Shown: piece after piece, positions 1-64,000 of the stretch
How the letters are laid out: each line of letters starts with the position of its first letter
Numbering within the stretch: the stretch's first letter is position 1
DNA from: an uncultured Gammaproteobacteria bacterium
GTDB taxonomy: Bacteria > Patescibacteriota > Microgenomatia > UBA8517
NCBI GenBank assembly: GCA_964635715.1
Contig: CAZWNZ010000003.1
Span: 37,153 to 101,152 of the forward strand
Length of the DNA: 64,000 nt
Direction: 5' to 3'
Translations under genes and position numbers: made by a program
The notes under the pieces: generated by a model
Database searches by the model: none
The model's input: the letters and a program-made list of their open reading frames with translations, nothing else
What the model was told of the DNA's origin: nothing

Positions 1-89
1 GGATATTTTTTGGGGTTTTTCCCGCCAGGCGAGCCGCCAGACTTTCTCCCATTGAGGCGATTAGGTATGAATAGTTTATAATCTTTTTT

Positions 90-575
90 ATGATATCTTG
101 TCAGTTTGAAAATGGAAGTAAAACACATTTAAGACATATTGTTACGGGTGTGATCATTGTTAAAGATCAAAAAGTCCTTCTCGAAAAGCGGGGGTTTTTC
201 AACGGAAAACCTTTATTGGAGTCAGGAAAATGGGCAATAATTGGCGGATATCTTGATATGAACGAAACTCTCGAGGAAGGTATCAGACGTGAGGTTCGTG
301 AAGAAACAGGGTATGAAATAGGGAATCTAAAACTTTTCCATATAAATGATAGTCCAAATAGGCGCAACGAAGATAGGCAAAATGTTGCCTTTAATTTTTT
401 TGCTACTGCCAAATCACAGTCTCCTGTCGAGTCGGAAGAAGTTATTGAGACTAAATGGTTTGATTTAGATGGTCTGCCCCCGAAAGAAGAAATAGCCTTT
501 GACCAGCATGATGAGTTGATGCTTTATAAAAAATACATAAAAGAAAAATTTCCTCTTCCCGTTGTTGGTCGATAG
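90..575 (+). CDS. NUDIX hydrolase
   Basis: Nudix box GX5EX7REUXEEXGU visible: GGYLDMNETLEEGIRREVREETGYEI. Confidence 0.8.
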   Translation: MISCQFENGSKTHLRHIVTGVIIVKDQKVLLEKRGFFNGKPLLESGKWAIIGGYLDMNETLEEGIRREVREETGYEIGNLKLFHINDSPNRRNEDRQNVAFNFFATAKSQSPVESEEVIETKWFDLDGLPPKEEIAFDQHDELMLYKKYIKEKFPLPVVGR

Positions 576-604
576 AAGATTATACCCACCCATTATTTCA
601 ACCA

Positions 605-1180
605 TTACCCTAATTTAAACCCTTGTGTAATTCCAAAGTTAACAAAACCGTTTACGTCTAATTTTGTTTCTGAAATTTTGGAATTTTTAAAGCCGGCTCC
701 TTCTGATTTTGCTCCAAGAAAATTAGTTTCCGTTAAATTGCATCTTTCGAAAATAGTTTCTCTTAAATCTGAACCCTCAAAACTTACTTTTTCCAAATCG
801 CAAAACATAAAAACCGACTTACTTAAATTTGCATTTGAAAAACTGCAAGATTTTAAATTAAATTTCTTTAATTCACTTTTACTGGCACCTTTTAGTTTTT
901 GGAAAATACAATTTTCAGTTAAAGATTCAGAAAAATCACAATTAATTAACGAAGTGTTAGAAAAATCAAGATTGCTCAATTTACTACCCGGAAATTTACA
1001 GTCAGAGAAGCTTACAAGTTCAAGAAAACTTTCGGAAAAGTCACAAGATTGAAAAACACAGCTTGAGAAATTTATAAATCTTAGGGTAATTCCAATAAAT
1101 TTGCACGATTCAAAAGTATTCTTTGCAAAATCCTGTCCACGAAGATCATTCTCCTTAAAAACCTTATTTTTTATGAGCAT
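605..1180 (-). CDS. pentapeptide-repeat protein
   Basis: Tandem A(D/N)LxX-type pentapeptides (FSNANLSKSVF, FEGSDLRETIFERCNLTETNF). The overlapping + ORF 678..1052 is its antisense shadow. Confidence 0.65.
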   Translation of the reverse strand: MLIKNKVFKENDLRGQDFAKNTFESCKFIGITLRFINFSSCVFQSCDFSESFLELVSFSDCKFPGSKLSNLDFSNTSLINCDFSESLTENCIFQKLKGASKSELKKFNLKSCSFSNANLSKSVFMFCDLEKVSFEGSDLRETIFERCNLTETNFLGAKSEGAGFKNSKISETKLDVNGFVNFGITQGFKLG

Positions 1181-1772
1181 TTAATCTTTTGTTACTTTCT
1201 TTAGCTAAAACAGAAATTTTTTCACCTAGCCAACTGGAAAGATATTTTACTTCTTGCCTATTCTTAATATCACCGTTAAATTTTATTGGTTTGCCGATAC
1301 TTATTGCATATGGTCCTTTAAGATACCATTTACCCCATTCTTCAATACCTTTAATTATGGATTTAATCCATCGGACATTCTGTTGCCTGACACCGATACC
1401 TATCGGGATAATTGGCTTACCCGATAAAATTGCGAGTCTTACTGCGCCGGTTTTTGGTTTTTCGATTTTATGTAAAAAACTACTTACACTTCCTTCTATA
1501 AAAACAATTACCGTAATGCCTTTTTTGAGCTTTGCGAGAGCTGCTTCAAACGCTTCTTTACCACTTTGTTTATTAACCGGAATATGTCCGGCAAGGTGTA
1601 AATATTTTCCAAACACCGGTACGTCAAACAAAACGTCTTTGATGAGCACTGCTGCTTGTCCATTAGAAATAGAAGTTAAAATAAACGGGTCCGTTGTTGT
1701 CGGATGGTTGGCAACAATTATTTTTGCACCGCGTGGAATATAGGAAAGTCTTTTTGCATCCATCCTAAACAT
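1164..1772 (-). CDS. plsC: 1-acyl-sn-glycerol-3-phosphate acyltransferase (lysophospholipid acyltransferase)
   Basis: HX4D-family acyltransferase signature region (IIVANHPTTTDPFIL) and FIEGSVS motif. The start is trimmed to the in-frame ATG at 1772 (MFRMDAKR); the upstream part of the track ORF reads as AT-rich non-coding. Confidence 0.7.
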   Translation of the reverse strand: MFRMDAKRLSYIPRGAKIIVANHPTTTDPFILTSISNGQAAVLIKDVLFDVPVFGKYLHLAGHIPVNKQSGKEAFEAALAKLKKGITVIVFIEGSVSSFLHKIEKPKTGAVRLAILSGKPIIPIGIGVRQQNVRWIKSIIKGIEEWGKWYLKGPYAISIGKPIKFNGDIKNRQEVKYLSSWLGEKISVLAKESNKRLNAHKK

Positions 1773-1920
1773 TATTTTTGAATATACGCTGACAATCAAA
1801 CTGCCTGAGTGGTATAAAACTTTTTTAATAGTGTTTCTAAAGACAAACAACATAAATATACTGTTGAAGTATAAGTATACGCTTTTTATGTGAAAATGTT
1901 GTTGACACATATTCACAACA

Positions 1921-2373
1921 ATGAGAAGATGTATCTCTATGGAAAATGTCGTGAAAGATAAAAAAATGAAAAGCGAACCCAGTGTGACCATCTTTGGACA
2001 TTCTTTGGACGATGAAGAAAAGATTGGAAAATCCAGAACGAAAACATATCTTGATGCAGAGAATTTTACATGGGGTTTTTTGTTCATATTTGCAGGAATA
2101 ATTTTCTTATTGAACACTTTTGGAATCCTTCCCTGGAATGTTTGGGGAACGATTAGTCATTTTTGGCCGGTTTTTCTGATACTTGTTGGAGTTGACATGA
2201 TCTTTGGAAAATCCCTAGTAGCAAAAATAATAGGTCTTAATTTTAAAGTTTTGACTTTTCTGGTAGTATTGGGAGTTGCTTTGACGGCAGTAGCCCCTCA
2301 GACAATATCTTGGCTTCCGATTGAAATAACAAATTTTTTTAATAACATAGTTTTATATTTACAAGTAAAATGA
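1921..2373 (+). CDS. polytopic membrane protein (LiaF-like N-terminal TM module)
   Basis: Several hydrophobic helices. Its stop overlaps the start of the next ORF in an ATGA arrangement (translational coupling). Confidence 0.4.
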   Translation: MRRCISMENVVKDKKMKSEPSVTIFGHSLDDEEKIGKSRTKTYLDAENFTWGFLFIFAGIIFLLNTFGILPWNVWGTISHFWPVFLILVGVDMIFGKSLVAKIIGLNFKVLTFLVVLGVALTAVAPQTISWLPIEITNFFNNIVLYLQVK

Positions 2374-2870
2374 GAGCAAGCATGATTTTCGGCATAATAA
2401 TAGTAATATTCGGTTTGAATATTCTTTTTGACTTCCCGTTTTTTGAGGCTATTTTTGCATTATTTATTATTTGGATTGGTTACAGAATGATTGTGAAAAG
2501 CCACAATGATTCCGGTTCGAATGAGGGAAAAGATCTGAGTGAGGATTTTCTGAATAAAGTTCTTGTTTTCTCCGGGTTGGAAACAAAATTTTCAAGCAAA
2601 GATTTTAAAGGTGGAGAACTGGTGACCGTTTTTGGAGGGATAGATATAGATGCAACAAATTCGTCATCAAAAGAAAAAGAGATCAATTTAGATATGACCG
2701 CGGTATTTGGCGGAATTACAATTAAAGTTCCAAAAAATTGGAAGGTAAAATGTGAAGGATTTGCGTTGTTTGGTGGATATGACAATAAGACAGAAAATCC
2801 TTCAAAGCCTTCGCTTATTGTTAATGTTAGAGGCACTGCCATCTTCGGTGGTGTTGAAATTATAAACTAG
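2370..2870 (+). CDS. LiaF-like / DUF2154-type cell-wall-stress response domain protein
   Basis: N-terminal TM helix, then repeated hFGG motifs (VTVFGGIDID, TAVFGGITIK, FALFGGYD, TAIFGGVEI) typical of the LiaF C-terminal domain. Confidence 0.5.
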   Translation: MRASMIFGIIIVIFGLNILFDFPFFEAIFALFIIWIGYRMIVKSHNDSGSNEGKDLSEDFLNKVLVFSGLETKFSSKDFKGGELVTVFGGIDIDATNSSSKEKEINLDMTAVFGGITIKVPKNWKVKCEGFALFGGYDNKTENPSKPSLIVNVRGTAIFGGVEIIN

Positions 2871-2943
2871 ACAGTTCCTCTTGTTCCCTGAATCAATTAA
2901 CTACTACATAATATTTCATCAAGACATAATATAATTAATACAC

Positions 2944-3924
2944 ATGCCCACAGCTCGCAAAATAATTATTATCACTTCCTTCATTTTTGTTGCTTTTGCT
3001 GCTTTTGTTACATCAAAATCCAAAACGAATTCTCTTTCTATGGAGGACTTAAAAAAAGGGAAATACCCGGGAAGCGATATAAAAGTAGAGGAGACGCTAA
3101 CTTCCGAAAAAGCATATAACCGTTACATAGTTTCTTATTATTCTCAGAGCCTAAAACTTTTTGCATTACTTCTTGTTCCCAACACTACCAAACCTCAAAA
3201 TGGTTTTCCCGTAATAATTTTGAACCACGGTTACATAATTCCGGATAAATATACTCCGGAAGGGAATTACATTCCGTACTACGACGCTTTTGCAAATGCC
3301 GGCTATATAGTGTTCAAGCCGGATTACCGCGGTCACGGAAAATCGCAAGGTTTCCCAACCAGCGCGTATTATTCCTCAGACTATGTGGTAGATACTCTAA
3401 ATGCTATTTCTTCTATAAAAAAATATCCTGGAGTAGATCCCGCCGGAATTGGTATTTGGGGACATTCAATGGGGGGGAATATTTCTCTAAAAGTTGTGGA
3501 AATCTCCGATGATGTAAAAGCTCTTTCTATTTGGTCAGGGGTCGTTGCACCTATTGATGATATTATTTACAACTGGCAAAAGAGAGTTTCCTACAAACCC
3601 GATCCACTTGATTTTGAACTTAGAAACGATAATTTGGATATACTTTTGCAGAAATATGGAACACCATCGGAAAACCCCGAATTTTGGGACAAAATTGATC
3701 CAAATTACTACCTATCTGGCATAAACATTCCTGTTCAAATACATGTTGGTCTTGCCGATACTCAAGTACCATCCGATTTTTCCAAAGGTCTTTATGAGAG
3801 ATTAAATAAATTTGGGAAAAATGCTGAATACTTTGAATACGAAGGAGCTAACCATGATATCAACCAAAGTTTTGATAAAGCAATGCAAAAAACAATAGAA
3901 TTTTTTGATTTGTATTTAAAATAA
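2944..3924 (+). CDS. alpha/beta-hydrolase (S9 peptidase / dienelactone hydrolase-like), secreted or membrane anchored
   Basis: N-terminal hydrophobic segment and a GHSMGG nucleophile elbow (GxSxG). Confidence 0.65.
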   Translation: MPTARKIIIITSFIFVAFAAFVTSKSKTNSLSMEDLKKGKYPGSDIKVEETLTSEKAYNRYIVSYYSQSLKLFALLLVPNTTKPQNGFPVIILNHGYIIPDKYTPEGNYIPYYDAFANAGYIVFKPDYRGHGKSQGFPTSAYYSSDYVVDTLNAISSIKKYPGVDPAGIGIWGHSMGGNISLKVVEISDDVKALSIWSGVVAPIDDIIYNWQKRVSYKPDPLDFELRNDNLDILLQKYGTPSENPEFWDKIDPNYYLSGINIPVQIHVGLADTQVPSDFSKGLYERLNKFGKNAEYFEYEGANHDINQSFDKAMQKTIEFFDLYLK

Positions 3925-3965
3925 TCCTATTTCAAAATGAATGGTTTTGGCTATAATCCTTTTAA

Positions 3966-4997
3966 ATGAGAGAGCGCATCAAATCAATCGATTTTCTAAG
4001 GATTTTTGCCATTTTGGGGGTGCTTCTTATACACACCACAACCAGGACTTTGGAAGCCTCAAATTTTGATTTAATCGGATTTTCCTGGACTCTTTTTTTA
4101 AATCAAGCGGTACGTTTTGCGGTTCCATTATTTTTTATTATCTCAGGCTTTGTTCTGGAAGTAAGTTGGCGGGATGAAAGTTATTGGAAATTTATTAAAA
4201 GACGTTTTTCAAAAATTCTTATCCCCTATATTTTCTGGAGCCTTATCTACTATTTTTTTGTTTACAATCAGAACCACGATAACATTGCCAAAGTGCTTCT
4301 GACAGGGAACGCTTCCTACCAGCTTTATTTCATCCCGTCTCTTTGTGTGTTTTATCTGATTTTCCCTTTTTTGCACAAGTATTATAAATTGATTTCAAAT
4401 AAATTTATTTTAATTTTTTTGGCTGTTTCTCAGCTTTATTTTCAATACCGCGATTATTATGTCAGATATCTTGATTTTGATGACCCCTTCCGCATCGTCA
4501 TTCTTGCATATTTCTTTTTTATCATAGGAATTGTAGCTGCCCGCAGCAAGGAAAAAATTAATTTATTTGTCCATAAATGGAAGTACGTTTTAGTACCTCT
4601 GGCGGTTGCCAATTGTATTTATGTTTTTTGGGAGGGAAAAGTTAGGTATTTGACAACCGGAAATTATCTTTCTTACTACTCCCAATGGCGGCCGAGCGTA
4701 TTCATTTATACTTTTTTAATGGGTCTTACGCTGTTTCGGCTTTTTAATAAAACCAAATTCCAAACATTTATTATAGAAAAACTTTCTAAAATTTCTTTTC
4801 TTGTTTTTTTCAACCATGTAATTTTTTTGGAAATAACATGGCGATTCATTGGGGTATATATATTTAGTTTGATTGGTGGCAGTCTTTTGGGAAAAATTAT
4901 TTTTGATTCGATATTCTTTTTTATAGTTTTTTCGATTTCATTTATAATTTCCTTTTTTCTTCATAAGATTCCTAAAGCAGAAAGGATAATAGGTTGA
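3966..4997 (+). CDS. acyltransferase family 3 (OafA/YrhL-like) membrane protein
   Basis: IDFLRIFAILGVLLIHT N-terminal signature and a polytopic hydrophobic profile. Confidence 0.7.
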   Translation: MRERIKSIDFLRIFAILGVLLIHTTTRTLEASNFDLIGFSWTLFLNQAVRFAVPLFFIISGFVLEVSWRDESYWKFIKRRFSKILIPYIFWSLIYYFFVYNQNHDNIAKVLLTGNASYQLYFIPSLCVFYLIFPFLHKYYKLISNKFILIFLAVSQLYFQYRDYYVRYLDFDDPFRIVILAYFFFIIGIVAARSKEKINLFVHKWKYVLVPLAVANCIYVFWEGKVRYLTTGNYLSYYSQWRPSVFIYTFLMGLTLFRLFNKTKFQTFIIEKLSKISFLVFFNHVIFLEITWRFIGVYIFSLIGGSLLGKIIFDSIFFFIVFSISFIISFFLHKIPKAERIIG

Positions 4998-5034
4998 TCT
5001 GGTGGAGAAGCCTCCAATATGTTAGCCTTAATTT

Positions 5035-6210
5035 ATGAAAGTAATATTAAAGAGGATGGGAAAGGTAATTTTTTTAACATTAGTTTTTATTGCCGGGTTT
5101 CTGGTTGCGAAAAATTATGTATTACCCAAAATTGCAGGTGAGAGTGTAACGATAGAAAACATTGTTTTGCCAAGAAAAGAGGTCAATGGATTTTTACCAT
5201 ATTGGTTGATTAATAAAGCGGATGCCGACTATTCGAAGTATATTACTAATCTTACTTATTTTAGTTTATCGGTTGGCGAGGACGGATCAATTGCAAAGTA
5301 TACAAATCCCGGGGAAAGCGAACCTGGTTACTACTCCCTGATGAGTGGAAAAGCAGACGCTATTCTGCAAAGCGCAAAAGACAATGATGTCGATTTGTCC
5401 CTGTCGGTTTTTAGCGGTGATAACGAGGTAATTACTCAGATGTTAAATGATCCGGAGACGAGTGCAAAAAATTTGATTGAGAGTGTTACCCCAATAATGC
5501 AGGAATATGGTTTTACCGAACTCAATTTGGATATAGAGCAGCCGAGTGACGCATCTGCCGAAGCCAGACTTAAATTTACACAATTTGTAAAGTCGGTTAG
5601 AAAAAATGTTGATTCGGAAAAAATAAACACTTTGTCAATTGATGTCTCTGCCTCCTCTTTTGTAAAAGAAACGAACCTTGCCGATCCTGCATCTTTTGTT
5701 GAATATGTCGATAAAATAATAATTATGGCCTATGATTATCATTACACAGGGTCATACGTTACTGGTCCTGTGGCTCCTATCTCAGGTGCCGGTATAATTT
5801 CTGAGTTTGATACTGAAGCGGCCGTAGCAGCAGCACTTAAGGTTTATCCTGCCAAAAAAATTATTCTGGGAATACCACTATACGGATATTCCTGGGAAAC
5901 GATCGGGTACACACCACGATCGGCAGTAATACCCGCGTCAGGATTTTCCATAAGCAGTCAAAAGGTTGAAGAGTTTTTAGCCGGGTGCTCAGCTTGTAGC
6001 GCCACCTTTGATGATGTAGACAAAGAAAGTTATGTTATCTATAGGGATCAGGAAACGGGTACATATCACCAGATTTTTTACCCGACAGAAGAATCAACAA
6101 ATTACAAAATCAAGTTGGCAAAACAAAATTCGATTGCAGGTCTAGCACTTTGGGCATTGGGTTATGAGGACTCAACTATTTTAGCACCCCTTGCCTCGTA
6201 CCATAATTAA
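5035..6210 (+). CDS. glycoside hydrolase family 18-like (chitinase/peptidoglycan hydrolase-like), secreted
   Basis: N-terminal TM/signal segment, an LNLDIEQP segment matching the GH18 DxDxE catalytic motif, and MAYDYHY. Confidence 0.6.
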   Translation: MKVILKRMGKVIFLTLVFIAGFLVAKNYVLPKIAGESVTIENIVLPRKEVNGFLPYWLINKADADYSKYITNLTYFSLSVGEDGSIAKYTNPGESEPGYYSLMSGKADAILQSAKDNDVDLSLSVFSGDNEVITQMLNDPETSAKNLIESVTPIMQEYGFTELNLDIEQPSDASAEARLKFTQFVKSVRKNVDSEKINTLSIDVSASSFVKETNLADPASFVEYVDKIIIMAYDYHYTGSYVTGPVAPISGAGIISEFDTEAAVAAALKVYPAKKIILGIPLYGYSWETIGYTPRSAVIPASGFSISSQKVEEFLAGCSACSATFDDVDKESYVIYRDQETGTYHQIFYPTEESTNYKIKLAKQNSIAGLALWALGYEDSTILAPLASYHN

Positions 6211-6838
6211 AGGTGTAAGTTTGTCCGTTCTTTGCTTCCACTGTATGACTGACCAATTCTTTGTCATTATAAGCAAAAATTGCATTGCCGGTGATTACCG
6301 ATATAGTGATGGTGGATTTTTCGCTGTCCCTGACAATTTTTATGTCTCCATCAAATTGAGTCAACAGATATGAGGTTCTAACAGTTATAGGATTCTCTCC
6401 GAGATTACTGTAAGTCACTGTCCCGTCTATCTGTGAGAAAACAATGTTTTTGGGAAGCGTCTGGATAACATCTATTTCTGTATTTTCAATAATATCTACA
6501 ATACAGACACCCAAGAAAGTCAAAGTAAAACTGCCATCCTCGCCTGTAAATAAATTTTCACCTTGTTGGATTTCAATGGGGGAATTTATTTTTGCAGCCT
6601 CCGTTGCCATTCTGGCTTGCCATTTAATTTCTCCATCCATGTCAGAGATGTTTCCTTTTAATGATTGGCTTGGTGCTTTTTCCAAAGAAAAACTCGAAAC
6701 ATATGTTTTTATATTTTCCCTTTCCCCCATAGGGGTTGAAGAAGGTGTTGAATGTGTGATCTGTTTATATAAAACAAATATCCCCCCTCCTATAGCCACC
6801 AGCAGTAAAATAGTAATGAAATATATATTTTTCCTCAT
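6176..6838 (-). CDS. hypothetical secreted/membrane-anchored protein
   Basis: N-terminal TM helix and no recognisable motif. It overlaps the GH18 gene 3' end convergently by about 35 nt. Confidence 0.4.
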   Translation of the reverse strand: MRKNIYFITILLLVAIGGGIFVLYKQITHSTPSSTPMGERENIKTYVSSFSLEKAPSQSLKGNISDMDGEIKWQARMATEAAKINSPIEIQQGENLFTGEDGSFTLTFLGVCIVDIIENTEIDVIQTLPKNIVFSQIDGTVTYSNLGENPITVRTSYLLTQFDGDIKIVRDSEKSTITISVITGNAIFAYNDKELVSHTVEAKNGQTYTFNYGTRQGVLK

Positions 6839-6880
6839 GACGACAAACCTTTCTTAATTATACTAACTAAACTATAATCA

Positions 6881-7684
6881 TTGGATATGAAAAGTACCGG
6901 AAATATTATTTCTGTTAAAAATTTAACTAAAAAATTTAAAGATTTTGAAGCTGTAGACGGCATCTCCTTTAATGTAAAAAAGGGTGAAATATTCGCATTT
7001 CTTGGGCCAAATGGTGCAGGTAAAAGTACTACAATCAAGATTTTAACAACGCTTCTTAATCCAACAAAGGGGGAGGTCAAGGTAAATGGTTTTGATTTGA
7101 AAGATAAAGATTTGATAAGACACTCTTTTGGTATAGTTTTTCAAGATCAATCACTGGATGAAGATTTGACCGCTTGGGAAAATATGTACTTTCATGCAAT
7201 GCTTTACAAAATTTCCCAAAAGGATAGAAAAGACAGAATTGAAGAACTTTTAAAATTTGTTGAACTTCTGGATAATAAAGACAAACTGGTTAAGGATTTT
7301 TCCGGCGGAATGAAAAGAAGGCTTGAAATTGCAAGAGGTCTTTTACACCACCCTAAGATATTATTTTTGGATGAGCCAACTCTAGGATTGGATCCCCAAA
7401 CCAAAAATCGTATGTGGGAATATATAAAAAAGGTAAACGAAACTGAAGGTATGACAGTATTTTTTACTACTCATTATATGGAAGAAGCCGAAAAAATTGC
7501 TCAAAGGATTGCCATAATAGATCGTGGAAAAATTGTTGCAGAGGGAACAAGTAAGGAACTCGAGGAATTAACGGAAACTAAAAATTTAGAAGATGCTTTC
7601 CTTTGTCTCACAGGTCATGAGATCAGGGAAGAATCCGGAAACTTCCTTGACGGTATGAGACATAGAAGAAAAATGCACCCCTAA
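6881..7684 (+). CDS. ABC transporter ATP-binding protein
   Basis: Walker A GPNGAGKST, signature SGGMKRR, Walker B LFLDEPT. Confidence 0.85.
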   Translation: MDMKSTGNIISVKNLTKKFKDFEAVDGISFNVKKGEIFAFLGPNGAGKSTTIKILTTLLNPTKGEVKVNGFDLKDKDLIRHSFGIVFQDQSLDEDLTAWENMYFHAMLYKISQKDRKDRIEELLKFVELLDNKDKLVKDFSGGMKRRLEIARGLLHHPKILFLDEPTLGLDPQTKNRMWEYIKKVNETEGMTVFFTTHYMEEAEKIAQRIAIIDRGKIVAEGTSKELEELTETKNLEDAFLCLTGHEIREESGNFLDGMRHRRKMHP

Positions 7685-7691
7685 AAAAATT

Positions 7692-8438
7692 ATGGAAACA
7701 ATTTATGTTCTTTGGCTAAGACAAGTTAAAAAGTATTTTAGATCCAAATCCAGGATTATTGGCTCTTTAGGTCAACCACTTCTTCTTTTAATAGCATTTG
7801 GTTATGGATTTGGATCTATTTATCAAAAAGCAAATGGGGGGAATTATATAAATTTTTTGGCACCGGGAATAATACTTATGAGTGTTCTCTCAACTGCCAT
7901 GTTTTCCGGAATTGATATTATTTGGGACAGACAATTTGGATTTTTGAAAGAAACTTTAGTTGCACCGGTTTCCAGAATGCAGATAGTTTTGGGCAAAACA
8001 TTAGGGGCTGCAACTGTTGCAATTATTCAAGGAGTTATTGTACTTCTTCTTTCAATGTTGGTTGGTTTTCGTCCACAAAGTGCTTTTGCCATTTTTCCAG
8101 CCCTAGGATTTTCTCTTTTGGTTGCAATTCTTTTTTCGTCACTAGGTACTGCTATAGCATCTCTTCTTGAAGATATGCAGGGATTCCAACTTATTATGAA
8201 TTTTCTTATTATGCCTATACAATTTTTATCCGGTGCATTTTTTCCACTTGAAGGACTACCAAAAGCAATTGAGATGTTTGTAAAAATTAATCCTTTGACC
8301 TACGGAGTTGATGGTCTTCGTGGGGCATTGGGTGGAGTGTATACATATAGTCCCAGTTTAGATTTTGTAGTACTCGCGGCTGTTACCACAATTTTACTTT
8401 TTGTCGGCAGCTACTTATTCTCCAAGATACAGATTTAA
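7692..8438 (+). CDS. ABC-2 family transporter permease
   Basis: Six hydrophobic helices immediately downstream of the ABC ATPase. Confidence 0.7.
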   Translation: METIYVLWLRQVKKYFRSKSRIIGSLGQPLLLLIAFGYGFGSIYQKANGGNYINFLAPGIILMSVLSTAMFSGIDIIWDRQFGFLKETLVAPVSRMQIVLGKTLGAATVAIIQGVIVLLLSMLVGFRPQSAFAIFPALGFSLLVAILFSSLGTAIASLLEDMQGFQLIMNFLIMPIQFLSGAFFPLEGLPKAIEMFVKINPLTYGVDGLRGALGGVYTYSPSLDFVVLAAVTTILLFVGSYLFSKIQI

Positions 8439-8648
8439 TATTAACTGAGGGCCCGGGTAATGGCTTCTTTTATGTTTCTTCCGGAGAACCAACCATTTAA
8501 AAATACAATAGCGTGCTTATTTTGATTGCATTTTTTAAGATAATATTTGTTAATATGCCCACCCTTTTTAAGGAGAACTTGGGCAAGCTCGTGTACCGAA
8601 AAATTGTTGAATATGCTTAATTATAACATAATTAATATTTAAATATTT

Positions 8649-9200
8649 TTAAGGTATGCAGTTAGGCCAAATTCCATTTTTTCCTTTTGATAGGGCATAA
8701 GAGGCAGTTTGTACTGATTCCTCGGCAGAATATCTGAGATCTGGATTTGTATCTTCTCCGATTTCAGCTCTTAGGTTTTTCCAGGTTGTCGATCCAAATT
8801 GGTAAAGTCCCGCATATCCCGCATTTTCTGCATTAGATCTAAATCCTGATTCACAGATAGCTATATATCTAAGAACGTTTGTATCTACTCCATATTGTGC
8901 CGCAAATCTATCGATAAAAGCATTGACTTCGGATGAGGAAGCCGGAGTACTTGCCGGTAGCGGGTTTGGCGATTCAGTCATTTTTGGTTCAGGAGAAGAG
9001 ACTTTAGGGGAAGGAGATGGTGCTGAAGAAGGTGTTGTTTTGGGTGTTGGGGTTATTGCTTCAATTGGGGAAGGACTTGGTATAAATGTTTCTTCCCCCA
9101 TACCTAAGACATCCCTTCCGGATCTTTTTCCAAGAATATACATACCTGTCAGATACAGCAGTGAAATGAGAGCAAGGATAAAGTATAGTCTGTTTTTCAT
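8649..9200 (-). CDS. transglycosylase-like (Rpf/SLT-like) domain protein with Pro/Ser/Thr-rich linker
   Basis: N-terminal TM helix, a PT-rich spacer, and a C-terminal CESGFRSN..GLYQFGSTTW motif of the transglycosylase-like domain. Confidence 0.6.
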   Translation of the reverse strand: MKNRLYFILALISLLYLTGMYILGKRSGRDVLGMGEETFIPSPSPIEAITPTPKTTPSSAPSPSPKVSSPEPKMTESPNPLPASTPASSSEVNAFIDRFAAQYGVDTNVLRYIAICESGFRSNAENAGYAGLYQFGSTTWKNLRAEIGEDTNPDLRYSAEESVQTASYALSKGKNGIWPNCIP

Positions 9201-9250
9201 TTGCCAAATTGTAGCTTAGTAAATAGGCAAATGCACGATATAATGTTTAT

Positions 9251-10063
9251 ATGTCAGAGATTAAAAGAAAAACTGTTGGGTTGGCACTTGGGAGCGGTGG
9301 TTGGAGAGGCCTTGCCCACCTTGGGGTGATAAAAGAATTCAGAAAAGAAGGAATACCTATAGATTACATTGCCGGTTGTAGCGCCGGTTCATTGATAGGA
9401 GGACTTTATAGTTATTTTGGCGATACGGATGAGATTGAAGAAATTGTTAACAATCTTACTTATCGTTCGCTTTTTGAAATTTTACTTGATCCTGTGCGTC
9501 AGGCGGGCATTATCGGCGGTGCAAAATATCTGCGATTTATTGAAAAATATATCGGAAATGTGGAAATTCAAGATCTTGGTACAAAATTTACGGCTGTTTG
9601 TACAGATTTGATTGATGGAAAAACTGTCGAACTGGATACAGGTAGGCTGAGTACTGCAATTCGCGCAAGTTCTTCTATTCCGGTAGTTTTTCAACCTGTA
9701 TTGGTTGATGGAAAAACATTGGTTGATGGGGCAAATGTAATGCCGGTACCTGTTCAGACTGCCCGTAAAATGGGCGCAGACATAGTTGTTGCCGTAAATC
9801 TTTATGACAATATTTTTCCATTTAAAATGGAATATCTTAGAAAACAAAAATTAACACCCATGACGATTAGTAGAATTGCCTATCAAATGCTTCTTTACAC
9901 TCTTGCAAAAAACAACTGCAAGGATGCTGATTTTGTTATCAACCCAAAAATTTGGGAAGGGAGTTTTGGTATTTTTAAGAAGTTTATAAATAATAATGCA
10001 ACTATTGAAGATGGAGAAATGGCTGCCAAAGAGATAATTCCTAAAATAAAAAAACTGCTTTAG
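9251..10063 (+). CDS. patatin-like phospholipase
   Basis: GSGGWRG (GxGxxG), GCSAGS (GxSxG nucleophile) and a DGA catalytic Asp motif. Confidence 0.8.
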   Translation: MSEIKRKTVGLALGSGGWRGLAHLGVIKEFRKEGIPIDYIAGCSAGSLIGGLYSYFGDTDEIEEIVNNLTYRSLFEILLDPVRQAGIIGGAKYLRFIEKYIGNVEIQDLGTKFTAVCTDLIDGKTVELDTGRLSTAIRASSSIPVVFQPVLVDGKTLVDGANVMPVPVQTARKMGADIVVAVNLYDNIFPFKMEYLRKQKLTPMTISRIAYQMLLYTLAKNNCKDADFVINPKIWEGSFGIFKKFINNNATIEDGEMAAKEIIPKIKKLL

Positions 10064-10068
10064 AGAAT

Positions 10069-10275
10069 TTACTTACTTTTTTTTGAAAAAGAATCTCCTT
10101 CAGGTATCACTAGCCAGCAAATAAGATAGGGTAGTATTCCGGGAATTCCTCCGGGGATAAGCAAAAGCACCCAAATAAGACGGACTAAAACAACATCAAT
10201 TTTGAAATAATCTGCCAGACCTATTGCCACCCCGCCTATTATTCTTCCTTCAATCGGTCTTCTTAACTTTTTCAT
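10069..10275 (-). CDS. PspC-domain membrane protein
   Basis: GGVAIGLADYFKIDVVLVRLIWVLL PspC signature in a 68-aa membrane protein. Confidence 0.65.
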   Translation of the reverse strand: MKKLRRPIEGRIIGGVAIGLADYFKIDVVLVRLIWVLLLIPGGIPGILPYLICWLVIPEGDSFSKKSK

Positions 10276-10299
10276 GAACTAATTTTAACATTAATATTT

Positions 10300-11451
10300 T
10301 CAGATTCCCATTTTCGTTTTGACTCTGGATATAAATGTGTCTAATTCCGCTTTGGTAATTGAATCATCGGGGCAAAACTTAGCCGGGTTTTGAGAACATC
10401 CGGAAGTAAAACCCATTTTTCCAAAAAGCTGAACGTATTTAAATAGAGGGTGTGTTTGGGGAACGTCTGCAAAAATTGGCACAGTATCTGTTTCGTCCGG
10501 ACTAAATCCGGCGATTCGGATTAAAAAAGTCACCGCATCAGATCTGGTTAATTCTCTTTCCGGACAAAATCTTAATGGGTTAACATTGCATCCTGTGGTT
10601 ATTTTATTTTTATAGAAAGTTTCCACGGCCTGATAATAGGGGGTATTCAAAGAGACATCGGCAAAGGAGGGAGAGGTATTCACGTATATTTGCATGCCAA
10701 ATTTTTCAACTAAATATATTGCAGTGTCACCTCGTTTTATATATTTATATTCTGTCGGAGTCGGAGTGCTTATTGATATTGGAGTTTCGGTTGGGGGGGT
10801 GGTTGGGTTGATGGATAGAGGGGTGGTTAAACTTATTATGTTTGATGGTTGCCCCGACGCCACAACAACAGTTAATGGATCAAATTTCAGGACAGTTGCT
10901 CCTCCTGCCAATACTTTAAAATTTATCTGTGCCAACACACCTATCCCGCTTTTTGTGTATGCTTTTGTTTGATCCACTTTTGCGCCTAAAACAATTTTTG
11001 CGTGACCTATTGCGGAACCATCAGACTTATTAATAGTTCCTTCCTTTAAAGTTATAGGAAGCATATCCCCCATGGGTTGTATGTTTTGAGCCTCTAATTT
11101 TGTGGTTTCATAGGTGACATCAATATCAGCAGCACTGGCATTTAAACCTTTTGTATCTATAACAATAGCCACTGAAAATATATCACCAACCGTTAAATTT
11201 GTTGTTGATGGGGAAAAACTAAGCTCAGCTCCTGACGCCTGAGTTTCCATTGTTTGTTTTTCTTTAATCATGGAGGAACCAATAATAGTTGATACGGTAA
11301 GTACTAGCACAAGAAAAACACTAAAAATTGTTTTACTTTTTGTTCTGAGATGATTAAAAAAATGCTTAAGCTTTAATTTCGTTGAGTTAAAGAAATTTCT
11401 TTCTGGTGTATTCACAACAAAATTTGTGTTTACGATATTATTATTTTCCAT
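10300..11451 (-). CDS. surface protein: N-terminal TM anchor, cohesin-like domain, PT linker, two SLH-like repeats
   Basis: Residues about 75-195 (GDIFSVAIVIDTKGLNASAADIDVTYETTKLEAQNI ... SGIGVLAQINFKVLAGGATVLKFD) match the type-I cohesin beta-sandwich pattern. The C-terminus has two ~55-aa FADVPxxHPxxxxVxxx..TxGC..NPxxFCP...TRxE repeats of SLH character. Confidence 0.55.
   Translation of the reverse strand: MENNNIVNTNFVVNTPERNFFNSTKLKLKHFFNHLRTKSKTIFSVFLVLVLTVSTIIGSSMIKEKQTMETQASGAELSFSPSTTNLTVGDIFSVAIVIDTKGLNASAADIDVTYETTKLEAQNIQPMGDMLPITLKEGTINKSDGSAIGHAKIVLGAKVDQTKAYTKSGIGVLAQINFKVLAGGATVLKFDPLTVVVASGQPSNIISLTTPLSINPTTPPTETPISISTPTPTEYKYIKRGDTAIYLVEKFGMQIYVNTSPSFADVSLNTPYYQAVETFYKNKITTGCNVNPLRFCPERELTRSDAVTFLIRIAGFSPDETDTVPIFADVPQTHPLFKYVQLFGKMGFTSGCSQNPAKFCPDDSITKAELDTFISRVKTKMGI
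10431..10473. repeat. 43-nt exact repeat shared with 11690..11732 (inside the SLH-like repeat coding regions of both genes)
   Basis: gaacgtatttaaatagagggtgtgtttggggaacgtctgcaaa occurs identically at both positions. Confidence 0.8.
10577..10632. repeat. 56-nt exact repeat shared with 11835..11890
   Basis: gggttaacattgcatcctgtggttattttatttttatagaaagtttccacggcctg is identical in both genes. Confidence 0.8.
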
Positions 11452-13081
11452 AGTTGGTAATTAAATTATTGTAGTCGGTCAGGTTGTAAAATGTTCCAAA
11501 GTTTTCTTTAATTAAGTTAAAATCACTAATATTTACGTGGCTATCGGCGTCAAAATCGCCAGTAACAATTCTTTCTTTAATTCTTGAAATAAATATGTCT
11601 AAATCTGCTTTAGTAATTGCTGTATCCGGGCAGAATTTTGCCGGATTGGCAGAGCAGCCGCTGGTAATTCCCAATTTGGCGAAAAGTTGAACGTATTTAA
11701 ATAGAGGGTGTGTTTGGGGAACGTCTGCAAATTTCGGCGATGAATCGGTGATATTGGGCATATATCTTGCAATTCTAAGTAAATATGTAGCGGCTTCAGC
11801 TCTGGTTAAAGTATTATTAAGGCAAAACTTAGCCGGGTTAACATTGCATCCTGTGGTTATTTTATTTTTATAGAAAGTTTCCACGGCCTGGTAGAAAGGA
11901 GATGTGGCGGGCACGTCAGTAAAAGTGGGTGAGTTGGGGATAATTGTTTGCATGTTAAATTGTTCAGTTAAATAATAAGCTGCTCTGCCACGGGTAAAGC
12001 TATTTAAGAGTTTTGTAATGACACCAACTACCTTTTTTGGGGTACCATTGTTATTGTATATACCAAGACCCACATCGGCACTTCCATTTGCGCAGTTATT
12101 TGGAGACTTTAAGGATGAGTATCCCCAAAGACTGAACCCAAAATTATTATTTATTGCGTAATTAATCAAAAGTCTGTCTGTTTCCGCTTGAGTGTCCTCA
12201 TTTCCGTATTGTGGACATGAGCTTGCTCCGAACTCGCCAAGAATGAGCGGCGTGTTGGGATAATATTTTTTGTAACGGCTTACTTGTTGATTCATTTCAT
12301 TAATAACTTGCGACGCGTTTAAGTTTCTTTGTACAGTGCCGTAATTATTAAAACTAAGAAAATCAAATGAAATTGGGTCTTCAATAGGTAAAATGCTTTT
12401 TGATAGAGGAACTGAAAGTTTGTCAATTAACGAGTCATCGTGATATCCGATCAAAAACTTGGACCTCAACTCAGTGGGTAATCTTTTAGGCAAGCTACCC
12501 AAGGTGGGTCGCAAAAGAGCAGCATGAGCCTCAGGTGAATAAGGGGAAACTATTGTATTTGTACCTTCAGTAAACAATAGAATATAAACAGTGTCACTAT
12601 ATTCGCTGATACGGGTTAAGAATTCTTTCATATATGATTCAAAAGCAGCGTATTGGACGGGGTCTTTGAGCCACGAATCGTCATTTATTCCGATAGGGTG
12701 GGACCGTCCGTCATTCCCGCGACCCCAAAGATAATTCATCGGAAGAATTGCTTTCATGTTATTTGCCTTTAGAAGAGCCAATGTGTTCTTCAAATTTTCA
12801 AAATTTTGGTCATTATAAATCGGAGTTGGTAAAGCTTGAGGTTCAAATTTACTCCAAACCATATAAAGCCACACAGTATTAAAACCGGCTGCTTTGATTT
12901 TTTGTAAGTTTGCGGGCAAAGTTGTCCAAGGAGTTTGATAATCTCCTGTGCTTCCGGGAAATGCGTAAGCTACACTCCTGATATTCCAATAAGGGAGACT
13001 ATTTGTTTGCGCGTTGATGGTCGATTTTAAAGTTGTTAAAAAAAAGAGGGCTAAGAATATTGCAAATAGAACCTTTTTCAT
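11441..13081 (-). CDS. secreted GH5-like glycoside hydrolase with two SLH-like repeats and a C-terminal dockerin-like repeat
   Basis: Signal peptide; GH5-type catalytic motifs (LFTEGTN acid/base region, LILGEFG nucleophile); SLH-like repeats paralogous to the neighbouring gene; C-terminal GDFDADSHVNISDFNLIKENFG matching the dockerin Ca-binding repeat DxDxDGxVNxxD. Confidence 0.55.
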   Translation of the reverse strand: MKKVLFAIFLALFFLTTLKSTINAQTNSLPYWNIRSVAYAFPGSTGDYQTPWTTLPANLQKIKAAGFNTVWLYMVWSKFEPQALPTPIYNDQNFENLKNTLALLKANNMKAILPMNYLWGRGNDGRSHPIGINDDSWLKDPVQYAAFESYMKEFLTRISEYSDTVYILLFTEGTNTIVSPYSPEAHAALLRPTLGSLPKRLPTELRSKFLIGYHDDSLIDKLSVPLSKSILPIEDPISFDFLSFNNYGTVQRNLNASQVINEMNQQVSRYKKYYPNTPLILGEFGASSCPQYGNEDTQAETDRLLINYAINNNFGFSLWGYSSLKSPNNCANGSADVGLGIYNNNGTPKKVVGVITKLLNSFTRGRAAYYLTEQFNMQTIIPNSPTFTDVPATSPFYQAVETFYKNKITTGCNVNPAKFCLNNTLTRAEAATYLLRIARYMPNITDSSPKFADVPQTHPLFKYVQLFAKLGITSGCSANPAKFCPDTAITKADLDIFISRIKERIVTGDFDADSHVNISDFNLIKENFGTFYNLTDYNNLITNYGK

Positions 13082-13394
13082 GAGTGAAAATCTAATTTAT
13101 ATATTAACACATCCGGAAAAAATAAATAATCATAGGCAATACACCGATAACGACAGGGCTAACCTTTAAAGCTTGTTACATAATACTAAATACAATTGGA
13201 CGATTTTTCATATCCTGCTTTCTTTGCTTCTTTCTCAGTACAAAACCACTCTTCTCCTTTATATTTTTCGATAATGGATAGATTGTAGAGCCTGCATTCC
13301 GACATGGTGTATTCTTTATTTTTTGTATTTTGGATAATATTTCCTTTGATTGTGCACTGCGGCAATCTTTGTTCTTAAAGATGTTTTTCTCTTT

Positions 13395-14039
13395 TTAGAA
13401 GTTTGCTTTGCCATTTAGTCCTAAAATAATTTCTTCGGAGTTTCCTATTGGGATTCTGACAAAAAATCCTTTTCCGTTAGGAATAGGTAGGGAAGTCTCA
13501 CCTTTTAATCTTCTTTTGATTCCCTCAATTTCTATTTCTGCGGTTCTTTGTTTTCCAAAATCGGAGATTTGTTTTTGTCCGAGTTCAATTTCAAAAAAGT
13601 AAGAGGAAGAATCAACAATTTTTATTTCGCTTCCGGCGGGTGTTACAAAAATTCCCGCAACTAGGTCACTGTCATCAATTATTATTCCGTCGACAGGGGA
13701 AAATAGCGTTGTCTGGTCGAGCACTGCCTTTGCAAGTTCGACGTCTTTTACAGACGCGTTAAGAGTTGCTTGCTTTTCCGTTCTTAAATATTTATCTATA
13801 ACTTCCTTCGGGTCAGGATATTTTTGGGAAAATATTTCAAAGTCTGCCCTCACTTTTTCAAAGTCGGCAAGTTGTTTATCGAGACTTGTTTGAAGTATTT
13901 TTCTATCGAGTGAAGCAAGTATGTCTCCTTTTTTAACAATATCTCCTGTGTGTTTTTGAATAGAAACAACTTTTCCTGAAATTGCAAAACGCACTGAAAC
14001 AATTCGAGCCTTGACACCACCTTTGTATGTCTTTGACAT
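13395..14039 (-). CDS. HlyD-like membrane-fusion/periplasmic adaptor family protein (short, no signal peptide)
   Basis: Lipoyl-like half domains (VVSIQKHTGDIVKKGDILASLD ... LFSPVDGII) flanking a coiled-coil, then a beta-barrel-like C-terminal part. Confidence 0.45.
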   Translation of the reverse strand: MSKTYKGGVKARIVSVRFAISGKVVSIQKHTGDIVKKGDILASLDRKILQTSLDKQLADFEKVRADFEIFSQKYPDPKEVIDKYLRTEKQATLNASVKDVELAKAVLDQTTLFSPVDGIIIDDSDLVAGIFVTPAGSEIKIVDSSSYFFEIELGQKQISDFGKQRTAEIEIEGIKRRLKGETSLPIPNGKGFFVRIPIGNSEEIILGLNGKANF

Positions 14040-14111
14040 TCTAGTCTAATTTTAGATTATCACAATTTTGAAGATGAATAAAATTTCCAATCTTTTTATT
14101 GTCACGACTGC

Positions 14112-14540
14112 TTAAATAAAATCCAAAATTCCTTCGGGATATAAAATTAATTTTCCGTTTTTATAATCGTCGATATTCTGCCAGGAGGCAATTCCTCCTT
14201 CGTTTGAGTCAAGAATCTGTAGCTCAGTTTTTTCATACAAATCTTTGTTTACAAGATCTCCTTCAAAAACCATTAGTATTTCATGCCCATTTTTGCCTTC
14301 GTAGGTAAAAATGGTTTCTAGCGTTGTTATAAATCTCACGTTTTTCAGATTGGTTCCCAATTCTTCCTGAAACTCGCGTCTTAAAGCCGCCTTTGCTCTT
14401 TCTCCGAATTCAATTCCACCTCCAAGAAGACGATAAAAAGTTTCTTTTTTAACAGAATCAAATCCGACTCCGGCCAAAATCTTTTCTTTGTGTTTAATAA
14501 TACATACCGCCAAAGGTCTTATGGCATTTTCTTTTAGCAT
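14112..14540 (-). CDS. NUDIX hydrolase
   Basis: Nudix box GGGIEFGERAKAALRREFQEELG. Confidence 0.75.
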   Translation of the reverse strand: MLKENAIRPLAVCIIKHKEKILAGVGFDSVKKETFYRLLGGGIEFGERAKAALRREFQEELGTNLKNVRFITTLETIFTYEGKNGHEILMVFEGDLVNKDLYEKTELQILDSNEGGIASWQNIDDYKNGKLILYPEGILDFI

Positions 14541-14629
14541 ATGAAATATTCTATCACCAATTTGGAAGATAATTGCCTAGCCTTTTTGCACATGTGGATA
14601 CAATCCACAAAATTATCTAAAGTATTATA

Positions 14630-15073
14630 ATGAATTTTATGAAACGGGTGGTGCAAAAAGTAATTGCCGGAGTAGCCCTCGAAAACGGCGGTAAAATTTT
14701 AATTATTCAAAGAACGGCGAATGAAGATATCTTTCCAAATCTTTGGGAACTTCCGAGCGGGAAGAAAGAACCAATGGAAAAGATTGAAGAAGCTGCAAAA
14801 CGCGAAGCCAAAGAAGAAACAGAACTTGAAGTCAAAATAGGTAAGCCAATTAGTGTTTTTAACTTCGGTTGGGAAAAAGAAGATGAAATAAGAGATGCTA
14901 CGGAAATAGTTTTTCTGGCAACTTTAGAAGGCAAATCTGAAGTTAAGCTTAGCGACGAACATCAAAACTTTGCATGGGTGAATAAAGAGGAAATTGAAAA
15001 TTACAACGCTTCAAAAGAAACCAAAGACGTGGTTAAAGAAGCTTTGTCTAATCTTCCAAAGATCAATCCCTAA
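14630..15073 (+). CDS. NUDIX hydrolase
   Basis: Nudix box PSGKKEPMEKIEEAAKREAKEETELEV. Paralog of 15856..16299. Confidence 0.75.
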   Translation: MNFMKRVVQKVIAGVALENGGKILIIQRTANEDIFPNLWELPSGKKEPMEKIEEAAKREAKEETELEVKIGKPISVFNFGWEKEDEIRDATEIVFLATLEGKSEVKLSDEHQNFAWVNKEEIENYNASKETKDVVKEALSNLPKINP

Positions 15074-15285
15074 TTTTTCTATATTTTCTCTAGTTATCCT
15101 TCAAAAAACATTTTGTCTTTTATAAGTTAGATTATTGCAATGATGGCATATTATTAGTCTTTCCGAGGAGTTTCGGTTATGAAGCGCCCTACTTAGCTAA
15201 ACATCATGGTCTAGGACTCTATAACCCCATAACCAATTATCAACCCATTATTTTTTAATAGTTCCCTGGGGAGAATAGGTAGAAG

Positions 15286-15792
15286 TTAGAAATCTCCCGG
15301 AAATATATCGATAATTTTCGCCCTCAATTTTCTGTTGGCAGCTTCATACTCAACTTCTGCTCCTTTTACATGACCTAATAGTGCTTTACCCAATGGAGAT
15401 TCATATGATATGGAATCATTTTGAAAGAGAATTGCATCAGCTGACCCTAATATGTTTGCTCTGAATTGTTCTCCGTATGTCATAATCTCCACATGAACAA
15501 GGTTTCCGATCTGTGCCGTATCAGTTTCCTTTCGTCTTTCAATGAAAGTGGGACACATTACAGCCTGGCGCCATTGTTCGAACAAAATACCAGTGACGTC
15601 AATCTTTCTATTAGCTTCATCAAAAGCTGCGTTGTCATGAAAATCATTTGTTCCACCAGCAACGCCCAACTCTTTATGTTGTTCGACAAGTTCGTTTGCT
15701 ATATAACCAAACTTTTGTTGAGCTGCGTCGTAAGCACGCCTAGACATAATACCGGAAAGGACTTCAATTTTTCGTTCTCTGCTCATATTCAA
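15286..15792 (-). CDS. GreA/GreB-family transcription factor paralog
   Basis: C-terminal YESPLGKALLGHVKGAEVEYE GreA FKBP-like domain. The N-terminal tip reads NDFHDNAAFDEA instead of the canonical DLSENAEY. Confidence 0.6.
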   Translation of the reverse strand: MNMSRERKIEVLSGIMSRRAYDAAQQKFGYIANELVEQHKELGVAGGTNDFHDNAAFDEANRKIDVTGILFEQWRQAVMCPTFIERRKETDTAQIGNLVHVEIMTYGEQFRANILGSADAILFQNDSISYESPLGKALLGHVKGAEVEYEAANRKLRAKIIDIFPGDF

Positions 15793-15855
15793 AGTGATAT
15801 TCTACCAGAAAATACAGTATTTGAAAATCACAAGAGTCTTGATACAATATGACTT

Positions 15856-16299
15856 ATGAGTAGTAAAAAAATCGTTCAAAAAGTAGTCTTAGGAGGCGTC
15901 GTTTTTGATAAGGGACAGAAGTTTCTAGTAATGCAAAGAAATGAAAATGAGGATATTTACCCAGGTTTATGGGAATTGCCAAGTGGTAAGAAGGAAGAGT
16001 TAGAAGATGCTGAAGCCTCACTTTTGAGAGAAATTAAAGAAGAAGCAGGTATAGATGTAGAAATCATTTTGCCTGTTTCTATTTTTAATTATCAGATCGA
16101 AAAAACGGAAGAGATTCGTGATTCAACCCAAATTAATTTTCTGGTCAAAATGAAGCGTGATCAGGAGGTTCATATTAGCAAAGAGCATCAAAATTTTGCT
16201 TGGGTAGGCAAAGACGAACTGAACAAATACAATTTTTCTGATGCAACCAAAAGGGTTTTGCTAAAAGCATTTGAAATTTTGGAAAAGTTAAATATTTAA
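15856..16299 (+). CDS. NUDIX hydrolase
   Basis: Nudix box PSGKKEELEDAEASLLREIKEEAGIDV. Confidence 0.75.
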   Translation: MSSKKIVQKVVLGGVVFDKGQKFLVMQRNENEDIYPGLWELPSGKKEELEDAEASLLREIKEEAGIDVEIILPVSIFNYQIEKTEEIRDSTQINFLVKMKRDQEVHISKEHQNFAWVGKDELNKYNFSDATKRVLLKAFEILEKLNI

Positions 16300-16856
16300 T
16301 GAAAATCTTATTTGATTTTTCAAGACAAGGTATCTCACAATATAATTCTGCCTTCGAAGAGATTAGAAAAAGTATTCTTGAAAATGGCCACTTTTTAACT
16401 AATGATTTACTTCAAGAAACTAAAAAATTGGGTAAAACGCTCCCCCAAGAGGCCTTTAATAAATTAAGAAAGGCAATTTCCGAAGCTGATGCAATTATTA
16501 TTGAGGGATCAATTGTAAGTATGAGTTTGGGATATATTGTTACAGAATCCATTAATTTGGGGAAGCCTGTACTTTTCCTTTCTGATGGACATCTTAAAAA
16601 CCATAAAAACAGATTCTTGATGTCGATTAAATCGAAACTTTTATATGTTGAGGCTTATCATGATGTTCACCAATTGCGTCCAATTGTAGTAAGGTTTATG
16701 GAAGAGTGTCCCAACATTAAAACACGTTTTAATTTAGTACTTAGTAATAAGTTGGACAGCTACATTATTAAACGCAGTAAAGATCTAAATATTTCGAAAA
16801 CGGAGTATATTGTTGATTTAATTGAAACGGACCTACAGAAGAATATAAAGGATTAA
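16299..16856 (+). CDS. nucleoside 2-deoxyribosyltransferase-like (SLOG-like Rossmann) domain fused to a C-terminal ribbon-helix-helix
   Basis: EADAIIIEGSIVSMSLGYIVTESINLGKPVLFL resembles the NDT family motif. The C-terminal RFNLVLSNKLDSYIIKRSKDLNISKTEYIVDLIE has an RHH (CopG/Arc) beta-alpha-alpha pattern. Its start overlaps the stop of the preceding Nudix gene. Confidence 0.35.
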   Translation: MKILFDFSRQGISQYNSAFEEIRKSILENGHFLTNDLLQETKKLGKTLPQEAFNKLRKAISEADAIIIEGSIVSMSLGYIVTESINLGKPVLFLSDGHLKNHKNRFLMSIKSKLLYVEAYHDVHQLRPIVVRFMEECPNIKTRFNLVLSNKLDSYIIKRSKDLNISKTEYIVDLIETDLQKNIKD

Positions 16857-17776
16857 ATTCTTATTTTATTTCCTGCCACTAGATTTTTTATCGCCACCTC
16901 CACCATTTTTTTGTTCGCTTCTTCCGTCATAGAGGCAATATGTGGAGAACCGATAAAGTTTTTTTGCTTTATCATGCTTTTCTTTATTTTGGGCTCGCTT
17001 TCAAAAACATCAGAAATATAAAATAGACTTTTACTTTTTAGAAGCGGGATAATAGCTTTTTCTTCTACAATGGCGCCGCGTGAAGTATTGATTAAAATTG
17101 TTCCCTTTCTGATTTTTTTGAGATTTTCCTGATTAAATAAATGATATGTCTCTGTTGTCAGTGGAAGATGTAACGAAATTATATTTGAGTTTTTGAGCAG
17201 TTTATTGATTGAACAGAATTCCAAATCATCTGTCAAAAATGATTTTGGATCAACATAAGGATCGTAAACTAAAAACTTATTACAATCAAAAGCGTTTAAC
17301 TTTTTATATACCAATCGTGCGATATTACCGAATCCCACAAGACCTATCACCTGATTGGACATTTCTTGCCCCATATACTTATATCTGTTCCAATTAATCA
17401 AATCGGATTCATTCAAAAGGTTGGTTTTTCTAAGTGCTGATAATGCTTGACAAACAACATATTCAGCTACGGCGTTTGAATTAGCACCGGCAGAATTGTA
17501 AATGTCTATTCCCCGGATTTCACACGAATGGATATCTATATTGTCCACACCTACCCCGACTCTAACAAGGTGCCTTAAATTCGGAAGTTTATTTAAAACC
17601 GAAGTGTCAACTTTTGTGTAACTCCTTACGATTAATGTTTCAATATTCGGAGAATAATTAACGCCTATTGTTTTATCGCCTTTAACTATTTTATAACCGG
17701 CACACTTAAGCAATTTTGACTCTCCATTTAAATAAATTTCATCAGGCTCGCTTATATATGCAATCTTTTTACTCAT
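16853..17776 (-). CDS. D-isomer-specific 2-hydroxyacid dehydrogenase
   Basis: NAD-binding GLVGFGNIARLV and the catalytic-domain layout of the family. Confidence 0.8.
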   Translation of the reverse strand: MSKKIAYISEPDEIYLNGESKLLKCAGYKIVKGDKTIGVNYSPNIETLIVRSYTKVDTSVLNKLPNLRHLVRVGVGVDNIDIHSCEIRGIDIYNSAGANSNAVAEYVVCQALSALRKTNLLNESDLINWNRYKYMGQEMSNQVIGLVGFGNIARLVYKKLNAFDCNKFLVYDPYVDPKSFLTDDLEFCSINKLLKNSNIISLHLPLTTETYHLFNQENLKKIRKGTILINTSRGAIVEEKAIIPLLKSKSLFYISDVFESEPKIKKSMIKQKNFIGSPHIASMTEEANKKMVEVAIKNLVAGNKIRI

Positions 17777-17787
17777 ATTGTTGCGCT

Positions 17788-18207
17788 CTATATTCTTAAA
17801 ATTTTTACTTCACGTCTTTCCTGTCCTGGGTCAGAGCCATGAAATATATCTGCCTCGAATCCCGCATTAATCTGAGATGTTAGCGCGGAAATTTGAGAGC
17901 GAAATCTTGAACGCAATTCCAATTTCACCGTTTTTGCACGAGTTTGGCCTTCCAGAATAATTGCTGTGATAGCTGATCCGGCAATTCTGTCATAGTAACT
18001 TCCAGACCATGGATAATGAATTACATTGTTCCACAAGTCTTCAGCTTGACTTCTGGTTAAAACTGTTTGCACCTGATCCAATATGTTGGCTCCTGCAACT
18101 TCATGCAGGTTGTACCAGATTTGTTGCTGTTGTTCATTAGGCAGTAGTGTGAATTCTGGTTTAAGTATTAATACGGAGAATTGATTTTGTAGGATTGATT
18201 CTTTCAT
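17788..18207 (-). CDS. ndk: nucleoside diphosphate kinase-like protein (divergent)
   Basis: FSVLILKPEFT (cf. Ndk TFSIIKPNAV), AIILEGQ (cf. VSVLEGE) and IFHGSDPGQERREV (cf. the catalytic NGTHGSDSVESAAREI His motif). Confidence 0.5.
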   Translation of the reverse strand: MKESILQNQFSVLILKPEFTLLPNEQQQQIWYNLHEVAGANILDQVQTVLTRSQAEDLWNNVIHYPWSGSYYDRIAGSAITAIILEGQTRAKTVKLELRSRFRSQISALTSQINAGFEADIFHGSDPGQERREVKILRI

Positions 18208-18214
18208 TTATGAA

Positions 18215-19417
18215 TTAGATTGAATAATTCTTAAGAGTTTTTTTGATTATTGAAGCATATTCCTTCAGTACTTTTTTGTATTCCGGGGTATCGTATATGT
18301 CAATCGGAAATTTTATGGCATTGTTAAAAAAGTTTTCAGCTATTGGGAAATCACCTTTCTTATAATTTACCAGTCCCTTATATCCAGGATAAAGTAGGCT
18401 CGGGTCTTGGAACAACTTCAGTAAATTAAGGGGACAGGTTGAACCCGGCATGTCTGCGTCCAAAATACCATTTTCGATTAACTTATCGCAGAATTCTTTG
18501 GTGGATATTGAAATCTTTTTAGGGTTAATTTGGATAACAAATGCGTACCAACTAGGTTCCACACCGTCAATAAACGCTGGAGTTTTTATGGCCTCAACGT
18601 CTTTAAGTAACGTCGCCAAATATTTTGCATTGTTATTCATTATTTTATGCCACATCTGTAGATGGCTCATTTGCTCTTCAGCAATCGCAATGGCAAGAGG
18701 ATGGGCTCGAAGCTTTAATCCAAAGCCCGTTAATGCGTAAGGGTAATATTTGGAATCTGGAAGAATTTCCTGTTTGCATCTTTTGTTGTAGTGCCCAAAA
18801 AGTAGTCCACGTTCATAGACCTCACTGTCGTCTGTGACCATTATTCCGCCCTCACCTCCGGTAATAATTTTCTGACCCTGTAAACTAAACGCCCCAACTG
18901 TTCCGAAAGTGCCTACGAGTTTGTCTTTGTATATTGCTCCATGGGCATGCGAGACATCTTCTATGAGTTTTAGATTATGTTTTTTACAGATGGCAATAAT
19001 TTTATCCATTTCACAGGGAACACCCCACATATGAGTAACAACCAACCCTTTTGTCTTGGGGGTAATAAGTGACTCAATTTTATTCGGATCGATGTTACCA
19101 TCTTCTCTTGCGTCGCAAAGTATCGGAATTGCTCCGGTTTGAAATAATGGAGTAACTGTGGCAAAAAAAGTGTATGCCGGGCATATTACTTCGTCTCCAG
19201 GGCCAAAACCACAACCAACCATCGCAGCATGTAACGACGCGGTTCCGGAACTAAAAAGCAGGGCATATTTGGTACCATACACTTTTGCAAATTTGTTCTC
19301 AAATCTCTCAAAAATCCCTGATCTGTTATAAATAGAAATTTCCCCTTTATTTAGTTCAGTATTGACAGCCTTTTTAGTCTCTTTTGTTATATGAGGCCAA
19401 ATGTATTTGTAATTCAT
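18215..19417 (-). CDS. DegT/DnrJ/EryC1/StrS-family PLP-dependent sugar aminotransferase
   Basis: FSLQGQKIITGGEGGIMVTDD lysine-containing motif typical of the family. Confidence 0.85.
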   Translation of the reverse strand: MNYKYIWPHITKETKKAVNTELNKGEISIYNRSGIFERFENKFAKVYGTKYALLFSSGTASLHAAMVGCGFGPGDEVICPAYTFFATVTPLFQTGAIPILCDAREDGNIDPNKIESLITPKTKGLVVTHMWGVPCEMDKIIAICKKHNLKLIEDVSHAHGAIYKDKLVGTFGTVGAFSLQGQKIITGGEGGIMVTDDSEVYERGLLFGHYNKRCKQEILPDSKYYPYALTGFGLKLRAHPLAIAIAEEQMSHLQMWHKIMNNNAKYLATLLKDVEAIKTPAFIDGVEPSWYAFVIQINPKKISISTKEFCDKLIENGILDADMPGSTCPLNLLKLFQDPSLLYPGYKGLVNYKKGDFPIAENFFNNAIKFPIDIYDTPEYKKVLKEYASIIKKTLKNYSI

Positions 19418-19422
19418 AATAT

Positions 19423-20388
19423 TTATTTTTTATTTATTGCTTCGTAAATCTCTTTAATAAATTCCATGTTTTTTATATTATTTTCTTGAACATCTTTGAA
19501 TCCTGTACCACTTTTAATCCTGGTCATAAAAAAATCGAGTTGTTTATCCATCATTTCTTCTGTGTTTTCCGTGGTTATATCGTTAATCAATTCTCCCAAT
19601 TTGTTTTTAATCTTTATGTTTTTCTTGTCTCCAATCAGATGACCGTTTGATCCATGGAGACTGTAAGTTTCGATTTTTTCGCCAGTTGATCTCGACAGAG
19701 TTATCGTGCCGTTAAGGCCTGTTTTGTATCCAAACAATATCGATGCAGTGTCTTCGGTGTAAGTTCCGGCAAGTTTAGAATTTGCAAGTGCGGAAGTTCT
19801 GGCAGCGATAAAATCCGGTTTACCGAACCACCATACCAACTGATCAATAATGTGGTAACCCATATCTAAAATACATCCTCCTCCCGCAACTTCTTTATCG
19901 CCTCTCCAGCCCTCGGCTGGATTTTCGATATTTAATTTATATATAGCGTTAAAGAGGAATGGAGTACCAATTTCCGAAATTGACTCTTTCGCTTTCTGGT
20001 ATAAAGAACTAAAGCGCCTTTGTGTACAAATAAAACCATATTTTTCAAATCCTTTAATTTTGGTTAAGGTCACAGCCTCTTCATTATTTCTGGCAAATGG
20101 CTTTTCCTTCATAAAGAAGATCTTGTTTGCACAAAGAAATGCGGCAATTGATTTATATTGATCGTGAGGTACCGAGACAATGCAGAAATCAATATTTTTT
20201 ACAGGAAGATCTTTGAAGTCTCTAAAATAAGGAACGGAAACTAGATTTGGGTACATCGATTTAAAATTGGAATAAGAAGCACTGGATGGGTCACAAATGG
20301 CCACAATTTTCACATCCTCTCTCCTGATTAAGGAGGGGAGATGGTCGTTTAAGTTTTGCCTACCCAGACCAATAATTGCGACTTGCAT
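19423..20388 (-). CDS. Gfo/Idh/MocA-family oxidoreductase
   Basis: N-terminal MQVAIIGLGRQ Rossmann motif and the family's architecture. Confidence 0.8.
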   Translation of the reverse strand: MQVAIIGLGRQNLNDHLPSLIRREDVKIVAICDPSSASYSNFKSMYPNLVSVPYFRDFKDLPVKNIDFCIVSVPHDQYKSIAAFLCANKIFFMKEKPFARNNEEAVTLTKIKGFEKYGFICTQRRFSSLYQKAKESISEIGTPFLFNAIYKLNIENPAEGWRGDKEVAGGGCILDMGYHIIDQLVWWFGKPDFIAARTSALANSKLAGTYTEDTASILFGYKTGLNGTITLSRSTGEKIETYSLHGSNGHLIGDKKNIKIKNKLGELINDITTENTEEMMDKQLDFFMTRIKSGTGFKDVQENNIKNMEFIKEIYEAINKK

Positions 20389-20406
20389 AAAACCGTGTAT
20401 AATTTA

Positions 20407-20438
20407 ACAATGCGTACTAAATACGCATTGTATGCGTA
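20407..20438. promoter_or_regulatory. candidate operator: three TACGCA half-sites, CAATGCGTA-ctaaa-TACGCATTG overlapping ATACGCAT-tgt-ATGCGTAT
   Basis: Perfect 9-bp inverted repeat overlapping a perfect 8-bp inverted repeat, in the divergent intergenic region between 19423..20388 (-) and 20522..21205 (+). Confidence 0.4.
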
Positions 20439-20521
20439 TTCTATACTTGTTAAAAAAAAGTGTCAATAGATAAGAAAAAGAAGTAAAAAACAGTGGAAAC
20501 TAAGAAAGGAAAATTTTTAGT

Positions 20522-21205
20522 ATGGTTACAAAAAAATGCAAGGTATTAAAAATAAGCCCTTTTCGACTAGAAGTCGAAGGTACTGATGGTTCGGGAAAAA
20601 GCACATTGATGGATTCCTTGAAAAAATCCCTACACTCTAGATATCCCAGTAAAAGAATAGTTTGTCTGCCTGAATTTTCAGATACTCCACTTGGGTATAT
20701 GGTAGGAAATGTCATAAAAGAAAAAACTTTCTTTTCGTTAGGTGTAAAAAAATCCAACCTCCCGCTGGCAGAAACTTTATGTCTGGCCGGGGATTATATT
20801 GCCAAACTGGAGAAACTCAAGCAATGTCCCAATCCTAACCCGGATATTATTATATCTGACAGAGGCATTGCGACTTTTTGGGTATATCAAGAGATGAGAC
20901 TTAATAAAACATATCGTAATTCTGAGGATGTGTTTAAGGAATGGATGGATCACATGTTTTCTCAGATCGAACCTCCCGATCTCACAGTAATTCTTACTTC
21001 TTCTGAGGAAAGTTTAAGACAAAGATTGGCTAATCGGGGCGATAATGTTACGAATGAATCAATGAAGTTCATACTTACTGCTCAATCAAAATATATTAAT
21101 CTGGCATCCAATAATGATAATTTCTTGATTATAGAAAATTCCGATGGAAATTTACATGAAGTTGTGGAAAAAGTTGTGAGCGCAGTTGCCTGTAAAATCA
21201 GTTGA
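20522..21205 (+). CDS. thymidylate kinase-like (dNMP kinase family) protein
   Basis: P-loop LEVEGTDGSGKST (cf. Tmk IEGxDGxGKST) and a DRG(I) segment at the DR(Y/F) position. Confidence 0.6.
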   Translation: MVTKKCKVLKISPFRLEVEGTDGSGKSTLMDSLKKSLHSRYPSKRIVCLPEFSDTPLGYMVGNVIKEKTFFSLGVKKSNLPLAETLCLAGDYIAKLEKLKQCPNPNPDIIISDRGIATFWVYQEMRLNKTYRNSEDVFKEWMDHMFSQIEPPDLTVILTSSEESLRQRLANRGDNVTNESMKFILTAQSKYINLASNNDNFLIIENSDGNLHEVVEKVVSAVACKIS

Positions 21206-21510
21206 CATTATTTACTGTCAATTCTTCAATATATTTTTCGGCGATTGGAACCCTTTTTATAATCATCAATTATTGTTTTAATTAAGGGTTTGGGAAATAA
21301 GTTTTCAGACAAATTGTTTTCATAACACGCCTTTCTCCGGATAATGAAGCCAATAACTATTAGGCGCTTGGCTAAGAGACAGGGATTCCTGCCTCGAGTT
21401 GCTTTGGTCAAGGTGGGCGTACCCCGTTAGGCAGATCCAGAATCTGCAGTCCTACCCGCCTAGACTCGACAGTCTAGTCGAGGCTGGCGATTAGATGATC
21501 ATTGGCAAAG

Positions 21511-21581
21511 CTGTGGAGCTTGGATTCGGACCAAGATAACATCCTCCAGAGGGATGTGTCCTACCGTTAGACGACTCCACA
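21511..21581 (-). tRNA. tRNA-Gln (anticodon CUG)-like
   Basis: Manual cloverleaf: acceptor TGTGGAG/CTCCACA (U1:A72, G73 as in bacterial tRNA-Gln), D arm GTCT-AACGGTA-GGAC, anticodon arm CATCC-CTCTGGA-GGATG, T arm CTTGG-TCCGAAT-CCAAG. The T loop has C at position 55 (non-canonical). No encoded CCA. Confidence 0.55.
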
Positions 21582-21587
21582 ACTTTG

Positions 21588-21839
21588 CTAATGATAAGTT
21601 TTCTTAAACAGGTTCTTTAAAAACTTCCTGCCGGCGCAAGATTTTAAATATTTTTCTCTCTTTCTTGCCTCTTCTCTATTGTTAAATTTTTCTGTGTAAA
21701 TAACATTCCAGGGCATGTATCTTTTAGTATAAAAACTTTCTCCTAAATTATGTTGAGACAATCTTTCGTCAAGATTGTCTGTAATTCCTACATAACTTTT
21801 ATTTACTGTGAGACTTTTTAAAACATACACGACATACAT
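21588..21839 (-). CDS. small GIY-YIG nuclease-family protein (YhbQ-like)
   Basis: YVVYVLKS...KSYVGITDNLDERLSQHN GIY-YIG core in an ~83-aa protein. It ends 7 nt upstream of the tRNA-Gln on the same strand. Confidence 0.8.
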   Translation of the reverse strand: MYVVYVLKSLTVNKSYVGITDNLDERLSQHNLGESFYTKRYMPWNVIYTEKFNNREEARKREKYLKSCAGRKFLKNLFKKTYH

Positions 21840-21977
21840 TTTCCACAGACTAGCAGGCTTATTGTATCATCTGAAGCTGAAAATTTCTTAATATTGCTGG
21901 TGGTAGGAGGACGAGTTATTTTTAATATTTCTTAAAAATAGCTTGTCGCTACCACCTCGCTCTATGTGAAAATTATT

Positions 21978-22376
21978 TTATTGGGATGGGTAGATAACTT
22001 CTTTGCAAATTAGTAACTGAACTCGAGGATCAAATGCGATGTTTCGTGGTTTTAGTACTGATTGATCCTGGATCCTTGTTAATGAAAGCTGATTTAGCTT
22101 TCCGCAGGGGGTATTTGGATTATCAATATCCCTCAACTCTTTTGGTGAAAGATTGTATCCGTTCATATCCCTTAACAAGTATCCAAATACAGCCTTTGTT
22201 CCTCTGTTGATAGGCAAATGATTACTGAGTCGGAATAGGTCCACCAAGCATTCAGGTAGTACTCTATTTCGCGATTCAATAATTGCTGCAATTTCATCAG
22301 TCCAAAATTGCAATTGGCCAAGATAACTCACAAGCTGATCATCTTTTGGATTTATCGAGTTCAAATTAATTTCCAT
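21978..22376 (-). CDS. hypothetical protein
   Basis: Clean 132-aa ORF with no recognisable motif. Confidence 0.35.
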   Translation of the reverse strand: MEINLNSINPKDDQLVSYLGQLQFWTDEIAAIIESRNRVLPECLVDLFRLSNHLPINRGTKAVFGYLLRDMNGYNLSPKELRDIDNPNTPCGKLNQLSLTRIQDQSVLKPRNIAFDPRVQLLICKEVIYPSQ

Positions 22377-22446
22377 CCCCTTACTCTCCTTTTTGAAATA
22401 ATTTTTAGGTGCGAGGCCCTATAATACACCTTTAAATTGACAATAA

Positions 22447-22827
22447 TCAAATAAAACGTAGGATTTTAGGAAGAAAAATAATTGCCCCGACCAGGAAAGC
22501 CGCAATTGAAGAAATCAAAACCGCTCCGGCTGAAACGTCTTTGGCAATTTTGGCTTTTTCCTGAATTTCGGGACTTATCATATCCACCATTGCTTCAACG
22601 GCGGTATTTATAAGCTCCAGAATAAGTACGAAGGCAATGACAACAATGAGATTAAACCATTCGGAAACTGAAATTTTCAAAACTATACCCAAAATAATTG
22701 CGGCAACCCCCGCCAAAATTTGAACCCTGAAATTTCTGCCTTTCCTAAATTCGGTTGCAATACCCTCGAAGGCAAACCCGAAACTTTTGGCTAAAGAGTG
22801 TTTTGATTCCACACACCATGATATCAT
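22447..22827 (-). CDS. dgkA: diacylglycerol kinase (DgkA family)
   Basis: RNFRVQ, ELINTAVEAMVD and AKDVSAGAVL motifs of prokaryotic DgkA. The start is trimmed to MISWCVE; the upstream part of the track ORF is antisense to the PAP2 gene. Confidence 0.65.
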   Translation of the reverse strand: MISWCVESKHSLAKSFGFAFEGIATEFRKGRNFRVQILAGVAAIILGIVLKISVSEWFNLIVVIAFVLILELINTAVEAMVDMISPEIQEKAKIAKDVSAGAVLISSIAAFLVGAIIFLPKILRFI

Positions 22828-23305
22828 GAAATATATGGAAAGTGCTGTTCTGGAGTTCTCTGCAACATTTTTAATTTGGATTTTATACGCAAGCTTTATT
22901 GTTCTTTGGTTTGTTAATGGGCGGGTTAAAAGAGAACAAATTTTCAAGGCAATAATCGCAGGTTTGCTGGCTTGGACGATTGCCCAGGGAATCAAACTTG
23001 TTTTTCCAACACTTAGGCCATATATGCTAAATGGCGAACCTGTCGGGGTACTGATAACTCCGATCGGGTCTGCCTTTCCTTCGGCACACACTGCCTTAGC
23101 TTTTAGCTTGGCTGTTACAATTTTTTTACTTGATGGCAAGGTGGGCTGGATATATTTAAGCGCAGCTATGTTTATTGGAATTGCCAGAGTTCTTGCAAAT
23201 GTTCATTACCCGATAGACATAATAGGAGGAGCGCTTATCGGAACCTTAGTGGCAATAATTATAAAAAAAATCCAGACGCTTGGGATTTTGAAAAGGAGGA
23301 AGTAG
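22826..23305 (+). CDS. PAP2-family phosphatase (undecaprenyl-diphosphatase/PgpB-like)
   Basis: KLVFPTLRP (KX6RP), PSAHT (PSGH) and ARVLANVHYPIDI (SRX5HX3D) motifs. The start is chosen at the internal Met to avoid overlap with dgkA. Confidence 0.65.
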   Translation: MKYMESAVLEFSATFLIWILYASFIVLWFVNGRVKREQIFKAIIAGLLAWTIAQGIKLVFPTLRPYMLNGEPVGVLITPIGSAFPSAHTALAFSLAVTIFLLDGKVGWIYLSAAMFIGIARVLANVHYPIDIIGGALIGTLVAIIIKKIQTLGILKRRK

Positions 23306-23444
23306 GCGAGTTATCCCACATATCGTTCACGCCTCAAGCTGCAATTACTGCGGGACTGCGGCCGCAAGATATATAAATTATCTCACCTACCTTGACTTCT
23401 AGCACTTAATTATGTAGACTGCTAATATTGAATTTTAATCATAC

Positions 23445-25874
23445 ATGACAGATTTAAAAATAACCCAAAAAACGATAAGAAATGTTCCCATTGTTCCGGT
23501 ACGTGGCTCTGTTGTTTTTCCTCATACAGATACACTTGTTTCTTTTGGACGTGCAAAAAGCATAGCTGCTGTTAACTTCGCTTTCCAGAAAGATAGAGTT
23601 ATCGCAATTTTTTCACAAAAAGATCCCAGAACCGTAGATCCGGAAGAAGAGGATCTAAACACAATAGGAACAATAGCAACTATCACTCAGATGATGACTA
23701 CCGAGGGAGAAATTCATGCTCTTGTACGTGGTCAAGCTAGGATTACTCTTCGTGAGATAATTGCGAAAGAACCTTATCTTATGGGAAAGGTTGAAGAAAT
23801 ACCGGAAGAAACTAGCCAGGATCCTGCTTTAGGAGTTTTAGCGAAAAAGATGCAAGAGCTTTTCAAAAAAGCGATTAATCTTGGCAAACAGGCAGAAATA
23901 ATGACGGTTATGAAACTTGTTTCCGGAGGTGCTGATCCCATTGAAGTGAGTGATCAAATTGCATCTCTTCTTGACATATCACCGAGTGAAAAACAAAAAA
24001 TTCTGGAAAAGATAAATATTAGAAAGAGATTGGAAGTTGTTTTTGAATATCTGACAAAAGAGGTTAATGCATTGGAGATAGAACAGACGATTTCTTCAAA
24101 GACTCAAGCCAGGTTTGAAAACCAGATGAAAAAGGCAATGCTTCGTGAAAAGAAAAGAACTATTGAGCAGGAATTGGGTGAGATGGACGAAGATGGGGAA
24201 ATGTCGACAGAAGAATTCAAAGAATATAAAACAAAGATAAAAGCTGCAGGAATGCCGGCGGATATTAAAACGCGTGCAGAGAAAGAACTTAAGCGTTTAA
24301 GTGATATGTCTCCCAATAATCCTGAAGGTGCCTATATTAGAAATTATTTGGATTGGATTTGCGACATGCCTTGGAGTAAAGAAACGCCAAATAACGTAGC
24401 GATCAAAAAAGCTTCAAAAATATTGGAAGACGAACATTTTGGAATTGAAAAAGCCAAAGAACGCATTTTGGAATATCTGGCAGTAATGAAACTTAAAAAA
24501 ACATTAAATCCTGAGCGAGCGAAGAGGGCTGAAGGGCATCCGACCATTCTTTGCTTTATTGGACCTCCCGGAGTTGGAAAAACTTCTATTGGACGTTCAA
24601 TTGCTAAAGCTCTAAACCGTAAATTTGTAAGGGTTTCCTTAGGAGGTATTAGGGATGAGGCTGAAATCAGGGGTCACAGGCGTACATATGTTGGAGCCAT
24701 GCCTGGACGCATTATTCAAGGAATGAAGACCGCTGGTACTAAAAACCCGGTTTTTATGCTCGATGAGATAGATAAGATCGGAGTAGATTTTAGAGGTGAT
24801 CCATCAAGTGCACTTCTGGAAGCGCTTGACCCTGAACAGAATAAAGAATTCTCCGATCATTACTTAGAAGTTCCTTTTGATCTTTCAGAGGTAATGTTCA
24901 TTTGTACAGGAAATGTTTTGGATACCATTCCGGCTCCTCTTAGGGATAGGATGGAAGTTATTACTTTTCCGGGTTATACAGAAGATGAGAAGTTTCAAAT
25001 TGCCAAGAAATTCCTTTGGCCGAAACAGGTTGAAGTACAGGGATTGGCCGGTAGGAAAATCGAAATAGCCGATTCTGGTCTCAAGGAAGTTGTTGGAAGT
25101 TATACAAGAGAAGCCGGAGTTAGAAATTTGGAAAGAAATTTGGCAAACATTTGTAGAAAATTGGCCAGACTCATTGCTGAAAACAAGAAACATCCACTTA
25201 AAATTGAGGCAAAAGATGTCAAAAAACTTTTGGGAAACAAGAGATTTACTTCCCAAATTGCAGACAAAAATGACGAAATAGGCCAAAGTACGGGTCTTTC
25301 CGTGACACCTTTTGGTGGAGAAATTCTTTTCATTGAAGTCTCCATTATGCCCGGTAAAGGTAGACTTACTCTTACGGGACAGTTGGGAGATGTCATGAAA
25401 GAGTCTGCTAAGGCAGCATTTACTTGGACAAGATCTCATTATGACGAGTTAGGTCTTAAATCAAACTTTGCTGAGGATATTGATGTTCATATTCATGTGC
25501 CAGAAGGTGCGGTCCAAAAAGACGGACCGTCAGCTGGGGTGGCGATAACCACAGCCTTGGTATCTGCACTGACAGGAATTCCGGTCAAACGTCATGTTGG
25601 TATGACCGGAGAAATTACCCTACGGGGTCGTGTTTTGGAAATTGGAGGCTTAAAAGAAAAATCAATTGCGGGGCACCGGGCAGGCCTCACCACCATAATT
25701 TGTCCTAAAGACAACAAAAAAGATATGGATGAGATTCCATCTCAAGTTAAGAAGGATATTAAATTTGTTTTTGCTGAAAAAGCTGAAGATGTTTTAGATG
25801 TTGCCTTGGTTTCACCTTTACCTAAAGGAAATGTAAAAAGTACTCCAATTTCGACGATGCTCGCAGCAAACTAA
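23445..25874 (+). CDS. lon: ATP-dependent Lon protease
   Basis: Walker A GPPGVGKTS, Walker B MLDEIDK, C-terminal PKDGPSAG catalytic Ser motif, 809 aa. Confidence 0.95.
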   Translation: MTDLKITQKTIRNVPIVPVRGSVVFPHTDTLVSFGRAKSIAAVNFAFQKDRVIAIFSQKDPRTVDPEEEDLNTIGTIATITQMMTTEGEIHALVRGQARITLREIIAKEPYLMGKVEEIPEETSQDPALGVLAKKMQELFKKAINLGKQAEIMTVMKLVSGGADPIEVSDQIASLLDISPSEKQKILEKINIRKRLEVVFEYLTKEVNALEIEQTISSKTQARFENQMKKAMLREKKRTIEQELGEMDEDGEMSTEEFKEYKTKIKAAGMPADIKTRAEKELKRLSDMSPNNPEGAYIRNYLDWICDMPWSKETPNNVAIKKASKILEDEHFGIEKAKERILEYLAVMKLKKTLNPERAKRAEGHPTILCFIGPPGVGKTSIGRSIAKALNRKFVRVSLGGIRDEAEIRGHRRTYVGAMPGRIIQGMKTAGTKNPVFMLDEIDKIGVDFRGDPSSALLEALDPEQNKEFSDHYLEVPFDLSEVMFICTGNVLDTIPAPLRDRMEVITFPGYTEDEKFQIAKKFLWPKQVEVQGLAGRKIEIADSGLKEVVGSYTREAGVRNLERNLANICRKLARLIAENKKHPLKIEAKDVKKLLGNKRFTSQIADKNDEIGQSTGLSVTPFGGEILFIEVSIMPGKGRLTLTGQLGDVMKESAKAAFTWTRSHYDELGLKSNFAEDIDVHIHVPEGAVQKDGPSAGVAITTALVSALTGIPVKRHVGMTGEITLRGRVLEIGGLKEKSIAGHRAGLTTIICPKDNKKDMDEIPSQVKKDIKFVFAEKAEDVLDVALVSPLPKGNVKSTPISTMLAAN

Positions 25875-25904
25875 TTGTGACCATAATTGTCTCTTTCAAG
25901 TTGT

Positions 25905-25977
25905 GTCGCCAGAGGGATTCGAACCCTCAATTTCTTGGATGAGAACCAAGTATCCTAAGCCGTTAGATGATGGCGAC
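25905..25977 (-). tRNA. tRNA-Glu (anticodon CUC)
   Basis: Manual cloverleaf: acceptor GTCGCCA/TGGCGAC, D arm ATCT-AACGGCTTA-GGAT, anticodon arm CTTGG-TTCTCAT-CCAAG, T arm GAGGG-TTCGAAT-CCCTC. Confidence 0.75.
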
Positions 25978-26107
25978 AAATGTTTCTGAGCGACACCGTC
26001 CTAAGATCGTTAAGCATAGCTTGCACTACCTTTCCATTGTAGACGATGAGGCCTTAAGTTCAATATTTTAGCACATTTTTGATTTGTTTTGATACCTTTT
26101 GAATTTC

Positions 26108-26136
26108 TTGACAAGGTTATTGCAAACGTATAAAAT
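26108..26136 (+). promoter_or_regulatory. sigma70-like promoter (TTGACA-17-TAAAAT) upstream of greA
   Basis: Consensus -35 at 26108-26113, a 17-nt spacer, and -10 TAAAAT at 26131-26136. Confidence 0.45.
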
Positions 26137-26219
26137 CTCCATCGTTGGCCTAAAAAGTAAATGCGATCTCTCCAAGGTTTGCGCGTGGGGAGAATTTTTT
26201 TTCACCAAAACACAATAGA

Positions 26220-26678
26220 ATGAAAAACAATGTGAAATTGACTCAGGAAGGGCTTATTGCCCTAAAAACTGAGCTTAAAGATTTAAGGGATGTAAAAAGA
26301 CCCAAGCTTGTTGATAGGCTCGCAAATGCCCGTTCTCAAGGAGATTTAAGCGAAAATAGCGATTATCAAAGCGCCAAAGAGGAACTTGAGTTTCTTGATG
26401 GTAGAATTGACGAGCTTGAGGAAGTCATTAAGAATGCAAAAGTTACGGCTGCGAAAAAAAGCGGCGGAGTTGACGTGGGAACAAAAGTTACCGTAAAAGT
26501 TGGCACAAATAAAGTAATTTTTAACATAGTCGGTGAATGGGAAGCCGATCCTGTGAATAAAAAGATTTCTCACGAATCCCCGCTTGGAAAGGCACTTTTT
26601 GGCAAAAAAGTTGGAGAAAAAGTAGACGTTGAAGCTCCTGCCGGGAAAGTTCAGTACGAAATTGTTGCGATTGAGTAA
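26220..26678 (+). CDS. greA: transcription elongation factor GreA
   Basis: GDLSENSDYQSAKEE coiled-coil tip and SHESPLGKALFGKKVGEKV C-terminal domain. Confidence 0.9.
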   Translation: MKNNVKLTQEGLIALKTELKDLRDVKRPKLVDRLANARSQGDLSENSDYQSAKEELEFLDGRIDELEEVIKNAKVTAAKKSGGVDVGTKVTVKVGTNKVIFNIVGEWEADPVNKKISHESPLGKALFGKKVGEKVDVEAPAGKVQYEIVAIE

Positions 26679-26725
26679 ATTCTTCTAATGCTTGAGAAGG
26701 CCGGAGTTACGAGTTAAACTAAGGC

Positions 26726-28186
26726 ATGGCGTTGCAAAGTTTAGACGAACTAAAAAAGGTTAGGATGGAAAAGCTTCAGAAGTTAAAAGGTATGGGAATT
26801 GACCCATATCCTTCAAAAATTACCATCGATGGAAAATTGACTAAGATTTTATTAGCAAAAGAGTCCATGGGAAAAATGGTGCTTTCGGCAGGCAGAATTT
26901 GGTCGATAAGGAAGCATGGCGGGGTTGTCTTTATGGACTTAAAAGATGACACTGGAGTGATTCAGCTTTTATTTCAGAAAAAAGTTTTGGGCAATAAATT
27001 TCAAACTCTTCAACTTTTTGATATGGGCGACTTTTTGGCTGTAAAAGGAGAGATTATAAAGACAAATGCTGGCGAGATAACGATTAGTGTTAACGAATTT
27101 CAACTATTAGCCAAGTCAGTAAGACCTTTGCCTTCTACGTGGTACGGTTTAAAGGATGAAGAAGAGCGCTATAGACAGCGTTATGTGGATCTTCTCCTAA
27201 ATGATGATTTAAGAGATTTGTTTAAGAAAAAAGCGCTTTTTTGGCAATCAATGCGCGAGTTTCTAATTGAAAATGGGTTTTTGGAAGTTGAAACTCCTGT
27301 CCTGGAAAATACCGTAGGAGGAGCTGATGCCAATCCTTTCATCACACACCACAACGCTCTTGATATAGATCTCTATCTGAGAATTTCAATGGGTGAGTTG
27401 TGGCAAAAGAGGCTAATGGTTGCCGGTTTTGGCAAAACATTTGAGATCGGAAGACAATTTAGAAATGAGGGAATGGACCGCGAACACCTTCAAGATTACT
27501 CACAAATGGAATTCTATTGGGGCTATGCAAATTATGAAGATTCAATGAAATTGGTTGAAGAAATGTATAAATACGTTGCAAAGAAAACTTTCGGAACTCT
27601 TAAATTCAAAATCGGCGGTCACGAGGTAAATATGGAGGGTGATTGGAAGAAAATTGATTATCGGGAAACTCTTCTTAAAGAAACTGGCGTAGATATATCA
27701 AAAATTTCTGATGAAGATTTAAGAAAAGAGCTCAAAAAGAGGAAAGTAAAATACGATGATATTGATGAGAGGGGACGTCTTATAGATTCACTTTGGAAAA
27801 CAGTCAGAAAGAACATTTCCGGACCCGTGTTTTTGACCGGGCAACCTGTGGAAGTTTCTCCGCTTGCCAAAAGAATTAAAGGAAATCCTGATTTTGTGGA
27901 GAGATACCAGGTAATTATTGCCGGGAGTGAAAACGGAAACGGATATTCAGAGCTAAACGACCCTATTGATCAAGCAAAACGCTTCAGTGAGCAAGAGAAA
28001 TTACGTGAGAAAGGGGACGAAGAAGCCCAAATGAAAGATAGTGATTTTGTTCGCGCTTTGGAATGTGGCATGCCGCCAACTTCAGGATTTGGAGTATCTG
28101 AGAGGCTCTTTTCATTCTTGGCTGGAAAATCAATAAGAGAAACTGTATTATTCCCATTATTGAGACCGGAGGGAGGTGAAAAATAA
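26726..28186 (+). CDS. lysS: lysine--tRNA ligase (class II)
   Basis: OB-fold FMDLKDDTGVIQLLF, motif 2 FEIGRQFRNEGMDREHLQDYSQMEFYW, motif 3 region GFGVSERL. Confidence 0.95.
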   Translation: MALQSLDELKKVRMEKLQKLKGMGIDPYPSKITIDGKLTKILLAKESMGKMVLSAGRIWSIRKHGGVVFMDLKDDTGVIQLLFQKKVLGNKFQTLQLFDMGDFLAVKGEIIKTNAGEITISVNEFQLLAKSVRPLPSTWYGLKDEEERYRQRYVDLLLNDDLRDLFKKKALFWQSMREFLIENGFLEVETPVLENTVGGADANPFITHHNALDIDLYLRISMGELWQKRLMVAGFGKTFEIGRQFRNEGMDREHLQDYSQMEFYWGYANYEDSMKLVEEMYKYVAKKTFGTLKFKIGGHEVNMEGDWKKIDYRETLLKETGVDISKISDEDLRKELKKRKVKYDDIDERGRLIDSLWKTVRKNISGPVFLTGQPVEVSPLAKRIKGNPDFVERYQVIIAGSENGNGYSELNDPIDQAKRFSEQEKLREKGDEEAQMKDSDFVRALECGMPPTSGFGVSERLFSFLAGKSIRETVLFPLLRPEGGEK

Positions 28187-28452
28187 TGAAAGATAATTTG
28201 AAAATAGATTTACTTTTAAGCCTGTCATTTTCTTTTTTTGGTTTACTTTTAATTTTCGGCCTTGGATTTGTATTTCCATTAATTGATCCTTACGCATCAA
28301 TCAAATGGATAGTTATCATCTGTGCCGTAATATTTTTCTATTCCTTTATCAGCTACATAGTTGTTAGAGTGATGGAAATAGTAGCCTGGAGAAAAAGTCT
28401 TACAAAAGAAGTTAAAAAAGTCGTAAAAGCTAAAAAAACTTCCAGAAAGTAA
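28186..28452 (+). CDS. small membrane protein, hypothetical
   Basis: Two hydrophobic helices and a basic C-terminal tail. Confidence 0.35.
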   Translation: MKDNLKIDLLLSLSFSFFGLLLIFGLGFVFPLIDPYASIKWIVIICAVIFFYSFISYIVVRVMEIVAWRKSLTKEVKKVVKAKKTSRK

Positions 28453-28486
28453 GATTTATTTAAAAAAGCATTGTCTCCTGCCCGAA

Positions 28487-29113
28487 ATGCTTTTTATCGG
28501 TTGTATGAAAAAAGACGATATAGAATTTGAAGTAAAGTTTTATCCTGTAGATAAAGAAAAATACCGCGAAAAACTTCGTGACATTGGTGCTGTGCTAAAA
28601 AATCCTGAAAGGAAAATGTACAGAGTTGTGGCTGACTATCGTGACAATCCAAATCTTGGGGACAGAGAATGTGTTCGCGTTAGAAATGAGGGGGACGTTA
28701 CTCGTCTTAGTTTTAAAGCTTTTGCCAATGGTGCAACTCTCGTTAGCGATCAAAAAGAGATAGAAACGGAGGTTAAAGATTTTGATAAAACTGTTGCGAT
28801 ATTTGAAAAGATTGGGATGAAATTCAACAGAAGACAGGAAAACTTTAGGGAGGAATGGGATTTTGAGGGTGTGCAAATAACAATCGATACATGGCCGAAC
28901 CTGGAACCGTACACAGAGATTGAAGGATCTTCGGAGGAAGAGATTAAAAAAGTTTCCAGCTTATTAGGTTTTGATTGGAGCAAAAAGATTATTATGCCTA
29001 TTTCTGGAGTGTATGCTATGGTTTATGGTGTTCCCGACAAAGAAGCTCTTGAGGAAACTTCAAATATATCTTTTGACAACCTTCCCTTTGAAGAGAAGGA
29101 AAAGAAAACATAA
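28487..29113 (+). CDS. CYTH-domain protein (triphosphate tunnel metalloenzyme / class IV adenylate cyclase-like)
   Basis: N-terminal IEFEVKF (ExExK) signature and a downstream acidic/basic strand pattern. Confidence 0.6.
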   Translation: MLFIGCMKKDDIEFEVKFYPVDKEKYREKLRDIGAVLKNPERKMYRVVADYRDNPNLGDRECVRVRNEGDVTRLSFKAFANGATLVSDQKEIETEVKDFDKTVAIFEKIGMKFNRRQENFREEWDFEGVQITIDTWPNLEPYTEIEGSSEEEIKKVSSLLGFDWSKKIIMPISGVYAMVYGVPDKEALEETSNISFDNLPFEEKEKKT

Positions 29114-29130
29114 AGCTGTATAATAAAAGT

Positions 29131-30375
29131 ATGCTTGATATTAACTTCATTCGTGAAAATAAAGACTTAGTCAAAAAGAGAATTGAGACTAAGGGTTTTG
29201 AACCTTCGTTGATTGATAAAGTTTTAGAGCTTGATGAAAAGCGTAGGAGTGTGCTCCTTGAAATTGAACAGCTTAGAGCAAAAAGAAACAAGATTGCCGG
29301 TGAAGGTAAACCCTCAGAAGAAGGCAGGGCGATCAAAGAACTTTTGAAAGACAGGGAGCCGGAGCTAGTTAAGATTCAGGAAGAGTACAAAGACACCTTA
29401 TTTAAAATTCCAAATCTGCCAAGTGCACAGTCTCCAATTGGTAAAAGTGAAAAAGAAAATCGGGAAATAAGAAAATGGGGGGAACCAAAAAAATTTGGAT
29501 TCAAACCCAAAGATCACTTGGAACTTGGCAAAAAATTGGGAATATTGGATTTTGAAACCGGAGCCAAAGTGGCAGGATCACAATTTTACTTTCTTTATGG
29601 TGATGGAGTACTTTTGGAAATGGCTTTAGTAAATTATGTTTTAAATAAGCTTTCCGGGATGGGATTTATACCCGTAATTACTCCGGATTTGGCAAAAAGC
29701 CGCTATTATTTAGGAACGGGTTATGCCCCCAAAGGCGATGAAGCTCAGACCTATACGATAAGTGATTCAGACCTTGGGCTTATTGCAACTGCAGAAGTGA
29801 CTTTAGCAGGAAGTCATGCAGATAATGTTATTCCTGAACAAAAATTGCCTATTAAATATATCGGTTATTCACATTGTTTCAGACAGGAAGCTGGGGCTTA
29901 TGGAAAATACTCTAAGGGGTTGTATCGTGTACACCAATTTACTAAGACTGAGATGTTTGTTTTTTGTAAGCCGGAGGATTCGGAAAAAATTCACGGGGAA
30001 CTTTTGAGGATTGAGGAAGAAATTTTCCAGGACTTGGAAATTCCTTATCGTGTAGTTGAGATGTGTACGGGAGATTTGGGTGCGCAGGCCTCGCGGAAGT
30101 TTGATATCGAAGCTTGGATGCCGGGCAGAGGGGATTATGGTGAGGTTACGTCAACCAGCAACTGTACGGATTATCAGGCAAGAAATTTAAATATTAAATT
30201 TAGAAGAGAATCGGGTGAGACGGAATATGTGCATATGCTCAATGGTACTGCAGTCGTAATGTCAAGAGTCCCTGTGGCAATTCTGGAAAATTATCAGGAA
30301 GAAGACGGAAGTATAAAAGTTCCAGATGTTCTTCAAAAATGGATGGGTAAGGAAAAGATCGAGGCGGAAAAGTAA
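29131..30375 (+). CDS. serS: serine--tRNA ligase
   Basis: MLDINFIRENKDLV start, N-terminal coiled-coil, class II motifs (FRQEAGAYG, GTAVVMSR). Confidence 0.95.
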   Translation: MLDINFIRENKDLVKKRIETKGFEPSLIDKVLELDEKRRSVLLEIEQLRAKRNKIAGEGKPSEEGRAIKELLKDREPELVKIQEEYKDTLFKIPNLPSAQSPIGKSEKENREIRKWGEPKKFGFKPKDHLELGKKLGILDFETGAKVAGSQFYFLYGDGVLLEMALVNYVLNKLSGMGFIPVITPDLAKSRYYLGTGYAPKGDEAQTYTISDSDLGLIATAEVTLAGSHADNVIPEQKLPIKYIGYSHCFRQEAGAYGKYSKGLYRVHQFTKTEMFVFCKPEDSEKIHGELLRIEEEIFQDLEIPYRVVEMCTGDLGAQASRKFDIEAWMPGRGDYGEVTSTSNCTDYQARNLNIKFRRESGETEYVHMLNGTAVVMSRVPVAILENYQEEDGSIKVPDVLQKWMGKEKIEAEK

Positions 30376-30383
30376 AAACTTCA

Positions 30384-30420
30384 GAGGGCACTTCTTGTTT
30401 TTTTTGCAAAAAATGCCCTC
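30384..30420. terminator. candidate bidirectional hairpin terminator between convergent serS and 30437..30874
   Basis: GAGGGCA ... TGCCCTC stem flanking a T-run/A-run (ttttttttgcaaaaaa). Confidence 0.35.
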
Positions 30421-30436
30421 AGGACCAATGTCGTTG

Positions 30437-30874
30437 CTATCTTATTTTTTCCCCATCGATCCAAATTTGTTCGGTTTTTACTTCACCATCTTTGATTATC
30501 CACAACCATTTCAACGAGCCTTCGGTAGACTCTACGTTGTAAGATCCATTGCTGGAAATTCCAACATGACTGCGCGCGTCATAAAAGCTTTCGTAGAGTA
30601 TTGTGCCACTGTCGATGTTTGTCACAGTGAAAGTTCCGGAACTTTTTTGGTTTTGAATTTGTGTTCCATTGGAATTTCCGGAATAGTTAACCGACCATTC
30701 GTCAAAGGATGTTTGTATAGTTTCGTCATCGATATATTCCGACGAACTACTACCACTGTCCTTCTCTGAATCTGCACATACCGGGGTTACTATGACGAGG
30801 GCAATGACGACGGCAACGATTACTAACAAATTAAAGAGCCGTTTCATTTTTACCTCCTTTGGGGTAAAAAACAC
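30437..30874 (-). CDS. hypothetical secreted protein
   Basis: N-terminal signal/TM helix and a Ser/Thr/Asn-rich mature part. Confidence 0.4.
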   Translation of the reverse strand: MFFTPKEVKMKRLFNLLVIVAVVIALVIVTPVCADSEKDSGSSSSEYIDDETIQTSFDEWSVNYSGNSNGTQIQNQKSSGTFTVTNIDSGTILYESFYDARSHVGISSNGSYNVESTEGSLKWLWIIKDGEVKTEQIWIDGEKIR

Positions 30875-30964
30875 TTCCGAATTGAAGCGTAGTTATATTA
30901 TACAAAGTTAAATCCTATAGTCAAGTTTTGGAGACTTATAAACTCGATATTCCGGCTTTTTATG

Positions 30965-31465
30965 TCAAAACTCTTTTACTATTTTTTCTTTTGTCTTTTG
31001 ATTCTCGTCAAATAATAAATCTGCTTCGATTTTTGATCCACTCAGTACTTGAGGTAACCAGTATTTATCGTCATCCCACATTTGGTTGTAAGGAACTTCG
31101 GAAATTTTAAACCACTTGGGAATCATTTCTTCCGATTCAGTTGGCTCACCTTTCCATTTGTTTACCAAATAGACGGTAACTTGCTGGTTCCAATCCGGTT
31201 TGTGAGCGAAATAGAAATTTAAGCAAGCTATCTTAGCTGGGTTTTCTATGAACACCCCAATTTCTTCTTCAACTTCCCGCTTTGCCGCTTCTTCAATTGT
31301 TTCACCATCTTTAAGCTTTCCGCCGGAACCGTTCCATTTTCCTTCTCCAAAACCGCGTTTTTTCATTGCCAGAAGAACAGAATTATCTTTTATAAGAAAT
31401 ACTAAAGTTGCCTGTCTTAATGGAGTAAGTATTTCCTTTTTAATTTCACTAAGTGTTTTCTTCAT
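30965..31465 (-). CDS. NUDIX hydrolase (MutT-like)
   Basis: Nudix box GGKLKDGETIEEAAKREVEEEIGV. It overlaps the rarA stop by 4 nt. Confidence 0.8.
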   Translation of the reverse strand: MKKTLSEIKKEILTPLRQATLVFLIKDNSVLLAMKKRGFGEGKWNGSGGKLKDGETIEEAAKREVEEEIGVFIENPAKIACLNFYFAHKPDWNQQVTVYLVNKWKGEPTESEEMIPKWFKISEVPYNQMWDDDKYWLPQVLSGSKIEADLLFDENQKTKEKIVKEF

Positions 31466-32685
31466 TCTGTTTTTATATAATACTTTTTCCCTTTTAACTT
31501 TTCCGGCAGATGACTCTTTGTATCATATTTCTCATACCCTTTTCCATATCCAACCTCATCCATCAATTTGGTGACAGGGTTTCTGATTTTTAAAGGAACT
31601 GGAAGATTGCCGAACTTATTAACATCTGCCAGAGCTGACATATACGCGTCATACGCGCGTCTGTCTTTTTTGGCAGTGGCCAAATAAACTACTCCTGCTG
31701 CCAAATTTTCCTGACATTCGGGATAGCCAATAGTATTACAAGCCTGAAAAACTGCATTGGCAACTACCAGTGCAGTGGGGCTGGCAACATCTTCGGAAGC
31801 AAAAATAACCATTCTACGGGCAATGTAGAGAGGATCTTGTCCTGCCGCAACCATTCGGGCAAGATAATAAAGAGCTGCATCAACATCGCTTGCGCGCATT
31901 GATTTGATAAATGCCGAAATCACATTATAAAAATCCTCACCACGTTTATCAAAAGTATATTGACGTCTTTGGAGTGCTGTCTCCAAATCCGGGATTTTTA
32001 TTGTCGGCTTTCTGGTTAGAGTAGAGGCGATTTCCAAAACATTGAGCATGGTTCGGGCATCCCCATTACTTGCCTCAAGTAAAAATTTCTCTGATTCTTT
32101 TCCAAGTTTCTTCTTTAGATGTATCAGTGCACGATTTAGTATTTTTAATAACTCTTTTTCTGAAAGCTGATTGAGGATTAAAACCCGGCAACGGGAAAGT
32201 AGTGGTCCTATTACTTCAAAAGAGGGATTTTCTGTTGTGGCTCCGATGAACAAAATCTTCCCCGTTTCGACGTATGGTAATAATTTATCCTGCTGCGCTT
32301 TATTGAAGCGATGTATTTCATCAATAAAAACAATAGGAGATTTTGTCGTATCTTGAATAACGAATCTGGAATCTTGTATATTGGTTTTTCCATAATTCTT
32401 AATTCTTGATTCATCATTCAGCAAATCTTCGATTTGCTTCACCTTTGTATTAACAGCAGAGAATTCAAAAAAATCTCGTTTCAAATTTCCTGCAATAATT
32501 CGTGCTAGTGTAGTTTTGCCTGTTCCTGGAGGACCCCAAAAAATCAAAGAGGGGAAGAAGTTTGAAGTTTTGGCATTGGCAAAAAGTTTATATATTATTC
32601 CATCCTTCCCGACAATATTTTCCTGCCCAACAAAATCCTTGAGTGTTTTTGGTCTTAAGAGCTCGGGTAGGGGTATATTGGCCAT
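31462..32685 (-). CDS. rarA: replication-associated recombination protein A (RarA/MgsA AAA+ ATPase)
   Basis: Walker [18 protein letters not shown], Walker [17 protein letters not shown]-terminal MgsA helical domain. Confidence 0.9.
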
Positions 32686-32762
32686 GTGAGATTAAATTTA
32701 AATTAAATGCTATTCGATAAATATATATCACCAAATAAAATCCGAAGCAACCTGGTATTACA

Positions 32763-32790
32763 CACTTCAGTGATTCAAATCATTGAAGTG
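32763..32790. promoter_or_regulatory. imperfect 13-bp-arm palindrome with core TGATTCAAATCA
   Basis: CACTTCAGTGATT-ca-AATCATTGAAGTG (one mismatch) in the divergent rarA / 32826 intergenic region. Confidence 0.4.
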
Positions 32791-32825
32791 AGTTGAATAT
32801 AATCGTGATAGATTATAATTGATAA

Positions 32826-33458
32826 ATGATAGGTACTAAAATACTTGAGGAACGAAAATCTGAATTCAACGGGAATCTTCGTGTTGTTAAAACTTTGGGG
32901 ATAGGAACATATATCCAGTCAAATGGTTTAACTCAATCCGGTGGAATAGTTGAAAAAATTTGGAAGCAAACACTACGATCCCTAAATCATAAATCATTAA
33001 CCATAAATCATGTATTGGTTTTGGGGCTTGGTGGGGGGACTGTCGCAAAATTGATTAGGAAAAAATGGCCGGGCGCAAAAATTACCGGTGTTGAAATTGA
33101 TCCGATAATGGTTGAGCTAGGAAAAAAATATTTTAGGTTAAATGAAGCAGATGTTGATGTAAAAATTACAGATGCTATTAAATTTCTTAACTATAAATCA
33201 TCAACCATTAATCATTATGATTTAATTATTGTTGATCTTTATAACGGCGATCAATTTCCCAAACAGTTTGAAACTGAAAACTATATACAGCTTGTAAGAT
33301 CACACCTTACAAAATCCGGGGTCGCAATATTTAACAGGCTTTACTATGGCGACAAAAGACCCAAAGCAGTAAAGTTTGGAAATAAACTTCAAAAAGAATT
33401 TCTCAATGTGGAATGGTTTTACCCTGAAGCGAATTTAATGTTTTTGTGTTCAAAGTAG
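32826..33458 (+). CDS. spermidine synthase-like class I SAM-dependent methyltransferase-fold protein
   Basis: VLVLGLGGGTVAKLI ... GVEIDPIMVELGKKYF ... DLIIVDL pattern of the spermine/spermidine synthase family. Confidence 0.55.
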   Translation: MIGTKILEERKSEFNGNLRVVKTLGIGTYIQSNGLTQSGGIVEKIWKQTLRSLNHKSLTINHVLVLGLGGGTVAKLIRKKWPGAKITGVEIDPIMVELGKKYFRLNEADVDVKITDAIKFLNYKSSTINHYDLIIVDLYNGDQFPKQFETENYIQLVRSHLTKSGVAIFNRLYYGDKRPKAVKFGNKLQKEFLNVEWFYPEANLMFLCSK

Positions 33459-33492
33459 GCTCCAACCTGCTATACTCAATGAGCAGATTAAT

Positions 33493-36219
33493 ATGCTAAA
33501 AATATTTTCAAAATTACTGGATGTAAATGCAAGGGAAGTTGAAAGAATTACGAAGATTGTTGACCAGGTCAATTCCTTCGAATCAAAAGCAAAAAAACTG
33601 AAAGACGGAGATTTTTCCAAAAAGACGGAAGAGTTCAAAAAACGCTTGGAAAAAGGCGAAACCCTCAATGACTTACTGCCCGAAGCTTACGCTTTAGTTA
33701 GGGAGGCATCCTACAGAGTTTTGGGAATGCGTCATTATGATGTTCAGCTTATTGCTGCAGTTGCACTGTTCGAAGGTAAAGTTGCAGAACAGAAAACAGG
33801 AGAAGGAAAAACTTTGGCTGCAATTCCGGCACTTTATTTGCGTGCATTGACTGGCCGTGGGGCTCATCTTGTAACAGTTAATGATTACCTTGCCAGAAGA
33901 GATGCCGGATGGAATGCCCCGGTTTTTCACCTTTTGGGTATGAGTGTTGGTTCTATTGTTCAGGAAACAAAATCATATGTTTACGACCCTGATTTTACTG
34001 ATTCAAGTCATGGTGACGAGAGACTGGCGCATTTAAAACCCGCAGAAAGGCGCGAAGCCTATTCCTGCGATATTTTATACGGAACGAATAATGAATTTGG
34101 GTTTGATTACCTTCGGGACAACATGGTTAATTCGCTTTCCGATATGGTTCAGCGTGGACATCATTTTGCAATCGTTGATGAGGTTGATTCAATTCTCATT
34201 GATGAGGCCCGCACCCCTCTTATTATTTCCGCTCCTGATACCGAACCAACTCAAAAATATTATAAATTTGCCCAAATGGTTGACAAACTTAATCCGGATA
34301 CCGATTACACAATAGATGAAAAATCTAAGAGTGCGAGCCTAACGGAGACAGGAATTACTCGAGTAGAAAAAATACTCGGTGTAGATAATCTATATGAAAA
34401 AGATTTTGACTCAATCCATCATATAGAAAATGCTTTGCGTGCGAGAACTTTATATCTTCGGGATAAAGATTATGTCATTAAAGACGATCAGATAGTTATT
34501 GTTGATGAGTTTACCGGACGTCTTATGGTAGGACGCCGTTGGAGCGATGGACTTCACCAAGCAGTAGAGGCTAAAGAGAGTGTCCCCATTCAACAGGAAA
34601 GCAAGACCCTAGCTACGATTTCATTTCAAAATTACTTCAGGATGTATGATCATCTTTCCGGAATGACGGGTACAGCCGCAACAGAAGCAGAAGAGTTTAG
34701 AAAAATATACAAACTTGAAGTTATTGTTGTGCCGACAAATAAGCCAATGGTTAGGCGGGACTTGTCCGATACAATTTACAAAACTCTAAGAGGTAAGTAT
34801 GGAGCCATTGTTGAGGAAATTGGTGAGTGTCACAAAAAAGGTCAGCCTGTGCTGGTTGGTACTACTTCTATTGAGAAAAACGAAATTATCTCAGAATATC
34901 TTAAAAGAAAAAAAATTCCCCATAATGTATTAAATGCTAAAAATCACGAAAAAGAAGCAGAAATTATTGCCAAAGCTGGTGAGCCGGGAGCCGTAACTGT
35001 TGCCACGAACATGGCAGGGCGCGGAGTTGATATTGTTTTGGGAGGAGCAATGCCGGACAGGGTTGCGGGTGTTGATGATGAAAAATACAAGACGTCTGCG
35101 ACTTATAAAAAATGGAAAGAAACACATGAGAAGGTTATTAAGGCGGGAGGGCTTCATGTTGTCGGTACGGAACGCCACGAGTCAAGGCGTGTTGATAATC
35201 AGCTTAGGGGTCGTGCGGGTCGTCAAGGAGACCCTGGGTCATCTCGTTTTTATCTCTCAATGGAAGATGATCTGATGAGAATTTTCGGTGGCGAACAAAT
35301 AGGTGGCATGATGGACAGGCTTAACCTTCCTGAGGACCAACCGATAGAAAATTCCTTGATAAGCAAAGCAATAGAGCAGGCTCAGGTTAAAGTTGAAGGG
35401 TTCCATTTTGATATAAGAAAACGTTTGGTTGAATTTGACGACGTCGCAAATCAGCAAAGAGAGATTATTTACAAACAGCGCCGAAAGATACTTGAGTCTG
35501 GTGAAGTCAAAGAAGAAATTCGGGAGAAACTTAAGAGTCAAATAGGAAAAATTACTGAATTTGAGAGCTTTGGTGTTGATGGAGAAATCGATGCCGAAAG
35601 AATTGCTGTTGGTCTTGCCGAAGTTATTCCTTTTGATGACGCGTCCTTAAGGAATATAAAAAACCAGATCGCAAAAATTAAAGACATGGGAGAAGTCAGA
35701 AAATTCCTTAATCAAGTTTTGGACGATGTTTATGTAAAAAGGGAAAAGGATTTAACACCGGAAGTTATGAGAGAGGTTGAAAAATTTGCATATCTGGGTT
35801 CGATTGACCGTCTTTGGATGGACCACATCGATCATATCGATGATCTTAGAGAAGGAGTAACTCTTCGTGCTTACGGACAAAGGGATCCTTTGGTTGAATT
35901 TAAAAATGAAGCTTACGGATTATTTGAAAATTTAATAGGAAAAATAGATAAAGAGCTATCCAGAAGAATTTTCAGAATCGGAGTCGCAAGGCCCCAATCG
36001 GAGATTCCTTTGCATCTGGCCCGTGAGAATATAGATAAGAGCGATCTAACAGGGTTGTCTGGGAGCGGAGCTTCGACTGCACGGGAGGGAACGCCGGCAT
36101 TTTCTTCTTCGTCTGCCAATGGTGAGACAACATCCTCCAAACTTGGCAGAAATGACCCGTGCTGGTGCGGGAGCGGAAAAAAGTGGAAGAAGTGCCATTA
36201 TCCCAAACTTCCTCAATAA
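33493..36219 (+). CDS. secA: preprotein translocase ATPase SecA
   Basis: DEAD-like motor motifs (MRHYDVQL, EGKTGEGKT, VDEVDSILIDEARTPLIIS, TNMAGRGVDI) and the C-terminal zinc motif CWCGSGKKWKKCH. Confidence 0.95.
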   Translation: MLKIFSKLLDVNAREVERITKIVDQVNSFESKAKKLKDGDFSKKTEEFKKRLEKGETLNDLLPEAYALVREASYRVLGMRHYDVQLIAAVALFEGKVAEQKTGEGKTLAAIPALYLRALTGRGAHLVTVNDYLARRDAGWNAPVFHLLGMSVGSIVQETKSYVYDPDFTDSSHGDERLAHLKPAERREAYSCDILYGTNNEFGFDYLRDNMVNSLSDMVQRGHHFAIVDEVDSILIDEARTPLIISAPDTEPTQKYYKFAQMVDKLNPDTDYTIDEKSKSASLTETGITRVEKILGVDNLYEKDFDSIHHIENALRARTLYLRDKDYVIKDDQIVIVDEFTGRLMVGRRWSDGLHQAVEAKESVPIQQESKTLATISFQNYFRMYDHLSGMTGTAATEAEEFRKIYKLEVIVVPTNKPMVRRDLSDTIYKTLRGKYGAIVEEIGECHKKGQPVLVGTTSIEKNEIISEYLKRKKIPHNVLNAKNHEKEAEIIAKAGEPGAVTVATNMAGRGVDIVLGGAMPDRVAGVDDEKYKTSATYKKWKETHEKVIKAGGLHVVGTERHESRRVDNQLRGRAGRQGDPGSSRFYLSMEDDLMRIFGGEQIGGMMDRLNLPEDQPIENSLISKAIEQAQVKVEGFHFDIRKRLVEFDDVANQQREIIYKQRRKILESGEVKEEIREKLKSQIGKITEFESFGVDGEIDAERIAVGLAEVIPFDDASLRNIKNQIAKIKDMGEVRKFLNQVLDDVYVKREKDLTPEVMREVEKFAYLGSIDRLWMDHIDHIDDLREGVTLRAYGQRDPLVEFKNEAYGLFENLIGKIDKELSRRIFRIGVARPQSEIPLHLARENIDKSDLTGLSGSGASTAREGTPAFSSSSANGETTSSKLGRNDPCWCGSGKKWKKCHYPKLPQ

Positions 36220-36221
36220 AT

Positions 36222-36848
36222 TTATTTTAAATGTGTGGTGTCGCTCCAGGTTTTTAGCGTCCAACCGTATTTATCTGTATACTCACAGATTGTAACTCCG
36301 GTATTTTCCAGATACATATGTTTTTTTATTTTTAAAAGAGTTTCCGGTGTTAAATCTTCTCCCAGAAGCATTTTTGCAACAGTAGATTCTATAAAAGCCG
36401 AATGGCTTACACACAATACAGTTTGACCTTCATGATGTTTTACCAGATGATCCAACACACCCTCTACTCTTTCATTTAACTCATTAAAAGTTTCTTCGTC
36501 AGAATATTTCCAGTTCTTCTTGTGGTAATTTTGAGAAATTAAAGATTTAATTTTAACAACTTCCGGATCGTCAACTTTTTTCCCTCTAATTTCACTTGGA
36601 CTGCCACATTCTGCAAGACCCTCCCAGTGTTCAATGGGAATATTCAGCATTTCGTTTATAATTTCCGCTGTTTTTGCAGCTCTTGTCATGGGGCTTGCGT
36701 AAATCAGGTCAAAGTGAATGTTCTCCAGTCTTTTTGCGATAGCTTTTGCCTGATTCACACCTTTTTCCGATAGTGGGGTTTCCGGCAGGTGATGTATATT
36801 ATTTTTGTTTCCTTCGGACTGTCCATGTCTGACAAAATAAACAAGCAT
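36222..36848 (-). CDS. histidine phosphatase family protein (phosphoglycerate mutase-like)
   Basis: N-terminal VYFVRHGQSEGN RHG motif. Confidence 0.8.
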   Translation of the reverse strand: MLVYFVRHGQSEGNKNNIHHLPETPLSEKGVNQAKAIAKRLENIHFDLIYASPMTRAAKTAEIINEMLNIPIEHWEGLAECGSPSEIRGKKVDDPEVVKIKSLISQNYHKKNWKYSDEETFNELNERVEGVLDHLVKHHEGQTVLCVSHSAFIESTVAKMLLGEDLTPETLLKIKKHMYLENTGVTICEYTDKYGWTLKTWSDTTHLK

Positions 36849-36878
36849 ATGCGTATTATAAAATGTTATATTTGAATT

Positions 36879-37217
36879 ATGAAGGTGAATAATTATCTAG
36901 GGCAGGATGTTGAAGTTGTTATAGATCGACCTTTAGGGTCGAAACATCCAAAACATGGTTTTACCTATGCCGTAAATTACGGTTTTGTTCCGGGAACAAA
37001 AGCAGCGGACGGAGAGGAACTCGATGCCTACTTTTTAGGGACGGAAAAACCTGTTAAAACAGGAACAGGAAAATGTATTGCGGTTATTCATAGAACAAAT
37101 GACGATGATGATAAATTAATAATTAGTGCAAACGGCAAAGATTTCACTAATGAGGAAATTGAAAAACTAACAGAATTTCAGGAAAAGTGGTTTGAACACG
37201 AAATAATCAGGAAATGA
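36879..37217 (+). CDS. short inorganic pyrophosphatase-like protein
   Basis: AVNYGFVPGTKAADGEELD parallels family I PPase NYGxIPxTxxxDGDPxD, and WFEH parallels HFFEHY. It lacks about 40 N-terminal residues of canonical PPases. Confidence 0.4.
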   Translation: MKVNNYLGQDVEVVIDRPLGSKHPKHGFTYAVNYGFVPGTKAADGEELDAYFLGTEKPVKTGTGKCIAVIHRTNDDDDKLIISANGKDFTNEEIEKLTEFQEKWFEHEIIRK

Positions 37218-37795
37218 AAATTATATTGGCATCAAATTCAGCAATAAGAAAAAAATTAATGGATAGTTTGGAGGTTCCGTATAAAATCATTCCGGCAAAC
37301 ATTGATGAAAAAAAGATTCGTGATAGGAATCTAAGAGTTCGGTCTGAAAAGATAGCGAGAGCAAAAGCTGAATTTGTTGCAAAAAATAATGGAGGAATAA
37401 TTATTGCCGCTGACACTTTCGGATCTGTTAATGGTCAAGTTTTAGAAAAACCGAAAAACCTGGAAGAGGCAAAAGAGATGTTAAAGCTTCAATCGGACAA
37501 AGAATGCTTAATGTATACAGGTTTTTGCTATATAGACAGAAAAAACGATGTGGATTTTTCAGATTCGGTTGAGATAAAGTACACTTTTCGAAAACTTTCC
37601 GATGAAGAAATTAATTATCAGATAAAAAACGTGCCCGTACTTCAATATTCTGCAGCTTTTGCTCCAAATGATCCAAATCAAATTAGTCTGATTGCAGAAA
37701 TGGATGGTTCCTTTACAGGTCTTATGTATGGAATTCCTGCTGAGATTTTAATTCCGTTACTGCAAAAATCTGGAGTTAAATCATTTTCAAGATAA
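37214..37795 (+). CDS. maf: Maf-like nucleoside-triphosphate pyrophosphatase
   Basis: IILASNSAIRKKLMDSL...IDEK N-terminal Maf signature. Confidence 0.8.
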   Translation: MKIILASNSAIRKKLMDSLEVPYKIIPANIDEKKIRDRNLRVRSEKIARAKAEFVAKNNGGIIIAADTFGSVNGQVLEKPKNLEEAKEMLKLQSDKECLMYTGFCYIDRKNDVDFSDSVEIKYTFRKLSDEEINYQIKNVPVLQYSAAFAPNDPNQISLIAEMDGSFTGLMYGIPAEILIPLLQKSGVKSFSR

Positions 37796-37967
37796 ACTTA
37801 CATCTTGTTGGGAATATTTTCTATAAATTTTTTTTGCCGGAATTTTTTCTAAATAACCAATTTCATCCTTTGAAAGCATAGCCAATTCTAACATTTGTGA
37901 CCAAGCAATTTACAAGAATCATCAAATACTTTATTATTTGTTTACGTTAGTTTTAAAGGGGGTGAGG

Positions 37968-38660
37968 ATGTTGAAAAAAATCTATTTAACTTTAACTTTA
38001 GTATTTACTTTAGGTTTTTTGGCGGTTGTTTTTAATGGAAATAGCTTTGCCAAAGCACAGACATCTGCTGGCAACCAGAATGATTTAAGAATTGAAGTAG
38101 ATACAGCTTCCCCTACGGGCAATCAAACTCAAAATCAGGTAAGCACTCAAAATATGGGTGAAGATACAAACTTGCAGGTAAGAACCGAAGAGCAGGAAAG
38201 CACAGGAGCCGGCAACGGAACGGGTTTGGAAAACAAAAATCCAAACGCCGTTGAACACATGAGCATTGTTGCACAAAGAGTGCAGGAATTGCTTCAGGTG
38301 AAGACAAAGGGCGGAATTGGTGATCAGGTAAGAATAATTGCCCAAGATCAAAATCAAGCGCAAGACCAAATACAAGCCCGTCTTGATAAAATAGAGGCTA
38401 AGGGCAATTTAGTAAAGTCGCTTTTTGGCTCGGATTATAAAGCCATTAAAGATCTGAAGCAGCTGCTCGAGCAAAATCAGTTGAGGATTCAAGAACTGCA
38501 GCAGTTAATGAATCAAGTTACAAACGAAGCTGATGAAGCAACTATCCAAGAAACAATAGAAGCTTTAACTCAGGAAAACATTTCTTTGCAGGAAATTATT
38601 TCCTCGGAAGAAAGTATGAAGAGTCTTTTTGGATGGTTAGTCAAACTTTTTGTTAATTAG
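37968..38660 (+). CDS. secreted Gln-rich coiled-coil protein, hypothetical
   Basis: Strong SD (aaagggggtgagg) precedes the ATG at 37968. Signal/TM helix, then Q/E-rich heptad-like sequence. Confidence 0.45.
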   Translation: MLKKIYLTLTLVFTLGFLAVVFNGNSFAKAQTSAGNQNDLRIEVDTASPTGNQTQNQVSTQNMGEDTNLQVRTEEQESTGAGNGTGLENKNPNAVEHMSIVAQRVQELLQVKTKGGIGDQVRIIAQDQNQAQDQIQARLDKIEAKGNLVKSLFGSDYKAIKDLKQLLEQNQLRIQELQQLMNQVTNEADEATIQETIEALTQENISLQEIISSEESMKSLFGWLVKLFVN

Positions 38661-38670
38661 TTAGTTTGAA

Positions 38671-38714
38671 AAACAAGCAATCTTTTGATTGAAGGGGATT
38701 GCTTGTTTTGTTGT
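38671..38714 (+). terminator. rho-independent terminator-like hairpin
   Basis: AAACAAGCAATC ... GATTGCTTGTTT perfect 12-bp stem followed by tgttgt, directly after the 38660 stop. Confidence 0.5.
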
Positions 38715-38726
38715 ATAATTACTTTC

Positions 38727-39260
38727 ATGGAAGAACAAAGCACTCAGTCCTCGGGAAATAAATTTATTCCTGTTTTGATATTTTTAGCAACACTCCTTGT
38801 TGTTGGGGCAATTTACCTTGTTGTTAACAAAAAAGATAGCAATCAGTACTTACAAACAACCGACCAGTCTGGTACTATTGACTCGAATGTTGAATCTGAA
38901 GAAATTGTTTCTTCTGAAGAAGAAATGGAAAAAGTAACTGAATTAAAAATTGAAGATGAAGTTGTCGGAACGGGAACTGAGGCGATTTCCGGGAAAACTG
39001 TAACAGTAAATTATTTGGGCACTCTTACAGATGGGACAAAATTTGATAGTTCTTATGACCGGAATGAACCCTTCAGTTTTACTCTTGGTGCAGGGGAGGT
39101 TATTGAAGGTTGGGACAAAGGAGTAGTTGGAATGAAGATTGGTGGAAAAAGAAAACTAACGATCCCATCCTCAATGGCTTATGGTGACAGTGGTATTTCC
39201 GGCGCTATCCCCGGAGGTGCAACATTGGTTTTTGAAGTTGAACTTCTCAAAGTTGAATAG
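38727..39260 (+). CDS. FKBP-type peptidyl-prolyl cis-trans isomerase
   Basis: [58 protein letters not shown] core. The start is trimmed to the ATG after the terminator hairpin. Confidence 0.8.
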
Positions 39261-40358
39261 ATGTCACAACTCTTTTTTAAGTCTAAGAATGGCAATATCC
39301 CTCTACCTCTATTTTTTCCTGATGCAACACGCGGTGTCATAAGATCTTTAGACACCGGTGATATAGAATCTACAAAAACAAATGGAATTTTAGTAAATAC
39401 TTTTCATCTTTGGCAGGAACTTGGTGGAGATGTTCTGGAGAAGTTTGGAGGTATTGGGAATTTTATGAATTTTTCCGGTGGAATTATTTCCGATTCAGGA
39501 GGTTTCCAAGTAATGTCCGTAATTAAATCAGGCGCTCTTAAGGGACGGATTACGGATGAGGGTGTGATTTTTCATCCAACCAAAAAAACCAAAAAGATAC
39601 TGACTCCCGAAAAGTCGATAGAATTTCAAATAAAACTAAAAACAGACATGGTCGTTGTACTGGATGACTTTACAGATCCCAAATACTCGTATGAAGAGGC
39701 GAAAGATTCTGTTGAAAGGACTATTCTTTGGGCAAAGCGCAGTAAAGATGAGTTTGAAAAGCTTTGTAAAAGTAAAAAAATAAGCGAGAAAGAAAAACCT
39801 TACATTCTAGGAGTGGTTCAAGGAGGGAAATACCAGGATCTTAGAAAATATTGCGCCGAAGAATTGGTAAAAATCGGCTTTGATGGTTTGGGTTATGGAG
39901 GTTGGCCAATTAATGATGAGGGTGATTTTGATTATGAATCTGCTAAAACTATTGCTGACAATACACCCAAAGATTATTTCCTCTATGGACTTGGTGTAGG
40001 AAAACCTGAAGAAGTTGTTGCCTTAAATAAAATGGGTTTTAACATCTTTGATTGTGTTCTTCCCACCCGCGACGCCAGGCACGGCAGACTTTATGTTTAT
40101 AACGCAAATTGTATAGAAGAAATTGATGTTCATAAACCGAACTTTTATTCTTTTTACACTCCCGACAAAGAAAGACATTATAAAGACAAATCACCGGTAA
40201 GTCTTGCGTGCAATTGTTTGCTTTGCAAAAGATATTCCAGATCGTATCTTGCCCACCTTTTCAAGATTGGAGATTTTACCGCAGGAAGATTAGCAACAAT
40301 CCATAACTTACGATTTTACTCGCTACTAATGGAGAAACTAGACTTGACAAATCCGTGA
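39261..40358 (+). CDS. tgt: queuine tRNA-ribosyltransferase (tRNA-guanine transglycosylase)
   Basis: SDSGGFQ substrate-binding motif, IFDCVLPTRDARHG nucleophile region, C-terminal CxCxxC...H zinc site (CNCLLCKRYSRSYLAHL). Confidence 0.85.
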   Translation: MSQLFFKSKNGNIPLPLFFPDATRGVIRSLDTGDIESTKTNGILVNTFHLWQELGGDVLEKFGGIGNFMNFSGGIISDSGGFQVMSVIKSGALKGRITDEGVIFHPTKKTKKILTPEKSIEFQIKLKTDMVVVLDDFTDPKYSYEEAKDSVERTILWAKRSKDEFEKLCKSKKISEKEKPYILGVVQGGKYQDLRKYCAEELVKIGFDGLGYGGWPINDEGDFDYESAKTIADNTPKDYFLYGLGVGKPEEVVALNKMGFNIFDCVLPTRDARHGRLYVYNANCIEEIDVHKPNFYSFYTPDKERHYKDKSPVSLACNCLLCKRYSRSYLAHLFKIGDFTAGRLATIHNLRFYSLLMEKLDLTNP

Positions 40359-40372
40359 CATAGTGTCTATAC

Positions 40373-41035
40373 TTGCGCACTACTATGGAAGAGGCTCAAA
40401 ATCAATCTCAAGGATTTTCCCAGGGGACTCCACAACCGGGGGAAGACAGAGTTTCTTTTCCCACTGTCGGCAGCGATAAAAAAAATGGCGGCGCAAAAAC
40501 ACTTTTGATCATTGGTATTCTGATATTGGTTGGGATTTTAGGCTATGTGATTTATAAAAGTGCATCCGGCAACAATGAGGATACTGCTTTAACAGAACCG
40601 ACCTCTTATGAAAATATGGCAGCTCCCGACGAAAATCCTGTTCCAACCGAAACTCCAATTCCCGAATCGTCACTAACAGCTGAAGATAGAGAGGACGTTA
40701 CCATACAAGTACAGAATGGAACCGGAGTATCAGGTGAAGCAGCTTATTTAAAGGATATATTGGAGGATATGGGTTATTCGGAAGTAGCCACAAGTAACTC
40801 TGCTTCTCAGGATGCTACATCCACTAAGGTTAGTTTTTCAAGCTCGGTCTCAGCAGCTGTCAAAAGCGAGATAATCGCAAAGCTGAACTCTTTGTATAAG
40901 AGTGTTAGCGAAACAAGTTCAACAAGTTCCTCATATGATGTTGTCGTAATAACAGGTTTGAAGAAAGGCGCTACTGCAAAACCTTCGGCTTCACCTTCTG
41001 CTTCTCCGACCCCAACTGCTACCCCCGAGGATTAA
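40373..41035 (+). CDS. LytR_C (LytR/CpsA/Psr C-terminal) domain protein
   Basis: TM helix, PT-rich linker, VTIQVQNGTGVSGEAAYLKDILEDMGY LytR_C-like motif. Confidence 0.5.
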   Translation: MRTTMEEAQNQSQGFSQGTPQPGEDRVSFPTVGSDKKNGGAKTLLIIGILILVGILGYVIYKSASGNNEDTALTEPTSYENMAAPDENPVPTETPIPESSLTAEDREDVTIQVQNGTGVSGEAAYLKDILEDMGYSEVATSNSASQDATSTKVSFSSSVSAAVKSEIIAKLNSLYKSVSETSSTSSSYDVVVITGLKKGATAKPSASPSASPTPTATPED

Positions 41036-41064
41036 TATATTTTCGATTATGCTAAAATGAGTGT

Positions 41065-41523
41065 ATGAATGGCTTGCCCAAGATACCTTCAGGTCAATTT
41101 GATTTTAATATAGGAGGCATTACTATCCCTATACAATATTGGCAAGTGACTGCAATAATAGCCTTTGTTTTTGTTGTAGTTCTTCTTTTAGCCAAACTTC
41201 GGCGACACAGGGTTGACTGGTCGTTTAAAGGTGTGGCCTTCGGAGTATTTTTTGGATTCCTTTTGGCTTTGTTTATGGAAGGGTTTTTGATAATTGGAGG
41301 AAGAACCGCTTTAACATCAGTTTTAGGCTGGGAAAATCCACCTCCGTTTTTGGCCACCGCCCTTGATTCAGGTAAAAACAAGCTGGTGCAAGTTTTGGGG
41401 ATAAAAGACCAAATCCCATCTTCTTTTGCCAGTGAGAATGTTACCGCGAACGATGCTATAGAAATTTTACAGAGATTAAATCCAGCTGATACAAAAACTG
41501 TCAAATCAGTTTACTGTAGGTAA
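41065..41523 (+). CDS. membrane protein, hypothetical
   Basis: Three hydrophobic helices. Confidence 0.4.
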   Translation: MNGLPKIPSGQFDFNIGGITIPIQYWQVTAIIAFVFVVVLLLAKLRRHRVDWSFKGVAFGVFFGFLLALFMEGFLIIGGRTALTSVLGWENPPPFLATALDSGKNKLVQVLGIKDQIPSSFASENVTANDAIEILQRLNPADTKTVKSVYCR

Positions 41524-41594
41524 TTTCTCTGTTTTCTTTTCCTCTTTTACCCTCCACCTTTCACCTTTTACCTAGTTTAGGTATACTTCAAGGT

Positions 41595-42650
41595 ATGAAA
41601 GAAGAAAAACAAACACCTGAGGAATTAATAATAAGGTTGCAAAAATTAATTGAGGTAACCCGGCTTTCTGAAAAGAAAGAAAAAATTATTGATTTGGAAG
41701 CCAAAGTTTCTGAACCTGATTTGTGGAATAATCCGGAAAACGCAAAAGCCTTAACACAGGAACTCTCCGATTTGAAAAAAGAGATAGAGGAAGTGGAGGA
41801 ACTTTCAGAAACATTGGAGATTTTAAAGCAAGTTAAGGATGAAAAAGAACTGGTAAAAGCCGAGAGGGATCTTGCCAAGCTTGAGCTTTTGTCTTATCTT
41901 TCTGGCGACTATGATGCCAAAAATGCTCTAATATCAATTCACGCGGGACAAGGTGGTACTGAAGCTATGGATTGGACAGGAATGCTTTATAGAATGTATT
42001 TAAGATTTTGTGAGCGTAAAGACTGGGGTACTCAAACTTTAGATTATACTGCGGGGGAAGAAGCTGGAGTTAAAAGCGTTACCTTTAAAGTTTCCGGTCA
42101 TTATGCTTATGGATACCTCAAGGGTGAAGCCGGTACTCACAGATTGGTCCGCCAATCTCCTTTTAATGCAGATAAATTAAGACAGACCTCTTTTGCATTA
42201 GTTGAGGTTATGCCTGAACTTGAAGATATGGATCTTAAAGATCTCCAAATAAAAGATGACGATTTGGACTGGCAATTTATTCATGCCGGCGGCCATGGTG
42301 GACAGAATGTTAACAAAGTGGCAACAGCTGTAAGACTTACACATATACCTACCGGAATTGTTATCACAGCGTCAACAGAGCGATTCCAGGAGCAGAATAG
42401 AAAAGCTGCTTTGGACTTATTGCGTGGTAAACTTTGGCTGAGACAGCAGGAAGTTGAGAAGGGTCTTAAAAAGGAGATTAAAGGAGATTATCGTCCGGCT
42501 TCGTGGGGTACCCAAATCAGAAGCTATGTTTTGCACCCGTATAAAATGATTAAAGATCTTCGGACTGAAGTCGAAACTGGAAATACGGTGGCGGTACTGG
42601 ATGGAGAAATTGATGAGTTTGTTGATGCTGAACTAAAACTGAAAATATAA
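41595..42650 (+). CDS. prfB: peptide chain release factor 2
   Basis: SPF tripeptide (RQSPFNA) and GGQ motif (GGHGGQNVNK). Single uninterrupted ORF; no CTT TGA frameshift site near codon 25. Confidence 0.9.
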   Translation: MKEEKQTPEELIIRLQKLIEVTRLSEKKEKIIDLEAKVSEPDLWNNPENAKALTQELSDLKKEIEEVEELSETLEILKQVKDEKELVKAERDLAKLELLSYLSGDYDAKNALISIHAGQGGTEAMDWTGMLYRMYLRFCERKDWGTQTLDYTAGEEAGVKSVTFKVSGHYAYGYLKGEAGTHRLVRQSPFNADKLRQTSFALVEVMPELEDMDLKDLQIKDDDLDWQFIHAGGHGGQNVNKVATAVRLTHIPTGIVITASTERFQEQNRKAALDLLRGKLWLRQQEVEKGLKKEIKGDYRPASWGTQIRSYVLHPYKMIKDLRTEVETGNTVAVLDGEIDEFVDAELKLKI

Positions 42651-42652
42651 AT

Positions 42653-43117
42653 TTGCGTTTTTGTCTTTTAGGGTGTTATATTGAGAATTACATGGAACCT
42701 CATAATAATCAGGGCGGTAAAAAGAAATGGCCGTATATTTTAGGATCTCTTTTGATTGTTTTGGCAGGAATCGGAACTGCTTGGTTTATTTCTTCGAAAA
42801 CGAATATTGGGACAGGTTCCGGATCGGAAGCAGCTCCTGGAGTTAAAGTCACTTCTACCGAAGCAGGCAAGCTTGATCCTAATATTAAATACGACACTGC
42901 AACAGGTGTTCTGGAAGAAGGGGGTATTGCAGGAGAGGGAACCTATCATCTTGCGCGCAATGGTGGAGGATCTTCTAAAGATGTAGCACTTACATCCAGC
43001 ACAGTGAGTCTTGATCCATTTTTAGGCAAAACGGTTGAAATTTGGGGCGAAACAATATCTTCAACAAGGCCCGGCGGATGGCTAATGGACGTTGCCAAAA
43101 TAAAAGTTGCTGAGTGA
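42653..43117 (+). CDS. hypothetical membrane-anchored secreted protein
   Basis: Single TM helix, then a Gly/Ser/Thr-rich soluble part. Confidence 0.4.
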   Translation: MRFCLLGCYIENYMEPHNNQGGKKKWPYILGSLLIVLAGIGTAWFISSKTNIGTGSGSEAAPGVKVTSTEAGKLDPNIKYDTATGVLEEGGIAGEGTYHLARNGGGSSKDVALTSSTVSLDPFLGKTVEIWGETISSTRPGGWLMDVAKIKVAE

Positions 43118-43161
43118 TTATTAGGACTGGCGTAATTCGTTTTCACCTGCTAGTCTAAATT

Positions 43162-43947
43162 ATGTCTCAAGAAGAGCCTATTTTAATAAGTTTTAAAAAT
43201 GTATCTAAGTCATATGGTTCTATTGTGGCGTTGGATGATGTTTCCCTCGAAGTTAGAAAAGGGGAATTTGTATTTTTAACAGGGCCTTCAGGTTCCGGCA
43301 AAACCACGATTTTAAAATTGATTTTAGGAGAAATCATACCCAACAAAGGTGAAGTTAAGGTAGAAAATCTCGATGTGGCTAATTTGATTGAAAAAGATAT
43401 ACCTTTATTCCGACAGAAAATCGGTGTAATTTTTCAGGATTTTAAAGTTCTTCCTGACCGCACTGTATACGAAAATGTGGCTGTTGCTTTAGCTGTGATT
43501 GGACTTTCCGAGAATGAATGGGAAGAGAGAGTGAAGCATGTTTTAAATCTTGTTGGCTTGGAGAATCAGATGAATATGTTTCCATCTCAGCTTTCCGGAG
43601 GAGAATTACAAAGGGTATCTCTTGCCAGGGCTCTTTCAGTTAACCCCAAAATTATTTTGGCAGACGAACCAACGGGCAATCTTGATTGGGAGACATCAGA
43701 CGTTTTAATGAGGCTTCTTGAAAAAATCAACAAAGAAGGAAAAACTGTGATTATGGCCACTCACAATATGGAGATAGTAGATAAATACAAGAAGAGAGTA
43801 ATTCATGTTGAAAAACCTAAGCTGTCGATTAAAGAAGAAAAAGATGCCGATGAAATAAAGAAACACAAAAACGAAAATGAAAACAAAAAGAAGGAGAATG
43901 ATTCCAAAAAGAATGTTGTCGATGATGATAAAATAAAAGATCAATGA
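43162..43947 (+). CDS. ftsE: cell-division ABC ATPase FtsE (with Lys/Glu/Asn-rich C-terminal tail)
   Basis: Walker A GPSGSGKTT, signature LSGGELQRVSLARAL, Walker B ILADEPTGNLD. Confidence 0.85.
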   Translation: MSQEEPILISFKNVSKSYGSIVALDDVSLEVRKGEFVFLTGPSGSGKTTILKLILGEIIPNKGEVKVENLDVANLIEKDIPLFRQKIGVIFQDFKVLPDRTVYENVAVALAVIGLSENEWEERVKHVLNLVGLENQMNMFPSQLSGGELQRVSLARALSVNPKIILADEPTGNLDWETSDVLMRLLEKINKEGKTVIMATHNMEIVDKYKKRVIHVEKPKLSIKEEKDADEIKKHKNENENKKKENDSKKNVVDDDKIKDQ

Positions 43948-44858
43948 GCACCCATTTTAAAACTGCATGGAGTTACATTAGAAGATCCCCATTTCAGGCT
44001 CTTGCTGCCTCATTTGTTTTAACACTGACATTTTTTGTTACAACAATTGTTTCTGTTTTGGTTTATTCATCGTCAAAATTAATTACTTATTTTGAAACCA
44101 GGCCTCAGGTCATAGCTTTTTTGAAAAGTGATGCTGGCGATACAGATGTGGCAAACCTTCAGCATAAATTGGAAGAGAATCTATATATCGAAGACGTCAA
44201 ATATGTAAGCAAAGAAGAGGCACTGGCAATATATAAAAATGCAACCAGCGACAATCCCCAACTGGGGGAGTTGGTAAGCCCTTCTGTTTTTCCATCATCA
44301 CTAGAATTTTCAGTATCGGATTTATCTTTCGCCCAAAGCGTAATCGATGAGGTAAAGGCGGAAAGTATTGTTGAGTCGGTTGGTTTTACGGCCGCCATTG
44401 GCGGAGAAGCCAGCTTGGGTGATGTAATCAGCCGTCTTAAAACAATTACAACATATGTGAGAATAGGCGGACTCATATTTGTCGGTCTTTTGGCAATTAC
44501 TTCTTTAGTTATCCTTCTGGTCGTAACCAGTATGCGCGTTGTCAAAAGGAGGGAAGAAGTAGAAATACTCAAGTTAATTGGTGCCTCCAAAGGTTTTATT
44601 AGAAGCCCATTGGTTATTGAGGCTTTTATATATACGCTTTCCGGAGTATTTTTTGGCTGGGCAATCGCTTTCATTGCAGTTCTCTATCTTTCGCCGTCGG
44701 TGGTGACATATTTTGGCACCATTCCAATTCTTCCGAAAGATATACTGGGGTTATTTGAGCTTTTTGGCGTAATTCTGGGGATAGAACTATTGGGCGGTTC
44801 AATTTTAGCATCAGGTGGAAGTTTGATGACCATATCCAGGGTTAAAAAGATGAGATGA
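43944..44858 (+). CDS. ftsX: cell-division permease-like protein FtsX
   Basis: N-terminal TM, large extracellular loop, three C-terminal TM helices. Its start overlaps the ftsE stop. Confidence 0.75.
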   Translation: MSTHFKTAWSYIRRSPFQALAASFVLTLTFFVTTIVSVLVYSSSKLITYFETRPQVIAFLKSDAGDTDVANLQHKLEENLYIEDVKYVSKEEALAIYKNATSDNPQLGELVSPSVFPSSLEFSVSDLSFAQSVIDEVKAESIVESVGFTAAIGGEASLGDVISRLKTITTYVRIGGLIFVGLLAITSLVILLVVTSMRVVKRREEVEILKLIGASKGFIRSPLVIEAFIYTLSGVFFGWAIAFIAVLYLSPSVVTYFGTIPILPKDILGLFELFGVILGIELLGGSILASGGSLMTISRVKKMR

Positions 44859-44870
44859 TAGAATTATGCA

Positions 44871-46049
44871 ATGGAATATGTTTTTAAAAAAAGTTTTTTA
44901 CTTCTTAGCGTCCTTCTAATATTTTTTGCATTTACAAAAAATGCTTATGCACAAACTTGCGGTAGCTTGGATGAATGCAGCACTTTAATTAAGCAATATG
45001 AGGAACAGATTACTAAACTTCAAGGTCAGGCAAGCACTTTGAAAAATCAAATTGCCCAATTTGATACACAGATAAAATTAACCTCACTTAAGATTGCCCA
45101 AACCGAAGAACAAATAAAGATGCTTGGGGGAAGAATTGACCAACTTGGAGATTCGTTAAATTCTTTGACGGAAGCATTTAACGCCAGGGCGGTGGAGACT
45201 TATAAATTATCAAAAATAGAAAATAATATTGTTTTGATTCTTTCCGTGGGCAATTTGGAGGAAGTTGTCACAAAGTTTCATTATTTACAGAGAATTCAGG
45301 AGGAGGACCAAAATTTACTTATAAGACTTGAACAAGCCCAGACAACTTACGAGGGTGAAAAAACAGAGCAGGAAACTTTGCAAGCCCAGCTTGAAACCCA
45401 AAAGACAAATCTAAATTCGCAAAAAACTGCAAAGAATAGTCTCCTGTCAGCTACTAAAAATGATGAGTCTAAATATCAAAGTTTACTTAGCCAAGCCAAA
45501 GCGCAGCTTGCTGCTTTCCAAAGCTATGTTACCAGACAGGGTGGAGCATCTATTCTTAGTGGGCAGACAAAATGTAATGATTGGGGATGTTATTACAATC
45601 AAAGGGATGCTGAATGGGGAAATATCGGGTTAGGAGGTTCGTCATATACGGTTGCAAATTATGGGTGCTTGGTTACTTCCGTTTCAATGTTGGCAAGTCA
45701 CTATGGTAAAAATATTAAACCGGGTGATATAGCTGTCAGTAGCGATGCTTTTGTTCCGGGTACCGGTTACCTATATCATTCATTTTTTGCCAATGGTGTT
45801 TCTATTTCCGTGTCGGCTGTTTCCAAAAGCCTGCTCGATTCGGAACTTGCGGCAGGACGACCTGTGATAGCAGGTCTTTACTCCGGGCCTGACCATTTTA
45901 TCGTTATCGTTAGAAAAGACGGAGATAACTATATAATGAAAGATCCGTTTTTGGAAAACGGAGCTGGTTCCGATGGAAATGGTAGACCGTTGACCGATGA
46001 ATATAGTGCCTCCGATATAACAAGTTTGCGCTTGGTAAGCTTCAACTAA
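44871..46049 (+). CDS. secreted coiled-coil protein with C-terminal C39-like/papain-like cysteine peptidase domain (PcsB/EnvC-like)
   Basis: Signal peptide and ~200 aa of Q/E/L-rich coiled-coil. The C-terminal YGCLVTSVSMLASHYG segment has Cys and His spaced as in Peptidase_C39-like domains. Confidence 0.5.
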   Translation: MEYVFKKSFLLLSVLLIFFAFTKNAYAQTCGSLDECSTLIKQYEEQITKLQGQASTLKNQIAQFDTQIKLTSLKIAQTEEQIKMLGGRIDQLGDSLNSLTEAFNARAVETYKLSKIENNIVLILSVGNLEEVVTKFHYLQRIQEEDQNLLIRLEQAQTTYEGEKTEQETLQAQLETQKTNLNSQKTAKNSLLSATKNDESKYQSLLSQAKAQLAAFQSYVTRQGGASILSGQTKCNDWGCYYNQRDAEWGNIGLGGSSYTVANYGCLVTSVSMLASHYGKNIKPGDIAVSSDAFVPGTGYLYHSFFANGVSISVSAVSKSLLDSELAAGRPVIAGLYSGPDHFIVIVRKDGDNYIMKDPFLENGAGSDGNGRPLTDEYSASDITSLRLVSFN

Positions 46050-46163
46050 CTTTCACTGATGATAGCGTTAATGAATGATACAAAGATTTAATATTATTAA
46101 TATATTCATCATTTCATTTATGTGTTAGTATATAATTACGATAGTAACTAATCTACAAAACCC

Positions 46164-46192
46164 TGTTTCACTGATTCAAATCAGTAAAACAG
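46164..46192. promoter_or_regulatory. 14-nt-arm inverted repeat with core TGATTCAAATCA, 13 nt upstream of the YerC/TrpR-like gene
   Basis: CTGTTTCACTGATT-ca-AATCAGTAAAACAG (one mismatch). Confidence 0.45.
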
Positions 46193-46204
46193 TGATCTGC
46201 TGAA

Positions 46205-46648
46205 ATGGCAAGAATATCTAAATATCCGATTTCTAACGATGTGTATAAAAGAATATCAGATATATTTTTATGGGTATTGGTGAACCTAAGATCCAAAAAC
46301 GAATCATTAAACTTTGTCAATGAATTTTTAACTCCAACTGAAAGAATAATGTTGGCCAAAAGATTAGCAATCAGTCTACTTCTAGCAAAAGAATATAGTT
46401 ATAGAGATATTTCAAGAACTCTCCGAGTCAGTACTGCGACAATAGGAACAGTGTCTACTCAATATAAATACGGTTCCGTTCTGAAAAAATTAGTTTTTAT
46501 TCTTTTGGAAGATGAAAAGTTAGAAGACTTTTGGTTATCTGTTGGTGAAACAATATCTTCAATAGGATTAATTGGTGGTAAGGGTGCTGGAAGTTGGAGA
46601 TATCTGAATACAGAAATAAAGAAAAAACGTTCTCAAAAAGCGTTCTAA
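46205..46648 (+). CDS. TrpR-related YerC/YecD-family DNA-binding protein
   Basis: LTPTERIMLAKRLAISLLLAKEYSYRDISRTLRVSTATI helix-turn-helix pattern typical of the YerC/YecD (Trp-repressor-like) family. Confidence 0.45.
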   Translation: MARISKYPISNDVYKRISDIFLWVLVNLRSKNESLNFVNEFLTPTERIMLAKRLAISLLLAKEYSYRDISRTLRVSTATIGTVSTQYKYGSVLKKLVFILLEDEKLEDFWLSVGETISSIGLIGGKGAGSWRYLNTEIKKKRSQKAF

Positions 46649-46657
46649 TTTGTATCA

Positions 46658-47815
46658 ATGATTCAAATCACCAAATCAAAAAGAATAACAATAAGTTTCA
46701 TTGTAAGTTTGTTTATATTTTTATTATTTATGACAATAAACACAAAAGTTAAAGGACAGGTTGTTATAAATGAATTTCAATTGAGTCCGTCCAACGAACA
46801 ATGGATTGAACTCTACAATAAAGGTGAAGATTCTGAAAATTTGTCTGGATGGATAATTGATGATAATGGTGGAAGTAGCGGTGTTTATACAATTCCCTCA
46901 GATACATACCTGTTGCCAAATAAATGCCTCTCCTTTAAAGGCACCTTTAACTGGAATGTATCTAGCCAAGACATAGTTAGACTTATTCAGCCTTCTGGCG
47001 TATTTGAATCATATTCTTATTTAAAATCTCCTGGAGATTATGTAAGCATAGGGCGAATAGTGGATGGTGATGGCGACTTTACCATACTTGGTTTGCAATC
47101 AAGAGATAAATATAATTCGAATGGAGAAAGTTGCTTAATGCCAGTTTCAACACCGTCTCCATTACCCTCTCCGATATTGACCCCATCTCCGACTATTTCA
47201 CCAACTTCCCCAAAAGCTGTTTATAAAATTAACCAACCAAAAGACAATGATGGAAATGATCTCTCGAGCGTTAAAATTTATGTCGATGGTAACTACACTC
47301 ATCATGAAGATGAAGAAGTTCTTCAGTTTTTTGATGGGCATAAATGTAGCTCCGATGTTTTATGTGGTTTGGGTACTCACACAATCAGTTTAAAGAAAGA
47401 TGGCTTTTCGACTTGGGAAGACACGCAGGATTTGCTAGCAGGAGTAAATTTGGAAGTAAATCCTGTTTTAGACAAGTTAAGCACAGCCCTACCTACAGCC
47501 TCGCCTACCGTTTCACCAATTTCGACAAAAACTCCGAAGCCAACTCCAACAAAAACACCATCACCAACCGATGTTGCAGCTTCAGAGTCTGCGGTTTTGG
47601 GAATTCATGAAAGTTTTTTAAAAACTACAGATCCAAGTCAGGAAGCCATACAAAAAAGTGAAGGGAAAGCTCCTATTCTACCCATTATTTTAGTTTTTGC
47701 AGGTTTGTGCTTTATAGCTATCCCTATTTTTAGTATTATTAAGAATGGCCAAAAAAGTTCTGAGACTCATAAACCTTTGGATTCCTCCGATTCTTTGGGC
47801 AGCAATGATATATAA
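46658..47815 (+). CDS. lamin-tail-domain (LTD) surface protein with PT-rich linkers and C-terminal TM anchor
   Basis: VVINEFQLSPSNEQWIELYNKGEDSENLSGWIIDD LTD signature, Pro/Ser/Thr linkers, C-terminal hydrophobic helix. Confidence 0.55.
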   Translation: MIQITKSKRITISFIVSLFIFLLFMTINTKVKGQVVINEFQLSPSNEQWIELYNKGEDSENLSGWIIDDNGGSSGVYTIPSDTYLLPNKCLSFKGTFNWNVSSQDIVRLIQPSGVFESYSYLKSPGDYVSIGRIVDGDGDFTILGLQSRDKYNSNGESCLMPVSTPSPLPSPILTPSPTISPTSPKAVYKINQPKDNDGNDLSSVKIYVDGNYTHHEDEEVLQFFDGHKCSSDVLCGLGTHTISLKKDGFSTWEDTQDLLAGVNLEVNPVLDKLSTALPTASPTVSPISTKTPKPTPTKTPSPTDVAASESAVLGIHESFLKTTDPSQEAIQKSEGKAPILPIILVFAGLCFIAIPIFSIIKNGQKSSETHKPLDSSDSLGSNDI

Positions 47816-48167
47816 ATTTTCCTCAGGAAGCATTCCTAAAGCTTCGGAATCTTATTGGCTGGATTTTGTTATCAAAAAAATAGGTCATATGATTCTTTTT
47901 GCCACTTTGGCAATTCTTAATTACCGTGCTCTAATTGGTGAGGGTGTTGAAAGAAAAAAAGCTGCAATTTGGGCAGTTGCTGGATCATTTTTGTATGGAG
48001 TTTCAGACGAAATTCATCAGATGTTTACACAAGGCAGGGAAGCAAAGCCGAGGGATGTTGCGATAGACGGGGTTGGCGCCGGAATAGCAATTTATATAAT
48101 TTATAAATATGTTTTAAAGCTCCCTAAAGGATTGCGTGACTTATTGGCGAAAGTTGGGATAAAATAA
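47745..48167 (+). CDS. VanZ-like family membrane protein
   Basis: DEIHQMFTQGREAKPRDVAIDGVGAGIAIYI VanZ motif. The track ORF overlaps the LTD gene 3' end by 71 nt; the alternative ATG at 47805 reduces that to 11 nt. Confidence 0.6.
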   Translation: MAKKVLRLINLWIPPILWAAMIYKFSSGSIPKASESYWLDFVIKKIGHMILFATLAILNYRALIGEGVERKKAAIWAVAGSFLYGVSDEIHQMFTQGREAKPRDVAIDGVGAGIAIYIIYKYVLKLPKGLRDLLAKVGIK

Positions 48168-48171
48168 CGTT

Positions 48172-49164
48172 ATGTCGAAAATACTGGTAACAGGTGGTGC
48201 GGGCTACATAGGTTCGTTTATGGTTCGTGAACTTCAAAGTAAGGGGTTTGACCCAGTAATAGTTGATAATTTGTCTCAGGGCCATAGACAGGCAGTCAAA
48301 GATTTTAGATTGGAAAATATTGATTTGGTTAGTGAAAAAGAGAAACTTGATACCCTTTTGGCTTCAGAGAAATTTGACGGAGTAGTACATATGGCTAGCT
48401 TTATTCAAATGGGTGAGTCCTATAAAGACCCGGGGAAATATTATAGAAATAACGTTTACGGATTTATGAACTTGCTTGATTCCATGAGAAATGGAGGTGT
48501 AAATAAAATTATTATTTCCAGCAGTGCAGGCGTTTATGGCAATCCAGTTAAACTTCCCATAGAAGAAAATGATCCTAAAAATCCGCTTAATCCTTATGGA
48601 GAAACAAAATATATTTTAGAGCGCATGCTGGAAGACTATGATGCCGCTTATGGCATTAAATTTATCAGTATACGTTACTTTAATGCTGCAGGTGCGGCTC
48701 TTGATGGAAGTATTGGTGAGGATCACCCGTTGGAGAGCCATCTTATCCCTAACATTATTAAAAAAGCTTTGAAAGGTGAAGAAATTGAAATTTTTGGTAA
48801 TGATTACAACACCCCCGATGGAACAAATATTCGTGATTATATCCATGTTTTGGATCTTGTTGAAACACATTCAATAGCAATACAAAAGCTAATTGAAGGA
48901 GCGGGTAGCAATTTTTACAATGCAGGTATAGGCAGAGGTTATTCGAACAAAGAAATATTAGATACAGTTCGACAATCAATGGGGATTGATCTGAAGATTA
49001 AATATGTACCCAGAAGGCAAGGGGATGCAGATGCGCTTTTTGCATCAATTGAAAAAATTCAAAAAGATTTTTCTTGGACACCTAAATATGGAATAAAAGA
49101 AATAGTGGAAACTGCACTTACCTGGCATAAAAGTCATCCTTCAGGATATGCTAATATGGATTAG
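48172..49164 (+). CDS. galE: UDP-glucose 4-epimerase
   Basis: ILVTGGAGYIGS NAD-binding motif, YGETKY catalytic motif, ~330 aa. Confidence 0.85.
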   Translation: MSKILVTGGAGYIGSFMVRELQSKGFDPVIVDNLSQGHRQAVKDFRLENIDLVSEKEKLDTLLASEKFDGVVHMASFIQMGESYKDPGKYYRNNVYGFMNLLDSMRNGGVNKIIISSSAGVYGNPVKLPIEENDPKNPLNPYGETKYILERMLEDYDAAYGIKFISIRYFNAAGAALDGSIGEDHPLESHLIPNIIKKALKGEEIEIFGNDYNTPDGTNIRDYIHVLDLVETHSIAIQKLIEGAGSNFYNAGIGRGYSNKEILDTVRQSMGIDLKIKYVPRRQGDADALFASIEKIQKDFSWTPKYGIKEIVETALTWHKSHPSGYANMD

Positions 49165-49172
49165 TAGTTATT

Positions 49173-50132
49173 TTGTTTTATGCCATGAAATTTATCCATT
49201 TTGTAAGACATCTTTTTGTTCCTTATGTAAGCAATAATCAGAAAGCAAAGCTTCTACACCCTATCAGTCTTTTTGTAATAGCACTGGTTTTGGTTAGCTT
49301 TCAGTTTGTGCTTACTTTTGCCGGTAAATCATTCCCGAGAGTATTGGGATATGCGGCAAATATTTCTCCGGGGGAGGTTATAAGGCTTACCAATGTGGAA
49401 AGGTCAAATAACGGACTGGCTCCTTTGGCATCAAATGATGTGCTTTCTCAGGCAGCAATAGCTAAAGGAAATGATATGTTGGCTAAAGGCTATTGGGCAC
49501 ATTTTGCACCTGACGGAACATCTCCTTGGACGTTTTTTTTAAATTTTGGATACAAATATAGGTATGCAGGAGAGAACCTTGCTCGTGACTTTGCGGATGC
49601 GGGAAGTGCAGTAAATGCCTGGATGAATTCTCCTACACATCGCGAAAATATTTTAAATGCAAACTACCAGGAAATAGGAATAGGCGTTGTTGAAGGGAGT
49701 CTGGCGGGAGTCGATACCACAATAATTGTTCAATTTTTTGGTACGCCTTTAGAAAATACAGCTGCTAATATTCCACAGGCCAAAGCTCAGGATGTAGCTT
49801 CTGTTGCAACAGCAAAAAATTCGGTGGTGCCTAAACCAACAACAACACCTTCCCCAACGCCGATACCAACTCCGACTGCTACGCCGATTCCGGAGCCTGA
49901 GCAAATAGTGAATGCAACCAGTTCGTCTATCACTTTTGTTTCACCGTTTTCTTCTACAAAAGGCATTTCACTTTTAGTTACGGGTTTGCTTTTGATGCTT
50001 TTGTCGATTGATTTTGTTGTGGTAAAGCGTAATAAAATTATCAGAACCGGAGGTAGAACTCTTGCACACATAGCTTTTCTGGGAATGATTTTGGCGGTTA
50101 TTTTAATATTAAAGGCGGGGCAAATAATATAA
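49173..50132 (+). CDS. CAP/SCP/PR-1-like domain protein (YkwD-like), with PT linker and C-terminal TM
   Basis: RLTNVERSNNGLAPL ... WMNSPTHRENILNANYQEIGIGVV CAP-domain motifs. Confidence 0.7.
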   Translation: MFYAMKFIHFVRHLFVPYVSNNQKAKLLHPISLFVIALVLVSFQFVLTFAGKSFPRVLGYAANISPGEVIRLTNVERSNNGLAPLASNDVLSQAAIAKGNDMLAKGYWAHFAPDGTSPWTFFLNFGYKYRYAGENLARDFADAGSAVNAWMNSPTHRENILNANYQEIGIGVVEGSLAGVDTTIIVQFFGTPLENTAANIPQAKAQDVASVATAKNSVVPKPTTTPSPTPIPTPTATPIPEPEQIVNATSSSITFVSPFSSTKGISLLVTGLLLMLLSIDFVVVKRNKIIRTGGRTLAHIAFLGMILAVILILKAGQII

Positions 50133-50147
50133 TATAGTAAATAAAAT

Positions 50148-50408
50148 ATGAAAGCATTTCTTAAAGATTTAAGTCACTATATGGTTCTTTTTGGGATACT
50201 TTTAGCCGGTTTTACCGGATTAATTCTTTTTTCTTACGATAAGTCTTACCAGGTAGCAGTCTCAGGTGCTCTGGTTTTGTCTTATATATCATGGGGAATA
50301 GTACATCACTACCTTCACAGAGATTTACATCTGGAGACGGTGATTGAATATGCAGTGGTGGGTATTTTGGGATTTGTGATAATCTTTTCTCTAATAATTA
50401 GGACGTGA
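50148..50408 (+). CDS. small membrane protein, hypothetical
   Basis: Three hydrophobic helices in 86 aa. Confidence 0.35.
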   Translation: MKAFLKDLSHYMVLFGILLAGFTGLILFSYDKSYQVAVSGALVLSYISWGIVHHYLHRDLHLETVIEYAVVGILGFVIIFSLIIRT

Positions 50409-50447
50409 ATTTGACACTGGATACATGATATACTTCTTCTTAACTCG

Positions 50448-51353
50448 ATGGGAACAAGTAATCTAAAAAAAGTAACAAAAGCGGTTATCCCGGCAGCTGG
50501 CTTTGGAACGCGTTTTCTTCCCCAAACTAAAGCGATGCCTAAAGAGATGCTTCCGATTGTTGATAAGCCGGTAATTCAGTATGTTGTTGAAGAGCTTGTT
50601 GAGGCTGGAATCAAAGATATTGTTATAGTAACAGGCTACCATAAACGTACAATTGAAGATCATTTTGATTTCCCCAATTTGGATCTTATCGAAAATCTTA
50701 AGATGGGTGGAGAAAAAAAGAAGCCTCTTTTGGAACAAGTTGAGAAAATTGCCAATATGGCAAATTTTGTATATGTCAGACAAAAAGGGCCATATGGCAA
50801 CGGCACACCTCTTTTGAACGCTAGACAAATTATTGGAGACGAACCGTTTATTTACGCATGGAGCGACGATTTTATTGTAGCAGAACCATCAAGGTTTAAA
50901 CAACTTATTAAAACTTATGAAAAGTATGGCTATAGCTGTATGTCCGGAATAAAAGCGAATAAAGATGAAGATTATGATAGATATGGTTTTGTCGGTGGTC
51001 ATGAGTTGGAAAAAGGAGTAATTGATGCAGAAGTGATTGTTGAAAAACCAGGTAAAGAGAACGCACCTAGCGATTTGGCTACGGTTTCAGGGTTTTTATT
51101 TACGCCGGATATTTTCAATTATCTTGACAAAGCCATGGAAAGGCTTAATGGTGGTCAAGAATTTTATTACAACGATGCTCTTAAATTAATGCTTGAGGAT
51201 GGCAAGCATGTTTTGGGAGTCGAGATTGTTAACGGAAAGTATTATGACACCGGTAATAAGCTTGAATATCTTAAAACTGTGGTTGAATTCGCTCTAAAAC
51301 ACCCCGACATGAACGGAAAATTCAGGGAATATCTTAAAACTCTTGACCTTTAA
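50448..51353 (+). CDS. galU: UTP--glucose-1-phosphate uridylyltransferase
   Basis: KAVIPAAGFGTRFLPQTKAMPKEMLPIVDKPVIQYVVEE N-terminal nucleotidyltransferase signature. Confidence 0.85.
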   Translation: MGTSNLKKVTKAVIPAAGFGTRFLPQTKAMPKEMLPIVDKPVIQYVVEELVEAGIKDIVIVTGYHKRTIEDHFDFPNLDLIENLKMGGEKKKPLLEQVEKIANMANFVYVRQKGPYGNGTPLLNARQIIGDEPFIYAWSDDFIVAEPSRFKQLIKTYEKYGYSCMSGIKANKDEDYDRYGFVGGHELEKGVIDAEVIVEKPGKENAPSDLATVSGFLFTPDIFNYLDKAMERLNGGQEFYYNDALKLMLEDGKHVLGVEIVNGKYYDTGNKLEYLKTVVEFALKHPDMNGKFREYLKTLDL

Positions 51354-51355
51354 AT

Positions 51356-53278
51356 ATGAAGCTACTTGTAACAGGTGCGGCGGGATTTATTGGCGCAAAT
51401 TTTGTCCACTATTGGCTGGAAAAATACCCAAATGATGAAGTAAGGGTAATCGATGCTTTGACGTACGCCGGGAATATTGAAAATTTATCTCCTGTAATTA
51501 AAAAAATTAAGTTTTTTGAAGCTGATATTAATGATAGGGTAAAAGTATCTGAGGCAATGAAAGGGGTGGATGTGGTTGTTCATTTTGCGGCAGAAAGTCA
51601 TGTTGACAGGAGTGTTTTTGACCCCAGTAGATATTGGCAGACAAATGTTCATGGTACCTTGACCCTTCTTGAAGAGGCCCAAAAGTTGGGAATTAATAGA
51701 TTTCATCATATTTCAACAGATGAAGTATATGGTGAATTGCCTTTGGGTACAGATGAAAAATTTAGTGAAGAAACTCCCTATGCTCCGCGCCCCGACAATT
51801 TGTATGCTCTTAGCAAAGCAGAAGCCGATAAAGTGGTAATGGATTTTTATCAGAGAACGGGGATGTATATTACGATTTCAAATTGTTCCAATAATTACGG
51901 TCCATATCAATTTCCCGAGAAATTTATTCCAATTGTCGTTACTAATTTAATTGACGGAATACAAGTTCCTGTACATGGAGATGGTCGAAATGAAAGGGAT
52001 TGGATACATACAATGGATCATGCTTCAGCAATAGATCTTATTTTACAAAAAGGCAAAAGAGGAGAGACTTATCTGGTTGGTTCCAACAATGATAGAAATA
52101 ACGATTATATAGCCAGAAAAGTGGTTGAGCTTTATGGAAAGGATGATAGCGTTATTCGTCATGTACCGGATAGACACAGTAACGATAGACGCTATGCAAT
52201 TAATGCCACAAAAATTATTACAGATCTTGGTTGGAAACCAAAGATCGGCCGTGACAATTTTGATGACGGTTTGAAGGAAACTATAAAATGGTATAAAGAA
52301 AACCAGGATTGGTGGCGCCCGCTTCTGAAAAGACGGGCTCTTATAACCGATGACGAGAAAACCATCAGTGCTTTTATTACTTTAGACCGTGAAACCGGAA
52401 AAACTAAGTTCATTTTTGGAAAGCTTCAAGACCAAGATAAGATAAAACTTCCGGAAAGCGACCTCAAAGAACATTTTGTTGAGGAAAACCTTGTTCGCTA
52501 TGAAATTGTTGAGAAAAATATTCAGTCTAAAAAATGGTATCAGGCAAGTAGTGAAGAAATTAAAAAAGAAATACATGCTTTAGCTATGAACCCTTCAACT
52601 TTTGGGTATGTTGAAGATTTGGCAATGAGGGAAGATAAAATTGACGGAGATACACTTTTGAAACTAACCAAAATAGTTCACGGTGACGCTGAATATGGTA
52701 TTTATGGAATCGGCACATGGTTTGAAGTTGAAAACAAAAAGAAAGAAAGAAGAATGGAGGGTTATTATTCGTGGGGTTGGGGACCTAAGTCCGGCGCAAA
52801 ACTTCTCGTTCTCATTAAAAGACATGGTGAGATAACTCATTTTGCATTTCAAAGAGAGGCAAAATTCCCGACAGGTTCGGTAGTTTACAATCTTGCCGGA
52901 GGGTTCCCTAGATTGAACGAAAGTGTTTTGAATTTCATTATCCGCTCTCTTAAAAAAGATTTAAATCTTAATGTTAAGGATGGTGATGTAACCTTGACTG
53001 AAATAGTTAGTCTTGGCCGTGTTGTTCCAGATTCAGGTATGACAAACAATCACCCAAATCTGTATGCAATAATATTGGAACTTGGGGATTCAAAATTCCC
53101 TGAGGTTCAAGCAGGAGACAAATTTGAAGAAGGCGAAGGTATTGTCCTTTGGCCTATAAGTGAAGTTTCGGAGATTGTTAGTAAATGTGACGATTCTTAC
53201 TTTTTGTCTGCCATATCCAGACTAACTCTATCCGGAATATATACAATAAATTTATCGGTAAATAATAAAAAAGAATAA
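51356..53278 (+). CDS. rfbB: dTDP-glucose 4,6-dehydratase fused to a ~300-aa C-terminal domain of unknown function
   Basis: The N-terminal 330 aa carry LLVTGAAGFIGANFV and YALSKAEADKVV (YxxxK). The C-terminal half has no canonical motif except a degenerate Nudix-like segment GGFPRLNESVLNFIIRSLKKDL (G-X5-E-X7-R). Confidence 0.75.
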   Translation: MKLLVTGAAGFIGANFVHYWLEKYPNDEVRVIDALTYAGNIENLSPVIKKIKFFEADINDRVKVSEAMKGVDVVVHFAAESHVDRSVFDPSRYWQTNVHGTLTLLEEAQKLGINRFHHISTDEVYGELPLGTDEKFSEETPYAPRPDNLYALSKAEADKVVMDFYQRTGMYITISNCSNNYGPYQFPEKFIPIVVTNLIDGIQVPVHGDGRNERDWIHTMDHASAIDLILQKGKRGETYLVGSNNDRNNDYIARKVVELYGKDDSVIRHVPDRHSNDRRYAINATKIITDLGWKPKIGRDNFDDGLKETIKWYKENQDWWRPLLKRRALITDDEKTISAFITLDRETGKTKFIFGKLQDQDKIKLPESDLKEHFVEENLVRYEIVEKNIQSKKWYQASSEEIKKEIHALAMNPSTFGYVEDLAMREDKIDGDTLLKLTKIVHGDAEYGIYGIGTWFEVENKKKERRMEGYYSWGWGPKSGAKLLVLIKRHGEITHFAFQREAKFPTGSVVYNLAGGFPRLNESVLNFIIRSLKKDLNLNVKDGDVTLTEIVSLGRVVPDSGMTNNHPNLYAIILELGDSKFPEVQAGDKFEEGEGIVLWPISEVSEIVSKCDDSYFLSAISRLTLSGIYTINLSVNNKKE

Positions 53279-53847
53279 TGGGATCACAAAATATAATAAA
53301 AACCTCAATTGAGGGAGTAGTCTTGGTCCAAAGACCAATAAAAACTGATAATAGAGGTTTTTTTCACGAAATTTTTCGAAAAGAAGAACTTAAAGAGGCA
53401 ACGGGGGTTGGATTTGATCCGATCCAATGGAGTCATTCAATGAGCCATCCCGGAGTAATCCGTGCGGTTCATACTGAAAACTGGAATAAGCTTATCTACC
53501 CTGTTACGGGAATTTTGTATGCCCCAATCGTAGATCTGAGACCGGAGTCAAAAACATTTGGTAAGACTGAATACATAACTATTGATAATACTAAAGAGGA
53601 TTCTCCCCGCCGGGCGATATTTTTACCAAAAGGGGGAATTGGAAATTCCATTTGTGCTTTGGGGGACTATGACCTTCATTATTTGTATCTGGTTGACGAA
53701 TATTGGGATGACTCAAAAGCAAAAGGTGTTGCCTGGGACGATCCTGACTTGAATATTCAATGGCCTGTAGACAGTCCTATTCTATCGGAGCGTGATAGAA
53801 ATAATCCTACCCTGAGGGAAATGTTTCCTGATAAATTTACTCAATGA
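53278..53847 (+). CDS. rfbC: dTDP-4-dehydrorhamnose 3,5-epimerase
   Basis: RmlC cupin motifs (DNRGFFHEIF, WSHSMSHPGVIRAVH). Confidence 0.8.
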   Translation: MGSQNIIKTSIEGVVLVQRPIKTDNRGFFHEIFRKEELKEATGVGFDPIQWSHSMSHPGVIRAVHTENWNKLIYPVTGILYAPIVDLRPESKTFGKTEYITIDNTKEDSPRRAIFLPKGGIGNSICALGDYDLHYLYLVDEYWDDSKAKGVAWDDPDLNIQWPVDSPILSERDRNNPTLREMFPDKFTQ

Positions 53848-54746
53848 AAAAAATATTAATAATTGGAGGCAGCGGCATGGTTGCTTCAAGGTTTGTCGAT
53901 CTTATGAAGGACAAATATGAGATTACCGTTTCTGACGAGAAAACATTGGATATTACCAACAAAGAAGCTGTAATAAATTATTTTGACATAAGTACATTTG
54001 AAAAGGTTATTAATTTCGCTGCATTCACAAATGTTGATGGGGCAGAAGCTCAAAGAGGAGATGAAACCGGATTGGTGTGGAATTTGAATGTTGAAGGACC
54101 AAGGTATTTATCCGAGGTTTGTAAAAATAAAAATATATTTTTGATACACATTTCCACAGACTTTATTTTTCCAGGTAGCGAAGTGAACCCTGGTCCCTAT
54201 TCTGAAGATGCCGAGCTGCCAAGTGGTTTAGATGACAAGATGGGGTGGTACGGTTGGACCAAAAACAGAGCAGAAAAAGTGGTTTCCGAATCTGGCTGCA
54301 AGTATGCAATTGTAAGATATGGATATCCATTTAGAGCCTCGGAGTATGATATAAAGAAAGATTGGGCAAGAAATTTACTCGGGTTATATAACGAACAAAA
54401 ATTGTACCCTCTTTTTGCCGACCAGATTCAAAGCGTAATGTTTATTGATGATTTAGCCTTGCCACTTAGTAAAATTATAGATGACGAAATTCAAGGTGTT
54501 TTTCACTTGGTTTCCAAAGATACAACGACTCCGTACGAAATAGGTTCCTATTTATTAGAAAAGTATGTTGGAAAACCGGTGGAACTTCAAAAAGGTTCAA
54601 TGATTGAATTTTTAAAAGCTCCCGGCAGAACTCCAAGGCCAAGATTGGGTGGACTCAAGGTTGAAAAGACTGAAGAAACTCTGGGTGTAGAAATGCCGAC
54701 TTGGAAAGAAATGATTGATAAATTTATAGATCAGATTAAAAAATAA
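53844..54746 (+). CDS. rfbD: RmlD-family NAD(P)-dependent reductase (dTDP-4-dehydrorhamnose reductase-like)
   Basis: MKKILIIGGSGMVASRF Rossmann start, ~300 aa, positioned after rfbB/rfbC. Confidence 0.55.
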   Translation: MKKILIIGGSGMVASRFVDLMKDKYEITVSDEKTLDITNKEAVINYFDISTFEKVINFAAFTNVDGAEAQRGDETGLVWNLNVEGPRYLSEVCKNKNIFLIHISTDFIFPGSEVNPGPYSEDAELPSGLDDKMGWYGWTKNRAEKVVSESGCKYAIVRYGYPFRASEYDIKKDWARNLLGLYNEQKLYPLFADQIQSVMFIDDLALPLSKIIDDEIQGVFHLVSKDTTTPYEIGSYLLEKYVGKPVELQKGSMIEFLKAPGRTPRPRLGGLKVEKTEETLGVEMPTWKEMIDKFIDQIKK

Positions 54747-54748
54747 AT

Positions 54749-55381
54749 TTAAGTTCTTTCAGCTCTCCACTTTTTTATTTCTGCATGATTCCCCGAAAGA
54801 AGGACTTTTGGGACACCCCATTTTCCATACTTATCAGGTCTTGTATATTGGGGATATTCTAAGTATCCGGGTTCTTTGTGTGACTCGTCGGCAGATGATT
54901 CATCTTTTCCCAAAACTCCGGGAAGCAAGCGGATTATTGAATCAACTAGAACCATAGAGGGAATTTCCCCTCCAGTTAGTACGTAGTCACCAATTGATAT
55001 TACTTCATCAACAAGGTGTTCATGGACCCTATGATCGACCCCTTCGTAATGTCCGGCGATTAAAATTAAATGTTTCGTGTTTGAAAGTTTTTTTGCTTTG
55101 CCTTGAGTAAACCTTTCACCAGTAGCATCAAGAAGTATTACTTTTGAATCTTTGGTTTTTATATCTTTAAGTGCGGCATCGATTATATCAACCCTTAGAA
55201 CCATTCCAACTCCTCCCCCATAAGGTCTGTCGTCTACATTTTTTCGATCAGTTTCACCCCAATCACGTAGATTATGTACTTTAATATCAATCAAACCTTT
55301 ACTCTCTGCACGTTTGATTATTGAGGCATCAAAAGGACCCTTAAACATGTCCGGAAAAAGAGTGATGATATCAATTTTCAT
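54749..55381 (-). CDS. trmD: tRNA (guanine37-N1)-methyltransferase
   Basis: MKIDIITLFPDMF start and the SPOUT-knot region LIAGHYEGVDHRV. Confidence 0.9.
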   Translation of the reverse strand: MKIDIITLFPDMFKGPFDASIIKRAESKGLIDIKVHNLRDWGETDRKNVDDRPYGGGVGMVLRVDIIDAALKDIKTKDSKVILLDATGERFTQGKAKKLSNTKHLILIAGHYEGVDHRVHEHLVDEVISIGDYVLTGGEIPSMVLVDSIIRLLPGVLGKDESSADESHKEPGYLEYPQYTRPDKYGKWGVPKVLLSGNHAEIKKWRAERT

Positions 55382-55403
55382 ATGTGTATTGTATCATTTA
55401 TGT

Positions 55404-56567
55404 ATGGACAAAGTCGTGATTGTCATGCCTGCATATAAAGAACTGGAAAACCTTAGACTTATGATTCCAGAGCTTCTTGAAAAGTATTTCCCTGAAATAA
55501 CAGGCGCTGAAATGCACCTTCTTGTAGTTAATGATTTACCGCTTGGTGGAGGGCAGGGGGACGGCTCGGGAAATTTTATTCGTGAGGAGATGAAGAAATA
55601 TAAGAATCTTCACATTCTTGAAGGAGAAAAACAGGGTCTTGGATGGGCCTACATTAAAGGGTTTACCTATGCAATGAAGGAACTTGGTGCCGACGCAGTG
55701 ATGGAAATGGACGCAGATTTCCAGCATCCTCCTCGCTTTGTGAAGCCAATGGTTGAAGCCTATCTTAATGGTGCAGATTATTGTATAGGTAGTCGTTATA
55801 TTAAGGGAGGTTCTGTTCCAAAAGAATGGGCACTTTCTAGAAAAATAGTTAGTTACTTTGGAAACCTTTTTATAAGAATTTGTTTACTCAATTTCAAGTA
55901 CCACGATTTTACAACTGGTTTTAGATTGACAAGAATTAAGGGGGTTATGGATCATATAGATTTACCAAATCTAATGGAACCAACAAGGTTTGCTCATAAG
56001 ACGGATCTTTTATATCAAAGTCTTAAGTTGTCCAAAAAGACCGTGGAAGTTCCACTTGAATTTGCCTCCAGAACAAAGGAACAATCAAAGTTTAGCTGGA
56101 TAGAATTTGTAACATCTCTTAAAGTAGCAATCATTTTAGGAGTCAAAGACAAGATAAGGTTTGTGAAATTTGGCGTTGTTGGTGGTACGGGGTTTGTTGT
56201 CAATTATGTAGGATTAGAACTTCTCAGCCGTCTTGGACTTTCCACATACTTAGCCACATTGTTTGCAACAGAAGCTTCGATAATTTCAAATTTTATCCTG
56301 AATAACATCTGGACATTTAAAGATAAGACGATAACATCATTCAAAGGTTTGGTCGTCCAGTTTTTGAAGTTTAATTTTTCTTCGCTGTTTGCGGTTATAG
56401 TTCAACCGCTAATCGTGTCCGGAGTTTCAAAATGGTTAGGAGACACATCGTTGGTACATTTCGGAGCGCTTGTGTTTGCGCTTATTTTTGTAATTGTTCC
56501 TTACAACTACACGGTTTACAACTTATTCATCTGGCGAACTTGGAAACTTCCTTGGAAGAAGAATTAG
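55404..56567 (+). CDS. GT2 polyprenyl-phosphate sugar synthase (DPM-synthase-like) fused to C-terminal GtrA-like membrane domain
   Basis: VVIVMPAYKELENL ... DADFQHP GT2 motifs, then FVKFGVVGGTGFVVNYVGLELL GtrA-like TM domain. The start is trimmed to the ATG after the divergent trmD. Confidence 0.7.
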   Translation: MDKVVIVMPAYKELENLRLMIPELLEKYFPEITGAEMHLLVVNDLPLGGGQGDGSGNFIREEMKKYKNLHILEGEKQGLGWAYIKGFTYAMKELGADAVMEMDADFQHPPRFVKPMVEAYLNGADYCIGSRYIKGGSVPKEWALSRKIVSYFGNLFIRICLLNFKYHDFTTGFRLTRIKGVMDHIDLPNLMEPTRFAHKTDLLYQSLKLSKKTVEVPLEFASRTKEQSKFSWIEFVTSLKVAIILGVKDKIRFVKFGVVGGTGFVVNYVGLELLSRLGLSTYLATLFATEASIISNFILNNIWTFKDKTITSFKGLVVQFLKFNFSSLFAVIVQPLIVSGVSKWLGDTSLVHFGALVFALIFVIVPYNYTVYNLFIWRTWKLPWKKN

Positions 56568-56932
56568 ACTGCAACCCCGGAATTTTGATAAATAACGCCT
56601 GAAAGGACATTTATTTCGATCGTATTAGAAACCTGATTATTAATTTCTTGACCCGTCATTTCCCGGTCGATTTCGGACTTTATCATCTCTGAGTAATTTC
56701 TTACCTCTCGATATAAATATGAACTGGAATCGCCGTTATAAATTGGACAGGTGACAATAGCGGATTGGTTTATTTCGTCGGGCTGTTTTGAGGCCGTATG
56801 ATTATTTCCGTATATTCTGCAATCTGGGCAAACTTCCCGTGGGGGGAAATGTTTTTCTAAACAATGGGGACATTCAGTTCCGGTTAATGAGTATCTTTGT
56901 CTGTTTAGTCTCCAATGCCTTGGATTTTCCAT
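56564..56932 (-). CDS. DUF35-like Zn-ribbon/OB-fold protein
   Basis: CPHCLEKHFPPREVCPDC rubredoxin-like Cx2C...PPR..CPxC motif, then an OB-fold-like segment. Confidence 0.35.
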   Translation of the reverse strand: MENPRHWRLNRQRYSLTGTECPHCLEKHFPPREVCPDCRIYGNNHTASKQPDEINQSAIVTCPIYNGDSSSYLYREVRNYSEMIKSEIDREMTGQEINNQVSNTIEINVLSGVIYQNSGVAV

Positions 56933-57014
56933 CGTACATAGTTAGTCTTAAATTTTTGTTTTACCCCACGCACCGATCATTGAATATCTGTTCACTTAAT
57001 ATCTTGTTGTCTTG

Positions 57015-58154
57015 TCAGAGGAGTGGGCCCCAATTTGCTATCGGCATTATGTTTTGAGATATAAAGGCAAGTGAGTATAAGTAAACCGGTAAAATAATAA
57101 TTACTGCCGCGATTTTGAATTCTTTTCTGGTCAGTACATCGGAAAAAGCAACAAAAAGAAATGGAACTCCCGGAAGAAAATATCTCAAAAGATCTCTGTG
57201 GGATACAAAAAGTATCACGAAATAAAAAAGTGCTGTAAACGAGGCCAGTTCATATTCTTTTTTCTGAAAAAGTCTGAATACTCCGAGTGCCCCCAGTGCG
57301 TAAATAAAAATAATTTCTTCAAGCCAGTGAGTACCCACCCAGGGAGCAGCATAGTTAAAAATTTGGAACGGAATAAAACTGAGATGAATATTGTCTCCTG
57401 AATGAAAATAGGCAAAGAAATCGCCCAAAACAAACTTGTAAAATATAAAAACAAATAGTAATCCCAAAGGAATCAAAATTAATGGATAAGTTTTTTTAAT
57501 ATTGAAATTGATTTTTTTGTTCATGATTGAATTAATAATGTAGTAAATTCCATACGCTCCAAAAAGAAGAATCCCCGGTGATTTTGTCATTGCAGCGACC
57601 ATTCCCCAGATTCCGCTCAGCCAATATTTTTTGTTTTTGAAGAAATAGACAGAGGCTAAAATGCCTGCTACAAAAAGAGGATCTGCCGAACCTACTGAGC
57701 GGACCACCAACCATCTTGCAGGCAAAAATGAGAATAAAAATGTTAAAAATATCGCATTTTTCTGATCGACAAACTGAGAAATCAGTTTATTGAAAAATAA
57801 TATTGCCAGGAATGAAGAAATAAGAGTAGCTATTAACATGGCATAGGGGTAATTTATTACGGTTCCAAAAAGTTTGATCAAAAGAGGGAAAAGGGGAAAA
57901 TGTGCTGCATAGTATTCTGTGGGTAAAGTAAATTGAAAATTGGCTGCTATTTGGGCTTTGCTGTATAAAGTTTTAGCAACAACGAGATAAAGAGGGCCGT
58001 CGTAATTGGAAACAATCACTTCCATACCGTCTTGTGGTAACGGAATTCCCCAAAAAGATTCCAATTTGGCAAAGAATGGAATCCAAACTAAAATTACAGG
58101 AATCAGAGTGAAAAACAAAATTAACAAAAATTTACTGATTTTTCTTCCCATCAC
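57015..58154 (-). CDS. polytopic GT-C-like membrane glycosyltransferase, hypothetical
   Basis: About 11 hydrophobic helices. It is flanked by GT2 genes. Confidence 0.4.
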   Translation of the reverse strand: MMGRKISKFLLILFFTLIPVILVWIPFFAKLESFWGIPLPQDGMEVIVSNYDGPLYLVVAKTLYSKAQIAANFQFTLPTEYYAAHFPLFPLLIKLFGTVINYPYAMLIATLISSFLAILFFNKLISQFVDQKNAIFLTFLFSFLPARWLVVRSVGSADPLFVAGILASVYFFKNKKYWLSGIWGMVAAMTKSPGILLFGAYGIYYIINSIMNKKINFNIKKTYPLILIPLGLLFVFIFYKFVLGDFFAYFHSGDNIHLSFIPFQIFNYAAPWVGTHWLEEIIFIYALGALGVFRLFQKKEYELASFTALFYFVILFVSHRDLLRYFLPGVPFLFVAFSDVLTRKEFKIAAVIIILPVYLYSLAFISQNIMPIANWGPLL

Positions 58155-58198
58155 TATGATATTAGCATGCCGGGAGCCTAATATGCTAGACTTCGTAT

Positions 58199-58909
58199 GT
58201 GGATACTAAAATTTCTGAATTATCCGTATTTCTGCCCGCATTTAATGAGGAAGGGAATATCGAAAGTACGGTAAAAAAGACAATCGCGGCCTTGAGCCAA
58301 AATATCAAAAAATGGGAACTGATTGTGGTTGATGATGGATCAGCTGATTCCACAGGAGAAATAGTTAACAGGATAGCCGGATTGAATGGTGACGTAAGAG
58401 TTATTAGGCATGAAAAAAATCTTGGTTACGGCGCTTCTTTAAAAACGGGCTTTTATAATTCCCGATATCCTTGGATTGCATTTACCGATTCTGATGGACA
58501 ATTTGATTTTACTGAAATTGACAAGTTTATTGAAAAACAACGAGAAACAGGGGCAGACATGGTAATAGGTTACTACAAGAAAAGAAGAGCTTCTTTAACA
58601 AAAATTATGACAAGTAAACTTTGGGAAATGGTGGTCTTCTTACTCTTCGGACTTAAAGTTAAAGATATAGATTGCGGTTTTAAACTAGTTTCAAAAAAGG
58701 TAATCGACAAAATACCAAAACTTGAAAGTGAAAGAGGTGCCTTTATCAGCAGCGAGCTTTTAATAAAAGCCAGGAAACAGGGTTTTAAGATTGTTGAAAT
58801 TCCCGTCACCCATTATCCAAGAACAAAAGGTGGTGGAACAGGAAGGAATCTTAACGTCATTTTAAGAAGCTTTGTAGACTTATTTAGACTTTGGAAAAAA
58901 CTTTTATAA
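58199..58909 (+). CDS. GT2 polyprenyl-phosphate sugar synthase-like glycosyltransferase
   Basis: LSVFLPAFNEEGNI ... VVDDGSADST ... FTDSDGQ DXD-type motifs. Confidence 0.8.
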   Translation: MDTKISELSVFLPAFNEEGNIESTVKKTIAALSQNIKKWELIVVDDGSADSTGEIVNRIAGLNGDVRVIRHEKNLGYGASLKTGFYNSRYPWIAFTDSDGQFDFTEIDKFIEKQRETGADMVIGYYKKRRASLTKIMTSKLWEMVVFLLFGLKVKDIDCGFKLVSKKVIDKIPKLESERGAFISSELLIKARKQGFKIVEIPVTHYPRTKGGGTGRNLNVILRSFVDLFRLWKKLL

Positions 58910-58920
58910 ATATTAAAATT

Positions 58921-60459
58921 ATGAGAATTAAAAATTGGATTAAAAAAAATCCTGTTGAATTTTGGATATTGTTCGCAATTCTTATAATCGGCGCCTTTTG
59001 CCGTTTTTACAGAATTGATGAATATATGGTTTTTTTAGGAGATGAGGGAAGGGATGCCATTATAGCTAGAAGAATTTTTACCGAGTTGCACCCGCCGCTT
59101 ATTGGCCCCGGAACTTCTGTGGGAAGTATGTATTTGGGTCCTTTGTACTACTACATGATGGCAATTCCTCTTTTAATTGCAGGATTCTCACCAATTGGGC
59201 CGGCAGTTATGGTTGGCACCCTTGGTGTTACCACAATAGCTTTTATTTGGTGGATAGGAAAAACTTGGTTTAATAAATCAGCCGGCCTAATTGCGGCTGC
59301 GATTTACTCAATTGCTCCGGCGGCGATTGTTTACTCGCGTTCATCCTGGAACCCGAATATAATGCCGTTTTTTGCACTTCTTTGCATATATTCTATTTGG
59401 AAAGTTTGGCGCAAAAATGAATTTAACTGGCTGATCGTTTTGGGCATTTCTTATGCTTTTGTTCTGCAATCACACTACCTGGGTCTTCTTTTGACCCCAA
59501 CGTTGCTTTTATTTTGGATTCTGTCATTGAGAAATTTGAAATTGATTAAAAATTCAAAATTGAAAATTAGGAATTTTTGGAAAAAGACAATACTTGGTGT
59601 TGGATTTTTTCTGATCCTCATGAGTCCTCTTTTAATTTTTGATATCAGACATGATTGGATGAACACGAGATCAATTTATAAGTTTATTGTCGAACGTCAA
59701 ACAAATTTTTCTATGAATTTTAATTTTACAGTCTCGCGACTGCCCGAAATATTTAATTTAATTAACAAAAGTTTAATTGTGGGCAAAAATTCTTTAGCAG
59801 CAGTCTGTTCCTCAATCGTTATGGCCATCGGAATTATTTATGCATTAATAAAAAGCCGTGTTGGAAAGAAAAAGGTTGGAATAAAATCAGAATATTGGAT
59901 ACTTTTTTCCTGGCTAATGTTTGGCCTTGTCGGTTTTGGAATATATAAACAAAATATTTATGATCATTATTTTGGATTCTTGTTTCCGGTTCCATTCTTT
60001 TTTATAGGTGTTATTATTTCAAAGTTGATATCCGGTAGAATTCCGGCAAAAATATTAGGAGCCGTTTTACTGGTCTATCTAATTTTAATTAATTTAGTAT
60101 CAAGTCCTCTCTTAAAAGAACCAAACAAACTGTTGCAGAGAAGCATTCATGTTTCAAAAATTATTGAAGAAAATTCGGAGGGACAAAAGTTTAATATAGC
60201 CGTAATTGCCGATACAAACTATGAAGCCGGATATAAATATTTCTTACTGAAAGACGGTTATCCTGTTGTTGATATAGATTCTCAAGTAAAAGAATCGGTA
60301 ACCAAGCAGCTTTTTGTTGTCTGCGAACTGTTACCGAACAGTAAATGTGATCCGACACATTCGCCTAAGGCAGAGGTTGCAAATTTTGGATGGAGTAAAA
60401 TAGATAAAAGTTGGGAAGTTGATGGTACGATAGTGTATAAATTAGTGCACACACAATGA
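58921..60459 (+). CDS. GT-C (ArnT/PMT family 39-like) membrane glycosyltransferase
   Basis: N-terminal FLGDEGRDAIIARRIF loop motif after TM1 and ~12 TM helices. The start is trimmed to the ATG after the upstream stop. Confidence 0.6.
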   Translation: MRIKNWIKKNPVEFWILFAILIIGAFCRFYRIDEYMVFLGDEGRDAIIARRIFTELHPPLIGPGTSVGSMYLGPLYYYMMAIPLLIAGFSPIGPAVMVGTLGVTTIAFIWWIGKTWFNKSAGLIAAAIYSIAPAAIVYSRSSWNPNIMPFFALLCIYSIWKVWRKNEFNWLIVLGISYAFVLQSHYLGLLLTPTLLLFWILSLRNLKLIKNSKLKIRNFWKKTILGVGFFLILMSPLLIFDIRHDWMNTRSIYKFIVERQTNFSMNFNFTVSRLPEIFNLINKSLIVGKNSLAAVCSSIVMAIGIIYALIKSRVGKKKVGIKSEYWILFSWLMFGLVGFGIYKQNIYDHYFGFLFPVPFFFIGVIISKLISGRIPAKILGAVLLVYLILINLVSSPLLKEPNKLLQRSIHVSKIIEENSEGQKFNIAVIADTNYEAGYKYFLLKDGYPVVDIDSQVKESVTKQLFVVCELLPNSKCDPTHSPKAEVANFGWSKIDKSWEVDGTIVYKLVHTQ

Positions 60460-61439
60460 ACTATAAAGAATCGGTAAAAATACTTTCAGAAATAAAAAAG
60501 GCAGACAAAATTTTAGTAAACTGCCACAGGGGACCGGATTCTGATTCGGTTGGTTCTGCCTTGGCTTTATCACAGATATTACAGGAGATGGGGAAAGAAG
60601 TCATGGTAATTTGTCCCAGCGATATTCCTTCGGATCTGATGTTTCTCAAAGGTGCAGAAAAAATTGTCAGGGTTAATTTTACTTCATTTGATTTTACTGA
60701 TTATGGCCTTTTTGTAATTCTTGACTCGTCAACTTACTCGATGGTTACAGGGATGAAAGATTCTGAAAGACCAACTATAAATTCAGTTGTTATAGATCAT
60801 CATTTTTCCAATGACAAATTCGGAAAAATTAATTTGGTTGATTCGAAAATGACATCTACAGGCGAATTGCTTTACAGATTATTTAAAGATTGGAAAGTGA
60901 CTGTTTCAAAAGAGATAGCGGAGTGTTTACTTACAGGAATAATTGGTGACACAGGAACTTTTCAATATCAGAATGTAGGTTCGGAAACTTTAGAGGTCGC
61001 GGCGGATTTGATGAAAAAAGGTGCCGACAAAGATAGAATTGTTTACAATATTTACAGAAGCATTGAATTTAAGGAAGTAAAAATGTGGGGTAAGTTTGTG
61101 GAAAGTATGATGATTGATGAAGGTTTCATTTGGTCTGCAATTCCCCTCTCAACTTATAAGGATTTTGGCGAATATATTTATGCAAAGGAAGACGTTGCAA
61201 ATTTATTTTTCCCGATCATCAAAGGAACAGAATTTGGAATTGTGATGGTGGAGACTTCCGACGGAGTTCTCTCGGTTAGTTTCAGATCCAGAACAGGGTT
61301 TGATGTTGCCAAGATTGCTGAAGAAATCGGTGGGGGAGGACATAAACTGGCGGCAGGGGCACGGATTGAAGGAATTCCTTTTAACGATGCTGTTAATTTA
61401 GTTTTAAAAGCTGCCAGAAAGCATGTTAAAAAAGATTAA
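60456..61439 (+). CDS. nrnA: DHH/DHHA1 phosphoesterase (NrnA-like oligoribonuclease/pAp phosphatase)
   Basis: ILVNCHRGPDSDSVGSALAL, VVIDHHFS (DHH) and GGGGHKLAAGA (DHHA1). Confidence 0.8.
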   Translation: MNYKESVKILSEIKKADKILVNCHRGPDSDSVGSALALSQILQEMGKEVMVICPSDIPSDLMFLKGAEKIVRVNFTSFDFTDYGLFVILDSSTYSMVTGMKDSERPTINSVVIDHHFSNDKFGKINLVDSKMTSTGELLYRLFKDWKVTVSKEIAECLLTGIIGDTGTFQYQNVGSETLEVAADLMKKGADKDRIVYNIYRSIEFKEVKMWGKFVESMMIDEGFIWSAIPLSTYKDFGEYIYAKEDVANLFFPIIKGTEFGIVMVETSDGVLSVSFRSRTGFDVAKIAEEIGGGGHKLAAGARIEGIPFNDAVNLVLKAARKHVKKD

Positions 61440-62913
61440 AAAGACTTCAATATATAAATTCTTACTGATTTTGATTTTAGGTCTGGCGTCCTTTTTGAGA
61501 TTTTATCGCCTTTCAGATCTTCTAGGTTTTTGGTATGACCAGGGAAGAGATGCCTTGGTAATTTGGGATATGGTCTATAACGGAAAGTTTACCCTTATTG
61601 GGCCAATGATGGGATTTACCGGAATATTTAGAGGGGCTTGGTATTACTACTTAATAGCTCCGCTTTATGCGTTAGGTCATGGTAACCCGATATTTGCTTC
61701 ATTTTTTTTGATAGCCACAACTATTGTTGCGTTGTATCTTTTGTATAAATTGGGTAAGGAGATTGGTGGTGAAAAAACCGGACTTACGGCTATCTTAATA
61801 GCTTCGGTTTCGATGTATATAATAGGCGCTTCACGCTGGCTTTCCGACCCGACACCTACACTTTTGATCAGTGTACTTTTGGTTTGGATGTTGTTTAAAT
61901 ATTCAGAAGGTAAAAAATGGACACTTCCTCTTTCAGGTTTTCTGGCAGGAATGGCTATGCAATTTAGTGCTGCGGCCGAAGTTTTTTACATCCCCGCGAT
62001 AATTTTAGTTGTTGTTTTACTTCGGAAAAGCGTAAGAGCGAATTTTAAATACATATTGTTAACGGCAGGGGCATATATTTTACCTTTTGCTCCCCAGCTG
62101 CTTTTTGAAATACGCCATCCGGGAGTTCAAAGTAGCGCACTTTTTAACTTCATTTTTCATGAAAATACTTTTACTTATGCTTTTTGGGAAATAATAAAAA
62201 CAAGAATTCCTTTTGATTACAATATGTTTGCTTCTAAATTTTGGATAAACGGAGGAACTCTTTTTGTTCCATTTTTTGTGATTTTTATTTTGCTTTTAAT
62301 AATCCATTGGAAGAAACTTTGGAAAAACGACAAATTCAAAATTATTTTCATTATGGCAGTATCTCCGCTTATCGGAACTTTGTTTTTTGTCAGCAACCTT
62401 GGTGGGGTATATGAATATTATTTTACCGGTTACTATTTAGTTTGGATATTGTTGTTTTCTTATGTTTGTATGGATTCTTTTAAAAATACATTCATCAAGA
62501 TAACTGCTGCAATTTTTATTATCGTTTTGTTGGCAATGAATATACATGCTTATACTAAACAATACTCAGTACCTTTAGATGATACCGAAATTATTGCCTT
62601 CAGCAATCAAATTGAAGCAATTGACTGGATTTATAAAAGTACGGAAGGACGGGAATTTAATGTTGATGAATATGTTCCGCCGGTAATCCCTTATGCTTAC
62701 CAGTATTTGTTTCAATGGTTAGGCAATGAGAAGTATGGAAGGCTTCCTCAGGACAAGCAGGTTTCGCTATTGTATACTTTATACGAAGTCGACACCTCCC
62801 ATCCTGAGCGTTTACAGGCTTGGTTGGATAGACAGGAAGGAATAGGAACAGTTTTAAGTGAGGAAAGGTTTGGCGGAATTGTTGTCCAAGAAAGGGTAAG
62901 AATAAACAAATGA
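61423..62913 (+). CDS. GT-C (ArnT/PMT family 39-like) membrane glycosyltransferase, paralog of 58921..60459
   Basis: FWYDQGRDALVIWDMV loop motif and the same polytopic layout. Confidence 0.6.
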   Translation: MLKKIKKTSIYKFLLILILGLASFLRFYRLSDLLGFWYDQGRDALVIWDMVYNGKFTLIGPMMGFTGIFRGAWYYYLIAPLYALGHGNPIFASFFLIATTIVALYLLYKLGKEIGGEKTGLTAILIASVSMYIIGASRWLSDPTPTLLISVLLVWMLFKYSEGKKWTLPLSGFLAGMAMQFSAAAEVFYIPAIILVVVLLRKSVRANFKYILLTAGAYILPFAPQLLFEIRHPGVQSSALFNFIFHENTFTYAFWEIIKTRIPFDYNMFASKFWINGGTLFVPFFVIFILLLIIHWKKLWKNDKFKIIFIMAVSPLIGTLFFVSNLGGVYEYYFTGYYLVWILLFSYVCMDSFKNTFIKITAAIFIIVLLAMNIHAYTKQYSVPLDDTEIIAFSNQIEAIDWIYKSTEGREFNVDEYVPPVIPYAYQYLFQWLGNEKYGRLPQDKQVSLLYTLYEVDTSHPERLQAWLDRQEGIGTVLSEERFGGIVVQERVRINK

Positions 62914-63659
62914 AACCATATTTAAGTGTCGTAATACCTGCATACAACGAGGAGATCAATCTTAAAAGAGGAGTTTTGAATAGTGTTTATGAGTATCTCA
63001 AAACTAAAGATTTTAGCTGGGAAGTGTTTATATTAGACGATGGAAGCAGTGATAAAACGGTTCAGCTGGTTAATGAGTTTGCCAAAAAACACAAAAATTT
63101 CTTTCTAAAAAAGGAACCTCATAGGGGAAAAGGTGGAACCTTGATTGCGGGAACTGACTATGCTACAGGAGAATATATTCTTTTCGCCGATATGGATCAA
63201 TCTACTCCAATGGATCAGTTTGATAAGTTTGTTCCAAAACTCAATACCGGGTTTGATATTGCGATAGGAAGCAGGAGTGGAAGACCGGGTCAGCCACTAA
63301 TAAGGAAAGTTATGGCATATGGGTTTGTTATATTAAGGACTTTAATTTTAAGACTTCCTTTCAAGGACACTCAATGCGGATTTAAGGTCTATAAAAGCTC
63401 AGCAGCAAAAGAAATTTTTAAAAGGACTCAAATATACAAAAAGGGGAATGTTTCAAAAATGGGTTCGGTTACAGCAGGATTTGATATAGAAGTCCTTTAT
63501 ATTGCAAGAAAATTAAAACTCAAAATTGCCGAAATTCCTGTTGAATGGTATGAATATGGTCAAAGAAAAGAGGTTAATCCAATCACAGATTCGATAGAAG
63601 GTTTAAGGGGAATAATGATGGTTCGCCTCAACGCCATCAAGGGTAAATACAAAGTTTGA
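62910..63659 (+). CDS. GT2 polyprenyl-phosphate sugar synthase-like glycosyltransferase
   Basis: LSVVIPAYNEEINL ... ILDDGSSDKT ... FADMDQS motifs. Confidence 0.8.
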   Translation: MKPYLSVVIPAYNEEINLKRGVLNSVYEYLKTKDFSWEVFILDDGSSDKTVQLVNEFAKKHKNFFLKKEPHRGKGGTLIAGTDYATGEYILFADMDQSTPMDQFDKFVPKLNTGFDIAIGSRSGRPGQPLIRKVMAYGFVILRTLILRLPFKDTQCGFKVYKSSAAKEIFKRTQIYKKGNVSKMGSVTAGFDIEVLYIARKLKLKIAEIPVEWYEYGQRKEVNPITDSIEGLRGIMMVRLNAIKGKYKV

Positions 63660-63664
63660 CTTCC

Positions 63665-64000
63665 ATGGATAGAATTACTCTAAAAAATCTTAAAAAAGAG
63701 ATGGAAAGTTTGTCGGATCCCGCGCGGGCAAAGTTTTCCGAACGATATTTTAAAACCGGTAAAGGTGAATATGGAGAAGGGGATGTCTTTTTGGGAGGAA
63801 TCAGTACACCTAATGTTAATTCGTTTATTTTAAAATACGAAGAATTATCGATGGAGGACATAAAAAAACTTTTAGAGTCCAAATACCATGAGGAAAGATC
63901 TGTTGCCTTGGGAATTTTAAAAAAGCATTACGAAAAAGCTTTAAAGAAAAATGATGAAAAGGAAAAGCGTGACATTTATGAATTCTATTTGGGAAATACA
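63665..64000 (+). CDS. DNA alkylation repair enzyme-like (AlkD/HEAT-repeat family), 5' partial, runs off the window
   Basis: N-terminal RITLKNLKKEMESLSDPARAKFSERYFKTGKGEYGEGDVFLGG pattern of the DNA_alkylation family. Confidence 0.55.
   Translation, partial: MDRITLKNLKKEMESLSDPARAKFSERYFKTGKGEYGEGDVFLGGISTPNVNSFILKYEELSMEDIKKLLESKYHEERSVALGILKKHYEKALKKNDEKEKRDIYEFYLGNT

Follow-up and report, generated by a model that had tools for sequence, protein, structure and literature searches.

In C. (Acetivibrio) thermocellum, the proteins OlpA and OlpC carry one type I cohesin together with SLH repeats and hold dockerin enzymes at the cell surface. A two-gene system has been described in Cellulosilyticum lentocellum, where the single-cohesin protein ClcC and the dockerin-GH5 enzyme ClcD form an experimentally functional complex (PMC13487519). 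ClcC features CBM3 and X2 modules, lacks an SLH domain, is cell-free and substrate-targeting, and has a partner with a canonical dockerin (PMC13487519). The concept of a cohesin holder is already known from these two systems. One-repeat dockerins have also been described: in the group 2 C-terminal dockerins of R. flavefaciens FD-1 only the first calcium repeat is recognisable, and these are proposed to be either non-functional or restricted to a single binding mode (PMC2930009). Cohesin and dockerin modules outside cellulosomes are also on record (Peer et al. 2009, cited by PMC13487519), and according to PMC13487519 they reside mostly in non-catalytic parent proteins. A cellulosome is defined by a scaffoldin that bears at least two cohesins, accompanied by a dockerin-fused glycoside hydrolase (PMC13487519).

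The locus described here consists of two adjoining genes within the window, the whole 64-kb stretch of DNA that was analysed, and all features given below are on the minus strand. The upstream gene (11441..13081) encodes a 546-aa enzyme composed of a GH5-like domain, an SLH module and a short dockerin, and the downstream gene (10300..11451) encodes a 383-aa anchored protein with a single cohesin. The ORF list and the sequence agree on both ORFs and on their 11-nt overlap (11441..11451), as described in an earlier sequence-only reading of this DNA. The ATG of the cohesin gene is embedded in the final codons of the enzyme gene (TAT GGA AAA TAA, YGK-stop), and this overlap suggests that the two genes are probably translationally coupled. 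The start codon of the cohesin gene as called is supported because the MENN N-terminus of its product is common to its relatives. The window encodes one cohesin ORF, only about 1 in 60 of its genes, and one dockerin-like loop, and the two adjoin each other; the neighbouring cohesin and dockerin/GH5-like genes reported by the earlier reading are confirmed as real and are the sole such pair in the window. A scan for promoters and terminators gave nothing above chance level. The enzyme is identical to protein P0001, encoded on an NCBI contig of 107.7 kb. Searching NCBIfam with the enzyme and the cohesin protein returned zero matches, and a PDB sequence search returned marginal matches only (Sap SLH, E 0.42; a GH5, E 0.022). 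A SecA with 85% identity to Candidatus Woesebacteria points to a Woesebacteria-like (CPR) bacterium as the host.

The gene pair of this ultra-small bacterium is probably a minimal, cellulosome-style means of holding enzymes at the cell surface, since related metagenome contigs carry it too; "cellulosome-style" refers to architecture only. We consider it fairly probable that the two genes form a surface-display cassette, in which the short dockerin of the enzyme would be held by the anchored cohesin of its neighbour. The locus resembles OlpA/OlpC in having a single type-I-like cohesin on an SLH-anchored protein, but here a hydrophobic anchor is added at the N-terminus of that protein and its full SLH repeats number only two, the enzyme has an SLH module of its own and a one-loop dockerin, the genes overlap, and the host belongs to the CPR. 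It shares with ClcC/ClcD the two-gene unit of one cohesin protein and one dockerin-fused GH5-type enzyme, with the pairing here read from the genes, whereas no CBM is present, both partners carry SLH modules and the dockerin is truncated. Like the cohesins of A. fulgidus (2xdh) and C. perfringens (2jh2, 2vo8), the modules lie outside the cellulolytic Firmicutes; unlike in those non-cellulosomal cases, the dockerin is on glycosidase-type enzymes and is operon-paired with a presumed cohesin. The pair would work like a minimal cellulosome, yet it is not a cellulosome by the definition above (PMC13487519), since the protein bears a single cohesin domain and the 64-kb window a single cohesin ORF.

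The product of the downstream gene begins with a K/R-rich N-terminus that precedes a hydrophobic segment (aa 41-62, 11266..11331), read from the sequence and covered by a helix in the AF2 model (residues 39-66). The same feature is found in the consensus of 50 relatives, and the segment is predicted to act either as a membrane anchor or as a long signal peptide. It is followed by the cohesin domain (aa 75-216, 10804..11229) and a Pro/Thr-rich linker identified by inspection (aa 217-235, 10747..10803). The cohesin family PF00963 matches aa 83-201 with 28.9 bits in the whole protein and 32.6 bits in the domain alone, with a gathering cutoff of 24.1 bits. The AF2 model has a pLDDT of 97-98 across aa 75-215, and the predicted structure is a nine-stranded beta-sandwich that is superimposable on solved cohesins. 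The best 50 matches to this model in a Foldseek search of the PDB are all cohesins. The closest is CaCohA2 (6kgf; TM 0.72-0.74, rmsd 3.6, 21% identity), and the structures 4dh2 (the OlpC cohesin), 2xdh, 2jh2 and 2vo8 are also among the matches. The top matches are of type I (6kgf, 4ums, 1g1k), with type II and others close behind, and a type I assignment read from this fold ranking is tentative. The domain has 443 representative relatives, and among 50 tested, 47 match Pfam Cohesin and 13 match Dockerin_1 in addition. Multi-cohesin proteins (e.g. scaffold P0257) and cohesin-plus-dockerin adaptors also occur in this family. Both the profile match and the AlphaFold and Foldseek comparison that the earlier reading had proposed bear out its call of a cohesin, and by profile and predicted fold the 383-aa protein carries a true cohesin domain.

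Both proteins contain an SLH module. That of the enzyme (aa 363-502, 11576..11995) is composed of a half repeat (TRGRAAYYLTEQF) and two repeats, and that of the cohesin protein (aa 239-378, 10318..10737) has a half repeat and two repeats with Cys pairs. PF00395, with a cutoff of 20.8 bits, scores 30.1-37.0 bits in the enzyme and 12.7-18.1 bits, below the cutoff, in the cohesin protein, where the module was assigned by its likeness to that of the enzyme. The 142-aa modules of the two proteins are 65% identical (E 4e-66), and at the DNA level the two genes share direct repeats of 234 nt (74%) and 59 nt (98%). The enzyme module was modelled with a pLDDT of 80-95. Sequence comparison confirms the SLH identity of both modules. 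Each protein holds two full motifs and a preceding half motif rather than the usual three tandem SLH motifs of one wall-binding unit, a layout also seen in L002 and L007. Paralogous SLH repeats in both proteins had been claimed together with an unusual Cys pair ending in FCP. The paralogy and the SLH assignment stand, with the half repeat added to each module. The Cys pair, represented in the enzyme by C412/C420 and C476/C484, is the consensus of a large, widespread SLH subfamily and is its norm, and the first enzyme repeat reads FCL. With an SLH anchor on the enzyme itself, tethering by a cohesin looks redundant.

The enzyme begins with a predicted signal peptide (aa 1-24, 13010..13081; MKKVLFAIFLALFFLTTLKSTINA, followed by Q), in agreement with the earlier reading. 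It was read from the sequence, in which a hydrophobic core leads into an INA-Q site, and residues 2-17 form a helix in the AF2 model. The mature protein starts with a (beta/alpha)8 barrel of the GH5-like type in clan GH-A (aa 28-362, 11996..13000), assigned by PF00150, AF2 and Foldseek. PF00150 gives 35.5 bits against a cutoff of 23.5 bits, but the part that matches best is limited to aa 51-119, or positions 16-88 of the 272 in the profile. The barrel has a pLDDT mostly above 90, and its best Foldseek matches are GH5_18, GH5_4 and endoglycoceramidase (11-17% identity, E 3e-9). Barrel strands were modelled at residues 165-170 and 279-284. E172, in the motif FTEG, follows strand 4, and E283, in the GEFG motif (aa 282-285), ends strand 7. 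Across 17 homologues E283 never varies, and the conservation of E172 reaches at least 90%. The NE motif is absent from the acid/base position, where the enzyme reads F-T171-E172-G; T171 is invariant in the five closest homologues and FTE is the consensus of the family. TE stands where NE is expected, which makes strict membership of GH5 doubtful, and clan GH-A is the safer label. Of the GH5 assignment made from the sequence, the above-cutoff profile match, the GH-A barrel and the GEFG glutamate hold, while strict family membership is in doubt. The evidence supports a distant GH5-like barrel of clan GH-A that is predicted to be a glycosidase. Among orthologues of the catalytic domain, P0002 and P0005 bear canonical dockerins and P0009 has a short one of similar kind.

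The last 40 residues of the enzyme are assigned as a short dockerin (aa 507-546, 11444..11563) from a sub-cutoff Dockerin_1 match, hhalign, shuffles and a family alignment. The tail is composed of a calcium loop (D509-D520), a helix (521-529), a remnant reading TFYNLTD and a last helix (537-546), with GDFDADSHVNISDFNLIKENFG representing aa 508-529. The loop, DFDADSHVNISD, has Asp or Asn at the EF-hand-like positions 1, 3, 5, 9 and 12 (D509, D511, D513, N517, D520) and is the only one present. In place of two tandem dockerin segments of about 22 residues, each with a 12-residue calcium loop and a helix, the tail has a first segment complete with loop and helix and a second without loop positions 1-7, of which the loop end and helix are kept. 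Dockerin_1 (PF00404; gathering cutoff 22.9 bits) matches the tail alone below cutoff, with 15.2 bits and E 0.024 over positions 2-23 of the 57 in the profile. It finds nothing at E<=1 in the whole enzyme and misses all nine short-tail proteins scanned at E<=1e-3. Alignment by hhalign to a profile of 14 two-loop dockerins, which were picked by a loop regex, gave a probability of 94.9% and an E-value of 4e-8 over 40 columns, loop 2 being spanned by a gap of 14 columns. The score of 35.9 compares with 8.8 +/- 2.1 (maximum 16.4) in 200 shuffles, a difference of about 13 standard deviations, and the second half of the tail alone scores 19.0. The AF2 model has a pLDDT of about 50 in the tail. What had been described as a dockerin-like C-terminus keeps its homology by hhalign, with one calcium loop instead of two and a Pfam match below cutoff. 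The comparisons support a dockerin-like tail that is a truncated, one-loop variant of a conserved short-dockerin family.

The consensus of this tail family is PGDxNGDGHVNIxDYNLLVxNF-GNPYTIFDYNxLVxNYGK, and the tail in the window is its most divergent member in the family alignment. It is improbable, in our estimate, that such a tail is what decay has left of a dockerin and no longer binds, in a pair whose proteins are SLH-anchored independently and adjoin each other for co-regulation only. Such decay would fit the Dockerin_1 score, the missing second calcium loop, the low pLDDT of the tail and the enzyme's own SLH anchor, and the one-repeat group 2 dockerins of R. flavefaciens are considered possibly non-functional (PMC2930009). 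However, the tail is strongly conserved over about 19 loci, down to its PYTIFDYN remnant and final helix, and always lies at the extreme C-terminus of heads that are unrelated (GH10, GH39, BNR_4, BNR_2 and unknown), which is unexpected under decay. Short tails also stand directly upstream of cohesins, the operon position that full two-loop dockerins occupy. When set against the group 2 dockerins, compared by description only, the tails differ in the conserved second helix and PYTIFDYN remnant, in their presence on CPR-type metagenome contigs and in their genetic coupling to cohesin genes.

The gene order is shared with the closest relatives of the cohesin. A dockerin-ended gene lies immediately upstream on the same strand in five of six loci (L005, L007, L040 with two pairs, L041, L042), and at L006 the dockerin-tailed gene is one gene away from the cohesin gene. 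L007 has the same architecture as the window, with SLH-SLH-short-dockerin followed by the cohesin, and the stop/start overlap junction is also present in L040, L041, L042 and L017. This gives comparative support to the idea that the two genes encode a cognate pair, which the sequence-only reading had put forward. Counted from the tails, a cohesin is directly downstream in only about 5 of 12 independent loci, about half of the genes that bear a tail lack an adjoining cohesin, and three dockerin-bearing orthologues of the enzyme have no neighbouring cohesin. L001 and L002, found among four loci by a contig profile search with five enzyme-family sequences, contain no cohesin ORF in the region examined. 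The rule that every dockerin gene adjoins a cohesin was rejected on the half of the tail loci and the three orthologues that lack one.

In genomes that lack a cohesin beside the dockerin, the dockerins must therefore find non-adjacent cohesins. These loci suggest that the modules in the window could be functional and still not be mutual partners: the cohesin would hold dockerins encoded elsewhere or on another cell, or the dockerin would dock elsewhere, such as on a host cell or a P0257-like scaffold. The multi-cohesin proteins and the adaptors of the family agree with such an arrangement, and the genome is seen here through 64 kb only. We give this a low probability, as the window contains a single cohesin and a single dockerin, in overlapping genes, and the cohesins of the clade almost always follow a dockerin-tailed gene with a coupled start codon, as is expected of stoichiometric partners. 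That the "cohesin" is a generic Ig-like spacer and the tail a chance acidic motif is very improbable, since a weak Pfam match to a HYDIN/VesB Ig-like domain (E 0.091) is opposed by the above-cutoff Cohesin match, the 50 cohesin structures, the Cohesin and Dockerin_1 matches of the relatives and the distance of the tail from its shuffles; a cohesin fold and an EF-hand-like loop were found where the earlier reading had said that a generic Ig-like domain, with a C-terminal repeat lacking EF-hand likeness, would speak against it.

What the analysis shows of the two-gene display cassette is its domain identities, predicted folds, gene overlap and recurrence; the binding, its calcium dependence, the SLH ligand, the substrate and the cellular location of the pair are all inferred, and the following steps are proposed. 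The upstream gene would produce a Sec-secreted retaining glycosidase, with E172 as the proposed acid/base and E283 as the proposed nucleophile. The downstream gene would produce a protein that is membrane-anchored at its N-terminus and presents a type-I-like cohesin, a Pro/Thr linker and the paralogous SLH module. The short dockerin, using one calcium ion and a single face, may bind the neighbouring cohesin, and the enzyme would thereby be tied at roughly 1:1 to a holder anchored in membrane and wall. The SLH modules would fix both proteins to a cell-wall polymer.

A broader extension of the display cassette is offered tentatively and is, on balance, unlikely to hold in full. In Microgenomates-type CPR, plug-and-display may be widespread and unannotated, with interchangeable hydrolase heads that carry a new subtype of one-calcium short dockerin, missed by standard HMMs, and are each co-translated with their own membrane-anchored single-cohesin holder. 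The variable C-terminal module of the holder (SLH, Cys-knot or dockerin) would set the placement of the enzyme, and pairing at the present locus might join two incomplete SLH modules of two repeats each into a composite wall anchor. Glycosidases displayed in this manner could attack host or neighbour envelopes in episymbiosis.

The CPR (Patescibacteria) have tiny genomes and apparently live in attachment to other cells, and most of their envelope proteins have yet to be characterised. The cassette of enzyme-dockerin and cohesin-holder provides a concrete hypothesis for how scarce hydrolases may be kept on the CPR surface. A dockerin-domain protein with no known partner is reported to be essential in a cultivated Saccharibacterium (PMC10633639). 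The locus also bears on whether one-repeat dockerins function (PMC2930009), with the truncated form being conserved here in the operon position of full dockerins. A 40-residue tag and a 140-residue receptor would make a compact affinity pair. Dockerin counts in CPR are probably underestimates because current HMMs miss the short tail. A role of the tail as a C-terminal sorting signal was considered and is unlikely, as it has no hydrophobic segment. L032, L033, L035, L037 and L039 end in PEP-CTERM-like signals, preceded in four of them by a dockerin-like loop, and belong to a different family.

The gene pair lies on the minus strand and is composed of two ORFs, the upstream gene encoding the enzyme (11441..13081, 546 aa) and the downstream gene encoding the cohesin protein (10300..11451, 383 aa). 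Both ORFs and the 11-nt overlap described in the sequence-only reading are present: the enzyme gene ends in ...AAC TAT GGA AAA TAA, and the ATG of the cohesin gene is embedded in the TAT GGA of these last codons. This start codon is supported by the MENN N-terminus of the cohesin protein, which is common to its closest relatives (MENNTPTIG, MENKTTID, MENNVDIST). The window has a G+C content of approximately 36% and contains one cohesin ORF among approximately 60, a single dockerin-like loop, and genes for bacterial SecA and Lon proteins. The SecA protein shares 85% identity with its Candidatus Woesebacteria counterpart and 82% with Candidatus Microgenomates entries, which identifies the host as Woesebacteria-like, within the CPR/Patescibacteria.

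The cohesin-like domain noticed earlier is borne out by both Pfam and the predicted fold. The Pfam Cohesin profile (cutoff 24.1) gives 28.9 bits for the full-length protein and 32.6 bits for the isolated domain. A HMMER search of 1.84 billion representative proteins identified 443 relatives of the domain at E<=1e-3, of which 51 reach E<=1e-10. Most of the relatives are short, with a single cohesin that begins 40-80 residues into the protein; a few contain multiple cohesins, including P0257, a relative with nine matched stretches and a C-terminal dockerin. Among 50 relatives checked with Pfam, 47 contain Cohesin and 13 additionally contain Dockerin_1. With the relatives' alignment as input, AlphaFold predicts residues 75-215 to form a beta sandwich (pLDDT 97-98), and the best 50 Foldseek matches of this model in the PDB are all cohesins. 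Type I cohesins top the list (C. acetobutylicum CohA2, 6kgf/6kgc; P. cellulosolvens ScaB, 4ums; C. cellulolyticum, 1g1k), the leading ones with target-normalised TM-scores of 0.67-0.74 and 18-21% identity, and the OlpC cohesin (4dh2) is also among the matches. N-terminal to the domain, a K/R-rich stretch and a 22-residue hydrophobic segment (aa 41-62) are read from the sequence; the segment is covered by an AF2 helix (39-66) and is predicted to be a membrane anchor or a long signal peptide. C-terminal to the domain, a Pro/Thr linker leads into the SLH module. Several cohesin relatives (P0262, P0266 and L040:8465-9382) carry a small Cys-rich, knottin-like C-terminal motif after the Pro/Thr linker (e.g. 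CIPGGASCSGFNDTRCCAPNLCRNPNGQGFYC), in the place of the SLH module of the window's protein.

The enzyme has a classical signal peptide, as read from its sequence, followed by a catalytic domain. The Pfam Cellulase (GH5) profile scores 35.5 bits on this protein against a cutoff of 23.5, the best stretch covering the first quarter of the profile only. AlphaFold models the domain confidently as a (beta/alpha)8 barrel (pLDDT mostly >90), for which the closest PDB structures are GH5 enzymes from several subfamilies at 11-17% identity and E-values down to 3e-9: GH5_18 beta-mannosidases (6moy, 7lr1), Op5Man5 (7bob), endoglycoceramidase II (2osw) and GH5_4 endoglucanases. Across 17 homologues, E283 of the GEFG motif, at the end of strand 7, is invariant and E172, after strand 4, is conserved in at least 90%; their predicted placement fits the retaining mechanism of clan GH-A. 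The GH5 assignment made earlier stands as GH5-like, with strict GH5 membership doubtful: because Thr replaces the Asn of the NE motif before the acid/base Glu, the domain is labelled a putative GH5-like clan GH-A domain and is not filed as a cellulase. Homologous catalytic domains are also found inside giant multi-domain proteins of a Woesearchaeota (DPANN) MAG (L001:4106-15097, 3663 aa) and a Saccharibacteria MAG (L002:7832-13159, 1775 aa), the latter with a C-terminal half-plus-two Cys-pair SLH module as in the window.

Both proteins contain SLH modules, as had been proposed, with Pfam SLH scores of 30.1-37 bits for the enzyme, above the cutoff of 20.8, and 12.7-18.1 bits for the cohesin protein, below it. 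The two modules (142 aa each) are 65% identical (E 4e-66) and share one layout, two full repeats preceded by a half repeat (TRGRAAYYLTEQF / KRGDTAIYLVEKF) that resembles the TRAEAATYLLRIA helix; SLH repeats canonically number three. The GC...FCP Cys pair, regarded as unusual in the sequence-only reading, is ordinary for this subfamily, being the majority consensus of 79 aligned homologues drawn from 238 matches, the named ones belonging to Chloroflexota, Acidobacteria and similar groups. The SLH-coding DNA of the two genes forms direct repeats spaced 1258 nt apart, comprising a 59-nt block (10577-10635 and 11835-11893) and the stretches 10318-10551 and 11576-11809, with 74% identity outside the block. 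Since the 59-nt block differs at one base, this pattern suggests a recent duplication or gene conversion.

The enzyme ends in a short tail (residues 507-546, TGDFDADSHVNISDFNLIKENFGTFYNLTDYNNLITNYGK), whose proposed dockerin homology holds, with one calcium loop and a score below the Pfam cutoff. Dockerin_1 does not match the whole enzyme protein in Pfam, and gives the isolated tail 15.2 bits (cutoff 22.9) over profile positions 2-23 of 57. Alignment by hhalign with a profile of 14 two-loop dockerins from relatives spans 40 columns (probability 94.9%, E 4e-8); the alignment is complete over the first calcium loop and the following helix and extends to the last helix, with a 14-column gap in place of the linker between the repeats and most of loop 2. 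The score is 35.9 versus 8.8 +/- 2.1 (maximum 16.4) for 200 shuffles, and 19.0 for the second half alone; because a loop regex was used to choose the profile members, the match in the first half is partly circular, unlike that in the second half. AlphaFold predicts helices at 518-528 and 534-545 with a pLDDT of only ~50. Approximately 19 independent tails, invariably placed at the very C-terminus, fit the consensus PGDxNGDGHVNIxDYNLLVxNF-GNPYTIFDYNxLVxNYGK on BNR_4, BNR_2, GH39, GH10, GH5-like or unknown heads, and Pfam Dockerin_1 at E<=1e-3 missed all nine short-tail proteins that were scanned. It is unlikely that the tail is a non-binding remnant. One-repeat dockerins have been noted in R. 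flavefaciens group 2 and were suggested there either to lack function or to bind in a single mode (PMC2930009). In proteins at L032:3774-5183, L033:575-2080 (only the end of the loop visible in the extract), L035:4353-5255 and L039:3777-5255, a PEP-CTERM-like sorting signal (VPEPS and a hydrophobic and Arg-rich end) comes directly after a one-repeat dockerin-like loop and helix (GDFNADGKVDLTDFGILKANFG), a different use of this motif.

The side-by-side arrangement recurs on the contigs of the closest cohesin relatives, where a dockerin-tailed gene lies immediately upstream of the cohesin gene in five of six loci. In L005 a GH10 gene ending in ...GDFNHDGQVNKADYDLLISNFGNPYTIYDYNNLVANYNK stops two bases upstream; in L007, which has the window's architecture with a different head, a gene ending in a half-plus-two Cys-pair SLH module and ...GDFNHDNKINIDDYTLLQANFGNPYTIFDYNLIIGNFGK stops one base upstream. 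L040 contains two dockerin-gene/cohesin pairs that differ in their dockerin, short in one and two-loop in the other, and in both L041 and L042 a gene with a terminal dockerin runs into the start of the cohesin gene. The sixth locus, L006, has three cohesin genes in a row, with a GH39 gene carrying a same-family tail one gene away. The junction of YGK-stop overlapping ATG GAA AAT (MEN) is shared by the window, L040, L041 and L042, with a variant in L017. Starting instead from the tails, four of them used as queries against metagenomes recovered 32 loci; among approximately 12 independent ones with room downstream, a cohesin lies directly downstream in five, 1.2 kb upstream in one and is absent in six, and none was found beside the three dockerin-bearing orthologues of the window's enzyme. 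These six loci and three orthologues show that not every dockerin gene has an adjacent cohesin. The pairing is thus asymmetric: this cohesin clade has an upstream dockerin enzyme, whereas dockerin enzymes also occur alone, as they do in cellulosome-producing bacteria. That the modules of the window are functional with other partners is similarly improbable. Tandem arrays of three overlapping single-cohesin genes are present at L017:156-2728, L009:750-3298, L023:137-3144 and L006:2632-5326; in L017 and L023 the middle cohesin protein itself carries a C-terminal short dockerin, so that cohesin proteins might link to each other in chains.

A translationally coupled enzyme-holder pair is the best-supported reading and a probable one. 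The analysis establishes the domains, the predicted folds, the gene overlap and the recurrence of the pair, and infers binding, calcium dependence, ligand, substrate and location. In this scheme the enzyme would be secreted, and its short dockerin would use one calcium-stabilised F-hand together with the last helix, which it has kept, to bind the cohesin encoded next to it, implying a single binding mode. Anchoring of the holder would come from its N-terminal hydrophobic segment and SLH module. The cohesin-dockerin contact might, as an idea, bring the two incomplete SLH modules together, which would account for the presence of SLH on the enzyme too. The earlier interpretation as a whole is upheld, with its dockerin, GH5 and Cys-pair elements amended. 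Functionally, the holder resembles C. thermocellum OlpA and OlpC, which combine one type I cohesin with SLH. The two-gene layout is similar to that of ClcC/ClcD, a pair characterised by experiment in C. lentocellum (PMC13487519), and the locus falls short of the cellulosome definition in that paper, a scaffoldin with at least two cohesins. Non-cellulosomal cohesins and dockerins are known across life (Peer et al. 2009, as cited in PMC13487519). The literature searched gave no description of cohesin-dockerin pairs in CPR; for Patescibacteria it yielded only a dockerin-domain protein, mentioned in passing and reported as essential in a Saccharibacterium (PMC10633639). What is new at this locus is the conserved short dockerin, together with the coupled cassette in CPR-type contigs and the double SLH.

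Approximately 1 kb from the gene pair, a 183-aa protein (8649-9200, minus strand) with an SLT lytic transglycosylase domain (31.6 bits), an N-terminal hydrophobic anchor and a Pro/Ser/Thr-rich linker is predicted to be another anchored envelope hydrolase. Clustered directly upstream of the pair are three small paralogous genes of 142-147 aa (14112-14540, minus; 14630-15073, plus; 15856-16299, plus) that by eye are Nudix hydrolase-like, with a GKKEPMEKIEEAAKREAKEETELE box. Envelope-glycan genes are abundant in the window (18215-19417, 51356-53278, 58891-62913) and encode a DegT-type aminotransferase, a protein of 640 aa with matches to NDP-sugar dehydratase/epimerase families in its N-terminal half, and two PMT_2 glycosyltransferases; a relation to the polymer bound by the SLH modules is possible.

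Follow-up and report, generated by a model that had tools for sequence, protein, structure and literature searches.

Our analyses indicate that a nucleotide-sensing repressor of a new type is the most likely product of the gene at 16299..16856 (+ strand) of the window, the 64-kb stretch of DNA analysed here, its DNA binding and its ligand being predicted. The 185-aa product joins a domain of the DNPH1/nucleoside 2-deoxyribosyltransferase (NDT) fold (residues 1-137, nt 16299-16709) to a C-terminal ribbon-helix-helix (RHH) domain (residues 141-181, nt 16719-16841). An earlier note on this DNA had placed the gene in a Nudix / Nudix / GreA-like / Nudix cluster. The cluster is real, all its genes being found among the listed ORFs at the coordinates given for them, and the interpretation placed on it is partly supported: the conserved partner and likely target of the regulator would be the neighbouring GFO-DegT-NDK-like operon, not the Nudix genes.

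The proposed fusion of an NDT-like and an RHH domain was backed by profile and fold evidence. The 185-aa protein itself has no Pfam match above 0.1, and just 7 of its 46 relatives give Pfam E values, 0.006 or weaker. A profile of the N-domain matched Rcl/DNPH1 in the PDB (E 1e-4), and hhalign aligned it with rat Rcl, whose sequence was verified against 2khz, over 139 columns (99% probability, E 3.9e-18). With the AF2 model of the protein (pLDDT 88.9), the top 50 Foldseek matches of the N-domain were all DNPH1 (probability 1.0). For the C-terminal domain, modelled at pLDDT 91, the top matches were CopG, TacA1, AtaR, Arc and AmrZ at an rmsd of about 1.1 Å; like RHH repressors (Arc, CopG, MetJ, NikR) it has a beta-alpha-alpha domain, which lies on CopG/Arc to about 1 Å, and its sequence profile is in register with the FNL strand of Arc. 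Searches by sequence gave Arc at E 1.2 and CopG at 42% in hhalign, and none of the Pfam RHH models reached threshold. A CopG/Arc-type RHH domain is supported by the structural model, with weak support from sequence alone. The predicted base-facing residues of the beta-ribbon, R143, N145 and V147, are invariant in the family.

DNPH1, or Rcl, is a 2'-deoxynucleoside 5'-phosphate N-hydrolase. The 185-aa protein shares with it and with the NDT family (PF05014) the same Rossmann-like fold, with strand and helix order kept over about 139 residues, and differs in all three DNPH1 catalytic residues (Tyr to Leu, Asp to Leu, Glu to Ile/Val). The position of the nucleophile, Rcl E93, is Ile or Val in 46/46 close family members; across the superfamily it is Gln in 36/68, Ile, Leu or Val in 26/68 and Glu in 3/68. 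Leu or Phe stands at the position of Rcl Y13 and a hydrophobic residue at that of D69. The alignment register at the nucleophile is secure because two conserved anchors, the G-Y motif before the catalytic helix (GY-x) and the LGKP turn, flank it. The phosphate-binding serines are kept, S8 corresponding to Rcl S17 (46/46) and S74 to Rcl S87 (45/46), and the close family holds S8, R9, D36, E69, S74, R105, F106 and Y120 as invariant pocket residues. Lacking the nucleophile and both helper residues, the NDT-like domain cannot work as a DNPH1 or NDT; since the triad is lost and the phosphate-binding residues are kept, it is predicted to be a sensor rather than an enzyme, and a sensor-plus-RHH reading fits better than an enzymatic one. 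Some non-canonical chemistry could be supported by the invariant D36 and E69. The 185-aa protein also has its C-terminal DNA-binding domain, which to our knowledge sets it apart from every NDT or DNPH1 characterised so far.

The related loci were all collected through the regulator gene, and its most constant neighbour is an operon for a GFO oxidoreductase, a DegT aminotransferase and an NDK-like protein. Of 19 distinct loci, 15 have the GFO-DegT pair beside the regulator gene, in three orientations overall; two of the remaining four are too short for the pair to be seen. Regulator and GFO operon converge in the window and in L002, L010, L012, L015, L022 and L031-33, the regulator diverges from a single CYTH-GFO-DegT-NDK operon in L004, and L021 and L025 each have one operon, NDT_RHH-GFO-DegT. 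This linkage outlasts three gene orders and class-level divergence, and in both Microgenomates-like and Saccharibacteria-like genomes the module keeps stable synteny with genes for housekeeping and envelope sugars. Among the genes tracked by seed-based annotation, the 185-aa protein is the only recurrent module protein with a recognisable DNA-binding domain.

In the window, the operon begins with the gene carrying the candidate operator, which encodes a GFO/IDH/MocA NAD-dependent oxidoreductase (19423..20388, - strand; gene call, Pfam GFO_IDH_MocA) with weak matches to inositol 2-dehydrogenase, UDP-GlcNAc 3-dehydrogenase and sugar 3-dehydrogenases. The DegT/DnrJ/EryC1-type sugar aminotransferase (18215..19417, -; gene call, Pfam DegT_DnrJ_EryC1) has nucleotide-sugar and inosose aminotransferases as its solved relatives (E 3e-45), and its NCBIfam matches, PseC- and LegC-like, fall under their cut-offs. 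The gene named NDK-like in the earlier note encodes a highly divergent NDK homolog of 139 aa (17788..18207, -). Its Pfam NDK match (E 0.0076) is below the cut-off, but 33 of the 34 matches of its family profile are NDK structures (best E 2e-4), the alignment running through the HGS motif, and the catalytic HGSD is retained; no fewer than 10 distinct loci have the gene beside DegT. Last in the operon is a D-2-hydroxyacid dehydrogenase gene (16853..17776, -; Pfam 2-Hacid_dh_C, 145 bits), also present in L015/26 and L031-33, whose stop overlaps the regulator stop by 4 nt. Most likely the GFO-DegT-NDK-like operon acts on a nucleotide-activated sugar destined for the cell envelope, with oxidation followed by amination, the substrate being a prediction. 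A gene for a thymidylate-kinase-like P-loop kinase (20522-21205, +; Pfam Thymidylate_kin 57 bits, NCBIfam dTMP kinase 59 bits, cut-off 83) diverges from the operon across the intergenic region with the candidate operator, and adjoins the module in the window, L010, L012, L022-24 and L031-33.

The candidate operator array there (20410..20438) consists of a 19-bp palindrome, ATGCGTACTAAATACGCAT, at 20410-20428 (consensus ATGCGYA-N5-TRCGCAT) and a third in-phase half-site, TGCGTA, at 20433-20438. Its half-sites repeat every 11 bp, as for Arc tetramers, and it overlaps the -10 and the start of the predicted GFO transcript. Arc-type RHH tetramers bind half-sites in 11-bp phasing at the Arc and Mnt operators. 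The palindrome is the single match in the window, against 0.1 expected, and occurs once per locus in 23 of 33 loci (about 16 independent), with an N5 spacer in all 23; no other copies were found elsewhere in 396 kb. Every related locus that holds the GFO operon has it over the operon's promoter or leader, just 5' of the GFO start, in the interval from the promoter to the start codon of the first gene. The flanks are A in 14/16 and T in 16/16 loci, and the Y/R positions are symmetric in 12/16, with two C/A and two T/G combinations. L014 has a relaxed copy at the DegT start; L016, with no GFO and no DegT, has the palindrome 14 nt 3' of the regulator stop codon; and none was found within 12 kb in L028, which has the regulator and CYTH. 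The 6-N5-6 form of the palindrome would suit an unlinked helix-turn-helix dimer just as well.

All three Nudix genes reported within 2.2 kb scored above the Pfam NUDIX cut-off. Nudix hydrolase C (15856..16299, +; 147 aa, MutT/NudI-like; Pfam NUDIX 55.9 bits plus NUDIX_4), with MutT, RppH-like and NudI proteins as closest solved relatives, is the only conserved, translationally coupled Nudix partner of the regulator among the related loci. In 11 distinct loci it lies directly 5' of the regulator gene on the same strand, the two genes overlapping by as much as 4 nt or standing up to 16 nt apart. The junction in the window reads TAATG (stop 16297-16299, ATG 16299-16301), a 1-nt overlap and not the ATGA that had been described. 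In other lineages a CYTH triphosphatase replaces Nudix C. Nudix hydrolase B (14639..15073, +; 144 aa, MutT/NudI-like; Pfam NUDIX 70 bits plus NUDIX_4) is indeed a paralog of Nudix C (51% identity over 143 aa, E 1e-49) and lineage-specific, being missing from the equivalent position in the close relatives L031-L033. Its ORF opens at 14630; the contig gene call begins at ATG 14639, probably the true start, and TATAAT at 14626-14631 lies directly 5' of this codon. Nudix hydrolase A (14112..14540, -; 142 aa; Pfam NUDIX 46.5 bits) carries a strict Nudix box, GGIEFGERAKAALRREFQEELG, and shows no BLASTP match to Nudix B or C. It is missing from every related locus examined and is a lineage-specific gene outside the conserved module. 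The four-gene order described in the earlier note is not conserved: in L031-33, whose 185-aa protein is 74-81% identical, the GreA-like gene and Nudix-NDT_RHH are all that is kept, and neither of the further Nudix genes is present.

Between the Nudix paralogs lies the divergent GreA-family gene of the earlier note (ORF 15286-15792, -), which matches the Pfam GreA_GreB C-terminal domain (56 bits) and not the N-terminal GreA domain. Its start is likely ATG 15786, as in the contig gene call, giving 166 aa (15286..15786). The paralog scores 59.8 bits against NCBIfam GreA, far under the equivalog cut-off of 145; it retains a full-length N-terminal coiled coil and a C-terminal domain alignable with GreA/GreB, and ends in PGDF. 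The tip does lack DLSENAEY, as claimed, reading NDFHDNAAF (family motif (S/T)DWHDNAA, or more broadly (S/T/N)D(W/F)HDNAA), but acidic residues still occupy both key positions (D..D for D..E). A canonical GreA with the tip GDLSENSDY is separately encoded at 26220-26678. Gfh1 and Rnk are non-canonical GreA/GreB paralogs, and Rnk is named 'regulator of nucleoside diphosphate kinase'. The linkage of the paralog to an NDK-type gene echoes that name, and its NCBIfam matches are weak; the paralog differs from Rnk in its coiled coil, which is much shorter in Rnk. It diverges from the Nudix-NDT_RHH operon in the window, L002, L015/26, L022-24 and L031-33. The 69-bp gap between them (15787..15855; promoter scan and sequence) holds a bidirectional promoter with overlapping -35 hexamers, rightward TTGAAA-16-TGaTACAAT and leftward TTTTCA-17-TG.TAGAAT, and leaders of about 5-8 nt for both predicted transcripts. 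Footprinting against three relatives showed the promoter hexamers alone to be conserved, with no operator-like block.

Pfam also confirmed most of the nucleotide-related genes listed window-wide: five Nudix genes in all (the other two at 90-575 and 30965-31465), the Tmk-like gene, CYTH (28487-29113), His_Phos_1 (36222-36848), a 112-aa pyrophosphatase fragment (36879-37217), Maf (37214-37795) and DHH/DHHA1 (60456-61439). The supposed excess holds for Nudix genes in a modest, small-sample sense, four lying outside the module compared with three across some 200 kb from related Patescibacteria, or roughly 1 per 64 kb (Poisson P about 0.02).

The best explanation of the whole, which we favour with modest confidence, is a nucleotide-responsive RHH repressor of the GFO operon, with a Nudix enzyme setting the effector level. 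We infer that the 185-aa protein binds the palindrome and represses, and we likewise infer the identity of its ligand. The protein would be a one-component ligand-sensing transcriptional repressor. Because the triad is lost and the contacts to a nucleoside 5'-phosphate are kept, its N-domain is predicted to bind a nucleotide without cleaving it. The RHH domain would dimerise and read DNA through R143, N145 and V147; two or three such dimers, joined via their N-domains, may occupy TGCGYA half-sites 11 bp apart, covering the promoter and transcript start of the operon for GFO, DegT, the NDK-like protein and, in this genome, the 2-hydroxyacid dehydrogenase. Nucleotide binding would alter the grip on DNA. 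Nudix C, co-transcribed and translationally coupled with the regulator, would set the effector level by producing a nucleoside monophosphate from a compound with a nucleoside di- or triphosphate, for example the NDP-sugar or its NTP precursor, a role that the CYTH triphosphatase may fill in other lineages. Our best guess at the ligand is a deoxy- or ribonucleoside 5'-monophosphate, and a thymidine nucleotide is plausible because Tmk-like, NDK-like and dTDP-sugar genes are nearby. The GreA paralog would share the bidirectional promoter and nothing more, and Nudix A and B would be lineage-specific additions to a nucleotide-salvage-rich neighbourhood.

That neighbourhood could also be taken at face value, with the Nudix, NDK-, Tmk- and NDT-like proteins as housekeeping salvage and sanitation enzymes of an auxotrophic small-genome cell, an RHH domain that is autoregulatory or incidental, and a palindrome that belongs to another factor or to an RNA hairpin. 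The nucleotide-rich surroundings expected by the earlier note for a small-genome bacterium are real: the window holds five Nudix genes, Maf, CYTH, DHH/DHHA1, His_Phos_1, the PPase fragment and the Tmk-like and NDK-like genes, and close relatives put Nudix, His_Phos_1, PPase-fragment or CYTH genes directly beside the same core in varying combinations. We consider this account unlikely, given an NDT-like domain without its nucleophile and helpers, a GFO-DegT linkage that survives three gene orders at class-level divergence, and a promoter of the regulator itself that shows no conserved operator. The palindrome could form a hairpin with a 7-bp stem and 5-nt loop in the GFO leader, and its mostly symmetric Y/R combinations fit either reading. 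However, the stem is invariant and does not covary, C/A mismatches occur in two loci, the third half-site of the window is in phase and overlaps the -10, and the element in L016 follows the regulator gene, not GFO. A bifunctional protein of the PutA kind, an active N-glycosidase or transferase using D36, E69, R105 and Y120 under RHH feedback control, seems quite improbable. Its substrate would be NMP from the coupled Nudix enzyme (NTP to NMP to base plus sugar phosphate), an order that mirrors known sanitation logic, in which a pyrophosphatase acts ahead of DNPH1. The invariant pocket, the Glu of 3/68 superfamily members and the automatic UniRef name 'nucleoside 2-deoxyribosyltransferase' of one family member speak for it; the nucleophile position, Ile/Val in 46/46 close members and Gln or aliphatic in 62/68 of the superfamily, the replaced Tyr and Asp and the secure register speak against it.

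The earlier note had also raised a module that senses and degrades a nucleotide signal under its own RHH regulator. The sensor-plus-RHH part of that proposal fits, but the Nudix cluster is neither a conserved partner nor a likely target, and nothing points to defence or a second messenger. NDT/SLOG-like, Nudix and CYTH domains do recur in conflict systems, the RHH fold resembles the antitoxin DNA-binding domains of TacA, AtaR and MazE6, and the Nudix proteins match PDC-S07, a generic single-gene PADLOC candidate. An anti-phage module, with Nudix or CYTH degrading a signal sensed by the NDT/SLOG-like domain and the RHH as an antitoxin-type regulator, is nevertheless most improbable: PADLOC matches none of the 185-aa, GreA-like, NDK-like and CYTH proteins, the core has no toxin-like partner, integrase or mobile-element signature, synteny with housekeeping and envelope-sugar genes is stable, and the candidate operator lies on a sugar-modification operon.

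The nucleotide-responsive repressor proposed here has parallels among known regulators. NikR likewise combines an RHH with a separate ligand-binding, oligomerising domain, as predicted for the 185-aa protein, but its RHH is N-terminal and its sensor an ACT-like metal-binding domain, not an enzyme-derived nucleotide-binding fold. PutA fuses an RHH, again N-terminal, to enzyme-type domains in one polypeptide; these are active in proline catabolism, whereas the 185-aa protein lacks catalytic residues. B. subtilis PurR is a transcription factor whose PRT-like domain is a pseudoenzyme sensor. NrtR combines a Nudix-like domain with a winged helix (PMC2330246). The 185-aa protein would share their logic, not their ancestry: an enzyme fold that no longer catalyses, put to use as the domain for a nucleotide effector and joined to one that binds DNA, a gene beside its targets, and a regulon recognisable by comparative genomics from a conserved palindrome. 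It differs in its folds, DNPH1/NDT and RHH, and in its predicted target, sugar oxidation and amination instead of NAD or purine synthesis. For the enzymes, puromycin biosynthesis uses Pur10, a GFO-type ATP 3'-dehydrogenase, Pur4, a DegT-type aminotransferase, and Pur7, a Nudix 3'-amino-3'-dATP pyrophosphatase, the same three families in one locus. The module sequences are no nearer to these than to generic nucleotide-sugar enzymes, and the module has no antibiotic-cluster genes and is vertically conserved in Patescibacteria beside envelope-glycan genes.

The NDT_RHH architecture defines a large, so far unnamed family, of at least 1,151 50%-identity clusters. The palindrome through which the 185-aa protein appears to act on the adjoining amino-sugar operon is conserved in many small-genome Patescibacteria.

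Pfam, NCBIfam and PADLOC gave no usable assignment for the 185-aa protein encoded at 16299-16856 (+), so homolog profiles and structure prediction were required. Forty-seven full-length relatives (43 to 81% identity) were found in Woesebacteria-like, Saccharibacteria-like and other Patescibacteria assemblies, and their profile matches rat and human DNPH1/Rcl in the PDB. A broader profile aligned with Rcl, whose sequence was verified against PDB 2khz, at an hhalign probability of 99% over 139 columns. The AF2 model has a pLDDT of 88.9, and its Foldseek matches to DNPH1 chains have probability 1.0 and target-normalised TM-scores of 0.61 to 0.82. PF05014 did not match the window protein and matched 7 of 46 relatives, with a best E-value of 0.0063. 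An earlier note had described the N-terminal domain as NDT/SLOG-like. The NDT part stands, as a DNPH1 fold, and the LOG/SLOG part does not: the motif PGGxGTxxE is absent from the 185-aa sequence, where the corresponding stretch reads EGSIVSMSLGY, and no LOG family occurs among the Pfam matches or among the 50 structural matches listed, all of which are DNPH1.

The protein shares the NDT/DNPH1 fold and lacks the residues by which catalysis in the enzyme family is judged. The nucleophile, E93 in Rcl (E98 in NDT), is replaced by I80 in the window protein and by Ile or Val in all 46 close relatives; in the wider superfamily this position is Gln or aliphatic in 62 of 68 sequences and Glu in 3. Catalytic Y13 of Rcl corresponds to L4 (Leu in 40 and Phe in 4 of the 46 relatives) and catalytic D69 to L56 (Leu, Ile or Val in all 46). 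The phosphate-binding residues S17 and S87 are kept as S8 (46/46) and S74 (45/46), as is the phosphate-loop residue G20, as G11 (42/46). Because the phosphate-binding residues were kept and the catalytic ones lost, we read the N-domain as a sensor domain, predicted from the alignment to hold a nucleoside 5'-phosphate with the canonical chemistry gone.

The last 51 residues, modelled alone (pLDDT 91), form a beta-strand followed by two helices, and the top fold matches are CopG, TacA1, AtaR, Arc and AmrZ (TM-score 0.74 to 0.86, rmsd 1.0 to 1.5 Å over 42 to 46 residues), with E-values of only 0.06 to 0.3 because the domain is short. Sequence-only tests were weak: the PDB profile search placed Arc at an E-value of 1.2, in register with its FNL DNA-reading strand; Pfam gave scattered weak matches in a few family members (RepB-RCR_reg, TacA1 and NikA-like); and hhalign against an approximate CopG sequence gave 42% probability. 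The RHH assignment is a probable one that rests mainly on the fold search. Together, the profile, hhalign and Foldseek results and the C-terminal superposition bear out the fusion of NDT and RHH domains proposed in the earlier note. Residues R143, N145 and V147 are invariant in the family and align with Q9, N11 and R13 of Arc, and are expected to be the base-facing residues of the beta-strand.

An exhaustive HMM search retrieved at least 1,151 clusters (50% identity) at an E-value of 1e-3 or below, and 413 at 1e-10 or below, nearly all of them 180 to 215 aa long and matched end to end. The NDT-RHH architecture is a large family that is unnamed and unannotated; its members are entered in databases as hypothetical or under the automatic name 'nucleoside 2-deoxyribosyltransferase', which is probably wrong for them. 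Three tandem paralogs of a distant superfamily member occupy 2.6 kb in one locus (L017:3981-6561), beside type IV pilus-like and methyltransferase genes and with no Nudix or DegT gene, and in another locus the main copy has a second, distantly related paralog 2 kb away (L024:3537-4103). Both cases suggest that this architecture has expanded into a family of regulators in certain Patescibacteria.

Gene neighbourhoods were counted over 19 distinct loci. In 11 of these, a MutT-like Nudix gene orthologous to Nudix C of the window (15856-16299, +, 147 aa) lies immediately 5' of the regulator gene on the same strand, the two genes overlapping by up to 4 nt or lying up to 16 nt apart (the window, L031-L033, L002, L010, L012, L014, L015/L026, L022-L024 and L027). 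The window junction, given in the earlier note as an ATGA overlap, reads TAATG instead, an overlap of 1 nt. In five others (L004/L013, L006/L008/L020, L009, L011 and L028) the place upstream of the regulator gene is taken by a divergent protein of 174 to 176 aa with no Pfam match and negligible BLASTP similarity to the CYTH protein of the window. A four-sequence profile of this protein matches the CYTH triphosphatase NE1496 (E-value 5e-15), and we identify it at the profile level as a CYTH triphosphatase.

Fifteen of the 19 loci have a GFO/IDH/MocA and DegT gene pair next to the regulator gene, and three arrangements occur: convergent in most, divergent as a single CYTH-GFO-DegT-NDK-like operon in L004, and within the same operon in L021 and L025 (regulator-GFO-DegT-cytidine-deaminase-like). 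Of the other four loci, L014 has DegT only, both genes are missing from L016, and L027 and L030 do not extend far enough to show the pair either way. In the window, the GFO-DegT-NDK-like-2-hydroxyacid dehydrogenase operon runs from 20388 to 16853 (-), and the regulator stop codon overlaps the stop of the convergent 2-hydroxyacid dehydrogenase gene by 4 nt; a terminator scan between the convergent genes found none. Frequent though not constant neighbours are the NDK-like, Tmk-like, GreA-like, 2-hydroxyacid dehydrogenase and cytidine-deaminase-like genes. The NDK-like gene falls under the Pfam cut-off (E-value 0.0076), and its family profile matches NDK structures in 33 of 34 cases (best E-value 2e-4), with an invariant HGS motif and HGSD kept. 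PDB and NCBIfam matches for the substrates of GFO and DegT were generic and under the cut-offs. Linkage to Nudix and GFO-DegT was rejected as a property of the whole superfamily and is specific to the subfamily of the window, since the distant L017 and L019 loci have unrelated neighbours.

Several further genes were seen around the module. In Saccharibacteria-like loci, the cytidine-deaminase-like gene (L006:6506-6952 and L021:3530-3949) either overlaps the regulator or DegT gene or lies after it; it has a CAE...PCGNC motif, scores under the NCBIfam cytidine deaminase cut-off, and adds one more nucleotide enzyme to those recruited by the module. A divergent pair at 36222-37217, about 15 kb from the module, consists of a His_Phos_1 gene and a truncated inorganic-pyrophosphatase-like gene (112 to 114 aa), and in a close relative this pair adjoins Tmk-like and Nudix genes (L031:6833-8311). 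A nucleotide-sugar block at 48172-54746 and 58199-63659 encodes an epimerase, an NTP_transferase (RmlA-like), a 4,6-dehydratase, RmlC and RmlD. The 4,6-dehydratase has 640 aa, of which about 300 at the C-terminus are additional and unmatched in Pfam, and RmlC/RmlD are followed by two GT2 and two PMT_2-type membrane glycosyltransferase genes with a DHH/DHHA1 gene interleaved.

All ORFs named in the earlier note were found in the window, whose G+C content is about 36 to 40%, and each item in its window-wide list of nucleotide genes was recovered by Pfam or, for the NDK-like gene, by the family profile. Nudix A (14112-14540, -, 142 aa), Nudix B (14630- or 14639-15073, +, 147 or 144 aa) and Nudix C score 46.5, 70.2 and 55.9 bits against PF00293 (cut-off 21.1 bits), and the genes at 90-575 and 30965-31465 score 66.7 and 65.8 bits. 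The strict Nudix box (GX5EX7REUXEEXGU, including the catalytic glutamates) is present in Nudix A, Nudix C and the latter two; in Nudix B (14639-15073) the box reads GKKEPMEKIEEAAKREAKEETE, with RE..EE intact and the last Gly changed to Glu. No NCBIfam equivalog assigned a subfamily, all scores for MutT, NudI, NudG, NudB and RppH being well under the cut-offs (for example, 53 against 148 for MutT and 54 against 95 for NudI). Nudix B and Nudix C are MutT/NudI-like and 51% identical, in agreement with their proposed paralogy, and BLASTP relates Nudix A to neither.

Relatives 74 to 81% identical in the 185-aa protein share a core of GreA-like, Nudix-regulator, 2-hydroxyacid dehydrogenase-NDK-like-DegT-GFO and Tmk-like genes and have neither Nudix A nor Nudix B, so the three-Nudix cluster is lineage-specific. 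The conserved module contains one Nudix gene only, Nudix C, and the survey did not uphold conservation of a Nudix-Nudix-GreA-like-Nudix-NDT arrangement. Other nucleotide hydrolases abut the core in these relatives (Nudix, His_Phos_1, a PPase fragment and CYTH), and for this reason the nucleotide-metabolism neighbourhood claimed earlier is real, though loosely organised. The claimed excess of Nudix genes is present but modest, with four extra in 64 kb of window as against about three per 200 kb outside the module in related loci.

The GreA-like protein (15286-15786, -, 166 aa) matches the GreA_GreB C-terminal domain PF01272 at 56.3 bits (cut-off 26.9). Its N-terminal region has no match to PF03449 but is alignable with GreA coiled coils: the alignment spans the full protein length, and the NCBIfam greA model aligns to residues 16-163, with a best score of 59.8 bits against an equivalog cut-off of 145. 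The tip reads NDFHDNAAF and has Asp at both positions aligned with D41 and E44, which we take to be the acidic tip of E. coli GreA within DLSENAEY; the alignment with the E. coli reference is approximate. The canonical loop is replaced, as the earlier note held, and an acidic residue is kept at both positions. The family is marked by a (S/T)DWHDNAA tip and a C-terminal PGDF. At 26220-26678 (+) the window encodes a canonical GreA, which matches both Pfam domains and has a GDLSENSDY tip, so that the organism has a standard Gre factor besides the cluster paralog. Directly downstream of the GreA-like gene, two close relatives encode a 68- to 70-aa protein consisting of a Gre-type coiled coil only (L031:636-842, -, and L032:2721-2933, -), with tips GEWHDNSAW and NDWHENSAW; the 212-bp window gap at 15074-15285 contained no ORF or remnant of this gene.

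Comparison of the regions upstream of GFO yielded the palindrome ATGCGYA-N5-TRCGCAT as a candidate operator, at 20410-20428 in the window. Its core occurs once in the 64-kb window (20411-20427) against 0.1 expected with one mismatch permitted, and exactly one copy is present in 23 of 33 loci (about 16 independent), with no further copy in 396 kb of loci. The spacer is 5 nt without exception, and a flanking A (14 of 16 loci) and T (16 of 16) extend the symmetry. The palindrome is invariably preceded by a TTGACA/TATAAT-type promoter and followed by the first start codon of the GFO-DegT operon. In L016, which lacks GFO and DegT, it lies 14 nt past the regulator stop, before an uncharacterised gene and then a UbiA-family gene, and L014 has a slightly degenerate copy at the DegT start. 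Arc-type RHH tetramers bind short half-sites phased at 11 bp, and the window has a third half-site (20433-20438) that keeps to this phase and overlaps the -10 box. Near-invariance of the operator across class-level divergence fits the invariant R143, N145 and V147 expected to read it.

Other upstream regions gave simpler results. The bidirectional promoter between Nudix and GreA-like genes, aligned over four relatives, holds conserved -35 and -10 hexamers only, with no palindrome or other block, and 17 upstream regions compared by eye showed TATAAT-like boxes only. Autoregulation through the palindrome was rejected, the regulator's own promoter being without a conserved operator. An Rfam scan of 13000-23500 gave a single match, a tRNA at 21511-21581 (-) with 55.6 bits. 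The -10 boxes of Nudix B and Nudix C lie 7 to 9 nt from the ATG (14626-14641 and 15843-15858), and the GreA-like gene has a predicted leader of 5 to 6 nt (15786-15805). Given these short distances and the lack of a visible Shine-Dalgarno sequence, the three mRNAs look leaderless or nearly so; regulator promoters in CYTH-type loci have a similar appearance. A perfect extended -10 (TGTATAAT) at 20397-20404 (+), just inside the GFO 5' end and directed toward the operator and the Tmk-like gene (20522-21205, +), is kept in the alignment of the three closest relatives. This -10 may belong to the promoter of the Tmk-like gene, in which case transcription would begin at the operator.

We propose that the 185-aa protein acts as an RHH repressor that senses a nucleotide and controls the GFO-DegT-NDK-like(-2-hydroxyacid dehydrogenase) operon. 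The folds, the lost catalytic residues, the gene linkage and the conserved, constantly placed operator are observed; that the protein pairs with this operator, that its control is negative and that its ligand is a nucleotide are what we infer. Since the operator lies within the shared intergenic region, the divergent Tmk-like gene may be under the control of the protein too. The operon would most plausibly oxidise and transaminate a nucleotide-activated sugar, a reading that fits the envelope-glycan genes of related loci (polyprenyl-phosphate sugar transferase, glycosyltransferase, GlmS and GtrA genes, and polyprenyl synthetase or UbiA genes in others) and the dTDP-rhamnose-type genes that the window holds along with glycosyltransferases. 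From a nucleotide compound bearing two or three phosphates, the coupled Nudix enzyme (or CYTH, in the lineages that have it instead) would produce a monophosphate suited to a DNPH1-type pocket, and expression of the operon would be tied to nucleotide supply or product accumulation.

It is possible that the genes are a housekeeping salvage cluster and that the palindrome is unrelated to the regulator or is an RNA hairpin. Its variable positions are symmetric in 12 of 16 loci, which is expected of a DNA palindrome and an RNA stem alike. Speaking against this reading are the invariance of the stem sequence, C/A mismatches in two loci, the third in-phase half-site over the -10 box in the window and the placement of the element 3' of the regulator gene in L016. 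An active enzyme-repressor resembling PutA is disfavoured by the missing catalytic triad. A defence or second-messenger module finds no support: PADLOC gave nothing for the 185-aa, GreA-like, NDK-like and CYTH proteins and only the generic Nudix candidate PDC-S07, and such a role conflicts with the stable, vertically conserved synteny.

A further reading would have GFO, DegT and Nudix act on the ribose of the nucleotide itself and not on a hexose nucleotide. Pur10, Pur4 and Pur7 make 3'-amino-3'-deoxy-ATP and -AMP; in a similar route here, substrate would come from the Tmk-like and NDK-like kinases, and the dead DNPH1-fold RHH protein would sense an aminonucleoside monophosphate. We consider this very unlikely; if true, Patescibacteria would carry a vertically inherited, repressor-controlled pathway for amino-modified nucleotides.

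Each component part of the proposed nucleotide-sensing repressor system belongs to a known family or is a variant of one (Nudix, Gre, the DNPH1/NDT fold and RHH). A literature search gave nothing relevant on an NDT/SLOG and RHH fusion, its operator or Nudix proteins in Patescibacteria. The closest analogy it offered is NrtR, which joins a pseudoenzyme sensor to a DNA-binding domain (PMC2330246). The 185-aa protein is alike in this logic to NrtR and to PurR, and is predicted to resemble NikR and Arc at the DNA level. The significance lies in CPR biology and annotation, with no new principle involved. Patescibacteria are uncultured, with tiny genomes and few recognisable regulators, and to our knowledge almost nothing is known of transcription control in this group (CPR). 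The analysis provides a concrete predicted triplet of regulator, operator and regulon, conserved in Microgenomates-like and Saccharibacteria-like lineages. By this prediction, the DNPH1/NDT fold would be added to the few enzyme folds that transcription factors have taken over as nucleotide sensors (NrtR and PurR), and the proposed circuit would link nucleotide pools to envelope amino-sugar synthesis in organisms that depend on scavenged nucleotides.

Follow-up and report, generated by a model that had tools for sequence, protein, structure and literature searches.

A recurrent 12-mer within longer palindromes

What recognizes an exact 12-nucleotide sequence that recurs around the gene for a TrpR/YerC-like regulator, and to what effect, is the question raised by the 64-kb stretch of DNA analyzed here (hereafter, the window). 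This sequence, TGATTCAAATCA, is present in three copies, all on the plus strand, at positions 32771-32782, 46172-46183 and 46659-46670; the expectation by shuffling is 0.03, and three or more matches were obtained in 0 of 100 shuffles, so that the excess over chance claimed in the first-pass annotation is borne out. Near-matches with up to two mismatches occur in the window at the chance level (15 versus 18.8 expected), and the two matches with a single mismatch (at 33999 and 37669) are located in coding regions and lack symmetric flanks.

The first copy is the core of site 1 (32763-32790), a 28-bp palindrome, CACTTCAGTGATTCAAATCATTGAAGTG, with 13-nt arms and one G/T mismatch, in the intergenic region between the divergent rarA and methyltransferase genes. 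Site 2 (46163-46192), the putative 5' operator of the regulator gene, is a 30-bp palindrome, CTGTTTCACTGATTCAAATCAGTAAAACAG, with 14-nt arms and one mismatch; it ends 12 nt before the regulator ATG (46205) and spans approximately +20 to +48 relative to the putative transcription start. As the first-pass annotation indicated, these two copies are at the centers of long inverted repeats, which turn out to be the only palindromes with a score of at least 10 and a 0-4 nt center across the whole window. Site 3, the putative 3' operator (a 28-bp frame at 46651-46678), begins 3 nt past the regulator stop codon and holds the start codon of the next gene; it retains the left arm TGTATCAA, the core and only the outermost CA, the right arm being coding sequence.

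A chance or dispersed repeat, the latter already named in the first-pass annotation as the competing possibility, is rejected given that there are only three sites in 64 kb and that near-matches are at the chance level; moreover, in 230 kb from related genomes that were selected without regard to the regulator, no such palindrome occurs outside the methyltransferase promoter.

A TrpR-family regulator with an extra C-terminal segment

The regulator gene (46205-46648, plus strand) encodes a YerC-like protein of 147 amino acids that, by sequence and predicted structure, is a member of the TrpR family with an all-helical, helix-turn-helix fold. The match to the Pfam Trp_repressor family (PF01371) covers residues 21-91 with 49 bits (gathering score 27; E = 6.7e-13), and sequence matches in the PDB span residues 11-105 only. 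In the AF2 model, the core (residues 11-102) has a pLDDT of about 90, and Foldseek ranks 3g1c, E. coli TrpR and 3frw highest (target TM-scores 0.7-0.8). The C-terminal segment of approximately 45 amino acids is extra: the last 48 residues have no Pfam matches even at E = 10, and helices 106-144, candidates for bridging two operators, are modeled with low confidence. Pfam, AF2 and Foldseek reveal the TrpR fold plus two helices, with no further domain and, in particular, no catalytic one.

Within the family, the regulator scores below the NCBIfam cut-offs both for TrpR proper (TIGR01321; 29.5 bits, cut-off 67.25) and for HisR/YerC-YecD (TIGR02531; 34.6 bits, cut-off 42.2). The latter score, the different operator cores and the absence of histidine genes among the neighbors of the sites speak against identity with HisR/YerC-YecD. 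A scan of viral contigs revealed no relatives, and a phage or mobile origin was rejected on this basis. Literature searches yielded no paper on this TrpR-type family of candidate-phyla-radiation bacteria.

Palindromes on both sides of the regulator gene

We compared 76 genome loci encoding homologs of the 147-aa protein, 64 of which were usable for a test of both sides of the gene. A similarly built palindrome is found 0-50 nt upstream of the ATG in nearly all of the roughly 70 homologous loci, and an equivalent of site 2 was identified for 64 of 69 homologs. In 56 of the 64 loci, the locus's own palindrome is located both just 5' of the ATG and just 3' of the stop codon; a copy of the core specific to the locus is found between -15 and +130 nt relative to the stop codon in 56/64 loci, whereas control matches to foreign cores in the 3' interval were obtained in 12 of 2294 comparisons. 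Across 118 sites, positions of the dyad form Watson-Crick pairs in at least 72% of the cases through position 14, compared to 53% at position 15 and 42% at position 16; because the symmetry is kept to ±14 bp and then decays, the site is taken to be 28 bp long, and, judging from these sequences, this dyad rather than the 12-mer is the functional unit.

The flanking copies are separated by 454-604 bp from center to center (median 489; 487 bp between sites 2 and 3), a distance that would allow looping, with no 9.5-12 bp periodicity (Rayleigh p > 0.1), although over some 490 bp phasing is of little consequence. A convergent gene follows the 3' copy in 17 of 50 loci, where this copy, accordingly, lies outside a promoter position. 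Comparison of sequences as a whole points to a palindrome-regulator-palindrome layout that is new, conserved and unusual for an ordinary repressor-operator system; bracketing on two sides, even beside convergent neighbors, goes beyond simple autoregulation combined with a regulon. Differences between the copies within a genome preserve pairing with the copy's own arm much more often than cross-pairing (41 versus 10, p = 1.5e-5), and compensatory changes between copies are more common than predicted for independent half-sites.

Copies with asymmetric cores always have the same orientation within a genome (11 same, 0 flipped; loci L007 and L014 disregarded). A symmetric dimer on duplex DNA has no need of such a fixed orientation.

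Synteny around the regulator is stable across many genera, and the neighborhoods vary widely, the neighbors of about 55 loci falling into 37 clusters on the upstream side and 42 on the downstream side. The genes next to the sites that appear as putative targets include those for LTD proteins, methyltransferases, TsaB-like proteins, FolD and alkylation repair. In five loci (L005, L006, L020, L030 and L073), further copies of the palindrome are located directly 5' of the start codons of neighboring genes.

The palindrome core follows the protein lineage

The core of the palindrome differs between lineages of the regulator, with at least ten core classes, each tied to variants of the recognition helix. 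Paralogs from the same metagenome-assembled genome (MAG) carry different cores. In a syntenic group of 12 orthologous loci (peptidase, regulator, LTD), the core class, TGATT, TGAAT or TGATA, has switched in both flanking copies together, and the switches are tracked by changes in the recognition helix: V84 is replaced by Y or F with TGAAT, and R74 by H with TGATA. This co-variation of the core with the protein lineage and the recognition helix supports the adjacent TrpR/YerC-like protein as the probable binder.

The surface-protein gene and the divergent island

The gene downstream of the regulator (46658-47815, plus strand) encodes a secreted protein with a lamin-tail domain (LTD; Pfam LTD) and seems to be a conserved target. 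The pairing of regulator and LTD genes recurs in L002, L004, L005, L010 and L078, and the start codon of the LTD gene is part of the 3' copy in the window as well as in L002, L078 and L165; on these comparative grounds, site 3 is the conserved 3' copy and not a coincidence. The locus as a whole is a hypervariable surface-protein locus beside FtsEX and a PcsB/CwlO-like hydrolase.

Comparison of the window with L165 reveals a divergent island of about 1.3 kb (46030-47300) that comprises the promoter, site 2, the regulator gene, site 3 and the 5' half of the LTD gene. The DNA identity is 80-90% in the flanks and 45-50% in the island, with sharp boundaries; at the protein level, the peptidase and VanZ are 93% and 90% identical, respectively, compared to 40% for the regulator. 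In close relatives, the island is swapped or absent. Loci L165-L167, the closest relative by the flanking genes, have the 3' copy only and lack the upstream palindrome; the regulator is missing from the same slot in L163/L164, L168, L169 and L170; and L171 contains a solo palindrome that carries the start codon of the surface-protein gene. The position in a hypervariable surface-protein locus suggests that the regulator controls variable cell-surface proteins of these episymbiotic bacteria.

Site 1 and the methyltransferase gene

The candidate target of site 1 is the gene for a spermine/spermidine-synthase-like methyltransferase of 210 amino acids (32826-33458, plus strand; Pfam PF01564), which scores below every NCBIfam equivalog cut-off. 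A possible second target is the divergent gene for the AAA+ protein MgsA/RarA (31462-32685, minus strand; identified by Pfam), whose start is 78 nt away from site 1. A promoter-like site, TTCAAA-18-TATAAT (32774-32803, plus strand), identified solely by its match to the consensus (10 of 12 positions), reads into the methyltransferase gene and overlaps site 1, the TTCAAA in the center of the core being also its -35 element. The intergenic region also contains a conserved element, CCAAATAAAATCCGAAGCAAC (32731-32751), that 38 of the 79 orthologous loci share; it abuts the -10 element in most relatives, whereas in the window about 45 nt, including site 1, intervene.

A YerC-type palindrome occupies the position of site 1 in L100, L116 and L118, and is found in only 3-4 of approximately 79 orthologous methyltransferase loci, so the association is recurrent, not conserved; a conserved place of site 1 in the regulon was rejected for this reason. 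The first-pass annotation had proposed autoregulation by the YerC/TrpR-like protein, an overlap of the third copy with the LTD start codon and a small regulon. A palindrome of the same build beside nearly every homolog, with a core that varies with the protein, argues for the first of these proposals; the overlap is a feature of the conserved 3' copy, shared with L002, L078 and L165. As for the regulon, the part that links site 3 to the LTD gene is supported, whereas membership of site 1 and the methyltransferase gene is plausible but, to judge from its distribution, evolutionarily sporadic.

Promoters, and operators in DNA versus hairpins in RNA

A conserved block, ATTTCATTTATGTGTTAGTATATAATTACGATAGT (46111-46145, plus strand), with TATAAT at 46131-46136, is located upstream of site 2. 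The block is nearly identical in L078, although the regulators are only 61% identical, and relatives without the regulator have a related block directly 5' of their LTD gene. A stringent sigma-70 search of the window upstream of site 2 yielded no match; it is the conservation of the block, and nothing else, that points to a promoter here. Among 25 loci with sigma-70-like promoters, the center of the palindrome lies between -50 and +5 in 16 and just past the predicted start in 7. In several loci, the palindrome covers the -35 element and hence cannot belong to the transcript of that promoter. The possibility that the palindrome is the promoter itself, with an outer TTGnnA as the -35 element and its complement as the -10 element, was not adopted because the register relative to the predicted promoters varies between loci.

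The types of mismatches in the dyads are balanced: G·T versus A·C counts are 24 versus 26 and 27 versus 23, the 5' and 3' copies being alike in this respect, and reveal no strand bias in the tolerance of wobble pairs. Compared with shuffled sequences, sites 1 and 2 fold with z-scores of -3.5 to -5.6, and site 3 has a z-score of about 0. The minus-strand reading of site 2 was flagged as terminator-like; there is no consistent U-tract or T-run after the 3' copies, and an Rfam search of the sites returned no family. A structured RNA or an intrinsic terminator was rejected given the lack of G·U bias, of a consistent T-run, of an Rfam match and of folding at site 3. The mismatch statistics and the overlap with promoters favor an operator in double-stranded DNA over an RNA hairpin.

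Proposed mechanism and alternative explanations

What we observe directly is the family and fold of the regulator, where the sites lie, how far they are conserved and how they vary along with the protein. Most likely, all three sites serve as operators, in double-stranded DNA, for an autoregulated 147-aa TrpR-family repressor (46205-46648) with a small regulon; binding and the sign of regulation are what we infer from the sequence patterns. The regulator would most likely bind as a dimer, or possibly as a dimer of dimers via the extra C-terminal helices, perhaps in conjunction with an effector, and the bound 28-bp dyad would combine TGATT-N2-AATCA on the inside with TGT...ACA on the outside. 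Site 2, in the leader of the regulator gene just 3' of the conserved promoter, would mediate autorepression. The 9 nt that separate the regulator stop codon from the LTD gene are taken up by site 3, which extends over the LTD start codon, so that the bound repressor could block read-through or initiation into the LTD-VanZ genes; the 3' copy might act as a roadblock or in looping. Site 1 overlaps the putative -35 element of the methyltransferase promoter, near the divergent rarA start. Weighing against this mechanism are the convergent genes after the 3' copy in 17 of 50 loci, the fixed orientation of asymmetric cores, the excess of compensatory changes between copies, the missing upstream palindrome in L165-L167, the sporadic occurrence of palindromes at the position of site 1 and the negative outcome of the stringent sigma-70 search upstream of site 2.

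A different explanation, which we consider unlikely, is that the palindrome-regulator-palindrome arrangement is a portable cassette in which the flanking direct repeats are the ends for recombination or propagation, the helix-turn-helix protein is a site-recognition factor, and regulation is secondary, by analogy with REP sequences that flank a RAYT gene, or else with repeat-mediated gain and loss. Bracketing irrespective of the orientation of the neighbor (56/64 loci), the constant direct orientation of asymmetric cores, arm changes that are compensatory and symmetrizing, and the diversity of contexts (37 and 42 clusters) all fit such a cassette. So does the incongruence with the flanks in L165 (40% for the regulator against 93% and 90% for the peptidase and VanZ), the loss of the regulator from the same slot in L163/L164, L168, L169 and L170, and the solo palindrome of L171, the expected product of recombination between two copies. 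However, the protein lacks a catalytic domain, the copy number is low, viral loci were not found, synteny is stable over many genera, and the extra copies occupy promoter or start-codon positions of ordinary genes; furthermore, the surface-protein locus is hypervariable but has conserved flanks, and homologous recombination there can account for the replacement of the island. We assign a similarly low probability to the stronger version, in which the arrangement is a self-contained exchangeable module of candidate-phyla-radiation bacteria. Its dyads, besides being operators, would be directional hairpin or cruciform ends that insulate it and by way of which it is gained, lost or replaced along with the N-terminal domain of the adjacent surface protein.

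Less probable still is a role of the palindromes at the RNA level, in which hairpins at both untranslated ends of the regulator transcript (5' and 3') would be stabilizers, processing sites or terminators, whether the protein has no part in this or recognizes the hairpins as its target. Sites 1 and 2 do fold far better than shuffled sequences, site 2 is apparently transcribed in the window and in L078, being downstream of the conserved promoter, the 3' copy is at a terminator position with a terminator-like minus strand at site 2, and the changes between copies are compensatory. Against these points, G·T is no more common than A·C in either the 5' or the 3' copies, the palindrome lies over the -35 element or the spacer of the likely promoter in many loci, site 3 is unfolded yet positionally conserved, Rfam families and consistent U-tracts are lacking, and the core sequence follows the recognition helix of the protein. 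Some other factor might bind the sites, or a cruciform might be recognized by its structure, with the TrpR-like gene a mere neighbor; the dyad symmetry itself seems to be selected, and AT-rich centers would favor cruciform extrusion, but the association with the gene holds over more than 50 lineages and the core co-varies with the protein within one syntenic group, which makes this explanation highly improbable. Template-switch correction of quasi-palindromes is a neutral source of compensatory changes and might account for those seen here.

Implications

Regulation in the candidate phyla radiation (Patescibacteria) is almost unexplored, and the family described here appears to be a widespread one with a readable operator code. 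Different paralog-operator pairs share single genomes and provide a natural set of apparently orthogonal repressor-operator pairs, useful for studies on the evolution of specificity and for synthetic biology. The bracketing of a regulator gene by its own operators is a non-standard layout. Should only the ordinary part of the interpretation be true, the outcome is a well-supported new subfamily of TrpR-type autoregulators; should the exchangeable-module interpretation be true, this would be a non-enzymatic, helix-turn-helix equivalent of REP/RAYT and would offer a natural means of exchanging sets of regulators, operators and surface antigens.

Comparison with known systems

TrpR and HisR (YerC of B. 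subtilis) bind 20-bp palindromes with lineage-specific consensus sequences (PMC9413887); the E. coli TrpR operator is quoted as TGTAcTnGTnnACnAgTACA and the HisR operator consensus as cacTTTAnnnnnnTAAAgtg (PMC9413887). With E. coli TrpR, the regulator shares the fold, the Pfam family and a palindromic operator with an outer TGT...ACA, as well as, by our prediction, autoregulation from an operator beside its own gene and a small regulon whose promoters are scattered. Unlike TrpR, it consists of 147 amino acids with about 45 extra C-terminal residues and scores below the TrpR equivalog cut-off; its dyad measures 28 bp, compared to 18-20 bp for TrpR, another operator comes right after the stop codon, and there are no tryptophan genes nearby. 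By sequence and structure (3FRW, 3KOR, 3G1C), the regulator is closest to HisR, which likewise has palindromic operator motifs that are lineage-specific. However, the HisR operator is cacTTTAn6TAAAgtg as opposed to TGATTn2AATCA, none of the sites adjoins histidine genes, HisR has no C-terminal extension, and a 3' flanking operator is not reported for it in PMC9413887.

In the arrangement of two identical operators a few hundred base pairs apart (median 489), one of them beyond the regulated promoter, the system resembles LacI (O1/O2), GalR (OE/OI) and lambda CI (OL/OR), and, as with lambda cI, the repressor gene is located between its operators; these repressors belong to a different protein family, and the test for helical phasing gave no signal here, which means little at such a distance. 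The single-copy gene flanked on both sides by a palindrome that is also present elsewhere in the genome, with a palindrome sequence specific to the gene lineage, is reminiscent of REP/RAYT. A REP/RAYT-like element is nevertheless disfavored by the absence of an HUH/Y1 transposase-like protein and of high-copy dispersal (3 copies in 64 kb): in contrast to RAYT, the regulator has no HUH/Y1 domain, and, rather than hundreds of copies, there is a handful, located at promoters and start codons.

Palindromic sites and genes in the window

The 12-mer TGATTCAAATCA has exactly three matches in the window, with starts at 32771, 46172 and 46659, all on the plus strand, against 0.03 expected from shuffled sequences; near-matches occur at the chance level. 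The first-pass annotation described the first two copies as inverted repeats, and these are indeed palindromes with one mismatch each, of 28 bp at site 1 (32763-32790) and 30 bp at site 2 (46163-46192); no others of this strength exist across the 64 kb. At site 3, the core and the outermost CA are preserved along with a good left arm (TGTATCAA), and the right arm is coding sequence of the following gene. In its outer arms (TGTTTCAC ... GTAAAACA), site 2 resembles the chromosomal parS consensus, TGTTNCACGTGAAACA, split into its two halves by the 12-mer; because the arms differ at other loci, this likeness is probably coincidental.

Pfam agrees with the gene calls made previously, namely MgsA/RarA (31462-32685, minus strand), a spermine-synthase-like methyltransferase (32826-33458), the 147-aa Trp_repressor-family regulator (46205-46648) and a protein that has a lamin-tail domain (LTD) and an N-terminus resembling a signal peptide (46658-47815). 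Homologues group the organism with Microgenomates/Patescibacteria. Elsewhere in the window, there are two minus-strand tRNA genes (21511-21581 and 25904-25977), the former near a 16-nt-arm inverted repeat (GACGAGTTATTTTTAA / TTAAAAATAGCTTGTC; 21910-21947). A perfect 13-nt inverted repeat with a 14-nt loop (AAAACAAGCAATC / GATTGCTTGTTTT; 38670-38709), followed by TTTTGTTG, sits between ORFs 37938-38660 and 38685-39260 and looks like a terminator. On another Patescibacteria contig, an unrelated 34-44-nt palindrome, TTTTTTATTCACAAATTTATTTATGGATAAAAAA, occurs twice within 0.8 kb (L150, 2826-2859 and 3550-3593; also L151).

Conservation and lineage specificity of the palindromes

A homologue scan limited to one genome per species yielded 76 loci encoding relatives with 28-58% identity to the regulator, and nearly all of these carry a long palindrome 0-50 nt upstream of the ATG. 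When each locus was searched for its own 14-bp core, with up to 2 mismatches allowed, a copy was recovered between -15 and +130 nt relative to the stop codon in 56 of the 64 usable loci, whereas the cores of different-class loci matched in only 12 of the 2294 control comparisons. Given this recurrence, site 3, previously noted at the LTD gene start, is the conserved 3' copy rather than a coincidence. Across 118 sites, dyad symmetry stays at or above 72% out to ±14 bp and drops to 53% at ±15 and 42% at ±16, so that the unit is 28 bp long; the outer TGT...ACA is widely conserved.

The core classes, which include TGATTyrAATCA, TGAATCGATTCA, TGATAyGTATCA and TGTATTAATACA as well as ATCATGTAACGGTACATGAT, TGTTTTAAAACA, TTATTTAAATAA, TATCATATATGATA and further ones, track the protein lineage. 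In metagenome-assembled genomes with two or three YerC-like paralogues (L010/L049, L005/L064, L030/L046, L035/L050 and L038/L063), each paralogue has a separate core (for example, TGATTTAAATCA and TATATTAATATA), and these sets look like orthogonal regulator-operator pairs. Within a syntenic orthologous group of 12 loci with the order PcsB/CwlO-like peptidase, regulator, LTD, the core class switched in both flanking copies together, and the recognition helix changed alongside, from V84 to Y/F with TGAAT and from R74 to H with TGATA. Such joint change is what a cognate protein-operator pair would predict, and is the strongest evidence for one; binding of the palindromes by a foreign factor is unlikely.

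Duplex DNA operator or RNA element

Sites 1 and 2 would fold well as RNA, and site 2 is probably transcribed in the window. The 35-nt block ATTTCATTTATGTGTTAGTATATAATTACGATAGT (46111-46145; TATAAT at 46131), which puts site 2 at roughly +20 to +48, appears to be a conserved promoter with the regulator module behind it; it is near-identical in L078, although the regulator of that locus is only 61% identical, and is recognisable directly 5' of the LTD gene in relatives without the regulator. RNA hairpins are nevertheless unlikely: imperfect pairs include no excess of G·T over A·C (24 vs 26 in the upstream copies, 27 vs 23 in the downstream ones), the palindrome centre falls at -50 to +5, often over the -35 or the spacer, in 16 of the 25 loci with a sigma-70-like promoter, site 3 has no RNA fold, and Rfam has no match for the element. 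On these grounds, we interpret the element as an operator in duplex DNA, with the promoter register varying as is usual for repressors. The best sigma-70-like promoters have a predicted start 0-6 nt from the ATG (L011, L012, L017, L020, L037, L044, L049, L050 and others), which suggests that many of these regulator genes may produce leaderless mRNAs.

Candidate targets

Phylogenetic footprinting supports the operator, autoregulation and small regulon proposed in the first-pass annotation: we are fairly confident that the regulator is a TrpR-family repressor that uses 28-bp operators, regulates its own gene and controls a small regulon which varies between lineages and has the secreted LTD protein at its centre. 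The 3' copy contains the LTD ATG in the window and in L002, L078 and L165, and the start is 0-15 nt past the copy in L004, L005, L006 and L010. As the palindrome nearly fills the gap between the regulator stop and the LTD start, the LTD gene would either share the regulator's transcript, read through a bound operator, or have its own start at the operator. In other genomes, extra copies lie directly 5' of neighbouring TsaB-like, DNA-alkylation-repair, FolD, MFS-like transporter and membrane-protein genes.

Site 1 overlaps a promoter-like TTCAAA-18-TATAAT that reads into the methyltransferase gene. The rarA-methyltransferase spacer is normally ~50 nt long with a different conserved element, and among ~79 orthologous loci, only the window, L100 (TTGTCCCGATGATTCGAATCATTAGGACAA), L116 and L118 have a YerC-type palindrome, the latter two with other cores; the association of site 1 with this locus is recurrent yet sporadic. 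The possibility of a dispersed repeat, raised previously, is rejected, as no further palindrome of this kind occurs in the 230 kb of these loci, whose selection did not depend on the regulator. Within this divergent spacer, the element CCAAAyAAAAwCCGAAAyAAG (window 32731-32751), conserved in 38 of the 79 loci, adjoins the -10 TATAAT in relatives and is separated from it in the window by ~45 nt including site 1; it is probably a shared divergent promoter or the site of another factor.

A variable module at the surface-protein slot

With the conserved upstream peptidase as the query, closer relatives were found than in the regulator search. In L165-L167, the peptidase and VanZ are 93% and 90% identical to those of the window, and the regulator only 40%; these loci have a single palindrome, CACTTCGATGTATCGATACATCGAAGTG, with the surface-protein start codon within, and no upstream copy is visible. 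The DNA of L165 is 80-90% identical to the window in the flanks and 45-50% at ~46030-47300, an interval that runs from the promoter and site 2 through the regulator and site 3 into the LTD gene, of which it takes in the 5' half. In L163/L164, L168 and L169 (peptidase 75-80% identical), the peptidase is followed by LTD without regulator or palindrome; L170 has neither regulator nor LTD gene; and L171, also without the regulator, has a solo palindrome, ACTTCGATGAATCGATTCATC, in which a surface-protein gene with a frameshift has its ATG. The slot, between ftsEX and the peptidase on one side and vanZ and the epimerase on the other, is hypervariable within stable broader synteny, and its contents vary from regulator and LTD, or another regulator and another surface protein, to LTD alone, nothing at all, or the frameshifted gene with its palindrome.

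The regulator thus behaves, together with its operators and the N-terminal part of the LTD protein, as an exchangeable accessory module. That palindrome-regulator-palindrome is primarily a portable unit, the flanking copies being ends for recombination or propagation, is quite improbable in our judgement; no viral relatives were found.

Features beyond simple autoregulation

Three features are not explained by simple autoregulation of such a repressor. The 3' copy is kept in 17 of 50 loci despite a convergent next gene. Asymmetric cores, found in the window (TTCAAA centre; sites 1-3), L006, L017, L023, L024, L031, L035, L044, L045 and L054, point the same way in every copy of a genome in 11 cases, with 0 flipped and 3 ties (two rows with guessed coordinates left out); relative to the gene, orientation is clade-dependent (TGTAACGGTACA in some, TGTACCGTTACA in others). 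Where copies in one genome differ, the changes are compensatory in 41 cases and anti-compensatory in only 10 (p = 1.5e-5), and sites 1 and 2 show such compensation at ±12-14. Candidate explanations are a roadblock or insulator role, looping via the additional helices at the C-terminus, correction of quasi-palindromes by template switching, and cruciform selection. No helical phasing of operator spacing (median 489 bp) was found.

Comparison with known TrpR-family regulators

The core of the regulator is TrpR-like (PF01371, 49 bits vs the cut-off of 27), and the NCBIfam scores for YerC/YecD (34.6 vs 42.2) and TrpR (29.5 vs 67.25) are under the cut-offs; the protein thus belongs to the TrpR family and is neither a HisR/YerC nor a TrpR equivalog. 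Sequence matches in PDB are YerC-like structural-genomics proteins (3FRW, 3KOR and 3G1C) that cover residues 11-105 only, and the AlphaFold model, confident at residues 11-102, has 3g1c and E. coli TrpR as Foldseek neighbours. An extra segment, residues 105-147, is modelled with low confidence as two helices and has no match in Pfam. Literature searches gave no description of this TrpR/YerC-like family in Patescibacteria. In Bacillus subtilis, YerC is described as a histidine repressor of the TrpR family, HisR, whose palindromic operators are 20 bp long and lineage-specific (PMC9413887). Compared with HisR/YerC and TrpR, the regulator is distinguished by the extra C-terminal segment, the longer dyad and the conserved bracketing of its gene by operators.
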